Positions 1 through 64,000 of a DNA stretch of 64,000 nucleotides are shown here, piece after piece. A program made the position numbers and the translations under genes. The stretch is from Bilabrum cf. latius (Eukaryota). How positions within the stretch are numbered: the stretch's first letter is position 1; each line of letters opens with the position of its first letter. The notes beneath the pieces were generated by a model, which had not been told where the DNA came from, did not search any database, and was given only the letters and a program-made list of their open reading frames with translations. Where the stretch lies: assembly GCA_965178125.1 (NCBI GenBank), contig OZ237758.1:1-64000 (forward strand). The letters are read 5' to 3'.

Positions 1-89
1 CCCTAACCCTAACCTAACCCTAACCCTAACCCTAACCCTAACCCTAACCCTAACCCTAACCCTAACCCTAACCCTAACCCTAACCCTAA
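1..89 (+). repeat. Terminal telomeric repeat (CCCTAA)n, i.e. TTAGGG on the minus strand
   Basis: About 15 CCCTAA units at the window start, with one variant unit. Confidence 0.97.
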
Positions 90-100
90 ACCCCTAAAAA

Positions 101-644
101 TCACCTGTAGTTGCCGAGATCGTAGCACGTCGTTTTTCGGTGTTGAAATTCTTCATACACCCATATCGGCGCCGCGCGGCCAGAACGGAACCTGGGGAAC
201 ATTTGGCCCATGTTGTGCCCCCAGGCCGTCCCGATGCAGTTTGAACGGTCTTCATATCACTGTAGTTGCCGAGATCGTAGCACGTCGTTTTTCGGTGTGA
301 AATTCTTCATACACCCATATCGGCGCCGCGCGGCCAGAACGGAACCTGGGAACATTTGGCCCATGTTGTGCCCCCAGGCCGTCCCGATGCAGTTTGAACG
401 GTCTTCATATCACCTGTAGTTGCCGAGATCGGTAGCACGTCGTTTTTCGGTGTGAAATTCTTCATACACCCATATCGGCGCCGCGCGGCCAGAACGGAAC
501 CTGGGGAACATTTGGCCCATGTTGTGCCCCCAGGCCGTCCCGATGCAGTTTGAACGGTCTTCATATCACCTGTAGTTGCCGAGATCGTAGCACGTCGTTT
601 TTCGACAAATATTGAAGATGAAAATATTTTTTCCCCGACCCTGT
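101..644. repeat. Subtelomeric ~155-bp tandem satellite, variant A (~3.3 copies plus terminal segment)
   Basis: The core TGTAGTTGCCGAGATC recurs at ~105, ~260, ~415 and ~570; the block ends in TTCGACAAATATTGAAGATGAAAATATTTTTTCCCCGACCCTGTCCCT. Confidence 0.93.
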
Positions 645-986
645 CCCTAACCCTAACCCTAACCCTAACCCTAACCCTAACCCTAACCCTAACCCTAACC
701 CTAACCCTAACCCTAACCCTAACCCTAACCCTAACCCTAACCCTAACCCTAACCCTAACCCTAACCCTAACCCTAACCCTAACCCTAACCCTAACCCTAA
801 CCCTAACCCTAACCCTAACCCTAACCCTAACCCTAACCCTAACCCTAACCCTAACCCTAACCCTAACCCTAACCCTAACCCTAACCCTAACCCTAACCCT
901 AACCCTAACCCTAACCCTAACCCTAACCCTAACCCTAACCCTAACCCTAACCCTAACCCTAACCCTAACCCTAACCCTAACCCTAA
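645..986 (+). repeat. Interstitial telomeric array, (CCCTAA)57
   Basis: Perfect CCCTAA run of 342 bp. Confidence 0.97.
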
Positions 987-1974
987 AAAACCCAACCCAT
1001 TGGCTCGTATCGGCGCCGCGCGACATAAACGGAACCTGGGGAACATGTGGCCCATGTTGTGCCCCAAGGCCGTCCCAATGCAGTCAGAACGGTCTTCATA
1101 TGTCCTGTAGTTGCCGAGATCTCAATCCGCGAAAATTCAGCATGAAATCCTTCATCGGCTCGTATCGGCGCCGCGCGACATAAACGGAACCTGGGGAACA
1201 TTTTGCCCATGTTGTGCCCCAAGGCCGTCCCAATGCAGTTTCAACGGTCTTCATATGTCCTGTAGTTGCCGAGATCTCAATCCGCGAAAATTCAGCATGA
1301 AATCCTTCATCGGCTCGTATCGGCGCCGCGCGACATAAACGGAACCTGGGGAACATTTGGCCCATGTTGTGCCCCAAGGCCGTCCCAATGCAGTCGGAAC
1401 GGTCTTCATATGTCCTGTAGTTGCCGAGATCTCAATCCGCGAAAATTCAGCATGAAATCCTTCATCGGCTCGTATCGGCGCCGCGCGACATAAACGGAAC
1501 CTGGGGAAAATTTGGCCCATGTTGTGCCCCAAGGCCGTCCCAATGCAGTCGGAACGGTCTTCATATGTCCTGTAGTTGCCGAGATCTCAATCCGCGAAAA
1601 TTCAGCATGAAATCCTTCATCGGCTCGTATCGGCGCCGCGCGACATAAACGGAACCTGGGGAACATTTGGCCCATGTTGTGCCCCAAGGCCGTCCCAATG
1701 CAGTCAGAACGGTCTTCATATGTCCTGTAGTTGCCGAGATCTCAATCCGCGAAAATTCAGCATGAAATCCTTCATCGGCTCGTATCGGCGCCGCGCGACA
1801 TAAACGGAACCTGGGGAACATTTGGCCCATGTTGTGCCCCAAGGCCGTCCCAATGCAGTCGGAACGGTCTTCATATGTCCTGTAGTTGCCGAGATCTCAA
1901 TCCGCGAAAATTCGACAAAAATTGAAGATGAAAATATTTTTTCCCCGACCCTGTCCCTGACTTTATAATAGATA
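987..1974. repeat. Subtelomeric 155-bp tandem satellite, variant B (~6 copies plus terminal segment)
   Basis: Near-identical units at a 155-bp period (spurious ORFs recur at 1096/1251/1406/1561); same terminal segment as variant A. Confidence 0.95.
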
Positions 1975-2334
1975 CCCTAACCCTAACCCTAACCCTAACC
2001 CTAACCCTAACCCTAACCCTAACCCTAACCCTAACCCTAACCCTAACCCTAACCCTAACCCTAACCCTAACCCTAACCCTAACCCTAACCCTAACCCTAA
2101 CCCTAACCCTAACCCTAACCCTAACCCTAACCCTAACCCTAACCCTAACCCTAACCCTAACCCTAACCCTAACCCTAACCCTAACCCTAACCCTAACCCT
2201 AACCCTAACCCTAACCCTAACCCTAACCCTAACCCTAACCCTAACCCTAACCCTAACCCTAACCCTAACCCTAACCCTAACCCTAACCCTAACCCTAACC
2301 CTAACCCTAACCCTAACCCTAACCCTAACCCTAA
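1975..2334 (+). repeat. Interstitial telomeric array, (CCCTAA)60
   Basis: Perfect CCCTAA run of 360 bp. Confidence 0.97.
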
Positions 2335-2337
2335 AAA

Positions 2338-2600
2338 GTTATACTGAGCTTGTGTGTGTGTGGTAGGTCGATGCAAAGAGCGGCGGATGGTGTGCCCTGT
2401 GTACACGTTATACTGAGCTTGTGTGTGTGTGGTAGGTCGATGCAAAGAGCGGCGGATGGTGTGCCCTGTGTACACGTTATACTGAGCTTGTGTGTGTGTG
2501 GTAGGTCGATGCAAAGAGCGGCGGATGGTGTGCCCTGTGTACACGTTATACTGAGTTTGTGTGTGTGGTAGGTCGATGCAAAGAGCGGTGGATGGTGTGC
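2338..2600. repeat. 69-bp subtelomeric tandem repeat (~3.8 copies)
   Basis: GTTATACTGAG...GTGCCCTGTGTACAC starts at 2338, 2407, 2476 and 2545 (last copy partial). Confidence 0.93.
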
Positions 2601-2834
2601 TCCTAAGCTCAGTATTGAACGCTTTAGGTGACGTAGGGTTTGTTGTTTGGGTAAGAAAACGCGACTTAGTGTTACGGTGAGGGTAATGGTAGGGAACGAG
2701 ACTTAGGGTCAGGGTTAGGGGCCCGTAAGGAAAGTGATTTGAATTTTCTTGCGACTTCAATGCAGAATCGTATGGCGTTATTGTGCCAACTAGTGTGTGC
2801 GTGGTCATTCAGATAAACTGCTGTTGCTTAACAT

Positions 2835-4418
2835 TCATGACGTCTTGCCCCGGTGCTGTTCGAGAATTACAATTTCGCACGACGTATGCCCAGCTTGTCG
2901 TGCAATTTGCTGTAGTCTCATAAGTCTGCCTCGGCTACATGCCAGCCTGCCCAGCTTTAGCCGCTTGGCAAGTTCCATCGGCCTCCCATCGGAGCAGCAC
3001 TTGCCTAGAAGACTTGCGTCCTTCTATGCATCAGTGGCTCGCCTCCAAAGCAACACATGCATGAGTAAGCTCCTTCTAGCAACCTCTATTGCAACTCCTG
3101 ACTGTCTCTACAACACATCGTCGCAGTCTCTGCGGTGGGGCTTTGGAGTCATCTCTAGCAACAGCTGCCTTTGCCGTTGATTGCACGGCAGTCGGTTTAG
3201 TCTGAGCTACTTGGAAAGCAAAGGTGCGCTGCCAAGTATACAGCAATGACATAGGACACTCCATTCAGGGATGAACGCTTGCCTATGCCTCCAAGCCATC
3301 CGGAATCGCAGAATAGCCTTGCATCTCTTCGTGCAATTCTCGACACGTCTAAGCCAGTGGTCGTACGGAGGCAGCCTGAGCTCTGCATAGCGGGCTACCT
3401 GCTCGTAAACACGGCGAGGAGGAATGCAATGGAGCGGGCGCTTATTCTGCAGCGGCATGTATTTGCTGTCCATTTGGGTGCGGCGGGTACCTGCTGCCTT
3501 TCTGGTTGTTCTGCGGACCAACCGTGAACCTGTGGATCTGGATCTTCGAGTCGATCCCCAATTCGAAAAAGGTTGTATTCTCAACTACCTAGTAATACCC
3601 CCATCCTCGTCATCAGGGTGCCTTCCAATTGTCATCAATGCCTTGATAACGCCTGCTCGCCGCTGCTTCACAGCCACCCTGAAAGCCTTCCAGTCGTCGG
3701 CCGATACGTCGATGGCTGATTCTCCCTCCAGTGCCAAGAACAGCAGCACTGAATTTGTGAACCCCTTTGCGCACGCAAATTGGAGCTCCTGTGCGCCCGG
3801 GCGAAACATCCAGTCATTCTTGCAATTTTGCATCTCCAGCAGATGGAGAAGCAAGTCGTCATTCCCACTCTTGCAGGCGCTTGTGAACATGAATCGAATG
3901 GAAGGGGTCATTGTCTGCGGCGTTCCAGTTATATAATCTAGAACAATGCATCGAACCTGATCGTCATACCCGAATCTCTTGCCTGCGATGCACTGCACCA
4001 TTCCAGGCAAGAATCGGCGGCGGCTGCCACGAAGAGAGAGTAGGAGGAGAATCAGCTCCGTGCGCTCCTAGGCAAATGCAATTCGTAGAGCACTATCCTC
4101 GTCGAAATGCACGTCGACCTGCCTCTCGTCGCTTATCTCAAGCAATGCCTTGAGGGTGGACAACGGCGAGCTGCGACGTCTGCATGCGGCTTCGAAGCAT
4201 TTCTGCGCCGCCGCTGGGGTTACGGCCGGCGATGGTAAACCCAAAAGTTCATGCATGGTCCATACCCTTCCAAGGTCACAAGCTATGCTAAACCCCTCAT
4301 TGATCGTCTAGCTGGCAGAATCGCGTGGAATGCCATGACCGCCACTCTTGAGAATAGCAAGAACTGGACCTGCGCTCTTGCTGCCGCAGGCGGCCAGAAA
4401 CTATTCATGCAGAGACAT
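2835..4418 (-). CDS. Ankyrin-like repeat protein (~527 aa with TAG=Gln, 7 in-frame TAG)
   Basis: One frame from ATG 4418 to TGA 2835 joins ORFs 4068-4256, 3585-4010 and 3207-3584; ANK-like DVHFDEDSALRIAFA*ERTELILLLL and DVSADDWKAFRVAVKQRRAGVIKALM. Confidence 0.7.
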
Positions 4419-4671
4419 AACACGAAAAAGTATTATTGCTACCTACTCTGTGCCCGGATTCGCGAAACGGACTGGAGAAGCGGAGTGAGGCAAATCCATG
4501 TCGAACGGCGCCGACCATGCAATGCAGCCTGGCAGTCCAGATCCGGAATTGAAATCACATGGCGAGGATCACTGAGGCAGGAACGTGCAGCCCAGTTGAG
4601 CGTGACATATCAAAAACATGCCTATTTCAAGGGTTAGCTGAAGCCGGAGCCTTTTGAACTACCCTCTGGAC

Positions 4672-6761
4672 ATGGCTGCGGACAACGTCCTCCGAGCTGC
4701 ATCCAACGGGTCTGTTGAGAAATTGAGGGCTGCGCTGTATGGAGCTGCTACTGCACTTGGTTCGTACTATCCTGGATAGGCGGTGGCTAATGGTTCCATT
4801 ATGGTGAGTCATTGCATCGTGACGATGCGTACCTGACGTCCAAGATGTCAAAGTTGCTCATTAGGTTACCACTGCTCATATTGGACCCACGCATACTAGT
4901 ACTTCACTCAGGTTGGAGTTCCGATTGTACAAGCAGCCGCACATGGTCACGTCGCTGCCTGCCGCTTATTGATTGAATGTGGCGCACACGTTGATCGAGC
5001 ACAAGAAGTGAGAGATGATGCACCATGGTGTTCGTGGCTTTTCTTCGTTTGTTCAGTCTCTAGTTGATGGTTCCCCCCGCTGGGATAGTGCTCGCATCAT
5101 TTTGATGTAGCGCAGTCTGGATGGACTGCCCTCATGTCTGCGGCTTGGAATGGACACTACCGCGTATGCAGACTTCTGCTTGACAGCGGCGCGGATCTCA
5201 CTCTGAAGAATAGAGCAGTGAGCAAACCAGCAATTTCGCAATAGCCATTTTCTACGGAGACCGAGTGCGATGTACGCGACGACTTTAGAAGCGCAGAACG
5301 GCATGACTGCGTTGGCTATGGCTGCGGCGCAAGGCCACGGAGCCACGGTTCGGTGCATCTTGGAATGCTCTTCAGGAACACTGTGTTTGCATTTGTAGGA
5401 CGAAGTGAGGAAGGGTCGGGGCGCAGCTGCCTTCATGGCGAGACCCTTTCTATCGCACGCGCCCACTGCAAAGCTGCAGTTGCTACGTCTCGCTTATTTC
5501 GCAGGAAAGGCGAACCCCTATTCACCATGCCGCCATGGGAGGTCACTGGAAGGTGTGCTACACGCTGATGCGGCATGGAGCTGATCCAGATGTGACTGAT
5601 ACTGTGAGACTACTTGTAAATGTGACCTAGACGATCTTGTGTACTATCCTGTCTCCCTGGGACACCGCTGGAAGCGTTTGATTCCCGATTTCGACTCCTA
5701 TTCATCATCGCTTGCAGGAGCCCCGCAGCCCCCTTGAATGGGCCGCCAGCGGGGGGCATCACATGGCTTGCCGGGTACTCCTGTAGGGCGGGGCCACGGC
5801 AGGCCTCATCCCAGGGGCAAACACTGGGCCACTGTGCCTAGCGGCGATGGAGGGGCATTACAAGGCCTGCAAAGCGTTGGTGCGTGGAGGAGCAGGTGTG
5901 AATGAAGGCAATCGAGTAAGACGGGCGGCGGGGTTGCAAGTGTGGCGGACTACTAAACCTGCTTGTATCTGCTAGCACTGCGCCACCCCTGGTCACACTG
6001 CCTCTGTGCCTGCATCATTCCCGCAGGGAGGCTGTCCCCCACTCTGCTGCAGCGGGAGCAACCTCAAGATCACTCGGTTCTTGCTATCCGAAGGGGCACT
6101 CCCCAATCCCTTGGCACCGGGCGGGTTCCACCCCCTCATAGGCCCAGCTGGATGTGGGGGTGCAGAGGCTTGTCTGGCGCTTCTGCAGGCAGGTGCGGAC
6201 CCGCTGTAGCCATTGTATCGAGCGAGAGATGATGAAGCCGACTTGTTGCCCGCCAGCAAAGCGGCAAGCTAGGGTCATGCAGCAGTGCTTGCGGTGCTGC
6301 TCGACCACAGGGCTGCAGGGGGGGATCCGGTCCACGCAAGGGTGCACATGGAACAGGTGGCACGGTGTGCCCAGCGGCCCCTGGGTCACAGTAATGCGGT
6401 AAAAAGGGCAATGTAGGAGTGTGGACTAGACGCAGGGAAGTGCGTTCAGCTACTGGGAGCATACGCTGAGGGTCAACAGAAGCATCTCATTCTTCGGCTG
6501 ACTAGGCACCGAGCCAAGAGCATCGTACTCTGGCGGAGGGCCGTGGAGGCCAAAAGGGACGCCTCTATGGTATTTCAGGCTGCAGCAGAGGGAAGGCCCA
6601 TGGAGCTAGCGAGGAGGTTGCGGTTGGGCAAGCTGGCGGGGGCGTTGCAGTCCAAGGGTGAAGTCGGTGGGGCTGGCCAGCAGATGTCGGCGTTGGAAGC
6701 TGCCATCATTGGTGGGCATGCGGAATGCGTGGCGCTGCTGCAAGAAGCAGGTCAAGGCTGA
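4672..6761 (+). CDS. Ankyrin-repeat protein, 7 exons (introns 4804-4911, 5008-5115, 5218-5296, 5405-5504, 5604-5717, 5916-6026)
   Basis: GTRAG...CAG introns, all phase 0; exons encode SGWTALMSAAWNGHYRVCRLLLDSGAD and RTPIHHAAMGGHWKVCYTLMRHGAD; 6 in-frame TAG; TGA stop. Confidence 0.85.
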
Positions 6762-7203
6762 CTTGCTCTCGCGATGAGATAATTTTCTACTCGTGTGCAT
6801 GCGAGAATATGCTGAGCACGAGCTGCCGTTTGCAACCTGCAACCGGTGGAGCCGGACCTTCTTGAAGATGAAGACAACTTGAAGGCACGAGTTCGCTTCC
6901 ATCACCCATTTCGAGAGGGCAAGCTCTCCGCACTTGCTAGCCATTCGTTGTGTACACGTGCTACGTATAGGCAAGCGCGCACGCGTATCTAGGCGGTTGT
7001 TGTGGCGCCAAATCATGTCCTCAACAGCAGCGGCAAGCGCGTCAGGTGCCCAATGTAGCGTCGCAAGTGCGTATCCCACCGAAAGTATAGCCACCAAACT
7101 GGCACCATGGGCTACGGGAGAGGGTACTTTAGGCTCGAATCCGTTGGAAGTGCTACACAGGGTTTCGCTGCCAGCTCCGCCCCGGTCAGTTTCGGTACCA
7201 GCC

Positions 7204-8970
7204 ATGACAGGGAGCACCGATGAGACTCATGGGGCTAAGCTTAGCAGTATTGGTATGTCGGGATCAAAGCGGAGGAAGGTCGAAACCACGGATGCGGGCG
7301 AAAAAGCAGCCGACGACACCACTCCGGGCCTTGCAGCTGCGGCGGCTGCCCGCTCTTCTGATGCCGTGGGCAAATTGTTCCACTGCGGTCCAGCTCTTAC
7401 GTTTTCAGTTGATGCAACTAGTGGGATGGCTCGGGCTACGACGCTGAGGATGTCGCACGGGATGGTGCCCACTCCGGTTTTCATGCCGGTTGGGACGCAA
7501 GGCACAGTTAAAGGGGTATCCCCTGCGGACCTGGAAGATCCAGCGCTTGATTGCCGCATTGCACTCGGTAATACATACCATCTTGGGACTAGGCCGGGGG
7601 AAGAGCGCATGAGAAGGTTGGGCGGGCTGCACAAGCTCATGGGCCTGCGGCCGGGCAGGTGCTTGCTCACAGATAGCGGCGGTTTTCAGATGGTATCGCT
7701 GTTGCATCTGGCTGAAATCACAGAGAAAGGCGTTGAGTTTAGGTCGCCGATGGATGGCTCCAAGATGCTCCTGACCCCGGAGCGCAGCATGCGGATCCAG
7801 AATGCCATCGGAGCAGACGTGCTCATGGCGCTGGACGACGTGGTGGACTCCAAGACAGTGGACGGGCCCAGATTCAAGGAGGCCTGCGAGCGAACCTTGC
7901 GCTGGATAGACCGGTGCATTGCAGCTCACCGCCGCACCGATACCTAGAACCTCTTCGGCATCGTGCAGGGTGGGCTTGACACGCGCCCAGGAGGTCTCAG
8001 GGACGACAGCTTACAGGGCATGATGCGGCGGGACCCATGCCTGCCTGGATATGCCATCGGTGGGCTAGCCGGGGGGGAGGATAAGCGCTTCTTCTGGAGG
8101 GTAGTGGCGCAGTGTTGTGCAGCCCTACCTCCGTGGAAGCCGCGCTACTTGATGGGGGTCGGCTTTCCGCTGGATCTAGTGGTGTGCACTGGGCTGGGCG
8201 TGGATATGTTTGATTGCGTGTTCCCCACTCGGACGGCTCGATTTGGATGCGCGCTTGTGCCGGGGGGATAGCTTCGCCTGCGCGCAGGCGGCAGCAAGAA
8301 AGGCTCGAGGAAAGGGGCGGCCAGCGGGTCAGGGTCCACTGGCAGTAGTGCCGCGTCCTCTCTTTCGCCTGCGGAGGACCCGCGCCCTATCGACGAGACT
8401 TGCCCGTGCCCTGCGTGCAAGAGGGGAAGAGAGGGCTTCACCAGCAGGGCGCGTCTGCATGCGCTGGCCAGGGGTCCCGACCCAGCTACTGCGGCTCAGT
8501 TGGTCACTCTGCACAACATCTGCTACATGCTGAGGCTCTCACGAGCGATGCGGAGGGCAGTGGTGCTGGACCAGTACCCACAGTTTGCACAAGCATTCTT
8601 GCGCGAGTACTACCCGCGAGCTGGGGCTGCTCCCTCGGACTCTGCAGGTCTGCCGAAAGCAGGAGGCTCCAAGGGCTCTGCAGCCGAGGGGGCAGTTCCC
8701 CTGTGGGCGAGGGAAGCGCTCACTGCCGCGGGAATCGCTGGTCCAGGGCGGGAGTGGCTGCTGGCATCTGAGGAGGAGAGCTGCCGGAGCGGGGATGGGG
8801 GCGCATAGGGCTCGTCTCCAGCTGGCGAGGAGGAGCAGTTCGCGGCTGCGATCCCATCGGTTTCGCTGGAGGCTCGCTTCGAGGGCTCCACGCTGGACTG
8901 GGGCCTGGGTGAGGAGGGGGACGCTGGCGAGGGTTGGGGGCAGGTCGAGCTTGGCGTGCCGGTGGCTTGA
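7204..8970 (+). CDS. QTRT1: Queuine tRNA-ribosyltransferase catalytic subunit (TGT)
   Basis: [61 protein letters not shown]...HN zinc site; TAG at 7945, 8269, 8806; TGA at 8968; start codon uncertain. Confidence 0.95.
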
Positions 8971-9088
8971 CTCAATTGCCTGTCGATCCAATAGGTGCAA
9001 ACCACGTTCAGCACTAATGACTGGATCCTGACTGATGTGATGGGAATGCAAACCTCATACATATCAAATATCACACCCGGATTCCTCA

Positions 9089-10738
9089 TCATTTCTTCTT
9101 GCCTTTTCCTTTCCCTTTCCCCTCGGCTTCCGTGGCGCCCTCTCCTTGGCCTCGCAGTTCAGCCAAGATTGCCGCCCGAGCCTTTGCGATCGAGGGACCC
9201 CAGCCGGTTGCCATCGAGTTCAGCGTATCCAAGACAGACGGCGGGCTGGGTTTTGCTTCGGCAGCTTCATCGGCTCGGGGACTTGTCTTGCCCTTGCCCT
9301 TCCCTTTACCCTTGCCGCCCTTCTTCGCACCTGCATCGTCCTGCTCGGCGATGGCTGCAGGCCGGGGGCCCGTCACGATGCTACCAACCATTTCTAGCGG
9401 TACGCGGGGAGGAAGGGGCAGGAACAGCGGGAACGCTTTACCCGCCCGCAGCAATGGGGCTCGAGGGTCTCTGGGCCCCACACCGCCACCGCCAGCAGTA
9501 CCTGGTCGTCTCGCTCCCCCAACCGAAGTAGCCGTGCCTGATCTGAATGAAACCCTTGACGTTGCACCCGCAGAGCGCTTGGAGGCCGCAGATGTAGCTG
9601 GTCTCCTCGGTGGAAGCACGTCTCGCGGCAGGACGGCGAGACAGTAGGTTGCTCCGGGGGACAGCACTTGACTAGCTGGAGAGTGCCTGATTGCGGCCCC
9701 ACTCAGACCGAGGGTGCGCACGGATGCATCGAGGGAAGGAAGAAGAGTAGCAGAGCTATGAGCTTTATCACCGGCCTCCGTCCCGTCATCCACAGCCTGA
9801 CCATTGCCGCCCACATCGCCTTTATCCTCACCCACTGCCAGGGGGCCAGCGGCTGCCACGCCCCCCTGCGCATCAGAGAGTAAGTCTTCAGGAACCCAGT
9901 CCAGGCCTGCCACACCGGAACTGAGCACTGTCTTGGTAGCTGGCTCCAACTCGCACAGATCAACACCTATCCAGTCCCGCCAAGCAGCAGAGATCTCGTG
10001 GCCCGCGGCTCGCAATGCTCCCACGCTGCCCTCGCGTGCAGGGAGGGTCACGTTGGCCTGCCCCCCTGCAACAGCCGCTTCGTTGCCAGGAACTGTTTCA
10101 CCGTCAGCCATTTTCAAAAGAGAGGCCGCAAAGTCTGAAGCCGAGATGCTTTTAGACTCCATGACGCCACTGGCAGAGCAGCCAGTTCCCGCTGCTTCCG
10201 TTGCCTACCTCGCGTCGTGCCTCAGCTGCAGGCTCGCCGCGTGTATCGCTCGTATTGACTATATTCGGTGATCTAACCCGGCCTAACGTCTCTCTAGACC
10301 CTCAATTAGTTGCTGAGTGTTGCTGATTGGAGAGGCCTCGGACTGCTCGGAGGGGCTGCTCACAGCCACGTTGTCACCTGCTGCTGCTTCGGCGTGCATG
10401 GCCTCATCGTCTGCGGCTAGCGCAAGCGACTAGTATTCAAGTTTCCGTGCATTGATTTCGCGCGCTGTCTCAGCGATATCAGATCGTAGCTCAGACTCCA
10501 ACCGTTTGCAAATGGCATCCATGTCCCGGAGGGCCGTCTCTTGGGCAGCTCGGAGCAGCTCGGCGCATGTCACGTTACTTGAAAATGGGCACCCTTTTCC
10601 AGTTGATTCATCTGCGGGCGCGATGTGGAAAGCTGATTCTGCTTGCAGAACTAACAGCACAAAAATGATGTAGAGATCATCCAGAAACATCGCTGGCTCA
10701 CCCGGACCGAACCGGATCCAAACTATTGGATCAGTCAT
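9089..10738 (-). CDS. Hypothetical protein with Lys/Gly-rich C-terminus
   Basis: ORFs 10430-10762 and 9089-10162 join in frame through 4 TAGs; ends KGKGKKK-TGA-TGA; a 5' intron is possible. Confidence 0.6.
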
Positions 10739-10913
10739 CAACAAGTGATGGAATTTGAACAAATTGCGGACAAACTTGTTGCGGCCGAGCCCGGCTAACG
10801 CTTGTATGGCCCTTCTTGGGCGCTCTAGCCGTTGCCATTGCCAAAAACCGGAAGCATAATGCTACAAAGTCCCCGGATCGGCCAAGGTATCCACTGGCAA
10901 GGATAGATCTACG

Positions 10914-12770
10914 TCAGGACTTGGAACTGGATCGTGGCGACCTTACTCCTCCAAGAAGCGATACCGCAGCGGCTCCGAGCACTGCACCGGCTGCTACGCA
11001 GGCAACTGCGGCCAGCACTGAGAATGCCGGTGCAGGCGTCTTACCTCGATCTCCTTTCTCTTTCTAGGAGCCGGCAGCTTCCACTGCACTCTCTGGAACA
11101 TCGTTCTCCTACCCATCGGTGGCCCACCCGAGGCTGCGCTCCACAGCTCGCTCCCAGGTAGTAACCCTGGCCTGCCTCTCTTCCTCCTCCATGGCAGGCT
11201 TAAACTCGGCATCCAGCTCCCACTGGTCCCGCAAGTCGTCCAATGAGCTCCAGAAACCTACAGCCAAGCCGGCTGCATACGCTGCTCCCAGTGCTGTGGT
11301 TTCAATCACGGCAGGTCGCTGCACGCTACTGCCAAGTACATCGGCCTACATCTGCAGCATGGCTCCATTCACCGTCATGCCACCGTCCACACGCATAGTC
11401 AGGTCTGGGGCGCTGTCCGCCTTTTCCCCATTTCCAGTAGATGCAGCGCCGCCCTTAGCCTGCGCATCATCGGCCACATCCTGGGCCATCGCCACAGCGA
11501 GCTCCCTGGACTGGAAGCAAGTAGCCTCCAGCGCGGCCCTGCATATGTGTCCCCTGCAGCTGCCCTTGGTGAGACCCACGATGATCCCCCGTGCGTCGTC
11601 CCTCCACCTGGGAGCGAACAGGCCGCTAAAAGCAGGCACAAACACGAGGCCACCACTGTCCTCTACCTCCTCTGCCAGCTTTTGCACGTCGCTGCTGCTG
11701 GAGAAGAGCTTCAGGTTGTCCCGCATCCACTGCACAACGGAGCCGGCCTGGCTCACGCTCCCCTCCAGTCCAAATACCGCGGGCTCATCGCCGATCTTGT
11801 AAGCAACTGTTGTGAGCAGGCCGTGCGAGGACTTGACCCGCCTCTGGCCAGTGTTTCTGAGCATGAAGCAGCCCGTGCCGTACGTGTTCTTGGTTTGCCC
11901 CGGCTCGAAACACGCCTGCCCGAAGAGCGCCGCCTGCTGGTCCCCGAGTATGCCAGCCAGGGGCACGCCCTCCAGGAACTTGCTCGCCTTGGTGCCGTTC
12001 TGTCGCTCCTGCCTGCTCAGCCCCGCCTCGTCAGGACCCGTCCAGACGTCGCAGTCCGCGTACGTCTCTGAGGAGGAGACGATCTAGGGCAGCATGCGCA
12101 TGGGCACGTCGAAGTGCCCGCATAGGTCCTTTGCCCAATCTAGCGTATCTAGGTCCATCAGTAGTGTGCGGGATGCATTTGTCACATCTGTGATGTGCCG
12201 CCCCTTCCCTGGACCGCCAGTGAGGCACCAGGCGAGCCACGAATCGATCGTCCCAAATACTGCCTTGCCACCCTCGGCCTTTTCGCGTAGACCGTCCGTG
12301 TGATCAAGCAGCCACTTCAATTTGGGACCGCTGAAGTACGGAACAATGGGCAGCCCTGTCCTCGCTGCCAGCGAGTCGCGGCCACCAAGCTCCTTCGAAA
12401 CGGTCTGGCAGATCTTCGCAGCTCGCGTGTCCATCCACACGACAGCCCTTGTCAGCGGCTCTCCCGTGTCTGGGTTCCACACCAAGGTCGTCTCTCTCTA
12501 ATTTGTAATGCCGATTGCGGCAAGGTCGGCGGCAACAGCGTTTGCTTTTTGCATGCACGCAACCACAACTTGAAGGGTCCGCGCCAGGATCTCAAGTGCA
12601 TCGTGTTCAACGTGCCCCTCGGCGGTAGTGTGCTGCGTATGCTCCTCATGAGCAGATGCAACGATGCTACCTTTCTTGTCGAATAGAATGAACCTAGTCG
12701 AGGTAGTGCCCTGGTCAATTGATCCGACGTACGTCGACGTTGAGCCGGACCTTCGTGATGCAGCAGCCAT
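10914..12770 (-). CDS. GK: Glycerol kinase (FGGY family) with C-terminal hydrophobic tail
   Basis: [62 protein letters not shown] at 12498, 12084, 11346, 11109, 11064; TGA at 10914. Confidence 0.96.
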
Positions 12771-13026
12771 TTTTCGAGCTCTTTTCCGCAGTATCCTGTG
12801 ACAACACAATCAGCACACGTAAAATGAAACCAAAGAAGACCAATATGCGTCAACTACCTTGTATAAGCTCCTTCAGTACCTCGCAGAATTAATTGGACGA
12901 TGGGTTCAAGATCGGCAAGATCAAATGTGACGAGTGCGAGTTGGGCGCCGCGCGTTTGTTTTTGGTTCCGCAGAATGAGGTGCAAAAGATCTACTTCTCT
13001 TCGCCTCGCTGCCAAGGGTCAGTCAC

Positions 13027-14601
13027 ATGTTCCGAAGATTTGGCGCCGTTTCAAAACTATTTTCTACTCGATCTGCCGTGGCGCACCACAGCCGCGGCTG
13101 TGGTCGAGCATTGCTTCAGCGCAGAACCCTGCTGACGCTCGATAATCTCAACCCCCACATCAAGGAGGCATAGTACGCAGTTAGGGGAGAGATCGTGATT
13201 CGAGCGGGTTAGCACGAGGCAGCATTGGCCAAAGGAGGCTCAAACGCTGATTCGCTACCCTTTGATGAGGTTGTGTACTGCAACATTGGGAATCCTCAGC
13301 AGCTGGGGCAGCCGCCAGTCACGTTTCCAAGGCAAGTCCTGGCGCTCTGCTCGCTGCCGGGACTAACAACTGACGAGCGAGTGAAAGGACTCGGAATGTT
13401 TCCCGATGATGCTGTGGCTCGGGCCAGCAAGTACCTGAGCCAGATCCCGGGCGGTACTGGAGCATACTCGCACTCTCAGGGTGTCCACATTGTGCGTGAA
13501 GAGGTCGCCGAATTCATTGATGAGCGCGATGGCACTCCGCAAGGATCTTGTGACCCCGATAAGATTTTCCTGACGGACGGGGCCTCCCCCGCGGTGCAGA
13601 TGCTTCTTCGCTCCATGATTTCCTCTCCATCGGACGGTGTCATGATCCCCATCCCACAGTACCCCCTCTACAGCGCTGCCATTGCACTATGCGGCGGGTC
13701 TCAAGTGCCGTACTATCTGGACGAGGCGAGCAACTGGGGCACCCCGGTGAGCGAGCTGGAGGGAGCCTTCGAGCAGGCCAAGGCTAAGGGGGTGCAGCCC
13801 AGGGCCGTGGCCGTGATCAACCCAGGGAATCCCACTGGGGGCGTGCTGCCCAGGGATGGAGTGGCGGAGATAATAGACTTCTGCAGGCGGCGGGAGCTTG
13901 TTTTGCTTGCGGACGAGGTGTACCAGGAGAACGTGTGGGCCGAGGGCAAGGAGTTCCACTCCTTCCGCAAGGTGGCTCTCGAGGAACAGGCCGCGGGGGA
14001 CAGACAGGGGCAGGCACCGCTGCAGCTGGCATCCTTTCATTCCGTGTCAAAGGGTTTTTACGGCGAGTGCGGCAGGCGGGGCGGGTACGCCCAGCTGCAG
14101 GGCTTCCCCGATGATGTGGTGGCTGAGCTGTACAAGCTGGCTAGCATTTCCCTGTGCAGCAATGTGGAGGGGCAGCTCATGATGGGACTCATGTGCAGGC
14201 CGCCCAAGGAGGGGGAGCCATCGTCACGACTGTACGAGCAAGAGAAGCTGGACTTGCTGGACTCGCTGCGGCGGAGGGCGGGCATGCTCGTGCGGGCGTT
14301 CGAGACCATGGACGGCGTGGAGTGCGCGCCGCCGGAGGGAGCTCTGTACGCATTCCCGACAATCAAGCTTCCAGAAGGAGCCGTCAAGGCCGCCGAAGCC
14401 AAGGGCAAGGCTCCTGATGCATTCTACTGCCTCGAGCTGCTCGACAAGACCGGCATCGTGGCGGTACCGGGCAGTGGCTTTGGCCAGAAGGAAGGCACCT
14501 TCCACTTGAGGACAACAATCTTGCCACCAGAGGACAAGATGGATAGGGTCACAAAGGCAATGGCAGACTTCCATGCGAGCTTTTTGGCGGAGCACCAGTG
14601 A
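13027..14601 (+). CDS. GPT: Alanine aminotransferase, likely mitochondrial
   Basis: NPHIKEA*YAVRGEIV, CNIGNPQ, INPGNPTG, ADEVYQEN, SVSKGFYGECGRRGG (PLP Lys); Arg/Ser-rich leader MFRRFGAVSKLFSTRS; TAG at 13171, 13210. Confidence 0.95.
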
Positions 14602-14727
14602 GTTGATAGATTCCACAAAAACAGACACTCTCGTTCGCTGTACCAATAGTCTGTGTCCCGTTCAAGCACAACCATAAAGTATGCACCGTGCGGTCCTTAT
14701 TGGCACCAAATGCAACCAGAAACCAGC

Positions 14728-15206
14728 TCAGGCGGTGATGTTGCGGGGCTGGATGTCGACGCCGGGCTCCAGCTTGATGTTCGTGAGCTTCTGCACGAGG
14801 TCCTTGGGGGCAGTCGTGTCGACAATGCGCTTGTGGATCCTCATGGTGAAGCGGTCCCAGGTCTGGGTACCGTTGCCACCGGGGGACTTCCGGGTGGTGA
14901 TCTGCAGCTGCTTGGTAGGCAGGCGCACGGGTCCGGTTGCCTTCAGGCCCAGCTTCTTGCACTGGTCCTTGAGGCGGGCGCACACTGCGGTAAAATACAA
15001 GTAGAGCAATACAATTCGTTGTGACTGGGTGGCCCTGAACGAATGATTCAGTCATCCGAGGCAATAACTCCTAGGGCTCTCGTCGCTGGTCTGGAAAGTG
15101 TCTCACTGGTCTCGAGCTTGGCAACCTCAGTGCTCTGGAGCGTGAACCTGATCTTGCTCACGTCCGCCCTCCCGGGCTGGTAGACATCCTTCTTTGCGGC
15201 AGCCAT
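14728..15206 (-). CDS. RPS20: 40S ribosomal protein uS10 (S20), one intron 14985-15106
   Basis: KIRFTLQS...GPVRLPTKQLQITTRKSPGGNGTQTWDRFTMRIHKRIVD; GTGAG...GCAG intron restores the frame. Confidence 0.95.
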
Positions 15207-15526
15207 ATTGGAATTGGGTTGCGATTTGTGTGGATCGAGGGCTGCGAACGAATGAACGGAACCTTGTGTCTCGAAGAGGAGGCATACAAATTGCAAATGG
15301 AAAACATTTAGCAGATAGTAGAAGTCCAAGCTCACCACCGAGAACTCCCGGCAACAATTACCTGAATCCGAAGTATGCTTTTGTTGACTGGTCGGGCGAT
15401 CGGATCGCGTCTGCACGAACGTTCGATATACCTTGAACGAACCTACCAAACTGTTGTACGATGAGCGGAAGCAGAGCAAAGACACACAGTGCAAAGGTAT
15501 ACTGGAGATTTTCTGAAACCAGGAAT

Positions 15527-18500
15527 TCAATGCAAAGTTGTCATGCGGACCTGTGATCGGATCCCGTATCGTGCCCCGCCCGGCCCCCACACCTCTGCTG
15601 TCCCATCAGGGTCGGCCGGTGGCAGACTGGGGCGTCGACCTCGGTGTCCCTCGGGCCGCAGGGGTGGTTCGGGTCCGAACGACTCTGCAAAGCTGACACT
15701 ACTATCGTGGTCTTTTGGTGCATGACTTCGAGCCGCGTCCTCTTCCGCCGATCCCTACCCCGACTCAGGAGACCCAAACGTCGTGCTACCCCGATCTACT
15801 CTTTGGAGCACATCTGCCGCCCTCTAGGCCGCTAGCTGCAGCTGGCGCTGGAGCCTGCGCTGGTGGGCCGAACCAGTGCGGGCGAGTCCCCTGGGCTACT
15901 GGACGGGTGCCTCTCTGTGAATGCTGGCCACACTCCCCTCGAGTGAATCTGCCTCGTGCTCCTGCTTGCTCTCTCCCTAGCTGCTGCCCCCGCCCCGCTA
16001 GTGGGATGCATGAGCCTTGCTGTGAAGGCTCCCACTCGCCCCCAGCTGCCCAGCGGGGTCCTCCGGAAGCAGCACGCCGCCCTGATGCCATGCAGCCGCG
16101 CCGCCGCGGCTTGCCCCACGGCGCTGCCCTTGGGCCCGATCGCCGGGCCGCTGGTGCACGGCTCTCTTTTGCATGGGGCTGAACGGTGGTGCACGGCCTC
16201 TGCTCTGGCTTGCAGAACCAGCGCCAGTGTCAGATCGAGCGGCTGCTATTCCCCGAGTGCGTTCTACTTCTGAACGCGGCCCCGTTGTGCGTGACGGTCG
16301 TCGCTCTGCATACGATGCCCCTCCCATCCCCCCAGCGGGCCCCGCCAGCACTCCGATGTCGCCTGTGTCTGCAAGCCCGGCGTCTCGGAGGGCTCGGTCG
16401 AGGGAAATGGCGGCACGGCGCACCTGTCGCGGCATGTGCGGCTGCATGTGCGGGTCTGCGGCTAGCCGTTGCAACTCCAAGGCGTGTTCCACCACACGGT
16501 CCTTGTGTTTCTCCTGGGCGCGATGGCTAGCACCAGGTCTGGCAGACCCATGGGCGGCTCGCCCCCGGCCAGTGGGCCCGGCAGCACGATTGCGGCGGCC
16601 CCCATCGGACTCCCGCAGCAACGAGCGCTCTTCCGCCTGCAGTGCTGCATCAAGTGCCTGCAACGCATCCTACTCTTCGGGGGTGCGATGCTGATGCTGT
16701 AGAGGCTGCTGCGGACGATCCACCATGTCCCCGCTCTGCCTCCCTGCGGCGACTCGGGCCTGCTCCAGTTGCCTCAAGGGCACAGCCTCACCTTGGTCGT
16801 CTGCAGTGGCTGCATGCCGCCCACCAGATGGGATCTGCAGGCCGGGAATCAGACGGGATAGTGCTGCAAGAGCCGCTGCAGCTGGTCCGCGCCCCCGACC
16901 GGCCGACCTGCCACCAGGGCTTGTTTGGGCAGCGATCATCGACTGCTATCCAATGATGTGCGGCTGCAGCTGGGCATCGTGTGACGGCTGCTGGGCATCG
17001 CGTGACGGCTGCTGGGCATCGCGTGACGGCTGCTGGGCATCGCGTGACGGCTGCTGGGCATCGCGTGACGGCTGCTGGGCATCGCGTGACGGCTGCTACC
17101 TGTCGTGGTGTGGCTGATTGGCATCGCGTTGCTGCTGCTATACTAGCAATTGATCGTTGGGCTGCACTCGCGATTGACCATAGGGCTGCACCCCACGAAC
17201 TACCCACGTGTCCCGTGAAATATCCGCCTCGCGCGAGCTGGCGGCTGAGGCTTCTTTGCTACTGCCGTGGTCTCCTGGCGACACATTCGCTCCTGTCCGA
17301 CCTGCTGCTCCAAGCAGCATGCTGGAGATACCAACGAGGCGAACCACCTCCCTGTGCTGGTCCTGTGCAGTCATCTCGGACTCTAGTGCGGCAGGGCGGG
17401 TTGTTGCAGCATGTTGCTACCGCACATAGCCGACGTCACCCTCCTCGGTGACTTCTGCCGGAGAAGTGCCGAGCACCTGCAATGGCGCGTTCACGTGTAC
17501 TTCCGAACCTTGCGCTGAAACATCAGATGCAGCAGCACGGTGGGCAGTAAGGCGTGCACCAGGGCTGGGCTGGGGCGATTCTGTGGCATCGGATGGTTTG
17601 AGACGCAGCTTGCCGCTGCTGCTGGCTCCAACCCAGTCGTTTGGAGCTTCGTTCGTTGCGTGAACGGTCGATTGCAGCCCGAAGTCAGGATCAAGATGCA
17701 CATGCATGCGAGACGACCGGCGGCTGCTGCTGCTAGCCTCAACCCCTGGCTGGGTGCTTGCAGTTGCACTGACTCGCATGGATGGGAACTGGCCGCCGGT
17801 CCTCGGCACCACAGCGGCTCGAGCAGCTGCAGCCATCGCCTCAAACCGCCTGCCTCGGGGGCTCCTCAGCTGAGGAGAGCCTGGACCAGTCCTCGCCACA
17901 GACGCTGGGCTGCCAATTAATGAGCTGGTCTGAGATCCCCCGGATCGTGTCTGTCTCCCTGATAGTACCAGTGCAGTGCTGTGAGGCATGCTGCTGTGGG
18001 CTGCCAAGAGAAGATTCTGCTGGCTGTAGGAGTCGCTCGCAGGCGATTTGGCTCGCTTCGGGCTCCAGGGCGCGGCTCGGCCAGGTGGACCTGCACGAAG
18101 AGCCACAGCTCGCTCGCGGCTGAGCACTGCAGCTTCGTGCGGGGGAGGCAGCCTCGGGGGAGCAGGTCTACTTGCGACAGCCGATAATTGATCCTGGGAG
18201 CTTTGATCATTCGAGTTCGATAGCTGTGCCTACCCGGCAATCCCCCTCGCAGCGAACTGACTCAGCCTCTTCTCCCACTCCTACTTGCCGACTACAGCGG
18301 CAACAGCCCGCAGAGTGTTCAGTCGCTGCTAACGCTCTTGCCGCAACAGCTCCTGCAGCTGCCTCACGCGACCCTGCACACCATTGCTCGGGCTCGACTC
18401 TGCCAAAATACTAGTGGATCCAGCAGAGGACGGCTTCTCGGGCTTCCTCGGTGCAGCCTTGGGAGATCCAGCAGAGGACGGCTTCTCGGGCTTGCTCGGT

Positions 18501-21500
18501 GCAGCCTTGGGAGATCCAGCAGAGGACGGCTTCTCGGGCTTGCTCGGTGCAGCCTTGGGAGATCCAGCAGAGGACGGCTTCTCGGGCTTGCTCGGTGCAG
18601 CCTTGGGAGATCCAGCAGAGGACGGCTTCTCGGGCTTCCTCGGTGCAGCCTCGGGAGATCCAGCAGAGGACGGCTTCTCGGGCTTGCTCGGTGCAGCCTT
18701 GGGAGATCCAGCAGAGGACGGCTTCTCGGGCTTGCTCGGTGCAGCCTTGGGAGATCCAGCAGAGGACGGCTTCTCGGGCTTGTTCGGTGCAGCCTTGGGA
18801 GATCCAGCAGAGGACGGCTTCTCGGGCTTGCTCGGTGCAGCCTTGGGAGATCCAGCAGAGGACGGCTTCTCGGGCTTGCTCGGTGCAGCCTTGGGAGATC
18901 CAGCAGAGGACGGCTTCTCGGGCTTGCTCGGTGCAGCCTTGGGAGATCCAGCAGAGGACGGCTTCTCGGGCTTGCTCGGTGCAGCCTTGGGAGATCCAGC
19001 AGAGGACGGCTTCTCGGGCTTCCTTGGTGCAGCCTTGGGAGATCCAGCAGAGGACGGCTTCTCGGGCTTGCTCGGTGCAGCCTTGGGAGATCCAGCAGAG
19101 GACGGCTTCTCGGGCTTGCTCGGTGCAGCCTTGGGAGATCCAGCAGAGGACGGCTTCTCGGGCTTGCTCGGTGCAGTCTTGGGAGATCCAGCAGAGGACG
19201 GCTTCTCGGGCTTGCTCGGTGCAGCCTTGGGAGATCCAGCAGAGGACGGCTTCTCGGGCTTGCTCGGTGCAGCCTTGGGAGATCCAGCAGAGGACGGCTT
19301 CTCGGGCTTGCTCGGTGCAGCCTTGGGAGATCCAGCAGAGGACGGCTTCTCGGGCTTGCTCGGTGCAGCCTTGGGAGATCCAGCAGAGGACGGCTTCTCG
19401 GGCTTGCTCGGTGCAGCCTTGGGAGATCCAGCAGAGGACGGCTTCTCGGGCTTGCTCGGTGCAGCCTTGGGAGATCCAGCAGAGGACGGCTTCTCGGGCT
19501 TGCTCGGTGCAGCCTTGGGAGATCCAGCAGAGGACGGCTTCTCGGGCTTGCTCGGTGCAGCCTTGGGAGATCCAGCAGAGGACGGCTTCTCGGGCTTCCT
19601 CGGTGCAGCCTTGGGAGATCCAGCAGAGGACGGCTTCTCGGGCTTGCTCGGTGCAGCCTTGGGAGATCCAGCAGAGGACGGCTTCTCGGGCTTGCTCGGT
19701 GCAGCCTTGGGAGATCCAGCAGAGGACGGCTTCTCGGGCTTGCTCGGTGCAGCCTTGGGAGATCCAGCAGAGGACGGCTTCTCGGGCTTCCTCGGTGCAG
19801 CCTTGGGAGATCCAGCAGAGGACGGCTTCTCGGGCTTGCTCGGTGCAGCCTTGGGAGATCCAGCAGAGGACGGCTTCTCGGGCTTGCTCGGTGCAGCCTT
19901 GGGAGATCCAGCAGAGGACGGCTTCTCGGGCTTGCTCGGTGCAGCCTTGGGAGATCCAGCAGAGGACGACTTCTCGGGCTTGCTCGGTGCAGCCTTGGGA
20001 GATCCAGCAGAGGACGGCTTCTCGGGCTTGCTCGGTGCAGCCTTGGGAGATCCAGCAGAGGACGGCTTCTCGGGCTTGCTCGGTGCAGCCTTGGGAGATC
20101 CAGCAGAGGACGGCTTCTCGGGCTTCCTCGGTGCAGCCTTGGGAGATCCAGCAGAGGACGGCTTCTCGGGCTTGCTCGGTGCAGCCTTGGGAGATCCAGC
20201 AGAGGACGGCTTCTCGGGCTTGCTCGGTGCAGCCTTGGGAGATCCAGCAGAGGACGGCTTCTCGGGCTTGCTCGGTGCAGCCTTGGGAGATCCAGCAGAG
20301 GACGGCTTCTCGGGCTTCCTTGGTGCAGTCTTGGGAGATCCAGCAGAGGACGGCTTCTCGGGCTTGCTTGGTGCAGTCTTGGGAGATCCAGCAGAGGACG
20401 GCTTCTCGGGCTTGCTCGGTGCAGCCTTGGGAGATCCAGCAGAGGACGGCTTCTCGGGCTTGCTCGGTGCAGCCTTGGGAGATCCAGCAGAGGACGGCTT
20501 CTCGGGCTTCCTCGGTGCAGCCTTGGGAGATCCAGCAGAGGACGGCTTCTCGGGCTTGCTCGGTGCAGCCTTGGGAGATCCAGCAGAGGACGGCTTCTCG
20601 GGCTTGCTCGGTGCAGCCTTGGGAGATCCAGCAGAGGACGGCTTCTCGGGCTTGCTCGGTGCAGTCTTGGGAGATCCAGCAGAGGACGGCTTCTCGGGCT
20701 TGCTCGGTGCAGCCTTGGGAGATCCAGCAGAGGACGGCTTCTCGGGCTTCCTCGGTGCAGCCTCGGGAGATCCAGCAGAGGACGGCTTCTCGGGCTTCCT
20801 CGGTGCAGCCTCGGGAGATCCAGCAGAGGACGGCTTCTCGGGCTTGCTCGGTGCAGCCTTGGGAGATCCAGCAGAGGACGGCTTCTCGGGCTTCCTCGGT
20901 GCAGCCTTGGGAGATCCAGCAGAGGACGGCTTCTCGGGCTTCCTCGGTGCAGCCTTGGGAGATCCAGCAGAGGACGGCTTCTCGGGCTTGCTCGGTGCAG
21001 CCTTGGGAGATCCAGCAGAGGACGGCTTCTCGGGCTTCCTCGGCGGGGCGCCTGCCTTGGGCGATGCTGGAGCAGGCTTCTTCGGCGTGGCGCCTGCCTT
21101 GGGCGATGCCGGAGCAGGCTTCATCGGCGTGGCGTCTGCCTTGGGCGATGCCGGAGCAGGCTTCCTCGGCGGGGCGCCTGCCTTGGGCGATGCCGGAGCA
21201 GGCTTCTTCGGCGGGGCGCCTGCCTTGGGCGATGCCGGAGCAGGCTTCTTCGGCGTGGCGTCTGCCTTGGGCGATGCCGGAGCAGGCTTCTTCGGCGTGG
21301 CGTCTGCCTTGGGCGATGCCGGAGCAGGCTTCTTCGGCGGGGCGCCTACCTTGGGCGATGCCGGAGCAGGCTTCTTCGGCGGGGCGCCTGCCTTGGGCGA
21401 TGCCGGAGCAGGCTTCTTCGGCGGGGCGCCTGCCTTGGGCGATGCCGGAGCAGGCTTCTTCGGCGGGGCGCCTGCCTTGGGCGATGCCGGAGCAGGCTTC

Positions 21501-22357
21501 TTCGGCGGGGCGCCTGCCTTGGGCGATGCCGGAGCAGGCTTCTTCGGCGGGGCGCCTGCCTTGGGCGATGCTGGAGCAGGCTTCTTCGGCGGGGCGCCTG
21601 CCTTGGGCGATGCTGGAGCAGGCTTCTTCGGCGTGGTGCCTGCCTTGGGCGATGCTGGAGCAGGCTTCTTCGGCGGGGCGCCTGCCTTGGGCGATGCCGG
21701 AGCAGGCTTCTTCGGCGGGGCGCCTGCCTTGGGCGATGCCGGAGCAGGCTTCTTCGGCGGGGCGCCTGCCTTGGGCGATGCTGGAGCAGGCTTCCTCGGC
21801 GGGGCGCCTGCCTTGGGCGATGCCGGAGCAGGCTTCTTCGGCGGGGCGCCTGCCTTGGGCGATGCCGGAGCAGGCTTCTTCGGCGGGGCGCCTGCCTTGG
21901 GCGATGCCGGAGCAGGCTTCTTCGGCGGGGCGCCTGCCTTGGGCGATGCCGGAGCAGGCTTCTTCGGCGGGGCGCCTGCCTTGGGCGATGCCGGAGCAGG
22001 CTTCTTCGGCGGGGCGCCTGCCTTGGGCGATGCTGGAGCAGGCTTCTTCGGCGGGGCGCCTGCCTTGGGCGATGCCGGAGCAGGCTTCTTCGGCGGGGCG
22101 CCTGCCTTGGGCGATGCCGGAGCAGGCTTCTTCGGCGGGGCGCCTGCCTTGGGCGATGCCGGAGCAGGCTTCTTCGGCGGGGCGCCTGCCTTGGGCGATG
22201 CTGGTTTCGCCGGGGCTTTAGGCCGTTTATTGCTAGTTTTAGTACTACTGGGTGGCATTGGGGGGGCTTTACTGCCGCCAGCCTTTGGTACAGGTTGTTT
22301 GGATCCTATTTTACTGCTTGGCGCACTCGCTTTTGGAGGGCCGGGTTTTCCTGGCAT
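15527..22357 (-). CDS. Very large low-complexity protein (~2,276 aa) with N-terminal SPK-repeat region
   Basis: One frame from ATG 22357 (MPGKPGPP) to TGA 15527 joins five ORFs through ~13 TAGs, with no TAA/TGA. Confidence 0.75.
16970..17098 (-). repeat. 21-bp coding tandem repeat (QQPSRDA)x6
   Basis: CAGCAGCCGTCACGCGATGCC units on the minus strand; the first unit begins TAG instead of CAG. Confidence 0.92.
18417..21041 (-). repeat. 45-bp coding minisatellite, ~58 copies (KPEKPSSAGSPKAAP[S/R])
   Basis: GGGAGATCCAGCAGAGGACGGCTTCTCGGGCTTGCTCGGTGCAGCCTT pattern at a 45-bp period on the plus strand. Confidence 0.97.
21042..22205 (-). repeat. 39-bp coding minisatellite, ~30 copies (PKKPAPASPKAGA)
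   Basis: CGGCGGGGCGCCTGCCTTGGGCGATGCCGGAGCAGGCTT pattern at a 39-bp period on the plus strand. Confidence 0.97.
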
Positions 22358-22782
22358 TATGAAAGGCAACCCGCAGCTTTCTAGTAGATACCTACGGTAT
22401 TGACAAATATGCTGAGGCACTCAAGATATATAGACGAAAAATATCCAAGTCTTAACTTTGCACTCCAAAGATGCCATGCAGCGGTATTGTCACAATCCCA
22501 CCGAACACCATTCTCACACCTTCCCGCCAATGTTCCAATCAATTGCTACGAAAACAGTTAGTGGATCAGGTTATGAATCTCACAGAATGATCCGTTTCAA
22601 TGCTGTGTGGGTCACATCGCATGGATGGATTCACTGCATGGTCGCGCCATCAGGCTCTAGACAACGGACACACGTTTACAGATTGTACAAGTAGAAGACG
22701 TCGGATAAAATCCAGCAAGTACTTTGCACGCTTTGCTAGTTGTTGCGTATACGTTTGATCCTATAGTTTGAGCCTGAAACAG

Positions 22783-24471
22783 ATGAGTGGCGCCACTGCC
22801 ACAGGTTCAAGCCCTAGGCAGTCTTTGGGGCACCGAGCAAGACCAGCCTCCGCCCGAGTACGCCGAGCAAAGCTATCAGAGGCTTCTTATGTTCAAACTT
22901 CGAACAGCAGCCGATCACGACCTCAGTCAGCCCGTGAGCGCGCTCATTCAACAAGGTCAAGACGGCAACAAGGGGCGTAGGACCTTGACCTGGTCGGACA
23001 GAATAAGCAGCACCAACTTGCGCACATTGGCTACCGAACAGGTCATGCAGCAGCAGTAAGGGCTTATGCGCCTGGATCTTCCGCTGCGCTAGTCCCCGGT
23101 CTGCGTAGAAAGCGCAGCACCGGCAGCGGTCGCAACACTGGCTCGCCGCGGTCGCACCACGACCGGGAAGAGCAGAAGAGCAGTAGACCTGCCGTTGCTG
23201 GACCTGGCGGCCCTTTTGCTCGATCTAGGAGGCCTTGGATGCCATCAGCGGCTGCCGCGGCAGCCTTCTCCGAGCCCCAAGGATTTGCCCGGCGAGCGGG
23301 AGGCACTCTGGCCGTGCGTCTCAAGAAGCAAGTCCAGTCGCTGCGAGCCCGCTTGGAGCAGGCTGAGACGGAGCTGTAGACTGCCAAAACAATGATCGAT
23401 TCGGGTGCGGCTGGCAGAGGCTCCAGCCATGGGGAAGCGCTGGCAGGAGGTGCATCGCACGAGGGTGCGGTGCGCCGGCTGAAGGCAGCCTAGACGAGCT
23501 ACGAGGAGGGGCTGCGGCGGATGGCGGGGCAGCGGGACGACGCGCTGGAGGAAGCGCAGGAGTGGAGACGGCGGGCGGAGGAGGAGGCAATGTAGGCGGC
23601 ACGGGCCCGGGAGGAAGCAGAGGGTGCGCGGGCGAGGGCGAGGGCTGCAGCTGCGGCGGCCACCGCAGCGTAGGACGGGCGGCGGCGGGCAGAGGAGATG
23701 TTGTCTCGGGTTGTGGCACCTGGGAGCTCGCTTCGTGTGGGGGACATCGTGCTAGTGCGGATGGGAGGCGGTGGTGCATCGGATGGAGAGGATGGGATGG
23801 AGGAGGGGCGGGACAGCATGCCAGTGGGGTGGGTGCGAGGTAGAGTAGTGGAGGTGCGTGGTGTAGAGGAGATCAGTGCCGATGGTGCTAGGGGGGAGAG
23901 GGCAGGGGAGGACGTGGACGAGACGGTGGGCCTCGCTAGTGTGCTGGTTGACGTGCAGGTGCAGGTGCAGGCGGGGACAGGCGAGGAAGTGAACGGACAA
24001 AGGCAGGGGGAGGAGGATGGTGGGAGACGAGTAGGCGATTCCGAGCCCGAGCAGGAGGTGTTGCGGGGGCTGGACCCCTCTAGCGTAGTCCTGGTGCTTG
24101 ACCGTGGGATGGGGGCCTCCAGACCACCGCAAAGCTCCTTGGCTAGACCGTTGCTGGGCGAGGCCTTGCGAGCCGGTAGTCTGGGGGCCGAGCGGGCCGG
24201 GTGGGTGGTCGTGGGCAGGCTGGCTGTGCCCGCTGCCGAGCAAGAAACATAGAAGCAGCTGGCGTCTCGCGAGCATGCACGGGTGCAGGTGAGTGATGAG
24301 AGCGCCCTGGCAGCGGAGAGTGCGTGGGTGGCCCGCGTCCTCGAGCAGCGGTGCAAGCAGCTAGCTGCCGACAATGTGCGCTTGAGGGCTGCACTCGAGG
24401 CCTCCAGGGGTGCCAAGGAGGCTACCGGTGAGAATGGAAGGAGGGATTCGGGCGATTCGGGCGAGCGATGA
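22783..24471 (+). CDS. Hypothetical coiled-coil protein (~562 aa)
   Basis: One frame through 6 TAGs joins ORFs 22768-22980, 23698-24252 and 24283-24471; Glu/Arg/Ala-rich helical segments; TGA stop. Confidence 0.65.
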
Positions 24472-24639
24472 CGGTAGATGCCAGCCTATACTGCAGATGC
24501 CTCACTCCTTCCACTGGCAGCATGCATGGCAAGGGCCACCACCAGTCATGGGGACAATGTCAGGTGCACTGCACTGCCAGCTGTGCTCGATACTTGCGAA
24601 GTTATCCGCCATCATTTGGAAGGCCATCGCACCAACACA

Positions 24640-26109
24640 ATGGCGGCAATTAAGTTCAGAAAGATAAGTGTACAATCCTTGTCATCCGACTTTAGGTCGG
24701 CAACGAGGATTGAACCATGTGAGGTAGATCCCGACACGCTTGCCGAAGAGGATCTGCTTATCCGGGTGGAGTACGTGGGCATCAATGCATCTGATTCGAA
24801 TTTTTCGGCTGGAAAATACACGCCTGGTGTGGAGCCTCCCTTTGATTGTGGGTTTGAAGCTGTTGGAGTGGTTGTCGGGTGCGGCCCGACGGCTGCAGAC
24901 AGGGCATTCCTTGGTAGATCAGTCGCAGTGGCCGGCTTTGGGTGCTTTGCTGAGTTCCTTGTAGTGTCCCGATCTAGCGTTCTTCCAATCGGCAAGAAGC
25001 CTGAGCCGACCTCGTTGGCTATTCTTGTCAGCGGCCTGACGGCGTCGATTTCACTAGCCCACACCCTGGGTGTAGGGAAACGCTGCAGAGAGGTCTTGGG
25101 CGAGGGCAAAACGCCGTCTGCCATTATAACAGCTGCAGCTGGAGGCACTGGGCAGTTTGCTGTCCAGCTATTGCGGCTTTGGGGCTGCAAGACTGCTGGG
25201 ACGTGCAGCACCGCGGCCAAGGAGAGAGAGCTCTCGTCACTCGGATGTGAACCCATCAATTACAGATCAAGCAATTTTCACGCCGCTGCGCGATCATGGG
25301 AACCGTGCGGCACGCGTGGGGTAGACTTCGTGTACGAGTCGGTTGGCGGTTCGATGTTCGATGATTGTGTGGACCTGCTGCGCAAGGGCGGGCGCCTGTG
25401 CGTGATTGGGTTCATCTCGGGGTACCGCACCGGCGAAGGGTGGTCCAGATCTGGGCAGAATGAGCCTGTTAGCATGCACGCTGGGTCAGGAGCAGCTGGC
25501 GCGCGTTTTCATGCGCCAAAGCTAGTCAAGACCCCCTCCAGAGGGACCTCCCTGACAGCTGCTGGTACCCCAGGACCGGCCCGAGCTTCGCGCCCCCCGT
25601 GGCCCGTCCAGCTGCTCGCCAAAAGCGCGTCAGTCCGGGGTTTCTTCCTCAACCACTTTGCACGGGAGCAGCGGCGCCACATCGCCGGTCTGCTGGGTCT
25701 GGTTCGTGCTGGCTTGTTGCAGGTGCAGGCCCGGGTGCATCCTCGAGTGGGGCTGGAGGGGGTGCCTGCTGCAGTAGAGCACATGCTCGGGGTAGCCAAG
25801 ACCGAGGAGCCAAAAAATGCTGCATGGGCGGTGAGCGGCGGGAAGCTGTGCGTGCATGTGCAGCCGCCCTTGTCGCCAGCGGCACACCGCGCGCTGACGG
25901 CTCTCGCCACCCGACCGGGGTCCGGAGATGGGCCGCGCTGCTTGCCCGCCAGTGACATGCAGCACGGGTTTCGGGCTTTGACGCAGCCGGGTCGCGTGTG
26001 TGTCGATGGACGAGTGCCCACGGATGACGAGCTGAAGGGACCAAGGCGCAAGGAGGTGCGCGCGGCGCTGGCCGTGCTAGAGCCGAGGGAAGACAAGGCG
26101 AAGCTATGA
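24640..26109 (+). CDS. ZADH2: MDR-family NADP oxidoreductase (ZADH2/PTGR3-like) with C-terminal PTS1-type AKL
   Basis: YVGINASD.NFSAG.Y, PPFDCGFEAVG, VSGLTASISL, TAAAGGTGQFAVQL, GVDFVYESVGG, VIGFISGY; ends -AKL-TGA. Confidence 0.85.
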   Translation: MAAIKFRKISVQSLSSDFRSATRIEPCEVDPDTLAEEDLLIRVEYVGINASDSNFSAGKYTPGVEPPFDCGFEAVGVVVGCGPTAADRAFLGRSVAVAGFGCFAEFLVVSRSSVLPIGKKPEPTSLAILVSGLTASISLAHTLGVGKRCREVLGEGKTPSAIITAAAGGTGQFAVQLLRLWGCKTAGTCSTAAKERELSSLGCEPINYRSSNFHAAARSWEPCGTRGVDFVYESVGGSMFDDCVDLLRKGGRLCVIGFISGYRTGEGWSRSGQNEPVSMHAGSGAAGARFHAPKLVKTPSRGTSLTAAGTPGPARASRPPWPVQLLAKSASVRGFFLNHFAREQRRHIAGLLGLVRAGLLQVQARVHPRVGLEGVPAAVEHMLGVAKTEEPKNAAWAVSGGKLCVHVQPPLSPAAHRALTALATRPGSGDGPRCLPASDMQHGFRALTQPGRVCVDGRVPTDDELKGPRRKEVRAALAVLEPREDKAKL

Positions 26110-26269
26110 TCCGCATGGGTCGCAGGCAGCGCTGGTCGCACTGGAGACCATGGTTAATCATATCTGCATTGATTCGAGCCTACAAGGCGTTCGTCTGTGT
26201 ATAATTCCGTTTTCATGGTTCATCCGCTGTGCACAGGAGTGCCTCATCAGACCTAGCCACAGAGGCGCA

Positions 26270-28899
26270 TCACTCGTCCGCCTCCCCCTCGAACTCCACC
26301 ATGACCTCTCCGTCGGCCACCTGCTGCTCCGGGCTCACGTGCACCGCCTTGACGACCACGTCCCGGGGGGCCTTCACGTTGTGCTCCATCTTCATCGCCT
26401 CCAGCACCACCAACGTGTCACCCGCCTGCACTGCCTGGCCCGCTTCCGCTGACACCGACACAACTTTTCCAGGCATGGGTGAGACCACCGCACCCGCCGA
26501 GTCGGCCGCGCCACCCGCCCCTAGGTCGGCCAGAGGCGCCTTCACCACCACGCAGGGGTCCAGGAAGGCGATCTCGGGCTGGGACCCTGCGTCCTGCGCG
26601 CCTGCGCTCCCGCCCAGCGACGACAGAGACAGGTCGTCCCGGCGGACTGCCGCGGCCGCCTCCTGGGATGCGGGAAGCCCATCGCAGAACACGGCGAACT
26701 CCTGCGCGGTGGCCCCCTTGGCAGGGAGCGGCAGCGCCACCACCAGGGCGGTGAAGGAGGCCCCGTCCCCTGCCTCTCCGCGGATGCGCACGAGCCCAGG
26801 CCCCGCCACGCTGCTGGTATCTGCAGCATCCAGCTCCTAACCAGTCAGTGCCTCCACTTCGCAGCGGAGGTTTCGCAGGCTGGTGCTGGCCTCATCACCG
26901 CCCTACGCACCCGACACGGTCACCCGGAAATCCGTGGCATCCCCTGGGACGAATCGCCCGCCGGCCATGGACACCTGGACGCGGGCCCCCTCGCTGCACC
27001 CCGCGATGCCTCCTTCCTCTCCGGCCTCTGCCCCGAAGCCGTACTCGAAGTGCGCCACCTAGGGCGCTCCGATGGGCCTGTGCCCGTCCCCCTGGGACCA
27101 CACGTCATCGCTCCAACCCGGCGAGGCCGCCTCCTGGGTCTGCTCTGCCCTCGCCTGCGCTAGCAGCATGCGGGCGATCGAAGCCAGCGCCGTTGCGGGC
27201 CTGGCCCTCGCCACCGCCACTGGGTCCGAGCCCTGGTCCTGCGCCCCCCCTGCCTGGGGCAAGATATCCGTCAGGTGCTTGGCCAGGAAGGACGTGTCCA
27301 CCCCGCCAGCGGCAAACATGTTGTGCCGCGCAGCAGCTCGCAAAAACGCGATGTTGTTGGGCAGACCCGCCACTCTGTACCGCGCCAGTCCCTGGTCCAG
27401 CCGAGTGAGGGCAGCCCGCCTGTCCTCCCCCCTCGCGATCACCTTGGACACCATGGGGTCGTAGTGGATGCTCACCTCGTGGCCCGCGCCCACACCCGCA
27501 TCCACCCTCACCCCCGGCACAGACGCGTCAGGAGTCTCGCAGCAGTGCAGCGTGCCGGTGGCAGGCAGGAACCCAGCCGCGGGTTGCTCGGCGTACACGC
27601 GCGCCTCGATGGCGTGTCCTCCCCACGAGGCGTCGATCTCGTCCTGCGTGAGCGGAAGGGGCTGCCCGCAGGCCACGCGCAGCTGCCACTCCACCAAATC
27701 CACCCCCGTGATCATCTCAGTCACGGGGTGCTCCACCTGCAGGCGGGTGTTCATCTCCATGAAGAAGAACGGAGTCCCGCCAGCAAGGGAGGCGGGCTCA
27801 CCCGCCGCTGCCTGCGCCTCAGTGGGCACGGGCCCGTCCACCATGAACTCCACCGTCCCCGCACCCACGTACCCGACTGCCTTGGCCGCGTCCACGGCCT
27901 TCTTGCCCATGTCCGCCCTCAGCTCCTCGGTCATCCCCGGCGCGGGGGCCTCCTCCAGCACCTTTTGGTGCCTGCGCTGCACCGAGCAGTCGCGCTCCAG
28001 GAGGTGCACCGCATTGCCGTGCAAGTCTGCGAAGACCTGGAACTCGACGTGCCTGGGCCTGGGCAGGAACCGCTCCACGAGCACGTTGTCGTCCCCGAAG
28101 GCTGCCTTGCTCTCCCGGCGGCACGAGTGCAGAGCCTCCAGGAAATCGCCCTCCTCCAGCACTGCCCGCATGCCCTTGCCGCCTCCACCCATGACCGCCT
28201 TGATCATGACCGGGAATCCCGCCGCCTTTGCCTCCTCCAGCAGCCGCTCGTCAGACTGCTCGTCCCCGTGGTAGCCGGGAGTGCAAGGCACGCCGGCATC
28301 AGTCATGATACTCTTTGACGCGCTGCGGGCGAGATGCGATCGCGGCAAAACGATCAGGTAGATAGAAATAGCGCTGTGCGGTTTGAAACGACTGCATGCA
28401 ACGCCCATCACTCTTACCTCTTGCTTCCCATGGACTCGATAGCCCCCTTCGGCGGGCCAATGAACACGATCCCGTTCGCCGCGCAGGCTTCCGCGAATCC
28501 AGAGTTCTCACTCATGAAGCCATATCCAGGATGCACTGCTTGCGCACCAGTGCGAGAGCACGCCTCCAAGATGGCCTCCTGACGCAGGTAGGACTGCGAT
28601 GCCGCCGGGGGGCCGATCCGCACCGCCTCATCAGCAGCCTGCACGTGCATCGCGTTTGCATCGGCGTCGCTGTATACCGCCACAGTTTTTACACCAAGAG
28701 ACCGGGCAGACCTAATTACTCGGCACGCGATTTCGCCCCTGTTGGCAATCAAAATCTTATCAAACATCTAGCCGCCGCGCGCCAGTGCTAGGTCCTCAGC
28801 GCTCGCGAAGCATCTGGTCCCGGTCCTTCGAGCGATCGCAGCGGCTACCTGCACAGACCGCGATACTCTGCTACTTCTTCCGGCCAACCGTGCAAGCAT
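26270..28899 (-). CDS. MCCC1: Methylcrotonoyl-CoA carboxylase alpha (biotin) subunit; intron 28323-28417
   Basis: [66 protein letters not shown]; the intron restores MGSKSASKSIM; 4 in-frame TAG. Confidence 0.9.
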
Positions 28900-29062
28900 G
28901 CTCGCTGGACAAGTGGAGCCCACGGCACCGAATCGGCTCGAGGTTCCTTTTTTGGGCAGCAGAACGTTCCATACCTTTACAGATTTCGGAAAACGAATGA
29001 ATGGCCACGTGCGAAGACTATCACAGACCTGTTCCCCTGATTTCTGTAGTAGCTAATATATA

Positions 29063-29395
29063 ATGGCAGCTACATCCACGAGCGTGCCTGAGCCGGCGAC
29101 GTAGGCGAAAACAGAGAGCACTATGTTGGAGAAACTTAGAGCGAAGTATGGCCCAGAAGCCAAGATCGCGGTTGTCGACGAGTCTGCGGATCGCTGTGGG
29201 GACGCCTTTTTCATTTGTGTCGTATCCTCTGCGTTCGATGGGGTCGGCTTGCTCGACAGGCAGCGATCAATCAACGAGACACTCGCGACAGAGATTGCTG
29301 GTGTGCATGCCGTCCAGGTTAAGGCTTGGACGCCGAGCTAGGCCCCAAAGAAGATCGAGAAACTCCCAGAGGCAGTCAAGGCGGCCCTCAGTTGA
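29063..29395 (+). CDS. BolA-family protein
   Basis: VVDES..CGDAF...VVSSAFDGVGLLDRQRSIN..L..EI..VHAVQVKAWTPS*; TAG at 29102 and 29339; TGA at 29393. Confidence 0.88.
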
Positions 29396-29476
29396 CGCTG
29401 GTTCGGTTGTAGGTTGCATTTTTTTCTAGAATCCCGAGCATCATTCTTTGCGAGCAAGATCACTGCTGTCTGCAAG

Positions 29477-31138
29477 TCACTCCTCCTTCTTCCTTATACT
29501 AGGCGGCCTTTCCTCATGCTCATTAGCCTCCATCTCCACTGCGTTTCGCATGGCCTCGTGTTCTGGTATCAGGGCGGGCTCGATCTAGCCGCCGGTGCAA
29601 TTGGATGGACCCTGCAGCACCTGCACCCTATCGCCCACCTGCAGGCCGCGATACGTCCGCCCCGGGCTCTCCTCTCCCTTGCCCCCTGGCGTGTGCAGGG
29701 CCATGTTGATGCCCATGAGCACGCCCTTGGCGGACCGGCGGAAGGACCGCATCGTGCGCGTGGGCTCGGCGTCGAAGCCTCCTGGCGTGCCAGTGTCGGG
29801 GTCGATCTGGGGAATGTTGCAACGCACGCACAGTTTGGTGCCCGTTGCATCCACGCAATGCCCCTCTTCGCCCCGTACTCCCTCTTTGCTGCCTTCGAGA
29901 AACCGCACGCGCCACCACGTGTCCTCGGCAAACGCACCCCGACGGACCCCTCTAGCCGCAGCGCCATTCCCAGCGCCCGTCTGCTTCACGGCAATATTGG
30001 GCCGGAACCTCCTCCAGTCCACCGGCAACGAGCCACGGAGCCTGTGCTTGTGCAGGCTGCCCTTGTCCTTGTCCTCGCCCTTGCCCTGCTCCTGTGTGGC
30101 GCGGCACAAGGGGGACTGCTCCAGCCGTCGGTTCAGGGCCTCCAGCGACTCCTCCGTCACTAGGAGGGCGGGCATGCCGTCAGCGAAAGAGACCATGTCC
30201 GTGGGCTCCTGCCCTTTCGTCTCGTTCGCACTCGTCACCTCCCCTGCGGCTCGGGCATCCTGCAGCTGCTGCTTGGCCTTGTACTTGCCCTTATACTTGG
30301 TCTTGCCCACCCACCGCTGGGCCCCCTCGTTGTCACTCATAAAGACCAGCCCGATAGACCGCAGAGTGTCTCCCGTCCCCTGGATCTCCAGCCCGCCCCC
30401 TGGCAGCAGGGCGTTCTACAGCCACTCGGACACGTCGTCTCCTTGGTCCACTGCGTCGTTCACCTTGGTGCCCCAGATATCCACCTGCCGAAGAGCCACG
30501 CCCCCACGTCCCTCCGCCGTCGGAGAGCTCCGCACGGGCACGATGATGGGAGCAGTGGCATCCGGGTGTGACAGGCGGATGGCGTCCACGTCTCCTCCGT
30601 CCGACACGTCAAGCCATTCATTGTCCTCGGCACCAGCTGACAGCAGTTGCACGCCCAGCAATGCAAGCCGAGGGACCTGACGCTGCGAGAGGAACCCGCC
30701 CGTGGTGCGATCCACGAGCATCCACCGTCGATCCCAGCGCAAACCTCGAGCATCCAACGGCCAGCGAACGGTCGCTGGGACGGAGATCCCACGACCGCTC
30801 TTGACAGGATATACCCACAACTAAGAGATTGACCCGACCTCGGTTGGTCTCGATTGCGTAGGCTTGCCTTTGAGAGCCCAAACAGCGCACTACGTGGCCC
30901 AAATAAGGAGCCCAGCAAGCACTATACCGACAACCACCCCAAGCACAACCGATACCAAAAGCAAAATCATTTCGTGGTTCTCTTTCTTGGATTGCTACAG
31001 CGCGAGCAGCTCATCCTCGTTCCCTTGTATCTTGACAAAAAGAGAATCGTCCTCGGGAAGCAAACCAAGCTTTAACGCTAGCTGCTCCACGAAATCGACC
31101 ACTTCATCGGGAATCAAGGATCCAAATTCGTCCAGCAT
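29477..31138 (-). CDS. MOSC-domain protein (mARC-like) with N-terminal TM segment
   Basis: GSIS*LWVYPVKSGRG, WDRRWMLVD, SFADGMPALL, RRFRPNI, CVRCNIPQIDPDTG; 5 in-frame TAG; TGA at 29477. Confidence 0.88.
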
Positions 31139-31281
31139 TGCCCCAGTAGTACCCTACTATGCTATGCAACAAACGCAGCCTGGCGGTCGGTTCCGCAATG
31201 GAACCCCGGCGGGCCGCGGAGTGGCGCGCGGCGCCTCAAGCGTCACAACCCCAAAAGCAGACTCAGCAGTGAAAAGCAGCC

Positions 31282-33465
31282 ATGCGAAGCAAGTTTGCTG
31301 CGTTGGTATGCATTACTGCAGCAGTTGCTATGGCGGGATATGCCAAGCGACCGAATTTGTGAGTTGTTTTACGCACGGGATATGCCAAGCGGATCCGAAT
31401 GATCGCAACGGGTCTCGCATCCACACGTTGAACAGCAAATATTTGACATTTTGCGCATCGCAGTGTTGTTCTTTTCGTAAGATTGGTACCATTCTCAGCT
31501 ATGGAAAACGTTTGCGCCGAAATCTCTGCCCCGCTGCAGAGCATCGAACGACCTCAGCGTCCTGTTGCACTTGCGTTTCAATTGCGCAGGCAGATGATCT
31601 TGGTTACGGGGACATCGGGGCCAACGGTGCTCCGTCCTGGAAGACACCCAACCTGGACAGGCTTGCGTTTGAGGGCATGCGGTTTGGCTAGTGGTACAGC
31701 GCCGCGCCTGTCTGCACCCCGTCGCGTGCTGGCCTGTACACGGGGCGGTATCCAGTTCGCAGTGGCACTGCAGGACCGTACACTGCGAACGTGTCAGACT
31801 TTACTCGAACCCCAGGGGTATTCAGCTGCAACGCAGACTACGGGCTCCCACTGAATGAAACGACCTTCGCCGAGCACCTGAAGAGCGCCGGCTACTCGAC
31901 CATGCTGGCGGGCAAGTGGCACGAGGGGCAGCGCAAGCAGTACCTGCCCAACAAGCGGGGCTTTGACAGGTGAGAGGGTTGTGGGGGATGCCGCTGCACG
32001 GACGCCGATGCGCACCGCCCACCCCATCTGCCTCTGTGCCTTGGAGCCATCGGCTCGCCCTACTTGAAGTTTCCTGGAAATAGCTTGCCCTTGAAGTTCC
32101 CATCAACTGCCCCGCAGATACGCCGGCATCCCTTACAGCGTGGACATGGGGGGAAGCTATTTCCAGGGCAAGTTCTACGCGAACAACGAGTGCAACCCGC
32201 TGCCTCTCTTCAACATGAGCGGGCCTGACGACTACACGATCTTCCAGCAGCCTGCGGTGTTCGACACGCTCGCACAGTTCTACGCGAATGAAACCACCCG
32301 CTTCATCCGGCAGCACGCCCACGACGAGGACCCCTTTCTCCTGGTCATGGCTCACTCGCACGTGCACACCGCCGTGGCAGGGGACGCCGAGTTCGCTGGG
32401 CAGCAGTTCTGGAACTCGACAGGCAGGGGCCCATTCGGCGATGCTGCCTCTGAGATGGACTGGGTGGCGGGGCAGATCCTGGACGAGGTGGACAATCAGG
32501 GCATCTCCGAGGACACGGTGGTGTTCTTCACATCGGACAAGTGAGTCAGCTGTTCTGCGTGCGCGCTCTTGTTGGCAGCCCGTACTGCTTGCAGCATCCA
32601 TCTCGACATGCCGCCTCCTCTATTGCACCTGACTCATCGCAGCGGCCCGTGGCGCATCAAGGGCCTGGACGGTGGCACGAGCGGCCTGTACCAGGGGCTG
32701 TATGCGATCCTCAACTACGGGTACGCAGACACGGGCAAGGCCTCCACCTGGCAGGGAGGCATCACCATGCCTGCTGCGGCTCGGTGGCAGGGCAAGACAC
32801 CCCCCAACAGCGTCAACTACAACATCCACAGCACGATGGACATCTTTCCCACCATGCTGTCGCTGGCGGGCGTGCCGCTGCCCAAGGACCGATCGATCGA
32901 CGGGCGCGACATGAGCTCTCTGCTCATGGGATAGGGGGACAACGCGCACGAGACCATCATGCACTACCGGCAGGGGACCATCTTCGCCGCGCGCAAGGGG
33001 GGCTTCAAGGCGCACTTCGCCACCAAGTCGGGATACGGCAAGGACAAGACCGTTGTGCACGACCCTCCCCTGTTCTTCAACACGCTCATCGACCCCATGG
33101 AGCAGTACCCCATCGACGTGAAGAACCTCCCCGCGGGCGTGTTCGACGACATCATGCATGCCGTGGAGGCCCACCGAGCCACGCTGGCCAACGGGACCTC
33201 TCAGAACCTCCTGGGGCCTTCCAACAGGACCTACGGGGTATGCTGCGATCCTTCTAAGCAGTGCATGTGCAACGGCCCCGATGGCGCCCCTGTCTCCGCG
33301 CAGGAAGCCATGGACCTGTGGGAGTCTGGGCAAGGCCGGTCCATTGGTAGCGCGGCTGCCTCGAGCCACTCGGACCTCTGGCCGGAGCTGGAGCGGGGCA
33401 TGGACGCGACCGGGGTGGCCACCGCAGAGGAGATCACCTCCAGGCCCGACCTCAGGGACTGGTGA
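31282..33465 (+). CDS. Arylsulfatase (formylglycine-type), 5 exons (introns 31359-31463, 31477-31589, 31970-32117, 32541-32642)
   Basis: Signal peptide, then spliced KRPNFVVLFADDLGYGD, CTPSRAGLYTGRYP, GKWH, TSDNGPW; TAG at 31689 and 32932. Confidence 0.92.
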
Positions 33466-33589
33466 CTGGTGGGGAGTTGACTATCGCAGGGAGCTGGTGC
33501 CCGAGGTTGGCCAGCGGTGGCACGCGGAGCAGCTGCTCTCCTGCCTCTCCTGCCGTCTCGTGCGCATCGCTTATTTTCAATACCTCGGC

Positions 33590-34486
33590 TTAATTATGCG
33601 GCCTGCTTCGTCTTTGCACTGATTTTACCACCAGGACAACTTCTCCTAGCACCTTTGCAGTCTGTCCGCCCTCTGCTGCGCTGCCCAGCTGCCCCTCCCT
33701 GGCTGCATGCAAGGCGCCCCTCGCTGTTGTATGGAGCACCTGCTCGTGGCGCTTGCTCAGCTCCCTACACACCACCACGCCCCGCTGATGGCTGCTAAGC
33801 ATTTCACTTGCAGTAGCAGAGGCAGCGGCGATGTCCATCGCCTCGCACAGCTCCACCAGCGTGCTCTCCAGTCGTCTAGGGCTCTCGTAGGCCACCGTGC
33901 ATCCCGCGCCACTGCCAGCCGTCTTCATCCATTGATCTCGGGCCTCACCTCGCCTGGGAACAAAGCCAGAGAAAGAAAATCCATGCATTGACGCGTACAC
34001 GTCCCCGGCTACGCTCATCGCCGCAACCGCTGCGCTTGGGCCCGGCACCGGAGACACTCGGTGACCATCGGAAGCAACTCGCGACACCAAGGCTGCACCG
34101 GGATCTGACACGCAAGGAGTCCCGGCATCCGCCACGAGGCAAGCGTGGCGGCCACCTCTTAGCCAATCTATGCAAGCCTGTGAGGCCTGTTCAATAGAGT
34201 GCTCATCGCATCGAATAAGTCTTTGGCTGATGGCAGCCGTACCCTTGCCGCCAAGGACGCTTTTAACTTTACGAATCGCTCTGTTTGCAACCCTAGTATC
34301 TTCAGCCAAAACAAATGGTGAGCTCAAGAGGACTTGAGCAGCCCGCACCGATATATCGCCCCAGTTCCCAATTGGTAGCCCAACCACACGAAGCACTCCC
34401 CTGGAATGATTTGGGCCCGAGTGCAGTCGTCTCGCTGGCACCACCAATTCATGCCAGTGGGCGAGCCTTCTACTAGAAATCATCAT
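33590..34486 (-). CDS. rsmI: RsmI-like rRNA 2'-O-methyltransferase (tetrapyrrole methylase family)
   Basis: VGLPIGNWGDISVRA, LAEDTR, DAGTPCVSDPG, PVPGPSA, YESPRRL, CRELSKRHE, GEVVLVV; first non-TAG stop is TAA at 33590. Confidence 0.85.
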   Translation of the reverse strand: MMISSRRLAHWHELVVPARRLHSGPNHSRGVLRVVGLPIGNWGDISVRAAQVLLSSPFVLAEDTRVANRAIRKVKSVLGGKGTAAISQRLIRCDEHSIEQASQACIDWLRGGRHACLVADAGTPCVSDPGAALVSRVASDGHRVSPVPGPSAAVAAMSVAGDVYASMHGFSFSGFVPRRGEARDQWMKTAGSGAGCTVAYESPRRLESTLVELCEAMDIAAASATASEMLSSHQRGVVVCRELSKRHEQVLHTTARGALHAAREGQLGSAAEGGQTAKVLGEVVLVVKSVQRRSRPHN

Positions 34487-34641
34487 CACTTGCTACATAC
34501 GTAGCTCCCAGTCTGTGTGTGCAGTGCGTCGTGGTCCAATTCGACCAAAACCGGGACTGCAGGTGAGCAGAGGCGAGCACCATTAAAGCACGCATTCTAG
34601 CGAAATATTTCTGTCGTGTACTCCGGGCAACCTGCTTAATC

Positions 34642-35640
34642 ATGCGTATGCTACTACTCGCGTGCTACACTGCGCTAGCTACGGTACTGGCCGCTCAAGA
34701 AACCGCCGTTGCGGAACTGGTTGCAAAGACCATTTTGAAGCAGCACATGGCAAGCACAGAGAGAGTTGACCGCGATTAGTTCTTAGCTCATCTATGGAGT
34801 ACAGGTATCATGCGAATACGAGCTGAGTCCCTGTGCGAAGCAACTGCACAAGTGCCTCATGGACCGCAAGTGCTACCTTCGTGCGACAAGTGGATGTCAG
34901 AATCGGCGATGCACGAGGCGGCAGCCGAGCTCACAGATATACTACTGCAGCAGCATACATTAGCCATGCATTCGAGATCCGTGGCTATGGAGCGAGGGTT
35001 GCTGGGTGATGTTGGAGCATGCCCCTCTGCCTGGTTCACCCATTGGCAGCAGGCCTCTGGGATGTGGGACAGGCTGAGGGCCGAGTACCCTGAGCACATG
35101 GCGATACTGCTCATGATCGTGAAGCGATCCGTTGGGCTATACATGGCTTCTGCTGGGGGCTCCAATCCGTTCGCAGCTGGCACAGGGAAGGGGTCTCCAG
35201 CGGTGCATCTATCTGCATCGGTGCACGCCAACTGCAGCGCGGGGCACAGCTACGGAGACAGGCAGGCGGGCGTGAGCGGGTCCATGGGTCTATCCCTAGG
35301 CATTGCCAGTGGCAGACTGGGCCTTCTGGACCCTCGCGGACCGAATACCCCCTTCGATGCAGACGCGGTCGGTTTCGCGCTGTCCGGCGGCGAGCTGCTT
35401 CTCTTCCCGAGCTACATGCAGAGAGAGGTGCTGCCCACCGCGGGGGACGGCGAGTACAGGGTGTCCGTTGAGTTCAATGTGCCTCTGGAGGAGAGATAGT
35501 AGGCTGACAGAGTCATGCGGCGGCATGTTTGGACCAAGGTGCAAGCGGGGACTGGCAGCAGACAGACGGGCGCCACGAACGAAGCCATCCTCGCACCCAC
35601 CCTGTGCTCCGATGCAAAGTGCCCTCCGTTGCTGTAGTAA
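34642..35640 (+). CDS. Putative secreted 2OG-Fe(II) oxygenase-like protein (TIGR02466-like), possibly degenerate
   Basis: Hydrophobic N-terminus; GRLGLLDPRG and GELLLFPSYMQREVLP...RVSVEFNV; 4 TAG; ends TAG-TAA at 35635-35640. Confidence 0.55.
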
Positions 35641-35903
35641 CTTGCACTGCTATCGCAATCCGCGCCCGACGAAATTGGACCTGCAAGCCGTCCTCACTTT
35701 CTCCCACAATGATTGCTGCCGTCAATGCAATCCCAGTTCACGTTGTCTCACATGCCGTCCCTTCGGAAGGTGCAACGCACGATTGTGCTAGCAAGGTTCA
35801 CTTTTGCTGGCCCTACATTACTTTCAAAGCTAGCCTAAGATAGAAGTCCGTCGATTGTCGGACTTCCATCTCTCCTATTGCGGAAGCGCCGACGTGGTGC
35901 GCG

Positions 35904-37418
35904 ATGAAGCAGTCTGCATCGGCAAGTGTCGAAGCGTCGGAGCCCAAAAAGTGGCACGAGGGCTTGCCATGGAGGCGAATCATACGAAGGTTGAAAGACG
36001 CCACCCATCCGATGACACCTGTTACTGGTCCAACGTAGCAGGAGGGTCGCCAGGAAGCAAGTGGAGGACAGGTCTGGACAAAGGACGACATCGACGCATC
36101 GCAGAGAACGGCAGCGACGAAGTCGTTTTTGGTCTCCAAGGTCAAGCAAATGAATGCGACACAGGCTAAACTGTACCAGTAGCGTGCTGGATCGTTCTGG
36201 GAGAAGTTTTACAGGTCGAATGAGGACCGATTCTTTCTGGACAGGCACTACTTGCACCGGGACTTCGCCGCGGACTTCAGCCCGGCGGTCAAGAAGGAAA
36301 CTTGGCTGCTCGAGTTGGGATGTGGAACCGGTGCCAGCGTTCTGCCGCTGCTAGCCAAGCTGCCGATGCTGCACGTCTGCGCGTGCGACCTCTCCCGGAC
36401 GGCCATTCGGTTGCTCAACAAGAGCATCGAGGAGGGGGAGCACTCGGCTCGTGCCGCTGGGTTCGTAGCAGATGCCTGCTGCCCGAGCCCGCCCCCGAGG
36501 CTGCGGTCCGTTGCCCAACCCGATACGCCATTATGCACCGTTCGGGCCGGGCCAGAACCAGCAGCGGCGCCGGCAGCAGCAGACCCGGAGGACATCCCAG
36601 CCTGGGCGCAGGCCCGCGTGCATTCGCGCGGGGGCTTCGACAGCGTGCTCATGCTCTTCATGCTGTCGGCCATGGCGCCGCCGCCCGCCCCCTTTCACCG
36701 GCGAGCCTTCCAGCTGGCCGCCCAGAGCCTGCGGCCCGGGGGCACCCTCCTGTTCCGGGACTACGGGGAGCTGGACGCCGCTGAGCTGCGCTTCGCGCCG
36801 GGTCACCAGCTGGCGGAGCACCTCTTCGTAAGGCGGGACGGCACACAGGCGTATTTCTTCGGGGAGGAAGAGCTCCGGGGGCTGGCCCGGGAGGCAGGGC
36901 TGGAGGTGCTCGAGTGCTCGCTCCTGAGGCGCAGGTACGTGAACAGGAGCGAGGGCGCCACTCTGAGGCGAGTGTTCGCCCATGCCAGGTTCAGGAAACC
37001 GAGGGCCAGCGGGGGAACAGCCTCGGCACCTGCTGCGACTCGCTTGCACGACCGCGCTATGCTTCGACAGATGGGAGCGCTGTCTCTTCCGCCGGCCCGG
37101 CACGGTAGAGCACGGGCTGGGGCTGCCAGCGGGAGTGGCAGCAGTCCTGCCAGCCCTTGGGATGTGCTTGATGCCCGAGCTAAGGCAGACTCTGGGGACC
37201 TGGCTGGCAGGAGTGGAGCTGGCGAGTGCGCAGCTGCCTCAGGCACCACCAGCGGCAGCCCCGGCTGGCTTGCAGCGGCCCAGGATAGGGCCGCTGAGGC
37301 GTCGGCTGCCTGCGAGACACATCCGCTGGAGCGAGCCAGAGGGCTTTTGCTGGATCTCGCAGCTGTAGTGTCGGGCAGGCGGTTACGCTCTACTCCACAG
37401 AGCGGGAGCGTCGCATGA
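35904..37418 (+). CDS. tRNA m3C methyltransferase, METTL2/METTL6/Trm140 family
   Basis: Q*RAGSFWEKFYRSNEDRFFLDRHYLHRDF, LLELGCGTG, ACDLS, FMLSA, LRPGG.LLFRDYG, RRDGTQAYFF; 2 TAG; start uncertain. Confidence 0.87.
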
Positions 37419-37473
37419 CTCTACGTGCTTGGCACTCGCACACCATCCTGCCAGCTCGACTCCACCCAGGTGC

Positions 37474-38169
37474 TCACACCACGTCTGCCAGCTTGATTCC
37501 TAGCCGGGTGCACACATTGTCACGCTCGTCTTCGTCCTCGAACTGCTCCAGCAGCAGCTTGAAGGAGCTCCCGTCCATGAGGGCCCCGTGCAGCAGCACA
37601 GCCGCCTCGACCTTGTCGAAGGGACTCAGCCTCCCGATGTCCTGCAGGATCTCGGCCCCCTGTCTGGCGTCGAAGCGACGACTCACCGCGAGGGTGCGCA
37701 GCCGGTCCAGCGCCTCGTCCCCGTCCTCCTCGAGAGCCGCCCGCACCGCGGCCATCTCCGCCTCGGTGAGACCCACCTGCTGCATGTCCCGCATCAGGGC
37801 CAGAACCGCGCGCATTATTCCGGCCTCGATGTCACGCGCGTTAGGGGTATCCAGGATGATCAGAGTGCTAGCTGTGGATGCCATGGCATCAGGGGCTGAA
37901 CCAGACCCACTAGTACTACCTGCTGATGGCTCTGCTGCTGCCGCGGTCGGCTTCCGGTCGGAAGCCGTTGGAGAGTCCGTGGGGCCGGACTCACCTGCAG
38001 CATCGCCACTCGCAGAGCCAGTACCATCGGCCTTGTCACGTGCCTCTCCTTTGGTTTGCATCGAAGCACCTTCAGGGCTACTTTGATCGGAGCGTGGTCC
38101 CTTAGTCGCACGGTTTAAGTCGTCAAAAACTCGAAACGCGAAAGCACCATCTGTAGACCCCCAGCTCAT
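37474..38169 (-). CDS. Hypothetical protein, C-terminal helical domain possibly DUF4476-like
   Basis: 231-aa ORF, ATG to TGA; ...SPFDKVEAAVLLHGALMDGSSFKLLLEQFEDEDERDNV. Confidence 0.55.
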   Translation of the reverse strand: MSWGSTDGAFAFRVFDDLNRATKGPRSDQSSPEGASMQTKGEARDKADGTGSASGDAAGESGPTDSPTASDRKPTAAAAEPSAGSTSGSGSAPDAMASTASTLIILDTPNARDIEAGIMRAVLALMRDMQQVGLTEAEMAAVRAALEEDGDEALDRLRTLAVSRRFDARQGAEILQDIGRLSPFDKVEAAVLLHGALMDGSSFKLLLEQFEDEDERDNVCTRLGIKLADVV

Positions 38170-38567
38170 GATTGTGAAGTATGGAAAGGTTCGCAGAACC
38201 TATCTTGTGTCTCCTGCAAGCAAAACCATGCTTTCCAATTCGAACCGCGCCTATACCAACTTCGGAAGGCCCAGAACGGCCGAGCCTGCAATCTTTACTC
38301 CTTTTACTTCGAACTCCTCGCAACCGTCCTCTGGCAGCGGTCTCTTCGCTGGCTCAGATGAGGCACCAGAGCCTCGTGCGCCAGCAGAAGACGTCGACTG
38401 GCCCATATCCTATTCTTTTTAGATAATGCTAGGGTCGAACAGCGAACGGCAGGGTTTAGGTTCGTTTTCCAACCGACGAAGGTTCGCTGTGGCGCAGTAT
38501 CCAAGAAATCAACTCGCTGCCACAATCTTCCCCCAATCTGGGGAATTCAGGCCATTTTGTGTGTAAG

Positions 38568-41500
38568 ATGGGCCTAGGATTCTCTAGCAGTAGCGGTGCT
38601 CCTTTGAGTGGCACTGGGGAGGCGACACAGAATCTTGAGCGCGTTGTCAGTTCCACGCCTGTCGCGTTGGATGATGAAGCCTGGGTAAACGTGCTTGGGG
38701 GTTCCTCTATCGCACCATCGATTTCAGACGCATACACTGGAGATTCTCACGACTTGATCGAGCTGGCGAAGCACGCTGTGAGGCACAACACGGTGTCGCG
38801 AAACGTAAACACGTTGATGGCCCACCTGGTGGTTCGCATGCGGAATGCTCGGGCCTCATCGCACCTAGATCGGCGAGCGACCGAAAGATGTGTTATGTTG
38901 GCTGAAGCGGTGTCTCGCGCGGCCCTCATGGAGTCAGAGGCCCTGACTTTTTTCCAGCAACTGGCCACTGGGCCGAATCCGGCTCGGGCGCCCGACGCAA
39001 GCCTGCTGCAGAGGGGCGGCCAGGACGTGCTCGCGGCGCTATTTGACTATGTTGGTAGCCGGGTGTCACTCAAGACGCATTACGACCTGAAGGTTCGTGT
39101 GTCTTCGCTGCTCCTGGTGCTGTTCAGCTCGCAGCTGCTGCAGCCTGACGTGGACCCCGCGCTGGAGGAGGACCCCTTCATCGCTGCTGCCCTGGCAGTG
39201 GGGAGGGGGGCCAATCCATTATCGCTGCAGGCCGCAACTGACAGTGGTGCAGCTGCCAGTCGCGACTCCGAGGGGCGGGAGGCCCGGGCAGCTGCAGCCA
39301 GAGCCCAGAGGGCGAGGGTGCGGCTGGTGCTGCCCCGCGGGGAGGCAGACGCGGGAACGAAGAAAGCAGAGGCAGCGCCAGCTGGTGGACAAAGGGGTGG
39401 TGAGGAGGGCGATGCGGGCTCACGGCCACCCCCCGCGCCCACGCCCTGGCGCGTGTCCAGCCGAGCTGCGTGCGTTGTGTCTGCCCTGCTCTCAGAGGCG
39501 CTGGCCCCCAGCGCGCCCGGCCCGCCGTCCGACTCGCAGTGCATCCCCGCCGCCCGATCGTCCAGCTAGGTCCTCCCTACGAGGGCCAGAGAGGCACTCA
39601 GACGCAGGGACGCGCGGCTGCAGGCACTGCGCAGCGCACGGCAGAGGGCGCGCCCGAGGGGCGAGGCGGGCGAGAGCTCGGCCTCAGGGGCTGGGGAACA
39701 GCAGGGTGCGAAGGGCGGCGAGGTGGGCTCGGGCGGGCTCCTGGAGGCGAGCGGATACGTGCTTGATGCCATCGAGGGTGCTGCGTGGGGACTGGTGGAT
39801 GCGCCCTTCGCCGTAGCAAGGGTGATCGCCGGCGGGCTTGGGGCCTGGCGGGGGTCAGAGGGAGCGGCGGTGTCTGCGGTGGCCAGAGATGGCTCCACAG
39901 GGCTGTCGGCCGCTGCCAGCAAGCTGATGCAGCCTCTCCCGTTGCGGGCCCAGCTGGTGCTGCTGCTACTCGTGCACAACGTTGGCGCAGGGGGGCCCGG
40001 CACCAACCCATTCGCCGCTGCAGTCGCCTCTCTTCGCGATGTGCGGTACTTGGACGACCGAGAGGAGGAAGATGAGGAGGGTGCAGCCGCTGCTGGATCA
40101 AAAACGGCTGCTTCCAGCGGTGCGGAAGACGTCTCTGCGGGCACTTCTGTGGCCGCATCCCACGATCTGGTGGCAGACTTTGGCCGCTTGTTCGATGCGC
40201 TGGTGCCAGCAGTGGAGACTCCACTCGGCCCCGTTCTGTTGTACACGCTGCTGACGCTGAGCCCTCGGTTCAAGGCGTTTTGCCTGGCCCGCAGCGACCT
40301 GTCCCTGCTGCTGGGTCCTCTCTGCAAGCAGCTGTCGTACCCGGTGCAGCTGCGCACGGGGGAGCTCTACGTGCTGGTGGTGCTCGTGCTGCGGCTGACA
40401 GAGGACCAGGGCGTGTGCTCCTCGCTGCATGCCATACCAGACACGGTGCACCAGGCCCAGCAGGAGGCCATGGGAAAGTTTGCGCATGCCGGCCACGGTC
40501 AGCAGGGAGCAGACAGCGGTGCCGCTTCGGCATCCGTGCAGCCCGCCGACAGGGACGCTGCAGACGCCGAAGCAGGTTTGGGGGCGGCGGCAGGCACCAG
40601 TAGCGAAGGAGCCGCGGTGTCCCAGCAGTCCACTCCCCCCGTGGGTGGGCAGCTCATCCCCAAGGTCCCATGGTACACGGATCGCGTGCTGCAGGACGTG
40701 TCCCCGGGCTCACTGCTGCTGCTCGCCCTGCTGCGGGCAGCGCACCACAACGCCGCCGCCCGCACAGATGCATTTCTAGCGACGCACCTGCTGGCAGCAG
40801 CCTCCAACATGGGCCCGCATGTGGCTGGCCTGCACCCTTTCGCGGCAGACCGGGCCTCTCGGTTCCTCAAGACGCTGTGCAGACGGGCAGGGGAGGCGAG
40901 GGAAGTCATCCTGGCCCGCATGCGAGCCGAGGCAGTACCGGGGGACGGGGCGCAGGAGGCCCTCGAGGCCGCGCCCAGTGTGTCAGCGGCCCGGTCCGCG
41001 GCCGAGGATCTGCTCTTCCTCCTGCCACAGATGAGGGAGCTGGCGGCTCTGCTGCGGCTGCTGCTGCGGCCCTCGAGGGCCAGATTCAATCTCCCGGCGG
41101 GGTATGCGCTGCTGTACACGGACAGCTGGTGGGGAGGCGTGCTACCCGTGGGCTGCGAGGACGGAGGTGCCGTGGTGCTAGAGCAGAGCGGCGAGGGCGC
41201 AACGGAGGAGGCGCGTGAGGGCGGGGAGGGCGAGGCACCGGCACGGGAGGAGGTGAGGGAGCGGCTGCCGCAGGAGCTGGAGCCACTGTGGCGCGCCTCA
41301 TCCGGGCAGGTGGCGGCGCTCTTCCGCACCGTCCACGTATTCCGTTTGGCGGTGGAGCGCACGCACGATGCGGGCGCTGGAGCTGCTGCCAGCGGCGGGT
41401 CCGGCGGGTCAGAAGCCGCGAAGGATGGCGCAGAGGCCCCCGCGGCGGTGTCCCAGCCGAGGCGCTTCCTCACCGAGGCAGAGGTGAACGAAGCGCTGCT

Positions 41501-42044
41501 GGGAGCCGCTGTGCGCATGGCGAGGGCAGGCAGCGAGGAGGCGGGGCTGCCGAGGGGTGCAGCTGACCTGGGGCTGCCCGCGGTGGTGGAAGAAGCAGCA
41601 AGGCAGGCGGGCCCTGTGCGAGCACAGCACTTTGCATACGCCGCCAAGGATGACCCTGAGCAGTTTTACGTGCCCTTTGTCTGGGAAGCGGTGGCCGAAT
41701 CGACTCCGGACCTGGGGTGGGTCGATCTGGGCAGTGAGGGAGCGAGCGGGCAGGAGGCTGCGATAGGGGGCGGGGATGCCGAAGGGGGCGGGGATGCGGT
41801 GCAGCTAATCGACCTGTCTGACCTGGGCCTGCACCCCAGTCGCAAGGTGGTCGCGCAGGAGGAGCCGGGGGCGGGGGGAGGTGCGCTGCAGGCCCAGGCG
41901 GCCAGGGAAGCCAGCCAGGCAGCCGGTGCGGCTGCGGGAGGGGCAGCCGCGGCTGCAGTGGCGGACGACGTGCCCGAGGGGGGCTCCGGGGAGGAACGAG
42001 GCGACGGCGAGCAATCGCAAGGGGCTGTTGCAGAGGGCGTGTGA
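38568..42044 (+). CDS. DYM: Dymeclin
   Basis: N-terminal MG; LLYTLL...F..F.LARSDL, VPWYTDRVLQDVSPGSLLLL, DAFLATHLLAAASNM...LHPFAADR, PEQFYVPFVW; single TAG at 39567 joins two ORFs. Confidence 0.88.
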
Positions 42045-42157
42045 GGACCACCTGTTTTCCAGCGGGGTGTTGAGAACCGTCGTGTTATGAGACTAACTGT
42101 TTTGTATTCGTGCTTGTGTACTGCAACTCTGCCAGGGGAGCACCATGGCGGGCCGCG

Positions 42158-43735
42158 TCAGCCCTTTGCACCTGCCGCTTCCCTGGTAGCACGCAGCTGC
42201 TGCTAAATCTCACGGAATCTCGCTCTACAACCCGATGCAGTCTGCCCCTGCACGTCCTCTGCAATGGCGCGCCACAGCTGCTTCCCACTGAGTCCTGCCG
42301 CCCGGTGCTTCCGCAAGCCGGCCTCGAGCTGCTTCTGCTGCGTGACGGTCCACACAGCAGGGAAGGGCGAGCTGGAGCCGGCGGTCGCAGTGGATTGGGC
42401 AGTTGAGGCAGCAGTAGCGGCAGTAGCGGCAGAAGCGACTGAGGCGCGGGAGGGGGCTGAGGCGGTGCTGCCGCTGCTGCTGCCACGCACAGACCCACCA
42501 CCAGTGGTCAACTCTCCCTCTGCGGTGCCAGTACCAGCGCCTGCGGTCGCCCCAGTTGCCAGTCGCAGCGATTGTGGCGGCGGGCCGCGCTCATCCCCAG
42601 GAACCGGAGTTGCAGTGGCAGCCCCCTTCCCTCTCCGCACGGTGGCCTGCAGTCGGTCCGCATACCGGGCGCAGTCCTTCGTGGAGCGCGCCCCTGGGAG
42701 CCCAGCCGCTGCCCGCGCGTCGTTCACGGCAGCCGCCACCCTCCTCCACCGCTCCCGGCTGCCCCCCGGGTGCTTGCCCAGCGCCTTGAGGAGAGCCCTG
42801 GACTCGACCTGCACCCATGCACCCACTGCGGCACTGCCATGCGATGCACCGCCCTCACCTTCTTTGTCCGCACTCCCGCCTCGCGCCGCCCCCCGGCTCC
42901 CCCTCCCCTTGCTCCCCCCACCCCGCTGGGAAGACAGGGCCTCTGCTTGCCTCGCTCGGTCCTCTTCGGCCGCTGCCTGTGCCGCGAGCTGAGCCGCCTT
43001 TTCCCTTCGGCGCTGGGCGGCCTCTACGCGACGCTGCTGCTCGGCTCTGTCCTCTTCTCTGCGCCGCTTTCTCTCCTCTTTCTCTTTCTGGCCTTGCTGC
43101 TTAGCCCGGCGGATCGCAGCTGCCTTGGCTGCCGCTGCGGCAGCGGCTTCCTCTCGTCGCTTGGCTACCGCCTTGGCGCGACGCTCAGCTTCGACCTGCT
43201 CCGATGCGTTGCCATTAAAATACACCCACGCCACTGGGCAGATTGGGATTAGCAGCATGAGGGCAGCGCCAAGCCAAGCCAGCGGAGTGTCTTGCACCTC
43301 TGGTGTAACCCCATGGGCCTGCCAAGCATCCTAGAAGTTCGAATACCGCGGCCGCCGACCCGCTGAGCCTGTACTTGGATCGCCCCCAGGAATACACGCA
43401 GCATGGGTTCCTTCGTCACATTGCGATCGCTGCTCTTGATCTGAGAGTACCTCATAAGCAGCGGCGAGCTCCATAAATCGTAGCTCGAAATCAGCCTTTT
43501 CCGAAGCGATACTGTCCAACTCTTCCTAACTTGCACCCTTCGAGGCCTTGGGAGCCTTGTCTGGGTGATACTACAAGGCTAGCTTCCGGTATGCTTTGCG
43601 TATGGCGGAGGAGGTTGCCCCTTTATCAAGGCCAAGCACATCATACGGACTTTTCCATTCAGCTGACGCTACGCTTCCAATTAATACCAGACAAATAGCT
43701 GGAAGCACGTAGTACAATACAGTACGGTGAGCCAT
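42158..43735 (-). CDS. ER-type J-domain protein with TM and two SANT/Myb-like domains (DNAJC1-like)
   Basis: Signal peptide; PYDVLGL...IRKAYRKLAL*YHPDK...AYEVLSD; TM; W...E...L..AL.KHP...ERW..VA and WTVTQQKQLEAGL...W.AIA..V.G; 4 TAG; TGA at 42158. Confidence 0.85.
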
Positions 43736-43769
43736 CCAATTCAAACTTGCGTTTTTCGAAGACCAATTA

Positions 43770-43789
43770 AGCGCTACAGTGCAGTGCAA
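43770..43789. promoter_or_regulatory. Candidate promoter motif AGCGCTACAGTGCAGTGCAA (copy 1)
   Basis: Identical 20-mer at 55933-55952; both copies lie in divergent intergenic regions just upstream of a minus-strand ATG. Confidence 0.35.
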
Positions 43790-44126
43790 GTCATGCATTG
43801 CACTGTAATGCTTTATTGGTCCACGGCGGCTTCAACAGAGCCCCGTTTGATAATCATGGAGTGCATCCATAGCCGAAGCGACTGCGGAGTAGGATCATGC
43901 GCAGTCACAGTTTACATTCCAAAAGGTACAAGCAGGGACGAAGATACGCTTCGTTTTGAATGGCCACTTGACACTATAGAATCTCCATCCACACAAGAGT
44001 GAGCCCACTGGCCAAATCCTTGGTCCGTGCTTTTCAACAATTAATATATGATTTGTCTATGTGGCGGTTCCATTGCTTGGTATTCGCAGGTTTACCGCAT
44101 ATCTTCAAGGCGTGTACAAGCTTACC

Positions 44127-44725
44127 ATGGATGAGTGCGCAAAGATAAATGCAGATATCCAAGCACAGATACACGATTTTGTAGTATCTACTGTACAAGC
44201 AGCAAGCCGAGGCGATGGCATCTATCCTGTTGTGCCGAGCTCGACACCAGCCACTCCTGGGACCTTGGCTGAAGAGAGGTATGTAGCGATGCGAAGTGAC
44301 GATGCTAGAGCACACGCTACAAAGGCAGATCAAAGTCCTGCAACTGCTGGCTCTGGTGCGTCAAGGCGAGTGCTGCTGTGCCCGATGTGTGGTCAGGCTC
44401 TGCCTCGCCTCGCTGTCCTCCGAGCCCGCGGGAGTCGATGCAGCTCGTGCGGCACAGAGGTGCTCGCAGCGCGGCTCTCTGCTGCGGCCCAGGCTGCCGC
44501 CGTCGTGGAGGACAGGGTGGCGGCCGTGCCTGAAGATGATGAATCCACGAGACCGCATAGCAAGCTGAGCGACTGGACGGCACCATCCCTGCCGCCGGAC
44601 TCGCGCACTGGCACCACTAGCAGCAGCAGCACCGGCAGCGGGCAGGCCGGCACCGGAACGGGACCCAAGGGAGGTATAGCTGGCAGTGGCTCGGCAGGGG
44701 GCGTGTCAGCTGCAGGAGGGGCAGC

Positions 44726-44761
<36 letters not shown>

Positions 44762-45077
44762 TGGAGGGGCGGAAGACGACCTGGATGCGCTGGAGGCCAA
44801 GGTCAGCGAGGTACTTGCTCGGTGCTCGTCCTCGCAGCAGGAACACCTCCGGCAGGCGGCCCAGTCGAGCGCGCAGCAGCAGATCCTGGAAGTCATGCTC
44901 AAGAGCGGGGGCGAGGCGGCCGCGGCAGCCGCTGCTGACCCTCAGACTTGGGTTCGGCTCATGGAGAGTCCCCAGTGGAAGTTCCTCTACTCGCAGGCGC
45001 TGCTGGCTGAGCACGCGCAGATCGGCGCTGCAGGGTCCGACAATGCGGGCGCATCTGGTAGTGCAGGAGCATCTTGA
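44127..45077 (+). CDS. Hypothetical protein with CxxC...CxxC zinc-ribbon motif
   Basis: Open frame with CPMCG...RCSSCG and a poly-Ser tract; TGA stop. Confidence 0.55.
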
Positions 45078-45151
45078 TGCCGCCACCGGTGGATTCGGAT
45101 CTCGAACGCGCTGGACCCTCTAGGCCTATCCAGATACGCCCATCGCTCACG

Positions 45152-48100
45152 ATGCGGATTCAAAGTAGTGTAGTACTTGCATTTTTAGCATCGTGTGGCT
45201 TCAGTCTGATTCATGAACGATCTTCCAGCGCCCTCAACTTTTTTCGAAGCTAGTTTCCCTCGATTGTGCCCACGTCGAAATGGGCGGTCATAACTTCGAT
45301 TCATCAGGCCACGTCTGCCATATAGAGGCTAACATAGGAAAAAGGGTGGTCTGTCGTTGTTGTAGGCGACCTGAAAACTCCAGAACCATGGCTACTGCCC
45401 AGCGGATGCACCCGTAGGCGTTGCGCTTATGTAGGGGTAAATCAGCAGCGGGAGTTAGCTGAACACCTTGGCTCGCTCAGCTTTTTGCCCTGGAACCACT
45501 ATTCGAGGAAAATGGTTGCGTATCTGTTCGCGATTGCTCACGGTGGTAGGGTGCTGTACGACACGGACGATGACAATGATTTGAAACCCTTTGGGCATGC
45601 AAACCTGTCCGAATCCGAGCTGCTGCTGCAGCAAGAACCCATTGAATCATTTTCTGTGCCGGCTGGCCATGTTGCCGTCGGGACTCTAAGCGGTGCGTGT
45701 GATACCAGTGGGGCATGCCCTGATCATGAGCCGGGAAGCGTAGAGCTCTCCTGCCGGCACAGCGTGAATCCGTACGCTCATTTTGGACAACCCACTCTGT
45801 GGCCGCGCGGGCAACCCCTTCGTTGCGTATCCGCACTGTCCACAACGGTTGCATACCGCATTAGCCCCGATGCGCGGGCGTCGCTGAGGAGTATCGCGCC
45901 TGCCCCAGGAGGTGCGGCATTCCCGCCGGCTGTATTGTAGAGCGTGGTGGATGGTGACCCGGACGTGGACGCGGTGTTTCGACTCACTCGCCGAGCAGCG
46001 GGGCACTCGATAGACGTACGCTTCGACAGCAGCCGACCCCCGCTGCTGCTGCCCCCCGGCCTGGTGGCCCCCTGGAACTCGCAGGCCACGCTGCAGGGCG
46101 CCGCTGCCTTCTTCACTCTGGTCCTGCCAGCGGCCACTTCGTTCCGAGTGACCGACATATGGCGCGCATTCGCAGGGCAGAGGCTCCTCTGGGGCGTCGG
46201 TCGAGGTGTGGCGTTCGTCCCCCCGCTGGTGCATTCGGAGCGCAACCCGCACGACTCGATGAGCGACTACCGGCAGGAGCAGCAGCTGTACGACCAGTCA
46301 GGAGAGCTCATCGAGTTCCTGCTGCGCTGGAAATGGAAGGGAGGGGCGGGCGACTGCGGGCGGGGGGAGTGGCCCTCGACCGGCGGCTTGCCGGAAGCAA
46401 GCCAGATGGCGGTGTGTCTCGCGCGCGCCATGGTGGAGGGGGGCTTCTTGAAGAGATCTGATGCGCAGCTCGTGGAGGCATTTCAGAGGGATCTGCAGCT
46501 GTTGGGGTACCAGCCCCCTGCAGTAGTGCAACGGGGGGATGCAGGAACGGTTGGTCTGGAAGATGAGCAAGGCAGCGACCCAGGGGAGCAGGCTGAGAGA
46601 GATGCAAGCTCCGGCGTGGTGGACTGGTTTGGTAGTGCACAAGCAAGCATATCGACGGGTCTGGATGGTCCAGGCACTGTTCGCGTGTCGATGGGTGTTT
46701 AGAGAGGAGGACCAGCCGATCGGTTCAGGGCAGCGACCCCCTTGTCTCAGCAAGTACCTGCCGCGGGCAAAGGCACAAGCGGTGGCTCGGCCGAGCTGCC
46801 CCCTTCCATGGGATCGGGGCCAGTGGTGCCTGCACCCACTGTGCCATAGGCCAGACATTCGCTGCACAAGTTACCGCAGACCCACGCTGGGCTGCTGACC
46901 CATGCCCGCGACAGCATCGATGCTCAGAACCGGCTCTCTGGGTGGCTTCAGCCAGCCGACTGCCGCACCGCCCGTCTGGCGATCCTGGACGCCAGCGAAG
47001 CATCGCCCTCTGGCCTGGGCTCCTACCTGCACATTCTCCTGATCAACTTGTGGAGAGCGCGCCGCACTGGCCGCACCCCTGTGTTCCTTGGTGTCCACCT
47101 GGGGGCCTACTCGCGGGAGGCAGTGTGCCCGACTGGCGGCCTCGAGTGCTACCTGCAGTGGAAGCAGCAGTGCACCCCGGAACACGCAGGATAGCCCAGT
47201 GCATGGGCAACAGACCTGAGGGCCGATGCGCGGGTGGCATACCAGAAGCTGGATTTCTTCGGGGACTTCTCGAGCAACTATTCGTGTGTGTGGGCGGGGG
47301 AGCAAAAGGGTGCAGCGGACTGCAGAGGGGGGTCGCCCGGTGTTGACCTCGCAACAGAGGACCTGGATCCGCTGGCGGGGCACCGTCTGCAGCACTCGCA
47401 GTTGTTTCACGTTGCTGGGATCCTGCGGCTGGCTCCGCTGCAGCCGTGGGTTGCGGAGGTCAAGGAAGGCCTCAGGCGCCTGCTCGGGCTGGCAGACGGG
47501 GGCACCTTCGGGGCAGTGCAGTTCCGGTCCAAGTTCGTGAAGAAGGTGGAGGGCATCCAGCAGTCGTCCTCGCAGGCTGTCAAGGTGCTCCGGCTGGCAC
47601 TGCATGCGTTCGGGCAGGGTGGCCTTGGCGGGGGTGCATCAGGGGGGCAGGGCGGGAATGTCACCAGGTTGACGCCGAGAGGTGACTTGATCCAGGGCAC
47701 TGGCAGTGCGCCGGCTGGTCGCGTTTTGATCGAGAGCGACCACCCCATGGCCCTCGAGTCGTTCGCGTCCATGCAGCCAGAGCTCCAGTGGGTGCGGGTG
47801 CCGCGGTGCCTGTTCAAGTCACTGCTGCCTGTGCGGGTTCGGAATGCAGACGGGAAAGAAGAGACCGGAGGGGCGCACGGTGTGTTCGGCGTGCACGTGA
47901 TGGACAGGCTCAAGGCGGCGAGGGAATTGGAGGAGGGCGCGGGGGGCGTCGATCCAGATGCACGGAGGGCCGCGAGGGTGCGGCAGTGCCCTGCACTCGA
48001 GCAGCTGCCCGAGCACGACGAGGCTGCGCTGATGCTGGCCGTGACAGAGCTACTCAGCGAGGGCGCCCCGCTGGTCTGCGGGTTCTCTTCCAACCTGTGC

Positions 48101-48244
48101 CGGCTGGCGTATGGCATGGCCGCGAGACACAGCTTCCCCCCCATGCACGTGGACGTGGACGGGGGCACGTACTTCCTTGGATCAATCCAGCCGCATGTGA
48201 ACATCTGCAAGGAGTGGTGGAGGCCGATGCAGGGCGTGCCATGA
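45152..48244 (+). CDS. STELLO/DUF288-like domain fused to a GT23 (alpha-1,6-fucosyltransferase)-like domain, ~1,030 aa
   Basis: KWAVITSI, WSVVVVGDLKTP, LPWNHYSRKMVAYLFAI, YDTDDDN, DGDPDVDAVFRLTR, FRVTDIWR; then QPADCRTAR...GLGSYLH and LVCGFSSNLCRLAY; 7 TAG. Confidence 0.75.
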
Positions 48245-48367
48245 GTGCGAGGAAAAGTCAGATCTATGAGCTGAAGCACTTCCGAAGGTGATGAGGAACT
48301 CGGAGTCCAAAACATCGACAGAACAGGGATGATTTGTTGTGTTGTACCAATCAACGCAATGATGAAT

Positions 48368-51300
48368 TCACATGAATGAATCCTTCAGGGCCGCCTTGGT
48401 GGCATGCATCAGTTCAGTGATGCTGTGCGCCCAGTCCGCTGCCTGCTCCTCGTCGTCCGCAGCCAGCAGGTAGGTCCTCTCCTGGGTCTCTACCCGAACG
48501 AGGTATGGTGTGGGGGAGGACACACCCGGGATGCCCTTCGAGTAGCCCACCTGCTTGAGCTGCACCGCAAGAATGTCTCCTTTAGCGGTCTTGGTGTCCT
48601 CACCGGTGAAGTACATGATGCATGGGATGCTCTGCTTGACCTGGTCCTGATCAGCGCCCACAAGCTCCGCGTCCTGCATGGTGGGCAGCAGCACGAAGAA
48701 CCGCCGGGTCCACTTGCGCATGGAGCCGTCTGTCTTGTGCAACCACCCAGCCATGGGGTCAATCATCTCGAAGCGCGCCCTGGGGCCCGCTTCGGAGCTG
48801 CCTTGGCCCTCACTCGGCACTGCTGGAGGTTCCTGGGGACCACCCGCCCCCGACTACGGGTCTGCCCCACTGTCGTGATCTTGTTTGACCCCTTGCTATG
48901 CTCCTTGCGCATGGTCGGTATCCTGCTCCTGCTCCTGCTCCCCACCCGAGTCCTCGTCTTCCATCTCGTCCATGCTGTCGTTGGCCTGACCGCCCCCGGG
49001 TGAGCCTTGCTGCCGGGGCGCTGCACCTTGACGACTAGCACCAGCCCCAGCTTGTGATGATGCAGCCAATTCTGATGCAGCTTTGGCCTAGGCCCCGCCA
49101 GCACCCTGGTCCACTGTCGTGATTCCAGCTGCCTGCAGTGCACTGCACACGCGGTCTCGCGCCTCTGTGGTTTTGAAGGCCCACCAGACCTCCTGCGCCT
49201 CCCCCACCACGCTCCCCTCCACCACCTCGCGCTCCAGCAGACACAGGAATGCCTCAGATCCCGGCGGCATGGACACAGACAGCTCTGTCAGCACTGCAGC
49301 AGCCTAAGCAGAGCTCCGGGCCACAGCCAGCTGCAGGCAGACACCTGCGCGCTTCGCAAGATCCGTGGGCTGTTTCCCTGCGGGCACGAGAGCAGTGAGG
49401 CTGGGGCCCGAGCTGGCGCTGGACCACGCATCAGATGCCTGCTGAGCGATGCATGGCACCACCCACGCAGGTATGGCTTGCACATCCCCACCACCCGCCT
49501 GCCTCTGCTGCTGCTCCTGCAGTTCCCTCGCCTGCAGCTCATCAAACAGGACGGAAACCTCTTGTGGGCTCCAGCTCACGCCACGTCCGTCCTCGTCTGC
49601 CTTTAGGACGAGGGCGTGCTGACGCAGGGCAGACGGTGAGGCTCGGCTGCTGCCTGCTGCTGCAACTTGCCCCTGTGCTCCTGCAGCACCGCTCACTGTC
49701 GTCAGCTGCGCCCCCTCTCCTGCACCGGGTGCATCTGTAGTAGCGGTCGCAAGTGCTGCCTCTTTCGACGGCTACGAGTGCTCCCTTGGTGAGGAAGGGG
49801 AAGGTTCCTTGCAGGATGCAGCTGCAGCGCTCGATACTTGCGCCTATTCTGCCTTCGAATGACCGGCCGTGGAGCGCCCGCGGCACTGGGGCAGCCCGAT
49901 GGTGGAGGCCAGCCCATTCCACACTCTCCTGGAGTGCACCGCATCCCCCAGGCCCCACCACCCTTCCTCCGCCGCGTCTACAGCAGGCACCTAGGCGTCA
50001 TCTGCGTCGTGCACCGGGACCTCCCAGAGCCGAACCGCCCATGCGCACTGATTGGGCAGCGCAGGGGCTCCCACCTCCTGCAGCAGCAGACGGGCCTGCG
50101 CCGCGGGCCACAGGTCTGCGCGTGCGATGGCATACCCAGCCCGTCTCGCCAACGTGCCGGCTGTCTGGCTGGAGGCCTGCAGTGGCAGCAACGACGGATG
50201 CTCATCCGCGGGAGAGGAGCGGGACACGGCGCAGGGGGCGGCCCACTCGGGCACACCGGCGTCTCGTGGCAGGCAGCACGAGCCGTCCGCCAGCAGCGGG
50301 TCGGCAGCCGGGCTGGGGACTGTCGCAACGCACAAGAGCTTGGGAACCCACTCAGGACGCGGCTCAGTACCGCTCGATAGTTCCGCAGCCTGTGCCTGCA
50401 GCATCCATACCTTGCTCTGGGCCTGGGTTCTGGCCAACAACTTCCCATTGCTAATACCCCCTTCCATGATGTCGTCAGACCCCACATCTACCCCTACTTC
50501 CGGCAGCGGCAGTCTACGGCCCGCCATCGCACTGCCGGCCTGCCAGAGGCACATGGCCCAGTCCACGAGAGCATGCGACCCGTCTGCCTGAAACGAAAGG
50601 TCGGCGGTCGAATGGTCAGGGCCTGCTGCTGCATCCGGCGCTCGCAGGAAGTGCTTGAACTGCAGGACCAGTCGGTCCGCTGCGTCCTCCTGCTCTTCCT
50701 GCGTGGGGACACTAGGCAACATCTTCGGGCTCCCATCAGTGGCAAGGGTAAAGTTCTGGATGGAGTCCACCAGAGATGCTGCCACCGCAGCAGCGTCGCC
50801 GTCCACCGCGGTAGACTCGCCTGTCGGTGCAACAAACGGCTGGGCAGCTTCATGTAGCAGCGGGGCTGCCGCCTGGACGTGCCGAGTAGCCGTGCCCAGC
50901 AGCTTGACGCGCGCTTGCTCCGACCCTGCGAGTGGCAACACGCTGGACAAAGCATACTCTTCCACCTCTGCCTCTGCCCCTGCGCCTCCAGCCGCCTGCA
51001 CGCCGGTCGGTGTCATCAGCACGATAGCTGGGCTGGCGTGCTCGCCCACCCGCTCTATCTCCTCCGGCGAGAGGGGCAGGTCGGATGCGTCCTGCGGCCT
51101 CAGCACGACCGCTGCCAGCATCGTGGGTGCCTCCGGGGATCCTGCTTCCCGGACCCAGCCCATCATTGGTTCGGGCAGGTCAGGGACAGGCAGGTCCAGC
51201 CCCCGCCTCTGCGCCATCCTCTCGGCCTCCTCGCCGAGCTGCCGCACTGCAGCGTCCAGGGTGTGCGCGCTCTGCCGACGAGCAGTGGGGCGCACGCTGG

Positions 51301-53461
51301 GCTTGCTGCTCCCTGCAGGAGTGTTACTGGCTGGCACGCTGGCACGGCCAGCAGCACGCGTGGCGGTAGTCTCGCCCGCGCCATCCGTAGGGCCGGGGGC
51401 GGGTTCGAGGGTGCTGGCAGCGCTGGACTCGCGCCCACCCTCAAGTTTGCTTCCGCGTTCACTTTCAGGCTCCGAGTCAGCCGCCCACCTGCTAGCCGGG
51501 GAGGGGGGCCCCAGGCCGGACGCAGCGGAGGACGGCGTCACGGGCTGCACGCCAGCCACTCCCCCATCCTCTGCGATCTGCACCCGTACTCGCTGCAGCT
51601 GCCCACCCGCCTCCTCATCGACCGACCCGCTTTCCTCCGCGCCCTCTGCCGACCCCTTCGGCATGTTCTGCCCCAGGCTCCTCCCGCTCGTGGCCCGCAC
51701 CCCCCAGTCGAACCACTCCCTCCACAGACGGGCACTGCCCAGCGCCAGCCACAGAATGCGCCGCTCCCTTCCCCCGCGCTTTCCACCGGTGACCACGTCA
51801 AAGTCGCCGTACTGCCCATCGCCCCCCGTCTCGATCAGGTACTCTTGCGGCTCGCACACGAAGCCCACGAACCAGCGCGCCTGCTTTGGTGCCCTGTGCA
51901 GCTTGTCCAGCAAGAGGCGGGAGGGCACGGGGCCTGCCATGGACGGATTCCACTCGTACTCCCATGTGTCGTCAATGGTGAGCGCTTCGTCCCGATGTGG
52001 GGTGCTCAGCATGAAGAGGCCCTTCTGGGTCTCGCCATACACCATGCCAGCGCCCGGGGCATCCGCTCGTCGGGCAGCGACCACCTCGGCCCCAGCGATG
52101 GACACGCTCCCGTTCACCTGCCCGCCCTTCTGAGTGCCCCTGGCAGCGGCCCAGTGCGGATTGTCCTCTCTCCAGTCGAGCACCTGAGACACCCTGTCCA
52201 TCGAGATCCACCTGGCCGCCCAGCTGCTCCCCGAGGCGCTGCTCTTCAGCGCCCAGCCCTCCCTGGCGAATACCCGCCGGCGCATGGAAGCGTGCTCTAG
52301 CACCAGTCGCCTGCCCTCTGCGGCCAGGGGCGGCGCTGCGCCTTCGTTGAAAGCGAGGGCGTCATCGTTCGCGTCCCGCCAGGTCACCCGCACGTCGCCC
52401 ACCGCCTCGGGGCCCCTCCCGTGCAGCCGGTGTGCCACGTCCACCTCAAGCGGCCCGACTTTCTTCACGTGCTTGGGGTGCCTCGCGCGGTCCCTGCGCC
52501 CCGACTTGCCGCCCATTCCGTCGGCTGCAGCCGCCACTTGCGGCGACAGACGGCCCCCGCCCGTGGGTGACCCCGACCGCGGCGAGGAGGAACCAGGGCC
52601 AGATCCAGGGCCCAGGTCGGCGCCCACCACCTCATCGCCCCGCTCCTCCGCGGCCTCCTCCAGCGCCCGTTCCACTGCAGCGGCTGCTCTCCTCAGCTCC
52701 ATGTTGGTCGCAAACGAGCCCGCCCCGGAGGTGCTCGAGCGAGCACCCCTGCCAGACTGCAGCTCCGTGGCGATGCGGGCCCGGGAAGACGTGCTGTGCA
52801 GACTGGGCGCCGGAAGTCTCACGCCCCCCGGGCTTTCGTCAACTTGCCCCGCATCAGCTCGTGCTGCCGCTAGCGTGCGCTCGTCCTCATCTCCGGGCAG
52901 CATCAGGTGCACCAGCGTCCGCGGCTTGGCGATGTCCTTACCCTCTAGGGCCACCATGCCACGTTTGCTTCGCTTCTACAGCCGAAAGCTCTTCGTGTTG
53001 TGCTTTTCTGCCCCTTCTCGCAAATGATCCATCTCATCATCCTCTAGCGCAGCAGCAGGCACGAGATCCACGCCCTTTGGTGGGTGCGACCGGACCGCAC
53101 CGGTTCGCAGACTGACCCAGATCGTGTCTCCGGTCTTCCGATCTATTCTGGCACTCCATTCTGATGGCTAGGAGTACATGTTGCGCACTGGCCCTTTCTT
53201 CGCTCGCTGCTCCGAAGCATGCTGTGCAACTACGGGCGCTCCCCGTAGCAACGAGTCAGCGCCCATCAACGACTCTGGATGTTTGCCAGACGAGCGGCCG
53301 TCACTATCGTTGATGGATCGAGAGCTTGTACGAGTATCATTTTCAAGCTTGCGCTATCTGCGACGGGCTGCCGCAGATGTGCTAGTCGCCTCGGGCTGCG
53401 GATCGATAAAATCCTCTCTGCCGGCGCCGTCTCGCTAGAAGCTTTTGAATGCACCAGACAT
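48368..53461 (-). CDS. Large multidomain protein (~1,697 aa) with WW-like and PH domains
   Basis: One frame through ~11 TAGs; EWSARIDRKTGDTIWVSLRTG (WW-like); REGWALK...WAARW and MAGWLHK...KWTRRFFVL...RTYLLAA......DW (PH). Confidence 0.75.
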
Positions 53462-53700
53462 ACAAAGTCTTTAAAGAGAGAGTGGAATATATCAATTGGT
53501 GGGACTTTGGTCCCGCGTCTCACAAGCTGATGTACACTATTGCAATTCCTGTTTTATTGGTGTTCCGTTCAGGTCGCTTCAAGTTCGTGCCCGTTGGGGC
53601 AGTCTTGGTCGCCAGCCAGCCTGCCGAGCCGAACCAGCCAGCCCACACCTTTCAACACAATGTGCGTGCTGCCTCGAACTTCTGGCCATTAAGTCGAAAA

Positions 53701-55875
53701 TCACGATTCAATCTTGCTGGCAGTGCCCTCGGCCCCCTTTGAACCCCTCCGCTGCTCCCTCGCCATCGCGTCAAGCACAGCCTGCGGACCCCCTGCAACG
53801 CCCGTGCCACCCCTCACAGCCACCATGGCTGCTCCTGGCGGCAGCAGTGCCGCCCCCTCCCGGGCCCGCAGCTGCCCCCCCGCGGTGACGGGCCCCGCCC
53901 ACGTCCCCATCCCGCCGGGGGCGCGTCCTGCCCCCGCCACGCCCGCCGACTGCTCCTTGCGGAACTGCTCGCGGCGCCGCGCCCTGTCCTGTGCCCTGGC
54001 CCTGGCTGCCACCGCGTCCGAGAAATCCTCCCCACGTGCCCCAATGAGCACCTGCACGGGGGCCTGGTTGCAGCGGGACCGAAGCAGTGTGCCGGGGGCT
54101 GCGGGTGAGCCGGTACCTGTCGGTGGATCTTGACCCGGATTCGCCTCCCCTGCACTGCCCCCAGATGGACTGCCTGTGGGCCCATCATCATCTGCTCTAG
54201 TAGATGCACGCAATGCTCCCTCCCCCTCCCCCTCCCCCTCCCCCTCCTCCACGACCTCGTCCCCGCGGGGCACCGACACGGGCGTGTAGAACTGCCCGAT
54301 CTTGAGCCCCGTGAACACCGACACGCTCCCATCCAGCACTGCCTCGCTGATGGGCTGCGAACCCGCACGACCCCCCTCAACCTCTGACCCAGCGCTCTCC
54401 CCTGCCCCGGCCCCGGCCTGCACGCCCATCCCGGCCTGCTCCAGAGCGGCAGTGGCCCGCCGCGCTGCCTCCTGGGCGCGAGCTGCCCGCTTGCGAAGCA
54501 TCTCCACGCCGCCCCTGCCACTGCCACTACCGCCGCTACCACTGCTGCCGCCTCTCGCCTCTCCCTTGCTCTCGCCTGCGCCTTCCCCCCGCAGCCCTAC
54601 TTGCGGCAGCCCTGCATTCAGCCCTTGCAGCAGCTCGCACGCCTGGCACAGCCGCCGACTGGTCATGTACCCGCATCTCTCACATTGACGAGCCACAGTG
54701 GCAGATGCCCCGTACCCAGGGGGCTTGGTAGGCGCAGGTGCAGGTGCAGGCGCAGGTGCAGGTGCTGCACCGGAAGGAGGAGGAGAGCTAGACGAGGGCA
54801 GCGAGGGCAGGCCCGGTCCGGTACTGGGCCCTCCTGTTCCTCCTGCCACTGGATCCTCCTTCCGGCTGCATCTTCCCCCGCTTTGACACCCCTTTCCAGC
54901 ACCACACCCACCTTGCCCGCCGCAGCCCTTTTTGGACTTGCCCGCCGCTTTGTCTCTCCCCTTGCCCCTCTTGCCCCTCTGTCGACCTCCTCCCTTCGAC
55001 CCCGCAGAAGCCCCCTTCCCCTTCCCCTCGCCCCTCATGGGCACCAGAGGCACCATCTGCTCCGCTGCGTGGATGATGTCCAGCACCGCCGAGGGCCTCG
55101 CCGCCTCGAGGTCCTTGAGAAACTCACGGGCATACCCGCGGTAGGCGTTAGGGGAATACACGCACTCCGTGGAGAAGTAGTCCAGGTTCTTGTGGTAGGC
55201 GTACATCACAATTTCCTTTTCATACGCGTACTTGAACGGCTTGCAGCGCGGAAGGGATCCCCCATCGCCGGCCGTGGTGATGCTGACGCACCTGCGCAGC
55301 CGTGCCACGTCTCCGCGCAGGATGTTCATCAAAACTGTCTCCGCGACGTCGTCTGCATTATGGCCCGTAACTAGCTTGTCGGCCTTGATCAAGTCGGCAC
55401 CGCGATCTAAAGCTTGCCTCCGAAACACCCCGCACACGGTGCAGTTGGACTTTAGACCAATCACGGACACTACGCGATCCATAGTCCAGCCGAATAGGTC
55501 TTTGTACGACAATACTTGCAGTGGTAGCTAGTACTAATCCTTGTTCCTTCGAACTGTCTCCAGCGAGTCATCTCGATACCCAGTGATGCCTTCATCGATT
55601 GACAGCAGCACCAGGTCGAGCCCGTAGTCGTAGCGTCTGTTCAGCATTGTCAGCACGTGAGCCAGTACAGTTGAGTCTTTGCCCCCAGACGCGCCAATGG
55701 CAACGCGCTCGCCTCTTGTAAACAGCTTCTCCCGTACGATAGTGTCGTGCACTTCGTCTTCGAAGCATCGGAAAAAGCACTGCTTGCAGACCTTGTCTCC
55801 GTTCCTAGGTCGTTTGAGCACAGCCCTTGCAGAGCCACAAGCCACACATAGCCTAGATTTCGGGACAGCTTCCAT
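53701..55875 (-). CDS. CTU1: Cytoplasmic tRNA 2-thiolation protein 1 (Ncs6)
   Basis: [10 protein letters not shown]-loop, [57 protein letters not shown]...CQAC. Confidence 0.95.
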
Positions 55876-55932
55876 TTGGCACGTTTAGGAGAAGCTGCTA
55901 TTGCGGGGCGAAACTTTTCGTGTTCCTGCCGT

Positions 55933-55952
55933 AGCGCTACAGTGCAGTGCAA
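55933..55952. promoter_or_regulatory. Candidate promoter motif AGCGCTACAGTGCAGTGCAA (copy 2)
   Basis: Identical to 43770-43789. Confidence 0.35.
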
Positions 55953-56027
55953 TTTTGCGAAAGCACGTTGCTGTTGTCCTACATTGGCCCATACAGCTGG
56001 ATTTCAACATGTTGCCAAGATAACGTT

Positions 56028-56954
56028 ATGAAAATTGGCCGATATAATAGTTGGAGGTTCAAGCAGCGGACATTCTCGGTCATTTTTGCCCTGAAGCGTG
56101 GGTTTTGCTTGACTTTGAAAAGGGCTGATGTGGCAAAGCAGAGCATCAAAGCATCGATCAAGAGCCGCATTAGCTTTAGAATCACCGACACACATTCCAC
56201 CCACATTAAAGGCCTTGCTGATGCCCTTGTCCGCCTCAATGAGTCTCCTATTGCGAAGCATTTGGCGACGGTGATACCAGGCCGGATAGCGCAAGTGACA
56301 GGCTCCGCCCAAGGCTTTCAGTGGCGAGTGAAGCGAAAGACAGACGCAGGGTATCAATGCTAGGCAAAGGATGGAGGAATGGTGCAAGATGTCTTCCTGG
56401 TGTTCCGAAGGCAAGGAAGAAACGAGGTGAGCGAGGGTGAGCTGCTTGCCGCACTCGAGTTCTCCGCTAGCGGGCCCCTGGGGGCAGCTGCCCGCCGGTA
56501 GCGCGCGAGGGAGCTGCGACTTGCAGAGGACCGCGCCAAGCAAGCCGCATTGCGCCTTGAGGCTGCGCGCCAGGGGGTGCGGCCCCTCTCAGGTGGAGGG
56601 CCTAGCGCCGGCAGTCCCGCAGCCAGGAGTACCTGTGCTACTAGTAGTGCCTGTGGGCGAGGAGCCGCTGGCAATCTGCCCCTAGCAGGTGACTCTGGCG
56701 TTAGTTTGTCTGCTAGTAGCAGTGGTAGGGTGCGGTGTCGGAGGGAGAGGGTAAGGGCAGCGGAGGCCAGGCGACAGGCGCGGGAGGATGCCCTGCGAGA
56801 GCTGGGCGAGGCCCGTGCGGAGGCCAGGCGGCGAGCTGCGAGAGCCAAGCGGCTGGCGGGCGGCCTGATGGACGGGTAGCCTGCCAGTGCCAGTTGGGGG
56901 GCGGTTCCGAGCAGGACGGAAGGGGCCAGAGGGAATGGCGGGGGCAGGTTGTGA
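56028..56954 (+). CDS. DUF2103-like protein
   Basis: THSTHIKGL...VIPGRI...GYQC*AKDGGMVQDVFL; 3 TAG; TGA at 56952. Confidence 0.6.
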
Positions 56955-57471
56955 GCGTGCAGAATCGAGATGCGTGGGTCAGCACTGCCGGGTGCTGCTA
57001 GAATTCTGCTTGATGATGAGAGTGCACGATACCGACCGCCCCGACAAGAAGAAGATTAAACACCCCGACAGGTTCCGTAGCCATGCGCGTGCTTGCGACG
57101 ACCATATAAGCATAGCTGTTGAGGGAGTACCTACGCAAGTAGTGCCACTAACAGCACCGAAATAGCTGTTTACTCACGATTGCCCGACTTTACCACGGCT
57201 TTTAGCCGTTGATCTTGGTGAGATTCTTGTCGAAGTCGAATGTGACCTGCAACGTGATGATGCCCTGCGCACGGCCCGGATGCACGCCATCGGATGATGC
57301 AGGCACTGATTCATTATCTAGCACATTAAATCCAACTCAAGTTGCTGCCAGTATGCCGAGGAACCCCTCGATATCTAAGCAGTGCTGCTCCTAGTAGTTG
57401 GTGATGCTTAGAGCACGTGTATCAACGACCACCAACCTTCCCTTCCCACAAATGTCAATGCAGGCGTTGAG

Positions 57472-59046
57472 ATGAGCGTAGGAGGAATAATTGCAGGCGT
57501 TTTCCTGGTCTTGCTAACCCCCGGGGTTCCTGCGGTTGTGATTTGGCTCAAGCACCACTATCCAGAGCGGACCTCATATTTAGAGCCATTGATTACATGC
57601 TATGTATGTGGGATAGCAATCGGAAACATCATATCGCTTGCCGGCGAGCATGGAGAAGGGACGCCGGTGTATACTGTGCTTGACCTGCTGTCGTCTGCCA
57701 CTGTAGCTCTTGGGCTCCCGATGCTACTTTTCTCGACGAATTTAGCGGCGCTTAGAGGCCCGGCAGTGTACGTAGCTATGTGCATGCTAATCGGAGCGAC
57801 CTGCGTGGTGTGTATGGCGTTTGCTGTGGAGGCCATGGTCGGCGGGCAGCTAGGCGACGATGCGCCCACCGTGGCCGGGTTAATGACCGCTGTCCTTACT
57901 GGAGGCACGCCTAACATGGCCGCTGTGCGGGCGGCACTCAGCATACCGGCCGAAACGTTCGTAGCTGTGCATACGGCCGAAACCGTGGTTGGCGCGCTGT
58001 ACGTGCTGCTGCTGGTGACCGTGGCCCGCCGCGGGCTGGGTCTATGCATGAGACACTACGAGACACCCAAGGCGACATGGTTCGGCGGGTACTGCGCGTG
58101 CATCATGCAAGAGGTGCCTGAGGAGGACAAGTCCGAGAGTGCTTCGGAGAAGGCGCATCAGGTGGGGGAGGAAGCCCAGCAGCAGGAATAGGGAAAGGTG
58201 CAAGGAGACGAGGGGCCCGTGGCGATGGGCCCTTCCGTGTCTGTGGCCCAGACCGCCCCCGGGCGCGACGATGGGGGGCCATACCACAGTCTGGGAGACT
58301 CGAAAGAGACAGGGGGCGTGGGCAACACCGGTGCCTCTGCCCAGGCAGGGGGCGAGGGCACAGAGGTGGTCGCCGAGGGAGGTGAGGGGGAGGGTGAGGG
58401 GGAGGGGGAGGGGGAGAACGCTGCCGGCCGCGCGGATGCGCTGGTGCGCGAGATGGAGCAGATGCAGGAGAACGGCGGGGTGGGCGCCTTCATGGAGGCG
58501 CTGGAGGAGAGGTACAGGTGCGGTCTGCTGTCCGCGCTTGGGCTGGCGGTGGTGATCGTGGGCGTGTCGTTCGCCTTGGGGCTTCCTGCCGGGGAGGGGT
58601 GGAGCACGGTGGTGACCATCGTGGCGATCAGCACGCTGGCGCTGGTGGCGAGCGCATTTCAGCAGGTGCGGGAGATCCAGCACACGTTCACTGTCGGTGA
58701 GTTCATCGTGCTCGGCTTCTGTTTCGCAGTGGGCGCGCTAGCGGACTTGAGTCAGCTGGTCAAGACGTCTCCTTACGTGTTCCTCTACGTGGCTGTCATG
58801 ATGGTGCTGGCCATCGGGCTGCACCTAGGGCTGGCCGCCCTGGCCGGTTTTGACGCAGACACGGCCATCATCAGCTCGGTGAGCAACGTGCTTTCCCCGC
58901 CGTTCGTGGGACTCGCATGTCGAGCCATCGGGAACCGGAAGCTCATGGCCCCAGGCGTGGCGGCCGGCCTGCTGGGATACGCCCTCGGGTCGTACCTGGG
59001 GATCGGGGTGTTCGCGGCGCTGGGAGGGGACCCCAGCGATGCATGA
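57472..59046 (+). CDS. Polytopic membrane protein, DUF819-like
   Basis: Two hydrophobic halves joined by an acidic loop containing TAG 58189 (AQQQE*GK); LTGGTPNMAAV, SSVSNVLSPPFV, GLLGYALGSYLG. Confidence 0.7.
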
Positions 59047-59264
59047 CCGGCTGGTCTGGCCGGGCGTCGGATCCCGGATCCCGGGATCCGGAATCCGGAT
59101 GGGCGCGAGGACAAGGCAAGGCGAAGCCGTCGCAAGGTCAGTGGGGTTGAGGGGGCCTCTCGTGAGGGGAGGAATCCTCGAGATCCAGAACTGTATTTTG
59201 CTTGCATGCACTCTGCATGTTGCGTGTCGCTGACTGCTCACAAATCGGTTGGTGTCATTGCTGG

Positions 59265-62200
59265 TCAGTCCTCAGCGTTTGAATCCTCGAACACCGCGAA
59301 TCCAGGCCCGCCCCCCCCGCCGCCCATGTGTCCTCCAGTCTCGTCCTCCTACCCCTCTCTCTCCACATCCCCATCTTCATCCCCATCCACTCCCCCCTCT
59401 CCCGCCCTGCCACCCGTCACCTCCTGCATGGCAGTCTCCAGACCACGGCCAGATGGCGGCACCAGGTAGCCTCCGTTCTCCTCCCCACGGGGCCGACCGC
59501 GCTGCTAGCCAGCAGGCCCGCCCCTCTTCTTGCCTCCACTGAAGCGCTCACGCCCATGTCCATGTCCATGCCCATGCTCGTGCTCGTGCTCCCACAGGTC
59601 CCGCACCTAGCTACCAGCCGGACAATCGCCAAACACCGGAATGTCGTCCCCGTCTACACGGCCGTCGGCCGATCCGCCCCCCAGCTCGGTACCAGGATCC
59701 GTGCGTGCATGCGTGCGCTGCGTCGGCTTGATCGTGGACAGGCCGAGTGGCCCGCGGCCCCGAAGCCCCGCCCCGCGGTGGCTAGCCGTGGCCCCAGCGC
59801 TCTAGATGGGGGAGAGCAGCGGAGAGCTCACACCCCCTGGCCCTGGCCCTGGCCCCGCGGATGCTCCCACACCGGACGCTCCCAGTCCCGATCCCTCGTC
59901 ACCGTCTGCAAACACGGTAAATCCAGCGCTCAAGCCGCCGGGCTGCCCGCCCCCTAGCGCCGATGGAGCTCGTCGGGGAGCAGCGGCGGCCGGTCTGCCT
60001 GGCCCATGCCCGATCCCCGACGCCTCCCCGAAAGCATCTGCCCCGAAAGCATCGGCCCCGAAAAGTGCATCCATGTCTTCCAGAGCGAGCTTGGTGTTGA
60101 TCGTCACGCCCTCGTCCCCACCGTGGCCAGCACCCGCACTAGGCACCTCTCCTGTGGCAGCAGCGCCCAGACCTGCACCAAGTCCAGATGCACCGGCAGA
60201 GGCCGTGTCGCCCAACAGACTCCCGTGGCCCCTGGCACGATCGCCACCAGTTCCAGCACCAGCATCGTTCTCATCCTCTTCCTCGCTCTCGCTGTCTCCG
60301 TGCAGCACAGATGCCTGCGCCGCCATGCGCAGCACGCCAGCACTTACGTCACTGCGGGCCGACCGCCCGTGGTCTCCGCCGCTGTCTCCCTCGCTGCCGC
60401 TGCTGCCCCTGCTTGACACGGACCTCGAGTCGTCCTCTTCGCTGTCCACCAGAGGGACGCCGCCGCCGCCCCCGTCTCCAGGCGCAAAGGACGAGGCCTC
60501 CTCCAGCCCGTGCACGTGACTGGCTCCCAGCCCACCATCCTCCATCCCGGGAGAGCCCCCTGGTGCGCTGCCCACAGACTGCTGGGACGGCCCTCCATCG
60601 CCATCTGCGCCTGCACGCCCAGCCCGCCGCCTGCCCTCGCCTCTACCCCCCACCTCGTCTAGCTCCCCCGCCTCGTCCAGCTCGTCCGCCCGCACAGTAA
60701 ACATGGCAGCCAGCGCCGCCAGGTCCTCCGGGTCCTCCCCGCCCGCACGCTCTCCCGCAGCCCGCCGCACCTGCGCCCGCCGCCGGGAGCTCGCCGCCCC
60801 CGACCTTGGAGGCCGCCTGCTGCTGGTTCGGCCGTAGACACCCGGAGTGCGCGCCGAAGTCGCGGGCGCCCGCCTGTTCTCTGCAGAGCTGCCCCCCGGT
60901 GCAGCGCCCCCTCCAGCACCAGCACCAGCACCCGCACCCGCACCCGTCCCTGCCCGCGGCCCGAACTGCCTGAGAGCGCGCCTCTCCGCGCGTGCCGCCT
61001 CCCGCGGGGCCACAGAGCGCATGGACTCGCCCGCGCCGAAGCTAAGCTTGCGCGTGACCTCCGGCGCGAGCGTGGACTGCCCTGCCGTCCTGGTAGCCCC
61101 GCTGGCCCCGAGTGCTGCGTGCAGGAGTGCCTCACCGAGCCCCGCTGTGGCGGTCACATCCCCCTGGCGGGGGCCGGCCCGGGAGGAAGCGCTCCGTGGG
61201 AGGGCGGGCGGCTCCACGCGGCGACCACCTCTGGTGATCTTGCCCACCTAGCTGCCTGCATCCGCCAGCAGCAGAGCGTGCATCGCTGCGGCCTCACCAA
61301 CACCCACCGTGGCCCCTGCATCTCCCTGTCCCTGATCATGCACCCCGGGTGACTCCGACTCGCTCACCCGAGCCATGCGCAGCCTGCGCTCCCTGGACCT
61401 GGCAGCCGCTGCACGCACCCTCTCGAGGCCCGACAGGGGCGACTGCTGTTGCTGCAGTGGTTGCACCTCCTTGCCGTCCTCGTCAACGTCCATCTCCATG
61501 TCATCGTCGTCCTCTTCCTCCTCGTCTGTCTCGCTCTTACCTACTTGCATCTCTCGTGCCCTGGTCGCTGCCCAGGCCCTCCTCCTGTCATCCAGCACGG
61601 CCCGTCTGACATCCCCGTGCCTCGCGAGCCACTCCCTGCCCCTGCTCTCCTCAAAGGACAGCGCCGCAGCACCACCTGCATCCCTGCCCTCGCCCGCCCA
61701 CTCCACCTAGCCGTCGGCCCCCACGGCCCAGCCCCCGCCCATGCTCCGCACAGGCCCCGCCAGCAGGGCAGGGTCACAGCCACGGGTGCGTCCCCTGGTC
61801 CACTTGGCATGCAGCTGCTTCAGCTCCGATCGAGTCCACGGCAAGAAAGCACCCTACTCCTGGCCTGCCGCCCCCGGCCCGCCGTGTCCATCTTCCTCTT
61901 CCTCTTCCTCTTCCTCTTCCTGGAACACCTCGAAGGCGGGCAGCGAGGGCCCCCCTGCAGCCAGCACCTTTGCCACCGGCGGCCTCCTGGCCAGGCCCCC
62001 CTCGTCCCAGCCAGTGACAGGGCCTTCGTTCTCCTTCCGACCCGCCCGCAGGCCGGGGGCCTGCGGCCACCTTGCGGCCTCCACCTACTCGTCCCCGCCA
62101 CGAGAGCTGCCCGCGCCGGAGGCAGGACCTGCAGCTGAGCCGCTGCCTTCGCCTGCCGCAGATCTACCCTAGGCTCCCCCCTCCTCCTCCTCCTCATCAT

Positions 62201-63646
62201 CTCCAAGGATCGCAAATCCAGGGTCCATCGAGCGCCCGCCAGGACCGGATGGCCCCGGCCTGGCCTGAGCCTGCCTCGCCCTGGACGGCCCACCGGCCCT
62301 CCTCCGCTGCGACCGCGAGTTGGACGACGAGGACGAGGACATGCCACGCGTGTGCCCTTGGCTAGTGCCATCATCATCCGCAAAAGGCACAAAGGACCCG
62401 CCCGCCGCCCCCTAGTCACCACCAGCCCCCGTGTCCCTCGGCTGCAGCGCCAGGCCCAGCCCCCGCCTGCCCCCCCGGCGGCTCGCTGCGGCGGCAGCCT
62501 GGGCTCGGTCCTGAGGCACTGCCAGACCGGTTGCAGAGCCAGATACGCCACCAACCCCCCTTGCATTCTCCCCCGGCTTCACCGCCAGCACCCCCAGCGG
62601 CCTCCTCCTCTTGGCCCCACCAGCACCAGCTGCAGCACCAGCAGAGGCACCCAGGGCTGCGTCCGGCCCCTCGCCCGCTGCCCCGAGTAGACCCATGCCC
62701 GCAGCAGGACCGTCACCAACATCGCCCGCAAGGTCCACGGCCCCATCTATACCGGCCTCAGCCCCCGACCCCTTGACCCCCGCTGCCTGCGCCTCGAGCC
62801 GCCCCAGGTCCACGTCCTTCCACTCCACCTCAACCTCCTTGGCAGAGGCCGCGGTAGAGTCCGAGGGGGAGGACCCTCGGGGACCGCTGGTACGAGCACC
62901 CTGCAGCGCCTTCCATTGCGCCACCATGCGGCGGCGGAACATGGCATGGCGAGCAGCGAGCCTCTCGCGTTTGTCCGTGCCGCGCCTGACGCCGTGGGAG
63001 TAGACTCGCTCAGCAACCGTAAATCGGCCATCCCGCTCTGCCACGTGCCCCCAAGCCATATAGAATAAGGCGCATCCCTCACCGATCCTCTTCGACCACA
63101 GGTATCGAAATGTTGGTGCCGGATCCTTCGCCATGTTTGCGAGGCGAATCCAGAGCGCAACGTAGCGCGTATCGTTCCGATACCTGGGATCCTTGGAAAA
63201 CTGGGAAGTCACCTCCTCTAAAGCGGTTTCAACAGGTGTTTTCACACCCCCTGACGGCAGGTGGTCCTCAATCCAACGGATGTAGTCGATCCACGACGAC
63301 AGAGGGTCCTCCGATTTGGCAGCCTTGGCAATCCTTTTCTTCCATGCTCTGCTCCAACAGTTTACAGTAGAATCGTTCGAAAACCAAAAATATGAATTTA
63401 TAAGGGCATTATAATAGGTAATTTGGCACAAATTGGCGATTGGGCTCTTTCTTTAGGGACAGGACCAGGTGTATTGTGCACCACTCACTGTTGCTTCTTC
63501 TTGAGCTCTTTGGCAGACAGCTCTTCGCGCCCTAGAACTCTATTCAGCCTTCGAACATTGCGACCACGTTTCAAGGGCTGCACGTTTTCTTTGCTCGTCT
63601 CCCACTCCGGGTCATTCACGCTTGCTTCGGCAGGACGGGCCGCCAT
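59265..63646 (-). CDS. Mad3/BubR1 (MadBub)-family spindle checkpoint protein, no kinase domain; intron 63349-63488
   Basis: WETSKENVQPLKRGR (KEN1), DPLSSWIDYIRW...YRNDTRYVALW (TPR), RKEN, FEVFQE, LSFEESR, TINTKLALEDMDALF; ~10 TAG; TGA at 59265. Confidence 0.87.
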
Positions 63647-64000
63647 AGTTTGAAAGTTGAACGTCTATCGATCCGAATAAACAGCGGGTAAGGTGTATCT
63701 TCAATAAAGAAGGTTCGATAAATACTGCACGAAGCTGTGACCCAAATTTGCCGACTAGCATGCGGCTGCTTGCAGTATGTGCTATTCAAGCCGCATATTT
63801 GTGTTTAGTAGCTGCTTCAGAAGGATCGATGAGCGTGCGACTGGGTACGCCGTGGCCTATCGGGGTCTACAACCCCGCCATGCAGGCGTCGTAAGCATCA
63901 TTATCATCATGCAGCTCCAACCAACCAACCTCATCGAATTTTCAAGTAATCATTTATGAATGTTAACTATATATCTAATCGCAGCGAATTTTTGGCAGAC

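Follow-up and report, generated by a model that had tools for sequence, protein, structure and literature searches.

Gene content of a telomere-capped chromosome end

The stretch of DNA analysed here, 64,000 nucleotides in length and hereafter called the window, is a telomere-capped, GC-rich and gene-dense end of a eukaryotic chromosome with few, short GT-AG introns. The chromosome end itself (1..2600) consists of CCCTAA arrays that alternate with tandem repeats of 155 nt and give way to a 69-nt repeat, and GC content ranges over 0.52-0.66 (~62% overall). The gene models and the TAG codons that lie in frame within them are listed in Table 1. Methylcrotonoyl-CoA carboxylase (MCCase) alpha is a single spliced gene with its start at 28899 in our corrected model; the TAA that closes the open reading frame 28414..29214 was considered as a stop and rejected, as it belongs to a GTAAG 5' splice site. 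The arylsulfatase model is partial and takes in exons 2-4, but neither the exon upstream of them nor a piece of 13 nt, and the gene at 29063..29395 is presumably BolA-like, a label that comes from an earlier interpretation of this DNA made before any database search (the sequence-only reading) and from a motif. In glycerol kinase (GK), the TAGs at 11109 and 11064 fall within a C-terminal extension, and in the PH-domain protein the TAGs at residues 1522 and 1536 lie just upstream of the domain. The TGA of the gene at 44127..45077 overlaps the ATG of the STELLO gene by one base. ARAGORN and Rfam identified no tRNA or other Rfam family within the window, and an eRF1 gene is likewise absent from it.

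Table 1. Repeats, gene models and introns of the window, with in-frame TAG codons and terminating codons
Feature	Coordinates	Strand	In-frame TAGs	Stop or further detail
CCCTAA arrays	1-89, 645-986, 1974-2334			Chromosome end
155-nt tandem repeats	100-604, 998-1913			Interleaved with CCCTAA arrays
69-nt repeat	2338-2600			After the CCCTAA/155-nt repeat block
Ankyrin-repeat gene, subtelomeric	2835..4499	-	8	TGA
Ankyrin-repeat paralogue	5763..6761	+	5	TGA
Queuine tRNA-ribosyltransferase (TGT/QTRT1)	7015..8970	+	7945, 8269, 8806	TGA
Protein without Pfam family	9089..10738	-	4	TGA
Glycerol kinase (GK)	10914..12770	-	12498, 12084, 11346, 11109, 11064	TGA
Alanine aminotransferase (ALT)	13027..14601	+	13171, 13210	TGA at conserved C-terminus
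2276-aa Pro/Ala/Lys/Ser tandem-repeat protein	15527..22357	-	13	TAGs all in non-repeat C-terminal third
Protein without family	22783..24471	+	6	
Zinc-type dehydrogenase or quinone reductase	24478..26109	+	0	TGA
MCCase alpha, spliced	26270..28899	-	28768, 27059, 26903, 26837	TGA
MCCase alpha intron	28323-28417	-		GT-AG
BolA-like gene (putative)	29063..29395	+	29102, 29339	TGA
mARC/MOSC protein	29477..31138	-	5, including 30821	TGA
Arylsulfatase exons 2-4	31590..33465	+	31689, 32932	TGA
Arylsulfatase introns	31967-32114, 32541-32642	+		
RsmI-like methylase	33590..34498	-	34493	TAA
Protein with weak 2OG-Fe(II) oxygenase match	34642..35640	+	4	Ends in TAG-TAA tandem
Methyltransferase (Methyltransf_23/12)	35709..37418	+	3	
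Protein without clear family	37474..38406	-	2	
Dymeclin	38568..42044	+	1 (39567)	
DnaJ and Myb/SANT protein	42158..43798	-	4, including 43571 in J-domain	
Protein without family	44127..45077	+	0	GT-AG intron upstream at 43999-44089
STELLO-domain glycosyltransferase	45077..48244	+	7, including 45938	
1697-aa protein, C-terminal PH domain (aa 1570-1685)	48368..53461	-	11	
Cytoplasmic tRNA 2-thiolation protein 1 (CTU1)	53701..55875	-	55534, 55528	
DUF2103 protein	56028..56954	+	3	
DUF819 membrane protein	57472..59046	+	1	
Mad3/BUB1-homology protein	59265..63134	-	10	

TAG within reading frames and the codons that terminate

The 25 ORF rows, which total 17,239 codons, contain 105 TAG codons in frame and no in-frame TAA or TGA, the two zeros being partly a matter of construction since the ORFs were defined with TAA and TGA as stops. 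In frame +1 the counts are 131 (TAG), 49 (TAA) and 224 (TGA), and in frame +2 they are 116, 49 and 281. With MCCase alpha merged and the BolA-like gene and arylsulfatase exons 2-4 added, the corrected models contain 108 TAGs in 26 genes, at least one being present in 24 of these. ORF statistics single out TAG as the sense codon: there are five non-overlapping ORFs of 500 aa or more under the standard code and 19 if TAG is sense, against five and ten if TAA or TGA, respectively, is read as sense, and the corresponding ORF cover of 61.2 kb is 0.68, 0.90, 0.72 and 0.84. Pfam domains and homologue alignments continue unbroken across TAGs (for example FGGY_N/C, TGT, PP-loop, MOSC_N and DnaJ), and neither TAA nor TGA interrupts a gene for which homologues are known. 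TGA closes 22 of the 24 complete models and TAA the other two; the BolA-like gene and the sulfatase also stop at TGA, which is found at conserved C-termini, for example that of ALT. The sequence-only reading had counted about 100 in-frame TAGs in 22 of 27 gene models and had claimed that full-length proteins ending at TGA or TAA are restored when these are read through; the observation is confirmed, and the seven sites that it quoted (7945, 11346, 12498, 29339, 30821, 43571 and 45938) are all in-frame TAGs.

In-frame TAGs are also present in relatives. Two metagenome loci, L001 and L002 (GC 0.54), are syntenic with the window; L001 has 12 in-frame TAGs but neither TAA nor TGA in frame, and the L002 homologue of the TAG-free gene at 44127..45077 carries four TAGs. 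Loci L003-L011, at 31-40% identity, contain no in-frame TAGs. Among much closer sequences, P0260 and P0284, two database ORFs of 93% and 95% identity, stop precisely one residue short of the TAGs at residues 311 and 598 of the window TGT, as they would if produced by a standard-code gene caller. Since the TAG code is common to at least one more distant relative (L001/L002) and to relatives that are 93-95% identical, it is a trait of a clade and not of one strain.

Does TAG nonetheless still terminate translation in some places? In context-dependent codes, known from Condylostoma and, for UAA, from Blastocrithidia, a codon can carry two meanings, and here UAG would specify Gln inside genes but act as a terminator near some 3' ends. 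Certain TAGs are placed as this would predict: the one at residue 554 of GK lies close to the end of the homologues, 109 of 120 of which are gapped in this column, that at residue 518 of the mARC protein is 12 residues past the end of the MOSC match (aa 506), and one gene ends in a TAG-TAA tandem. The tails that follow the last TAG, at 0-114 codons, would also fit a random distance to the next TGA or TAA, and some score weakly as coding (-0.06 in the first ankyrin-repeat gene, Ank1, and -0.07 in the DUF2103 gene). Pooled, however, these tails resemble coding sequence, with a score of 0.185 that is close to the internal coding control (0.201, 95% range 0.104-0.302) and far from the -0.175 obtained past real stops. 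Nor do TAGs accumulate towards gene ends, the last TAG being within 60 codons of the end in seven of 21 genes where a uniform distribution predicts ~7.3 (a hand calculation), and TGA remains the stop in 22 of 24 complete models. From the positions in GK and mARC and the poorly scoring tails, occasional termination at TAG is possible, but a double meaning of UAG in general is unlikely.

A second alternative, that UAA and UAG both encode Gln (NCBI table 6) and that TAA is rare only through the GC-richness of the genome, is more improbable still. TAA closes only two genes, in which read-through would extend the protein by no more than 46 and 24 codons to the next TGA; TAA is also rare overall, with 466 occurrences against 998 for TAG on both strands. 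Yet the ratio of CAA to CAG, 136:504, predicts ~28 TAAs for 105 TAGs, and none is in frame in 17,239 codons, subject to the ORF definition given above. TAA interrupts none of the genes that have homologues, its reading as sense gives no more long ORFs than the standard code does, and L001 repeats the pattern. As a UAA sense codon was encountered neither in the window nor in L001, we reject a table 6 code; UAA thus still terminates, although its two occurrences as a stop are a small sample.

The residue at TAG positions and evidence from RNA

Homologues identify the residue most clearly where the TAG falls in a near-invariant column. In GK, the TAGs at 12498 (aa 91) and 11346 (aa 475) each stand opposite Gln in 120 of 120 homologues, as does the CTU1 TAG at 55534 (aa 114) in 116 of 120. 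For the TGT TAG at 7945 (aa 311), Gln makes up 122 of 142 residues (150 matches), and opposite the mARC TAG at 30821 (aa 106) it occurs in all three of the solved chains found, which are all human mARC1 constructs. Over the seven alignable TAG columns, log10 odds against background are +7.2 for Gln, -4.9 for Glu and -6.0 for Arg, so that Gln is ahead of the next residue, Glu, by ~12 log10 units. The sequence-only reading had placed Gln at the GK, TGT and mARC sites, which the alignments confirm.

Other columns are variable, and in these the case for a residue other than Gln (Glu, Leu, Ser, Lys or pyrrolysine, for example) can be made. Solved homologues have Glu in two of two cases opposite the ALT TAG at 13171 (aa 49), and Arg and Glu opposite that at 13210 (aa 62); at 12084 (aa 229) in GK, the 120 homologues include 56 with Glu, 20 with Arg and 20 with Gln. 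The column of the TGT TAG at 8269 (aa 419) has Arg in 35, Gln in 14 and Lys in 13, that of the CTU1 TAG at 55528 (aa 116) has Gly in 55, Asp in 25 and Gln in 11, and the residue of relative P0241 opposite the Dymeclin TAG, matched by eye, appears to be Leu. Against this stand the four near-invariant Gln columns (two in GK, one each in CTU1 and TGT), the lead of Gln over Glu, and the relatives, in which eight of 14 TAGs that align to a residue of the window are opposite Gln. Glu, Leu and Ser were accordingly rejected, Leu and Ser being many log units worse, and a meaning other than Gln is highly improbable. In the reverse direction, TAGs of the window are opposite Gln in L001 at only one of six aligned sites; the STELLO TAG at 45938 is opposite Gln in L001. 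Read as Gln, TAG accounts for ~14% of Gln codons (105, beside 504 CAG and 136 CAA).

Contigs from four sequencing runs cover part of the window. Those of runs X5, X6 and X7 skip five GT-AG introns, all of which are retained in the contigs of X1, and they are therefore RNA, an assignment made solely from the spliced contigs; none of the matching runs listed is recorded as RNA. X5-X7 come from two studies, both different from that of X1, and across 19.9 kb, four runs and three studies there are only two differences, neither of them at a TAG. Of the 32 model TAGs in 26200-46100, at least 20 lie inside the listed RNA pieces, with no other letter at any of them, and ten of those 20 are covered in both studies; the remaining 12 lie outside these pieces, which are silent on them. 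Retention of UAG in mRNA, proposed as a check by the sequence-only reading, is thus seen at the covered sites. Because TAG is kept in spliced RNA without letter differences, editing and sequencing error are ruled out at these sites, with the caveat that the evidence consists of assembled contigs, which drop rare variants. The reading that denies the TAGs a part in translation, and takes them to reflect base-call or assembly errors, pseudogenes or editing to CAG in the mRNA, found no support and is barely credible: we reject it on the spliced contigs that still carry TAG, on the identity of four runs from three studies at covered TAGs, on the TAGs of divergent and near-identical relatives, and because pseudogenes would require 24 of 26 genes to be broken by TAG alone.

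At the level of genomic and RNA sequence, we show here that TAG is read through in real, expressed and spliced genes, and that neither TAA nor TGA serves as a sense codon. On four independent lines of evidence (the Gln columns, the ORF statistics, the spliced RNA contigs, and the exchange of TAG with Gln codons in a relative), UAG is a sense codon, most likely for Gln, in a non-ciliate genome with TGA and TAA as stops. We consider it very probable that UAG is an ordinary Gln codon, and that termination is mostly at UGA and less often at UAA, which makes the nuclear code that of NCBI table 15. By analogy with other UAG-only lineages, a dedicated tRNA-Gln with the anticodon CUA would read UAG but not UAA, and an eRF1 without recognition of UAG would have kept that of UAA and UGA.

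Host lineage and comparison with other nuclear codes

The sequence-only reading described the locus as GC-rich, telomeric, gene-dense and unlike that of a ciliate, which our analysis upholds, and held that the taxon could not be fixed; phylogenies of GK and TGT narrow this a little. In the GK tree, the window sequence groups with P0003, P0008 and P0066 (support 0.98). P0003 comes from MMETSP1348, and we take MMETSP1346-1349 to be one strain. MMETSP1349 is given as Aplanochytrium stocchinoi (PMC9983209). The best non-self TGT match, P0261, belongs to the same cluster as a transcript of MMETSP0960, and both are within an 11-member clade (support 0.93). MMETSP0960 is presumably Aurantiochytrium limacinum; the taxid in the transcript header, 87120, resolves to a fungus, and 87102 is that of A. 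limacinum. CTU1 is so conserved that it gives no placement, two TAG-free stretches, read by table 11, matched named families in the ESM Atlas but were of no help with taxonomy, and a Dymeclin word search gave three matches among 8000 candidates, swamped by low-complexity words. The closest named homologues and the two trees weakly favour a host clade that is probably allied with Labyrinthulomycetes (stramenopiles).

In the literature searched, which took in few subscription journals, we found no nuclear UAG reassignment for labyrinthulomycetes, thraustochytrids or stramenopiles. For the probable lineage the code thus appears to be new to the literature, and to this extent the earlier suggestion that it may be unreported stands. 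The only code changes found for the group in the literature searched are those of Labyrinthulea mitochondria, in which UUA is a stop (PMC12574857, PMC12152300). These share the probable host lineage with the window but are mitochondrial, whereas the change described here is nuclear, being on a telomere-capped chromosome with spliceosomal introns and cytosolic genes.

How does this code compare with those known from other nuclei? Table 6 codes, in which UAR is Gln, are used by many ciliates, Ulvophyceae, diplomonads (Hexamita), oxymonads (Streblomastix) and the aphelid Amoeboaphelidium. They have in common with the window the capture of a stop codon for Gln, presumably via a mutated tRNA-Gln, but differ in that TAA is not sense here (none in frame in 17,239 codons, partly by ORF definition, and no ORF gain). 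Like the ambiguous codes of Condylostoma, karyorelicts and Blastocrithidia, the window has in-frame stop codons in conserved genes; unlike them, a single codon is affected, a dedicated TGA/TAA stop is kept, and the pooled sequence beyond the last TAG looks coding. Code 15 assigns TAG to Gln (PMC9523058), and a further source lists UAG-only Gln nuclear codes in the fornicate Iotanema spirale, the ciliate Protocruzia tuzeti and two phyllopharyngean ciliate lineages (PMC11687900). The window resembles these table 15 codes in that UAG is Gln and UAA still a stop, but it represents an ordinary chromosome that has spliceosomal introns, a GC content of ~62% and a TTAGGG-type telomere and that encodes enzymes of mitochondrial type (MCCase, and ALT, which is extended at its N-terminus). 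Its closest homologues with a name come from labyrinthulomycetes rather than from ciliates or fornicates. Ciliate telomeres differ from the TTAGGG type, and Iotanema is an anaerobe. Other UAG-only reassignments named in the same source are those of Rhizaria sp. exLh (Leu), Scotinosphaera (Ser) and some phyllopharyngeans (Leu) (PMC11687900); in these, too, UAG is uncoupled from UAA, but the residue differs from the Gln of the window.

Taken further, the window may hold the first stramenopile nuclear stop-codon reassignment, an independent origin of UAG as Gln, with UAA still a stop, in a GC-rich and intron-poor clade that is related to labyrinthulomycetes and comprises two or more well-separated species; in that case, translation would now pass through some former TAG stops and give proteins new C-terminal tails, such as the hydrophobic tail of GK. 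We offer this fuller scenario tentatively, and would put its chances slightly below even.

Reassignments in nuclear codes are uncommon, and those in which UAG and UAA part ways even more so, only a handful being listed (PMC11687900). A new, independent case would be a data point on how often and by what route UAG is captured for Gln, and a GC-rich genome of telomere-to-telomere type outside ciliates and excavates would test whether codon capture needs low TAG usage or GC pressure. It would also provide a compact genome for the study of tRNA-Gln(CUA) and eRF1 changes. More immediately, standard-code gene callers cut proteins at every TAG, as in P0260 and P0284, so existing annotations and metagenomic and metatranscriptomic protein sets for this clade are fragmented.

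TAG codons and gene organisation

The sequence-only reading put the number of in-frame TAGs at about 100; counting gives 105 across 25 open reading frame (ORF) rows and 17,239 codons, and each of the seven sites it quoted (7945, 11346, 12498, 29339, 30821, 43571 and 45938) is an in-frame TAG. Modelling methylcrotonoyl-CoA carboxylase (MCCase) alpha as a single spliced gene that begins at 28899, and adding a BolA-like gene and sulfatase exons 2-4, brings the corrected total to 108 TAGs over 26 genes, with one or more TAGs in 24 of them. TAG is similarly frequent in frame (105) and out of frame (131 and 116); TAA and TGA both number 0 in frame, against 49/49 and 224/281 respectively out of frame. 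Because TAA and TGA were the stops used to define the ORFs, a control was run with other codes. The standard code yields 5 non-overlapping ORFs of 500 aa or more, against 19 with TAG as sense, 5 with TAA as sense and 10 with TGA as sense, the corresponding ORF cover being 0.68, 0.90, 0.72 and 0.84. The gain is specific to TAG.

Read in this way, the window carries about 26 tightly packed genes on both strands from 2.8 kb on. A clear Pfam family can be assigned to many of them: queuine tRNA-ribosyltransferase (TGT), glycerol kinase (GK), alanine aminotransferase (ALT), MCCase alpha, mARC/MOSC, arylsulfatase, an RsmI-like methylase, a methyltransferase, dymeclin, DnaJ+Myb, STELLO, a PH-domain protein, CTU1, DUF2103, DUF819 and Mad3/BUB1. 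Neither tRNAs (ARAGORN) nor Rfam families at gathering score were found in the 64-kb window. The CCCTAA arrays at its start (see table) indicate a chromosome end whose telomere repeats are of the TTAGGG type; the arrays are separated by two blocks of related 155-nt tandem repeats and followed by a 69-nt repeat (1-2600). The interstitial arrays in this region may be a genuine feature of the subtelomere or a product of the assembly. GC is 0.52 close to the chromosome end and 0.57-0.66 farther inside. The subtelomeric ankyrin-repeat paralogues, which have a conserved C-terminal motif in common, are denser in TAG than any other genes of the window and have the lowest coding score downstream of the last TAG.

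Features of the window and their coordinates
Feature	Position	Strand	Observation
CCCTAA arrays	1-89; 645-986; 1974-2334		15, 57 and 60 copies
Ankyrin-repeat paralogue	2835-4499	-	8 TAGs in 554 codons
Ankyrin-repeat fragment	5134-5568	+	
Ankyrin-repeat paralogue	5763-6761	+	5 TAGs in 332 codons
GK extension (aa 554-618)	10914-11111	-	64 codons; hydrophobic Ala/Val/Gly stretch at its end
Repeat protein	15527-22357	-	2276 aa; ~14-residue and ~16-residue Pro/Ala/Ser/Lys tandem repeats; first 1342 codons (repeats) TAG-free, 13 TAGs in non-repeat C-terminal third
Stretches skipped in X5, X6 and X7 contigs	28323-28417; 31967-32114; 32541-32642; 43999-44089		
BolA-like gene	29063-29395		
Sulfatase joint	31358/31590	+	joint in X5, X6 and X7 contigs; 13 extra letters inserted (X5, X6)
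Convergent sulfatase (+) and RsmI-like (-) genes	33465-33594		
Sequence difference	34268		1-nt gap (one X7 contig, depth 2.7)
Sequence difference	42285		C>T (X1)
TGATG	45075-45079		Last base of the TGA stop of gene 44127-45077 also in STELLO ATG

The residue encoded by TAG

Glutamine had been proposed as the residue, and conserved Gln columns in three proteins bear this out. The GK columns at aa 91 and aa 475 are Q in 120/120 homologues each, and CTU1 aa 114 is Q in 116 of its 120 homologues; for TGT, an exhaustive HMMER search supplied 150 representatives, and 122 of the 142 residues at aa 311 are Q. Mammalian QTRT1 structures likewise have Q at the TGT aa 311 site, and the mARC TAG at aa 106 lies opposite Q of human mARC1. 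Other columns are mixed: GK aa 229 (E56/R20/Q20/A14), CTU1 aa 116 (G55/D25/Q11/E10), TGT aa 419 (R35/Q14/K13, with N in QTRT1) and sulfatase exon 2 aa 34 (N, Q or D). Two more GK TAGs fall within a C-terminal extension. ALT runs counter to Gln, its aa 49 TAG being opposite E in both solved homologues and its aa 62 TAG opposite R and E. A Codetta-like sum over the seven alignable TAG columns gives log10 odds against background of +7.2 for Q, compared with -4.9 for E, -6.0 for R and -6.7 for K.

UAG is decoded as Gln, and UAA and UGA are not. The CAA:CAG ratio (136:504) predicts about 28 TAAs per 105 TAGs (hand arithmetic), and none occurs in frame in the 17,239 codons. As had been read from the sequence, models end at TGA (22) or TAA (2). 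The two TAA-ending genes, the RsmI-like gene and a 2OG-like gene ending TAG-TAA, gain only 46 and 24 codons on read-through, and the TGA of ALT falls at the conserved C-terminus. It is highly probable that TAG is a sense codon for Gln and that translation stops at TGA and TAA. By analogy with established UAG-only codes, a tRNA-Gln(CUA) would pair with UAG and not with UAA, and eRF1 would have lost recognition of UAG.

Spliced transcripts and possible stop function

The stretch is present in sequencing runs of several organism labels and studies. We compared 26200-46100 with contigs of X1 (from a study shared with X2-X4), X5 and X6 (study P2) and X7 (study P3). The contigs of X1 follow the window without a break. 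The joints in X5, X6 and X7 are all GT..AG on the gene strand, so the contigs of these three runs represent spliced RNA. Alignment to solved MCCase alpha chains shows that the protein changes frame and continues some 95 nt further on; the TAA ending ORF 28414..29214 is not a stop, the ORF having entered a GTAAG splice site. Arylsulfatase (+) is likewise in several pieces, and the inserted 13 letters would suit a micro-exon that completes the sulfatase motif conserved at the N-terminus. The X6 sulfatase contig reaches 33594, beyond the RsmI-like TAA (33590-33592), so the 3' ends of the transcripts overlap.

Retention of UAG in mRNA, a check that the earlier reading had called for, is borne out by the spliced contigs. 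Among the RNA pieces listed, at least 20 of the 32 model TAGs in 26200-46100 are covered (the MCCase exon 1 TAG counted being 28768), at least 10 of them by both RNA studies, and no other letter occurs there. Two differences are reported over 19.9 kb in the four runs, and TAG sites are unaffected. At the covered sites, UAG-to-CAG editing that is complete or in the majority is ruled out; partial editing may occur and is compatible with these contigs, which drop rare variants.

Could TAG also serve as a stop? Codon usage was scored over the 525 codons after the last TAG in 11 genes: the pooled tails score 0.185, against 0.201 for size-matched internal coding sequence (95% range 0.104-0.302) and -0.175 for 40 in-frame codons beyond each real stop. 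The last TAG lies within 60 codons of the end in 7 of 21 genes, where about 7.3 would be expected if placement were uniform (hand calculation). Tail scores and placement indicate that TAG acts as an ordinary sense codon. Two TAGs may be former stops now read through, or cases of rare dual use: GK aa 554 lies approximately at the homologue end, 109 of 120 homologues having ended by there, and mARC aa 518 lies 12 residues beyond the end of the MOSC match. Read-through of a former stop may have given GK a tail-anchor-like end.

Placement, known codes and relatives

Ciliate telomere repeats differ from the TTAGGG type; telomere type and an ordinary long chromosome speak against a ciliate, in line with the earlier view. 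A GK FastTree phylogeny of 120 hits and the query places the latter with P0003, P0008 and P0066 (support 0.98). P0003 is an MMETSP1348 transcript, and we take MMETSP1346-1349 to be one strain. A passage in PMC9983209 gives MMETSP1349 as Aplanochytrium stocchinoi. The top non-self TGT match, P0261 (57% identity), clusters with an MMETSP0960 transcript, and lies with the query inside an 11-member clade (support 0.93). MMETSP0960 is presumably Aurantiochytrium limacinum; the header of P0410 from that set gives TAXON_ID 87120 (Rhizopogon burlinghamii, a basidiomycete fungus), probably through transposed digits in the original metadata, 87102 being A. limacinum. CTU1 is uninformative. Two genes thus point to Labyrinthulomycetes, and at 54-57% identity with few named homologues such an affinity is marginally favoured; the earlier statement that the taxon cannot be fixed gives way to this weak narrowing only.

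The code corresponds to NCBI table 15. Passages of PMC11687900 describe UAG alone as Gln in Iotanema spirale, Protocruzia tuzeti and two phyllopharyngean lineages, UAG as Leu in a rhizarian and as Ser in Scotinosphaera, and UAR as Gln in ciliates, ulvophytes, Hexamita, Streblomastix and Amoeboaphelidium. For Labyrinthulea, the only code changes encountered in the portions of literature covered are mitochondrial. In the full-text literature covered, which spans few subscription journals, no report of a reassigned nuclear UAG was found for labyrinthulomycetes, thraustochytrids or stramenopiles. The UAG = Gln nuclear code here is real and well supported; the suggestion that it may be unreported agrees with this search, and we put the chance that it is unreported in the probable lineage at about even.

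Scanning metagenome contigs with the STELLO protein gave 11 loci. Two of these, L001 and L002 (GC 0.54 and 0.53; identity 51-59%), show synteny with the window, having a homologue of gene 44127-45077 upstream and an intron in the STELLO gene; a gap separates the two genes there, unlike the overlap in the window. L001 contains 12 in-frame TAGs and no in-frame TAA or TGA; no in-frame TAG was found in L003-L011 (31-40% identity, GC 0.22-0.49). Fourteen relative TAGs align to a window residue, namely Q (8), L (2), G (2), R (1) and A (1), which at about 50% identity is a strong excess of Gln; in the opposite comparison, the relative has Q, G, R, A, V and A where the window has TAG. Two database ORFs, P0260 (93% identical) and P0284 (95%), stop at residues 310 and 597, one residue ahead of the window TGT TAGs at 311 and 598, as expected if a close relative has these TAGs too and its genes were called with the standard code; P0241, a dymeclin, is 94% identical. 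The TAGs of L001 and the ends of P0260 and P0284 indicate a code common to a clade. As these three database proteins illustrate, public protein sets contain the clade's proteins as fragments cut at TAG by standard-code calling, so fragmentation probably affects its annotations as a whole.

Follow-up and report, generated by a model that had tools for sequence, protein, structure and literature searches.

Probable reassignment of UAG alone to glutamine in the nuclear code of a gene-dense, GC-rich eukaryote

The organism that supplied the 64,000-nucleotide stretch of DNA analyzed here (the window), together with at least one relative, appears to use a nuclear code under which UAG encodes glutamine, UGA is the routine stop, and UAA stays outside reading frames, serving as an occasional terminator. 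NCBI table 15 has this pattern, and we hold this reading with good confidence. UAG is a sense codon in the window, spread evenly along the coding sequences and found at positions where homologs carry glutamine, and UAA is missing from the frames far beyond what codon bias would produce. The initial annotation had proposed a table-15-like code, with UAG as glutamine and UAA and UGA as stops. The window supports that proposal, and the relative agrees with it except at TAA gene ends, of which its six genes have none.

The window is the compact end of a eukaryotic nuclear chromosome, gene-dense, with a GC content of 62% and third codon positions rich in G and C. Its repeats were located with Tandem Repeats Finder. 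The features that define the region and its introns are as follows.

1-89: telomere, (CCCTAA)15
1..2600: chromosome end, whole repeat region
645-986 and 1974-2334: more CCCTAA arrays, interleaved with a 155-bp subtelomeric repeat
2835..63646, both strands: gene field with 26 genes
14728..15206, minus strand: uS10/RPS20, exons 15206-15107 and 14984-14728, no TAG, TGA stop
28323..28417, minus strand: intron of the MCCA gene, 95 bases, CT..AC on the plus strand, skipped by one contig each in runs X5, X6 and X7

Among the genes present are those for Dymeclin, BUB1/Mad3, CTU1, QTRT1, and uS10. The introns are few, short, and of the GT..AG type. Runs X5, X6, and X7, none of them labelled as RNA, are presumed to be RNA and carry spliced contigs. 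The second exon of uS10/RPS20 matches Pfam Ribosomal_S10 (4.4e-20), and its exon junction was placed from the pattern gtgaga...cag rather than from RNA. Once spliced, MCCA reads without interruption as far as the TGA at 26270-26272 and contains five TAG and no TAA codons. The TAA at 28414-28416, which bounds the open reading frame of MCCA exon 1, was rejected as a gene stop, as it lies inside the intron skipped by the spliced contigs.

In a curated set of 25 genes (17,855 codons; uS10 is not included in this tally), TAG occurs in frame 107 times and TAA and TGA not at all, while CAA is used 137 times and CAG 524 times. About 100 internal TAGs, no internal TAA and regular use of CAA had been noted before, and these counts bear that out. 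The curated genes end in TGA 23 times and in TAA twice; with uS10 the figures are 24 and 2 (n = 26). Counted after the first ATG, a set of 27 stop-to-stop models contains 111 TAG, 0 TAA, 0 TGA, 152 CAA, and 536 CAG codons; 24 of the models end in TGA and three in TAA, the third being the intronic TAA at 28414-28416. The minus-strand models 6015-7226 and 31822-33570 were rejected as genes because they are antisense shadows. The two TAA ends in the initial annotation's list of 27 models (25 ending in TGA, two in TAA) stand.

The identity of the amino acid is seen in two enzymes.

10914..12770, minus strand: glycerol kinase (GK) coding sequence, 5 in-frame TAG
7015..8970, plus strand: QTRT1/TGT coding sequence, 3 in-frame TAG, Pfam TGT (5.3e-122)

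In glycerol kinase, the TAGs at 12498-12500 and 11346-11348 fall on invariant glutamine positions. Aligned with PDB chains, the window reads ITNxRET against ITNQRET and lqMxAD against QFQAD or QIQSD, with glutamine in all three chains shown. The TAG at 7945-7947 in QTRT1 corresponds to the conserved glutamine of the QNLF motif (PDB alignment against dkQNLFAIIQGG). Within the aligned cores of the two enzymes, three of five TAGs thus occupy an invariant glutamine. Elsewhere recognizable domains lie across or beyond TAGs: a PH domain (residues 1573-1688) follows 11 of them, and a DUF2103 domain spans one. A homolog search with glycerol kinase returned bacterial-type matches only, at about 54%, and is uninformative on lineage.

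The spliced contigs carry TAG unchanged. From 26 to 46 kb there are 26 in-frame TAGs, of which 19 fall within contig pieces that show no differences, although contigs show presence only and drop rare variants, so that partial editing would still be compatible with them. Editing to CAG is not needed to explain the sense UAGs.

A different possibility is that TAG is read according to context, in the manner of Condylostoma or the karyorelicts, as glutamine internally and as a stop near true 3' ends, so that some proteins end at TAG. Several TAGs do lie at or just past the end of homology. The TAG at glycerol kinase residue 554 aligns with the last residues of bacterial glycerol kinases, two tandem TAGs stand six residues past the domain of an oxygenase-like protein whose sister ortholog P0361, called with the standard code, ends exactly there, and the relative's RsmI gene ends in TAG-TGA. 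The distribution of TAG along the genes speaks against this reading. By decile of the coding sequence the counts are 16, 15, 10, 6, 7, 9, 6, 10, 12, and 15, with no enrichment in the last 20 codons (2 against 3.0 expected) or the last 70 (11 against 10.5). The 64-codon tail past residue 554, at the homologs' C-terminus, has a coding score of 0.183, like in-frame coding sequence, and the tail in TGT scores 0.339. All frames continue to a TGA or TAA, and TAG is not required as the stop of any gene. In codes of the kind used by Condylostoma, the karyorelicts, and Blastocrithidia, the codon with the double use also ends genes, and its sense use is depleted near 3' ends, a combination that TAG does not show here. 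We therefore regard context-dependent reading of TAG as very unlikely. A better interpretation of the TAGs at homology ends is that they were once stops and stayed in place after reassignment.

The absence of TAA could also be apparent only. If both UAA and UAG were glutamine (table 6), TAA might, owing to GC bias, be so scarce that 64 kb would contain none. The 62% GC content, the G/C-rich third positions and the ratio of 137 CAA to 524 CAG are in keeping with this, A-ending codons being the minority in two-fold families, and TGA terminates 24 of the 26 genes, as in systems where UGA is the only stop. TAG makes up 14% of the glutamine codons in the window. At the CAA/CAG ratio, however, about 28 in-frame TAA codons are expected where none was observed (Poisson P(0) about 7e-13). 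Off frame, the same curated genes contain 49 and 51 TAA. A check for circularity was made, since the open reading frames had been bounded by TAA: the in-frame stretches upstream of 22 starts, back to the previous TGA, are all non-coding (scores of -0.03 to -0.59), and nine of the 22 contain TAA. Freeing TAA alone raises the sequence in open reading frames of at least 300 aa from 55.9 kb to 64.0 kb, whereas freeing TAG doubles it to 113.5 kb.

A less GC-rich relative gives the same result. This relative is represented by metagenome contigs L001 and L002, which are syntenic with the window, were assembled independently and are fairly distant from it. Their GC content is 54-57% and GC3 is near 0.5, with 28 CAA and 54 CAG. 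Among 3,123 codons there are 32 in-frame TAG (28% of the glutamine codons) and no TAA, against 16.6 (about 17) expected (P about 6e-8). Together the two organisms have no TAA among 20,978 codons. With none in frame against some 28 and 17 expected, GC bias fails as the cause of the absence, and so does the refuting condition named in the initial annotation, that TAA is scarce only through such bias. The TAA of the RsmI gene, described below, moreover coincides with the end of the orthologous protein. The chance that UAA is also glutamine is in our estimate close to negligible. At the relative's distinct TAGs, the window orthologs have CAG at 11 of 25 positions and TAG at two of 25. The relative's genes end in TGA in six of six cases and in TAA in none, and UGA, which is never in frame, ends 24 of 26 genes in the window and all six in the relative. 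That a divergent environmental relative has the same code indicates a trait of the clade and not a one-off.

The two genes ending in TAA, and the gene convergent with one of them, are arranged as follows.

31590..33465, plus strand: convergent sulfatase, exons 31590-31966, 32115-32540, and 32643-33465, TGA at 33463-33465
33590..34498, minus strand: RsmI-like 16S rRNA methyltransferase coding sequence, 302 aa, 1 in-frame TAG, stop TAA at 33590-33592
34642..35640, plus strand: 2OG-Fe(II)-oxygenase-like coding sequence, 332 aa, stop TAA at 35638-35640
34777-34779, 35497-35502 (tandem), and 35635-35637, plus strand: in-frame TAGs of the oxygenase-like gene, the last directly before the TAA

Both TAA positions had been given correctly before, including the TAG directly before the second. 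The RsmI-like protein matches Pfam TP_methylase (2.8e-21), and its homologs are RsmI proteins; contigs L003-L005 contain RsmI matches at 36-39% identity. Its ortholog in L002 ends ...GEVTIVVRSVER-TAG-TGA, and the window protein ends ...GEVVLVVKSVQRRSRPHN-TAA, five residues later. Reading through the TAA would add 45 codons, to the TGA at 33452-33454, and overlap the end of the convergent sulfatase, just as the initial annotation had said. The segment past the TAA adds no Pfam domain and, on a by-eye reading of the comparison, does not resemble what lies downstream in the relative. Its coding score of 0.028 is intermediate, not clearly non-coding. The sulfatase itself has two in-frame TAG and no TAA, and its frame, once spliced, runs unbroken as far as the TGA; contigs from X5 and X6 skip its GT..AG introns (31967-32114 and 32541-32642), and its C-terminus in the relative is identical (...PDLRDW-TGA). 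One spliced contig extends to 33594, adjoining the RsmI TAA, though contigs cannot show where an RNA ends. Contig cover is thin over 34.0-35.8 kb, which holds the 5' half of the RsmI gene and the oxygenase-like gene.

The oxygenase-like protein has a weak Pfam match to 2OG-FeII_Oxy_5 (8.6e-4) and 64 homologs at E<=1e-3. The body of its coding sequence scores 0.152, and the other two frames score -0.365 and -0.292. Members of the family extend 20-45 aa beyond an FNV motif, with a conserved tryptophan aligned to the tryptophan that follows the tandem TAGs. In its length, too, the window protein's tail as far as the TAA agrees with the family. The tail after those TAGs scores -0.037, where the in-frame mean is 0.22 and the off-frame mean -0.33. 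The gene is absent from the syntenic place in L001.

The RsmI TAA thus appears to be a gene end, a view supported by the C-terminus of the ortholog, while the oxygenase-like TAA is only plausible as one. From the sequence, TAA as a working stop is suggested by few cases, two of the 26 window genes, with an ortholog behind RsmI only. It could instead be that TAA is in effect unassigned, or avoided, and is neither decoded nor relied on. UGA would then be the sole working stop and both TAA ends incidental; termination there would be inefficient, or the proteins would continue to the following TGA. Only two of 32 genes from both organisms end in TAA, uS10, presumed to be highly expressed, terminates with TGA, and the intermediate score of the segment past the RsmI TAA would fit as well. 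Readthrough, however, would append 45 residues without homology and run into the sulfatase coding sequence, and the relative's RsmI terminates at the same place. TAA in frame is also common just outside genes, in the nine upstream stretches noted above, as would be expected if the codon did harm inside frames and none beyond them. On this evidence we consider an unassigned or avoided TAA unlikely.

If UAG alone was captured, a mechanism can be proposed from the literature (PMC5304391). A tRNA-Gln with anticodon CUA would read UAG and would be one base removed from tRNA-Gln(CUG). Its C34 would be unable to pair with the A of UAA, and UAG and UAA would in this way be kept apart. The N-domain of eRF1 would be expected to recognize UAG no longer but to have retained recognition of UAA and UGA. 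No tRNA genes and no Rfam matches were found in the window, L001, or L002, and the sequence analyzed contains no eRF1 gene.

The lineage looks like a new and non-ciliate one. In an AlaAT tree, built from 118 of 120 matches (two sequences of at least 620 aa were left out), the window protein and P0241 fall together in a clade (support 0.91) whose 25 sequences all lack an organism name. A raphidophyte supplies the closest named sequence, and the node that joins it has support of 0.47, too weak to name a group. No ciliate was seen among the named homologs. P0121, P0241, and P0361 look like fragments produced by standard-code calling; gene callers using that code have probably fragmented the clade's proteins in public databases. 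We found no published description of such an organism in open-access papers or bioRxiv, although prior publication is possible. An affinity with the aphelid Amoeboaphelidium was rejected, as its genomes are described as about 40% GC (PMC10608142) and no near-identical named protein was seen.

The clade raises the questions of how eRF1 discriminates between UAA and UAG, what the origin of the suppressor tRNA was, and how genes formerly ending in TAG have fared. It may represent a surviving step between the standard code and one in which both UAR codons are glutamine, with UAG already captured and UAA removed from the frames and, at 2 of 32, almost removed from gene ends. Perhaps the eRF1 change that freed UAG weakened recognition of UAA too, with UGA left as almost the sole terminator. 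We offer this as a tentative idea with a low chance of being right. Given a chromosome-scale assembly and spliced-transcript data in public runs, this would be the first non-ciliate organism with UAG alone reassigned whose genome allows the tRNA and eRF1 steps to be followed directly.

UAG and UAA are described as nearly always changing together, with fewer than ten nuclear exceptions (PMC5304391, PMC11687900, PMC10553269). The lineages reported to read both as glutamine include many ciliates, Hexamita, Streblomastix, some Ulvophyceae, and Amoeboaphelidium protococcarum (PMC11687900, PMC6299283). These codes share with the window the change from stop to glutamine and UGA as the main terminator. 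They differ in that TAA is glutamine too, whereas the window and the relative have no in-frame TAA against 28 and 16.6 expected.

UAG alone is reported to encode other amino acids in the rhizarian exLh (leucine) and in Scotinosphaera (serine) (PMC5304391, PMC11687900), and the ciliate PL0344 is described as using UAG for glutamate and UAA for lysine (PMC10553269). UAG and UAA are uncoupled in these three as in the window, but the amino acid differs: TAG in the window falls on invariant glutamines and alternates with CAG between orthologs. The precedents listed in the initial annotation (Iotanema for glutamine, a rhizarian for leucine, and phyllopharyngean ciliates) agree with the literature consulted, and Protocruzia tuzeti (glutamine) and Scotinosphaera (serine) can be added to them (PMC11687900).

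Among ciliates, UAG as the only glutamine reassignment is reported from Protocruzia tuzeti and two phyllopharyngean lineages (PMC11687900). These ciliates, and NCBI table 15, have the same codon table as the window, with UAG as glutamine and UAA not reassigned. Ciliate macronuclear DNA is unlike that of the window, with its (CCCTAA)n telomere, 62% GC, and chromosome of at least 64 kb bearing 26 genes.

In the fornicate Iotanema spirale, UAG is reported as glutamine and UAA and UGA as stops, with UAA the primary stop; the mechanism predicted for it combines a tRNA-Gln(CUA) with an altered eRF1, for which the N-domain motifs considered are GTS, NIKS, YxCxxxF, and position 69, and a T32G change in the GTS motif is reported (PMC5304391). 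The data described there for Iotanema consist of a transcriptome, with no genome (PMC5304391). The predicted tRNA-Gln(CUA) and eRF1 change could therefore not be checked in that organism. Iotanema is not a ciliate, has assigned UAG alone to glutamine and has kept UAA as a terminator; the window organism appears to match it in the first two respects and may do so in the third. Its main stop is UAA, whereas the window organism uses UGA in 24 of 26 genes and UAA in two, and it is represented by a transcriptome, whereas the window is a GC-rich chromosome end that encodes MCCA, an enzyme of mitochondrial type, and carries an RsmI-like gene. To our knowledge, neither MCCA nor an RsmI-like gene would be expected in an anaerobic fornicate. 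The same split between UAG and UAA is seen in a compact, GC-rich, telomere-capped chromosome of an apparently different lineage from Iotanema.

The 27 stop-to-stop gene models of the window contained 111 TAG codons and no TAA or TGA in frame, and their ends comprised 24 TGA and three TAA. The third TAA, which bounds the ORF of MCCA exon 1, is intronic and was rejected as a stop. Two models are antisense shadows, and the curated set of 25 genes (17,855 codons) has 107 TAG, no TAA and no TGA in frame, with 23 TGA and two TAA stops; with uS10 added, 24 of 26 genes end in TGA and two in TAA. The initial annotation had reported about 100 internal TAGs and no internal TAA, and this pattern holds. 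Its two TAA ends also stand, while its 25 TGA ends among 27 models become 24 among 26 genes.

When glycerol kinase is aligned with the three PDB chains shown, two TAGs fall on the Q of the ITNQRET and QxQAD motifs in every chain, and in QTRT1 (TGT) one falls on the Q of QNLF in the PDB alignment. Two other aligned TAGs sit on variable positions (D/E; N). A search with the fragment P0122 yielded the metagenome contigs L001 and L002, which share 321 identical overlapping bases and represent a relative of lower GC (54-57%, GC3 about 0.5). They carry DnaJ-Myb, Dymeclin, a PTB-like gene, a methyltransferase, RsmI and a convergent sulfatase, in the order and orientation of window 31.6-43.8 kb, minus the oxygenase-like gene. 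The relative's 3,123 codons include 32 TAG, 28 CAA and 54 CAG, with no TAA or TGA in frame, and all six gene ends are TGA. In ortholog alignments with 46-60% overall identity, 11 of the relative's 25 distinct TAGs are opposite CAG in the window and two opposite TAG; six window TAGs aligned with the relative, two of them opposite TAG. Nearer relatives (83-89% identity) are represented by protein fragments only (P0121, P0241 and P0361), whose ends look like the breaks expected from a standard-code gene caller.

Where the window has the oxygenase-like gene (34642-35640), about 280 bp separate RsmI and the methyltransferase in the relative (L001 7250-7531); the gene is present in a sister organism (P0361, 89% identical). 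The relative also has in-frame simple repeats at L001 1-60 and L002 2400-2800, such as dinucleotide-derived AQ/TG runs and a 7-residue HAALRLS unit in the 5' region of its sulfatase.

Once TAG is read as a sense codon, long frames of the window encode Dymeclin, Mad3/BUB1, CTU1 (PP-loop plus zinc ribbon), QTRT1/TGT, STELLO, PH, DnaJ+Myb, MCCA, alanine aminotransferase, glycerol kinase, MOSC and ankyrin repeats. A bacterial origin was rejected despite RsmI and the sulfatase. The first bases of the window are (CCCTAA)15; two more CCCTAA arrays come after it, together with a subtelomeric repeat of 155 bp. The window is therefore a chromosome end with a TTAGGG-type telomere (1-2600). The interstitial arrays have 57 and 60 units and are interleaved with the 155-bp repeat and a 69-bp one. 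GC ranges from 0.52 to 0.66 and genes take up about 84% of the window, which is a compact nuclear genome with few introns. Skipping of introns was seen in contigs of X5, X6 and X7 (presumed RNA) and not in those of the DNA run X1.

Features of the window
14728-15206, minus strand: uS10/RPS20 gene, two exons, TGA stop, TAG absent among its Gln codons
15527-22357, minus strand: 2,276-aa protein with no Pfam family
28323-28417, minus strand: MCCA intron, short GT..AG, skipped
31967-32114 and 32541-32642: sulfatase introns, short GT..AG, skipped
43999-44089: further short GT..AG intron, skipped

The uS10/RPS20 gene, a single case, is consistent with TAG as a minor Gln codon that is shunned in highly expressed genes. 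About 3.8 kb of the 2,276-aa protein's gene consists of a 48-nt unit repeated 54.7 times and a 42-nt unit repeated 27.8 times, both in near-perfect tandem; these arrays encode 16- and 14-residue units rich in Pro, Ser, Lys and Ala, and all 13 TAGs of the gene are in the C-terminal third, outside both of them. The TAG-rich ankyrin-repeat genes at 2835-4499 (minus, eight TAGs) and 5763-6761 (plus, five) share the C-terminal motif WRRA..A.KDAS...GRPMELA.RL.LG.LA and look like a small paralogous family beside the telomere. The Mad3_BUB1_I domain begins upstream of its main frame's first ATG, and a short coding-like ORF further upstream (63485-63646, minus) is probably exon 1 of this gene; it contains SKENVQPLKRGR, which we take to resemble a KEN box. 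At the sulfatase joint 31358-31590, spliced X5 and X6 contigs have 13 letters found on neither side, which could come from a micro-exon or reflect a joint placed imprecisely.

To check for editing, spliced contigs were compared with the DNA. Of 26 in-frame TAGs between 26 and 46 kb, 19 lie in spliced-contig pieces showing no differences from it. Spliced transcripts therefore carry UAG, although contigs record presence only and a minority of edited molecules could escape.

TAG could also serve as a stop, since some TAGs are found at the ends of homology, namely at glycerol kinase residue 554, in the oxygenase TAG TAG and in the TAG-TGA of the relative's RsmI. However, TAGs are evenly spread along genes (decile counts 16, 15, 10, 6, 7, 9, 6, 10, 12, 15), with no excess in the last 20 codons (2 vs 3.0 expected) and none over the final 70 (11 vs 10.5), and the tails that follow such TAGs score as coding (glycerol kinase 0.183, its hydrophobic stretch included; TGT 0.339). 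We infer that these TAGs are former stops and that the genes were extended to the next TGA or TAA once the codon changed meaning. The glycerol kinase TAG is exactly at the end of the bacterial homologs and precedes a 64-codon coding-like tail with the hydrophobic stretch (10914-11108, minus), which may be a tail-anchor extension.

The absence of TAA could be attributed to GC bias, as the initial annotation had allowed. If TAA were Gln at the CAA/CAG preference, the window should have about 28 in frame and the relative 16.6. Neither has any (Poisson P(0) about 7e-13 and 6e-8), and the other two frames of the curated window genes contain 49 and 51. Because the ORF models had been bounded by TAA, the in-frame stretch between the start and the preceding TGA was scored for 22 genes, with TAA as neutral. 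All of these stretches scored as non-coding (-0.03 to -0.59; the averages are 0.22 for in-frame coding windows and -0.33 for those off frame), and nine contain TAA. Freeing TAA alone took the total of long ORFs from 55.9 kb to only 64.0 kb, whereas freeing TAG doubled it. No Pfam domain in the window is split at a TAA except in MCCA, at a confirmed intron. GC bias therefore does not account for the missing TAA.

The function of UAA as a working stop is the weaker part of the case and is supported by few genes. The two TAA stops are where the initial annotation placed them, at 33590-33592 (RsmI-like, minus) and, after a TAG at 35635-35637, at 35638-35640 (oxygenase-like, plus). RsmI ends in ...GEVVLVVKSVQRRSRPHN-TAA in the window and, five residues earlier, in ...GEVTIVVRSVER-TAG-TGA in the relative; Pfam finds the C-terminal domain in neither copy. 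As predicted, read-through would reach the next TGA (33452-33454) within the CDS of the convergent sulfatase, whose last base is 33465. The 45 residues added have no Pfam match and, by eye, do not resemble what lies downstream in the relative. Their coding score is intermediate (0.028), so composition by itself cannot decide this end. The oxygenase-like body is clearly coding, with a score of 0.152 (-0.365 and -0.292 in the remaining frames), and a tandem TAG TAG follows its conserved FNV motif by six residues. The tail between this tandem and the TAA, 45 codons long, scores -0.037. Family members extend 20-45 residues beyond the motif and their conserved W aligns to a W in the window tail, so from sequence an end of the protein at the TAA is plausible. 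Methyltransferase contigs start near 35821-35835, and its start is therefore more likely ATG 35904 than the first ATG, 35709; about 180 bp would then follow the oxygenase-like TAA. The intergenic spaces of the window held no further TAA-terminated ORFs with coding character.

According to an excerpt of PMC5304391, a CUA anticodon pairs with UAG and not UAA, one mutation converts tRNA-Gln(CUG) to CUA, and UAG release must be lost by a changed eRF1; Iotanema eRF1 has T32G in the GTS motif, and that of the rhizarian exLh has A at position 69. No tRNA or other Rfam family matched the window, L001 or L002.

The window's alanine aminotransferase falls in a clade whose members bear no organism names, and its nearest named neighbour, a raphidophyte sequence, has weak support. 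We found no earlier description of such an organism in open-access papers and bioRxiv. The telomere, GC and chromosome form are unlike those known from ciliates. Amoeboaphelidium was rejected as the source, its genomes having about 40% GC (PMC10608142, Table 1). The code assignment, UAG as Gln with UAA outside the frames, is well supported. An excerpt of PMC11687900 gives Iotanema, Protocruzia tuzeti and two phyllopharyngean lineages as having UAG-only Gln. The window differs from Iotanema, whose main stop is UAA, in using mainly UGA.
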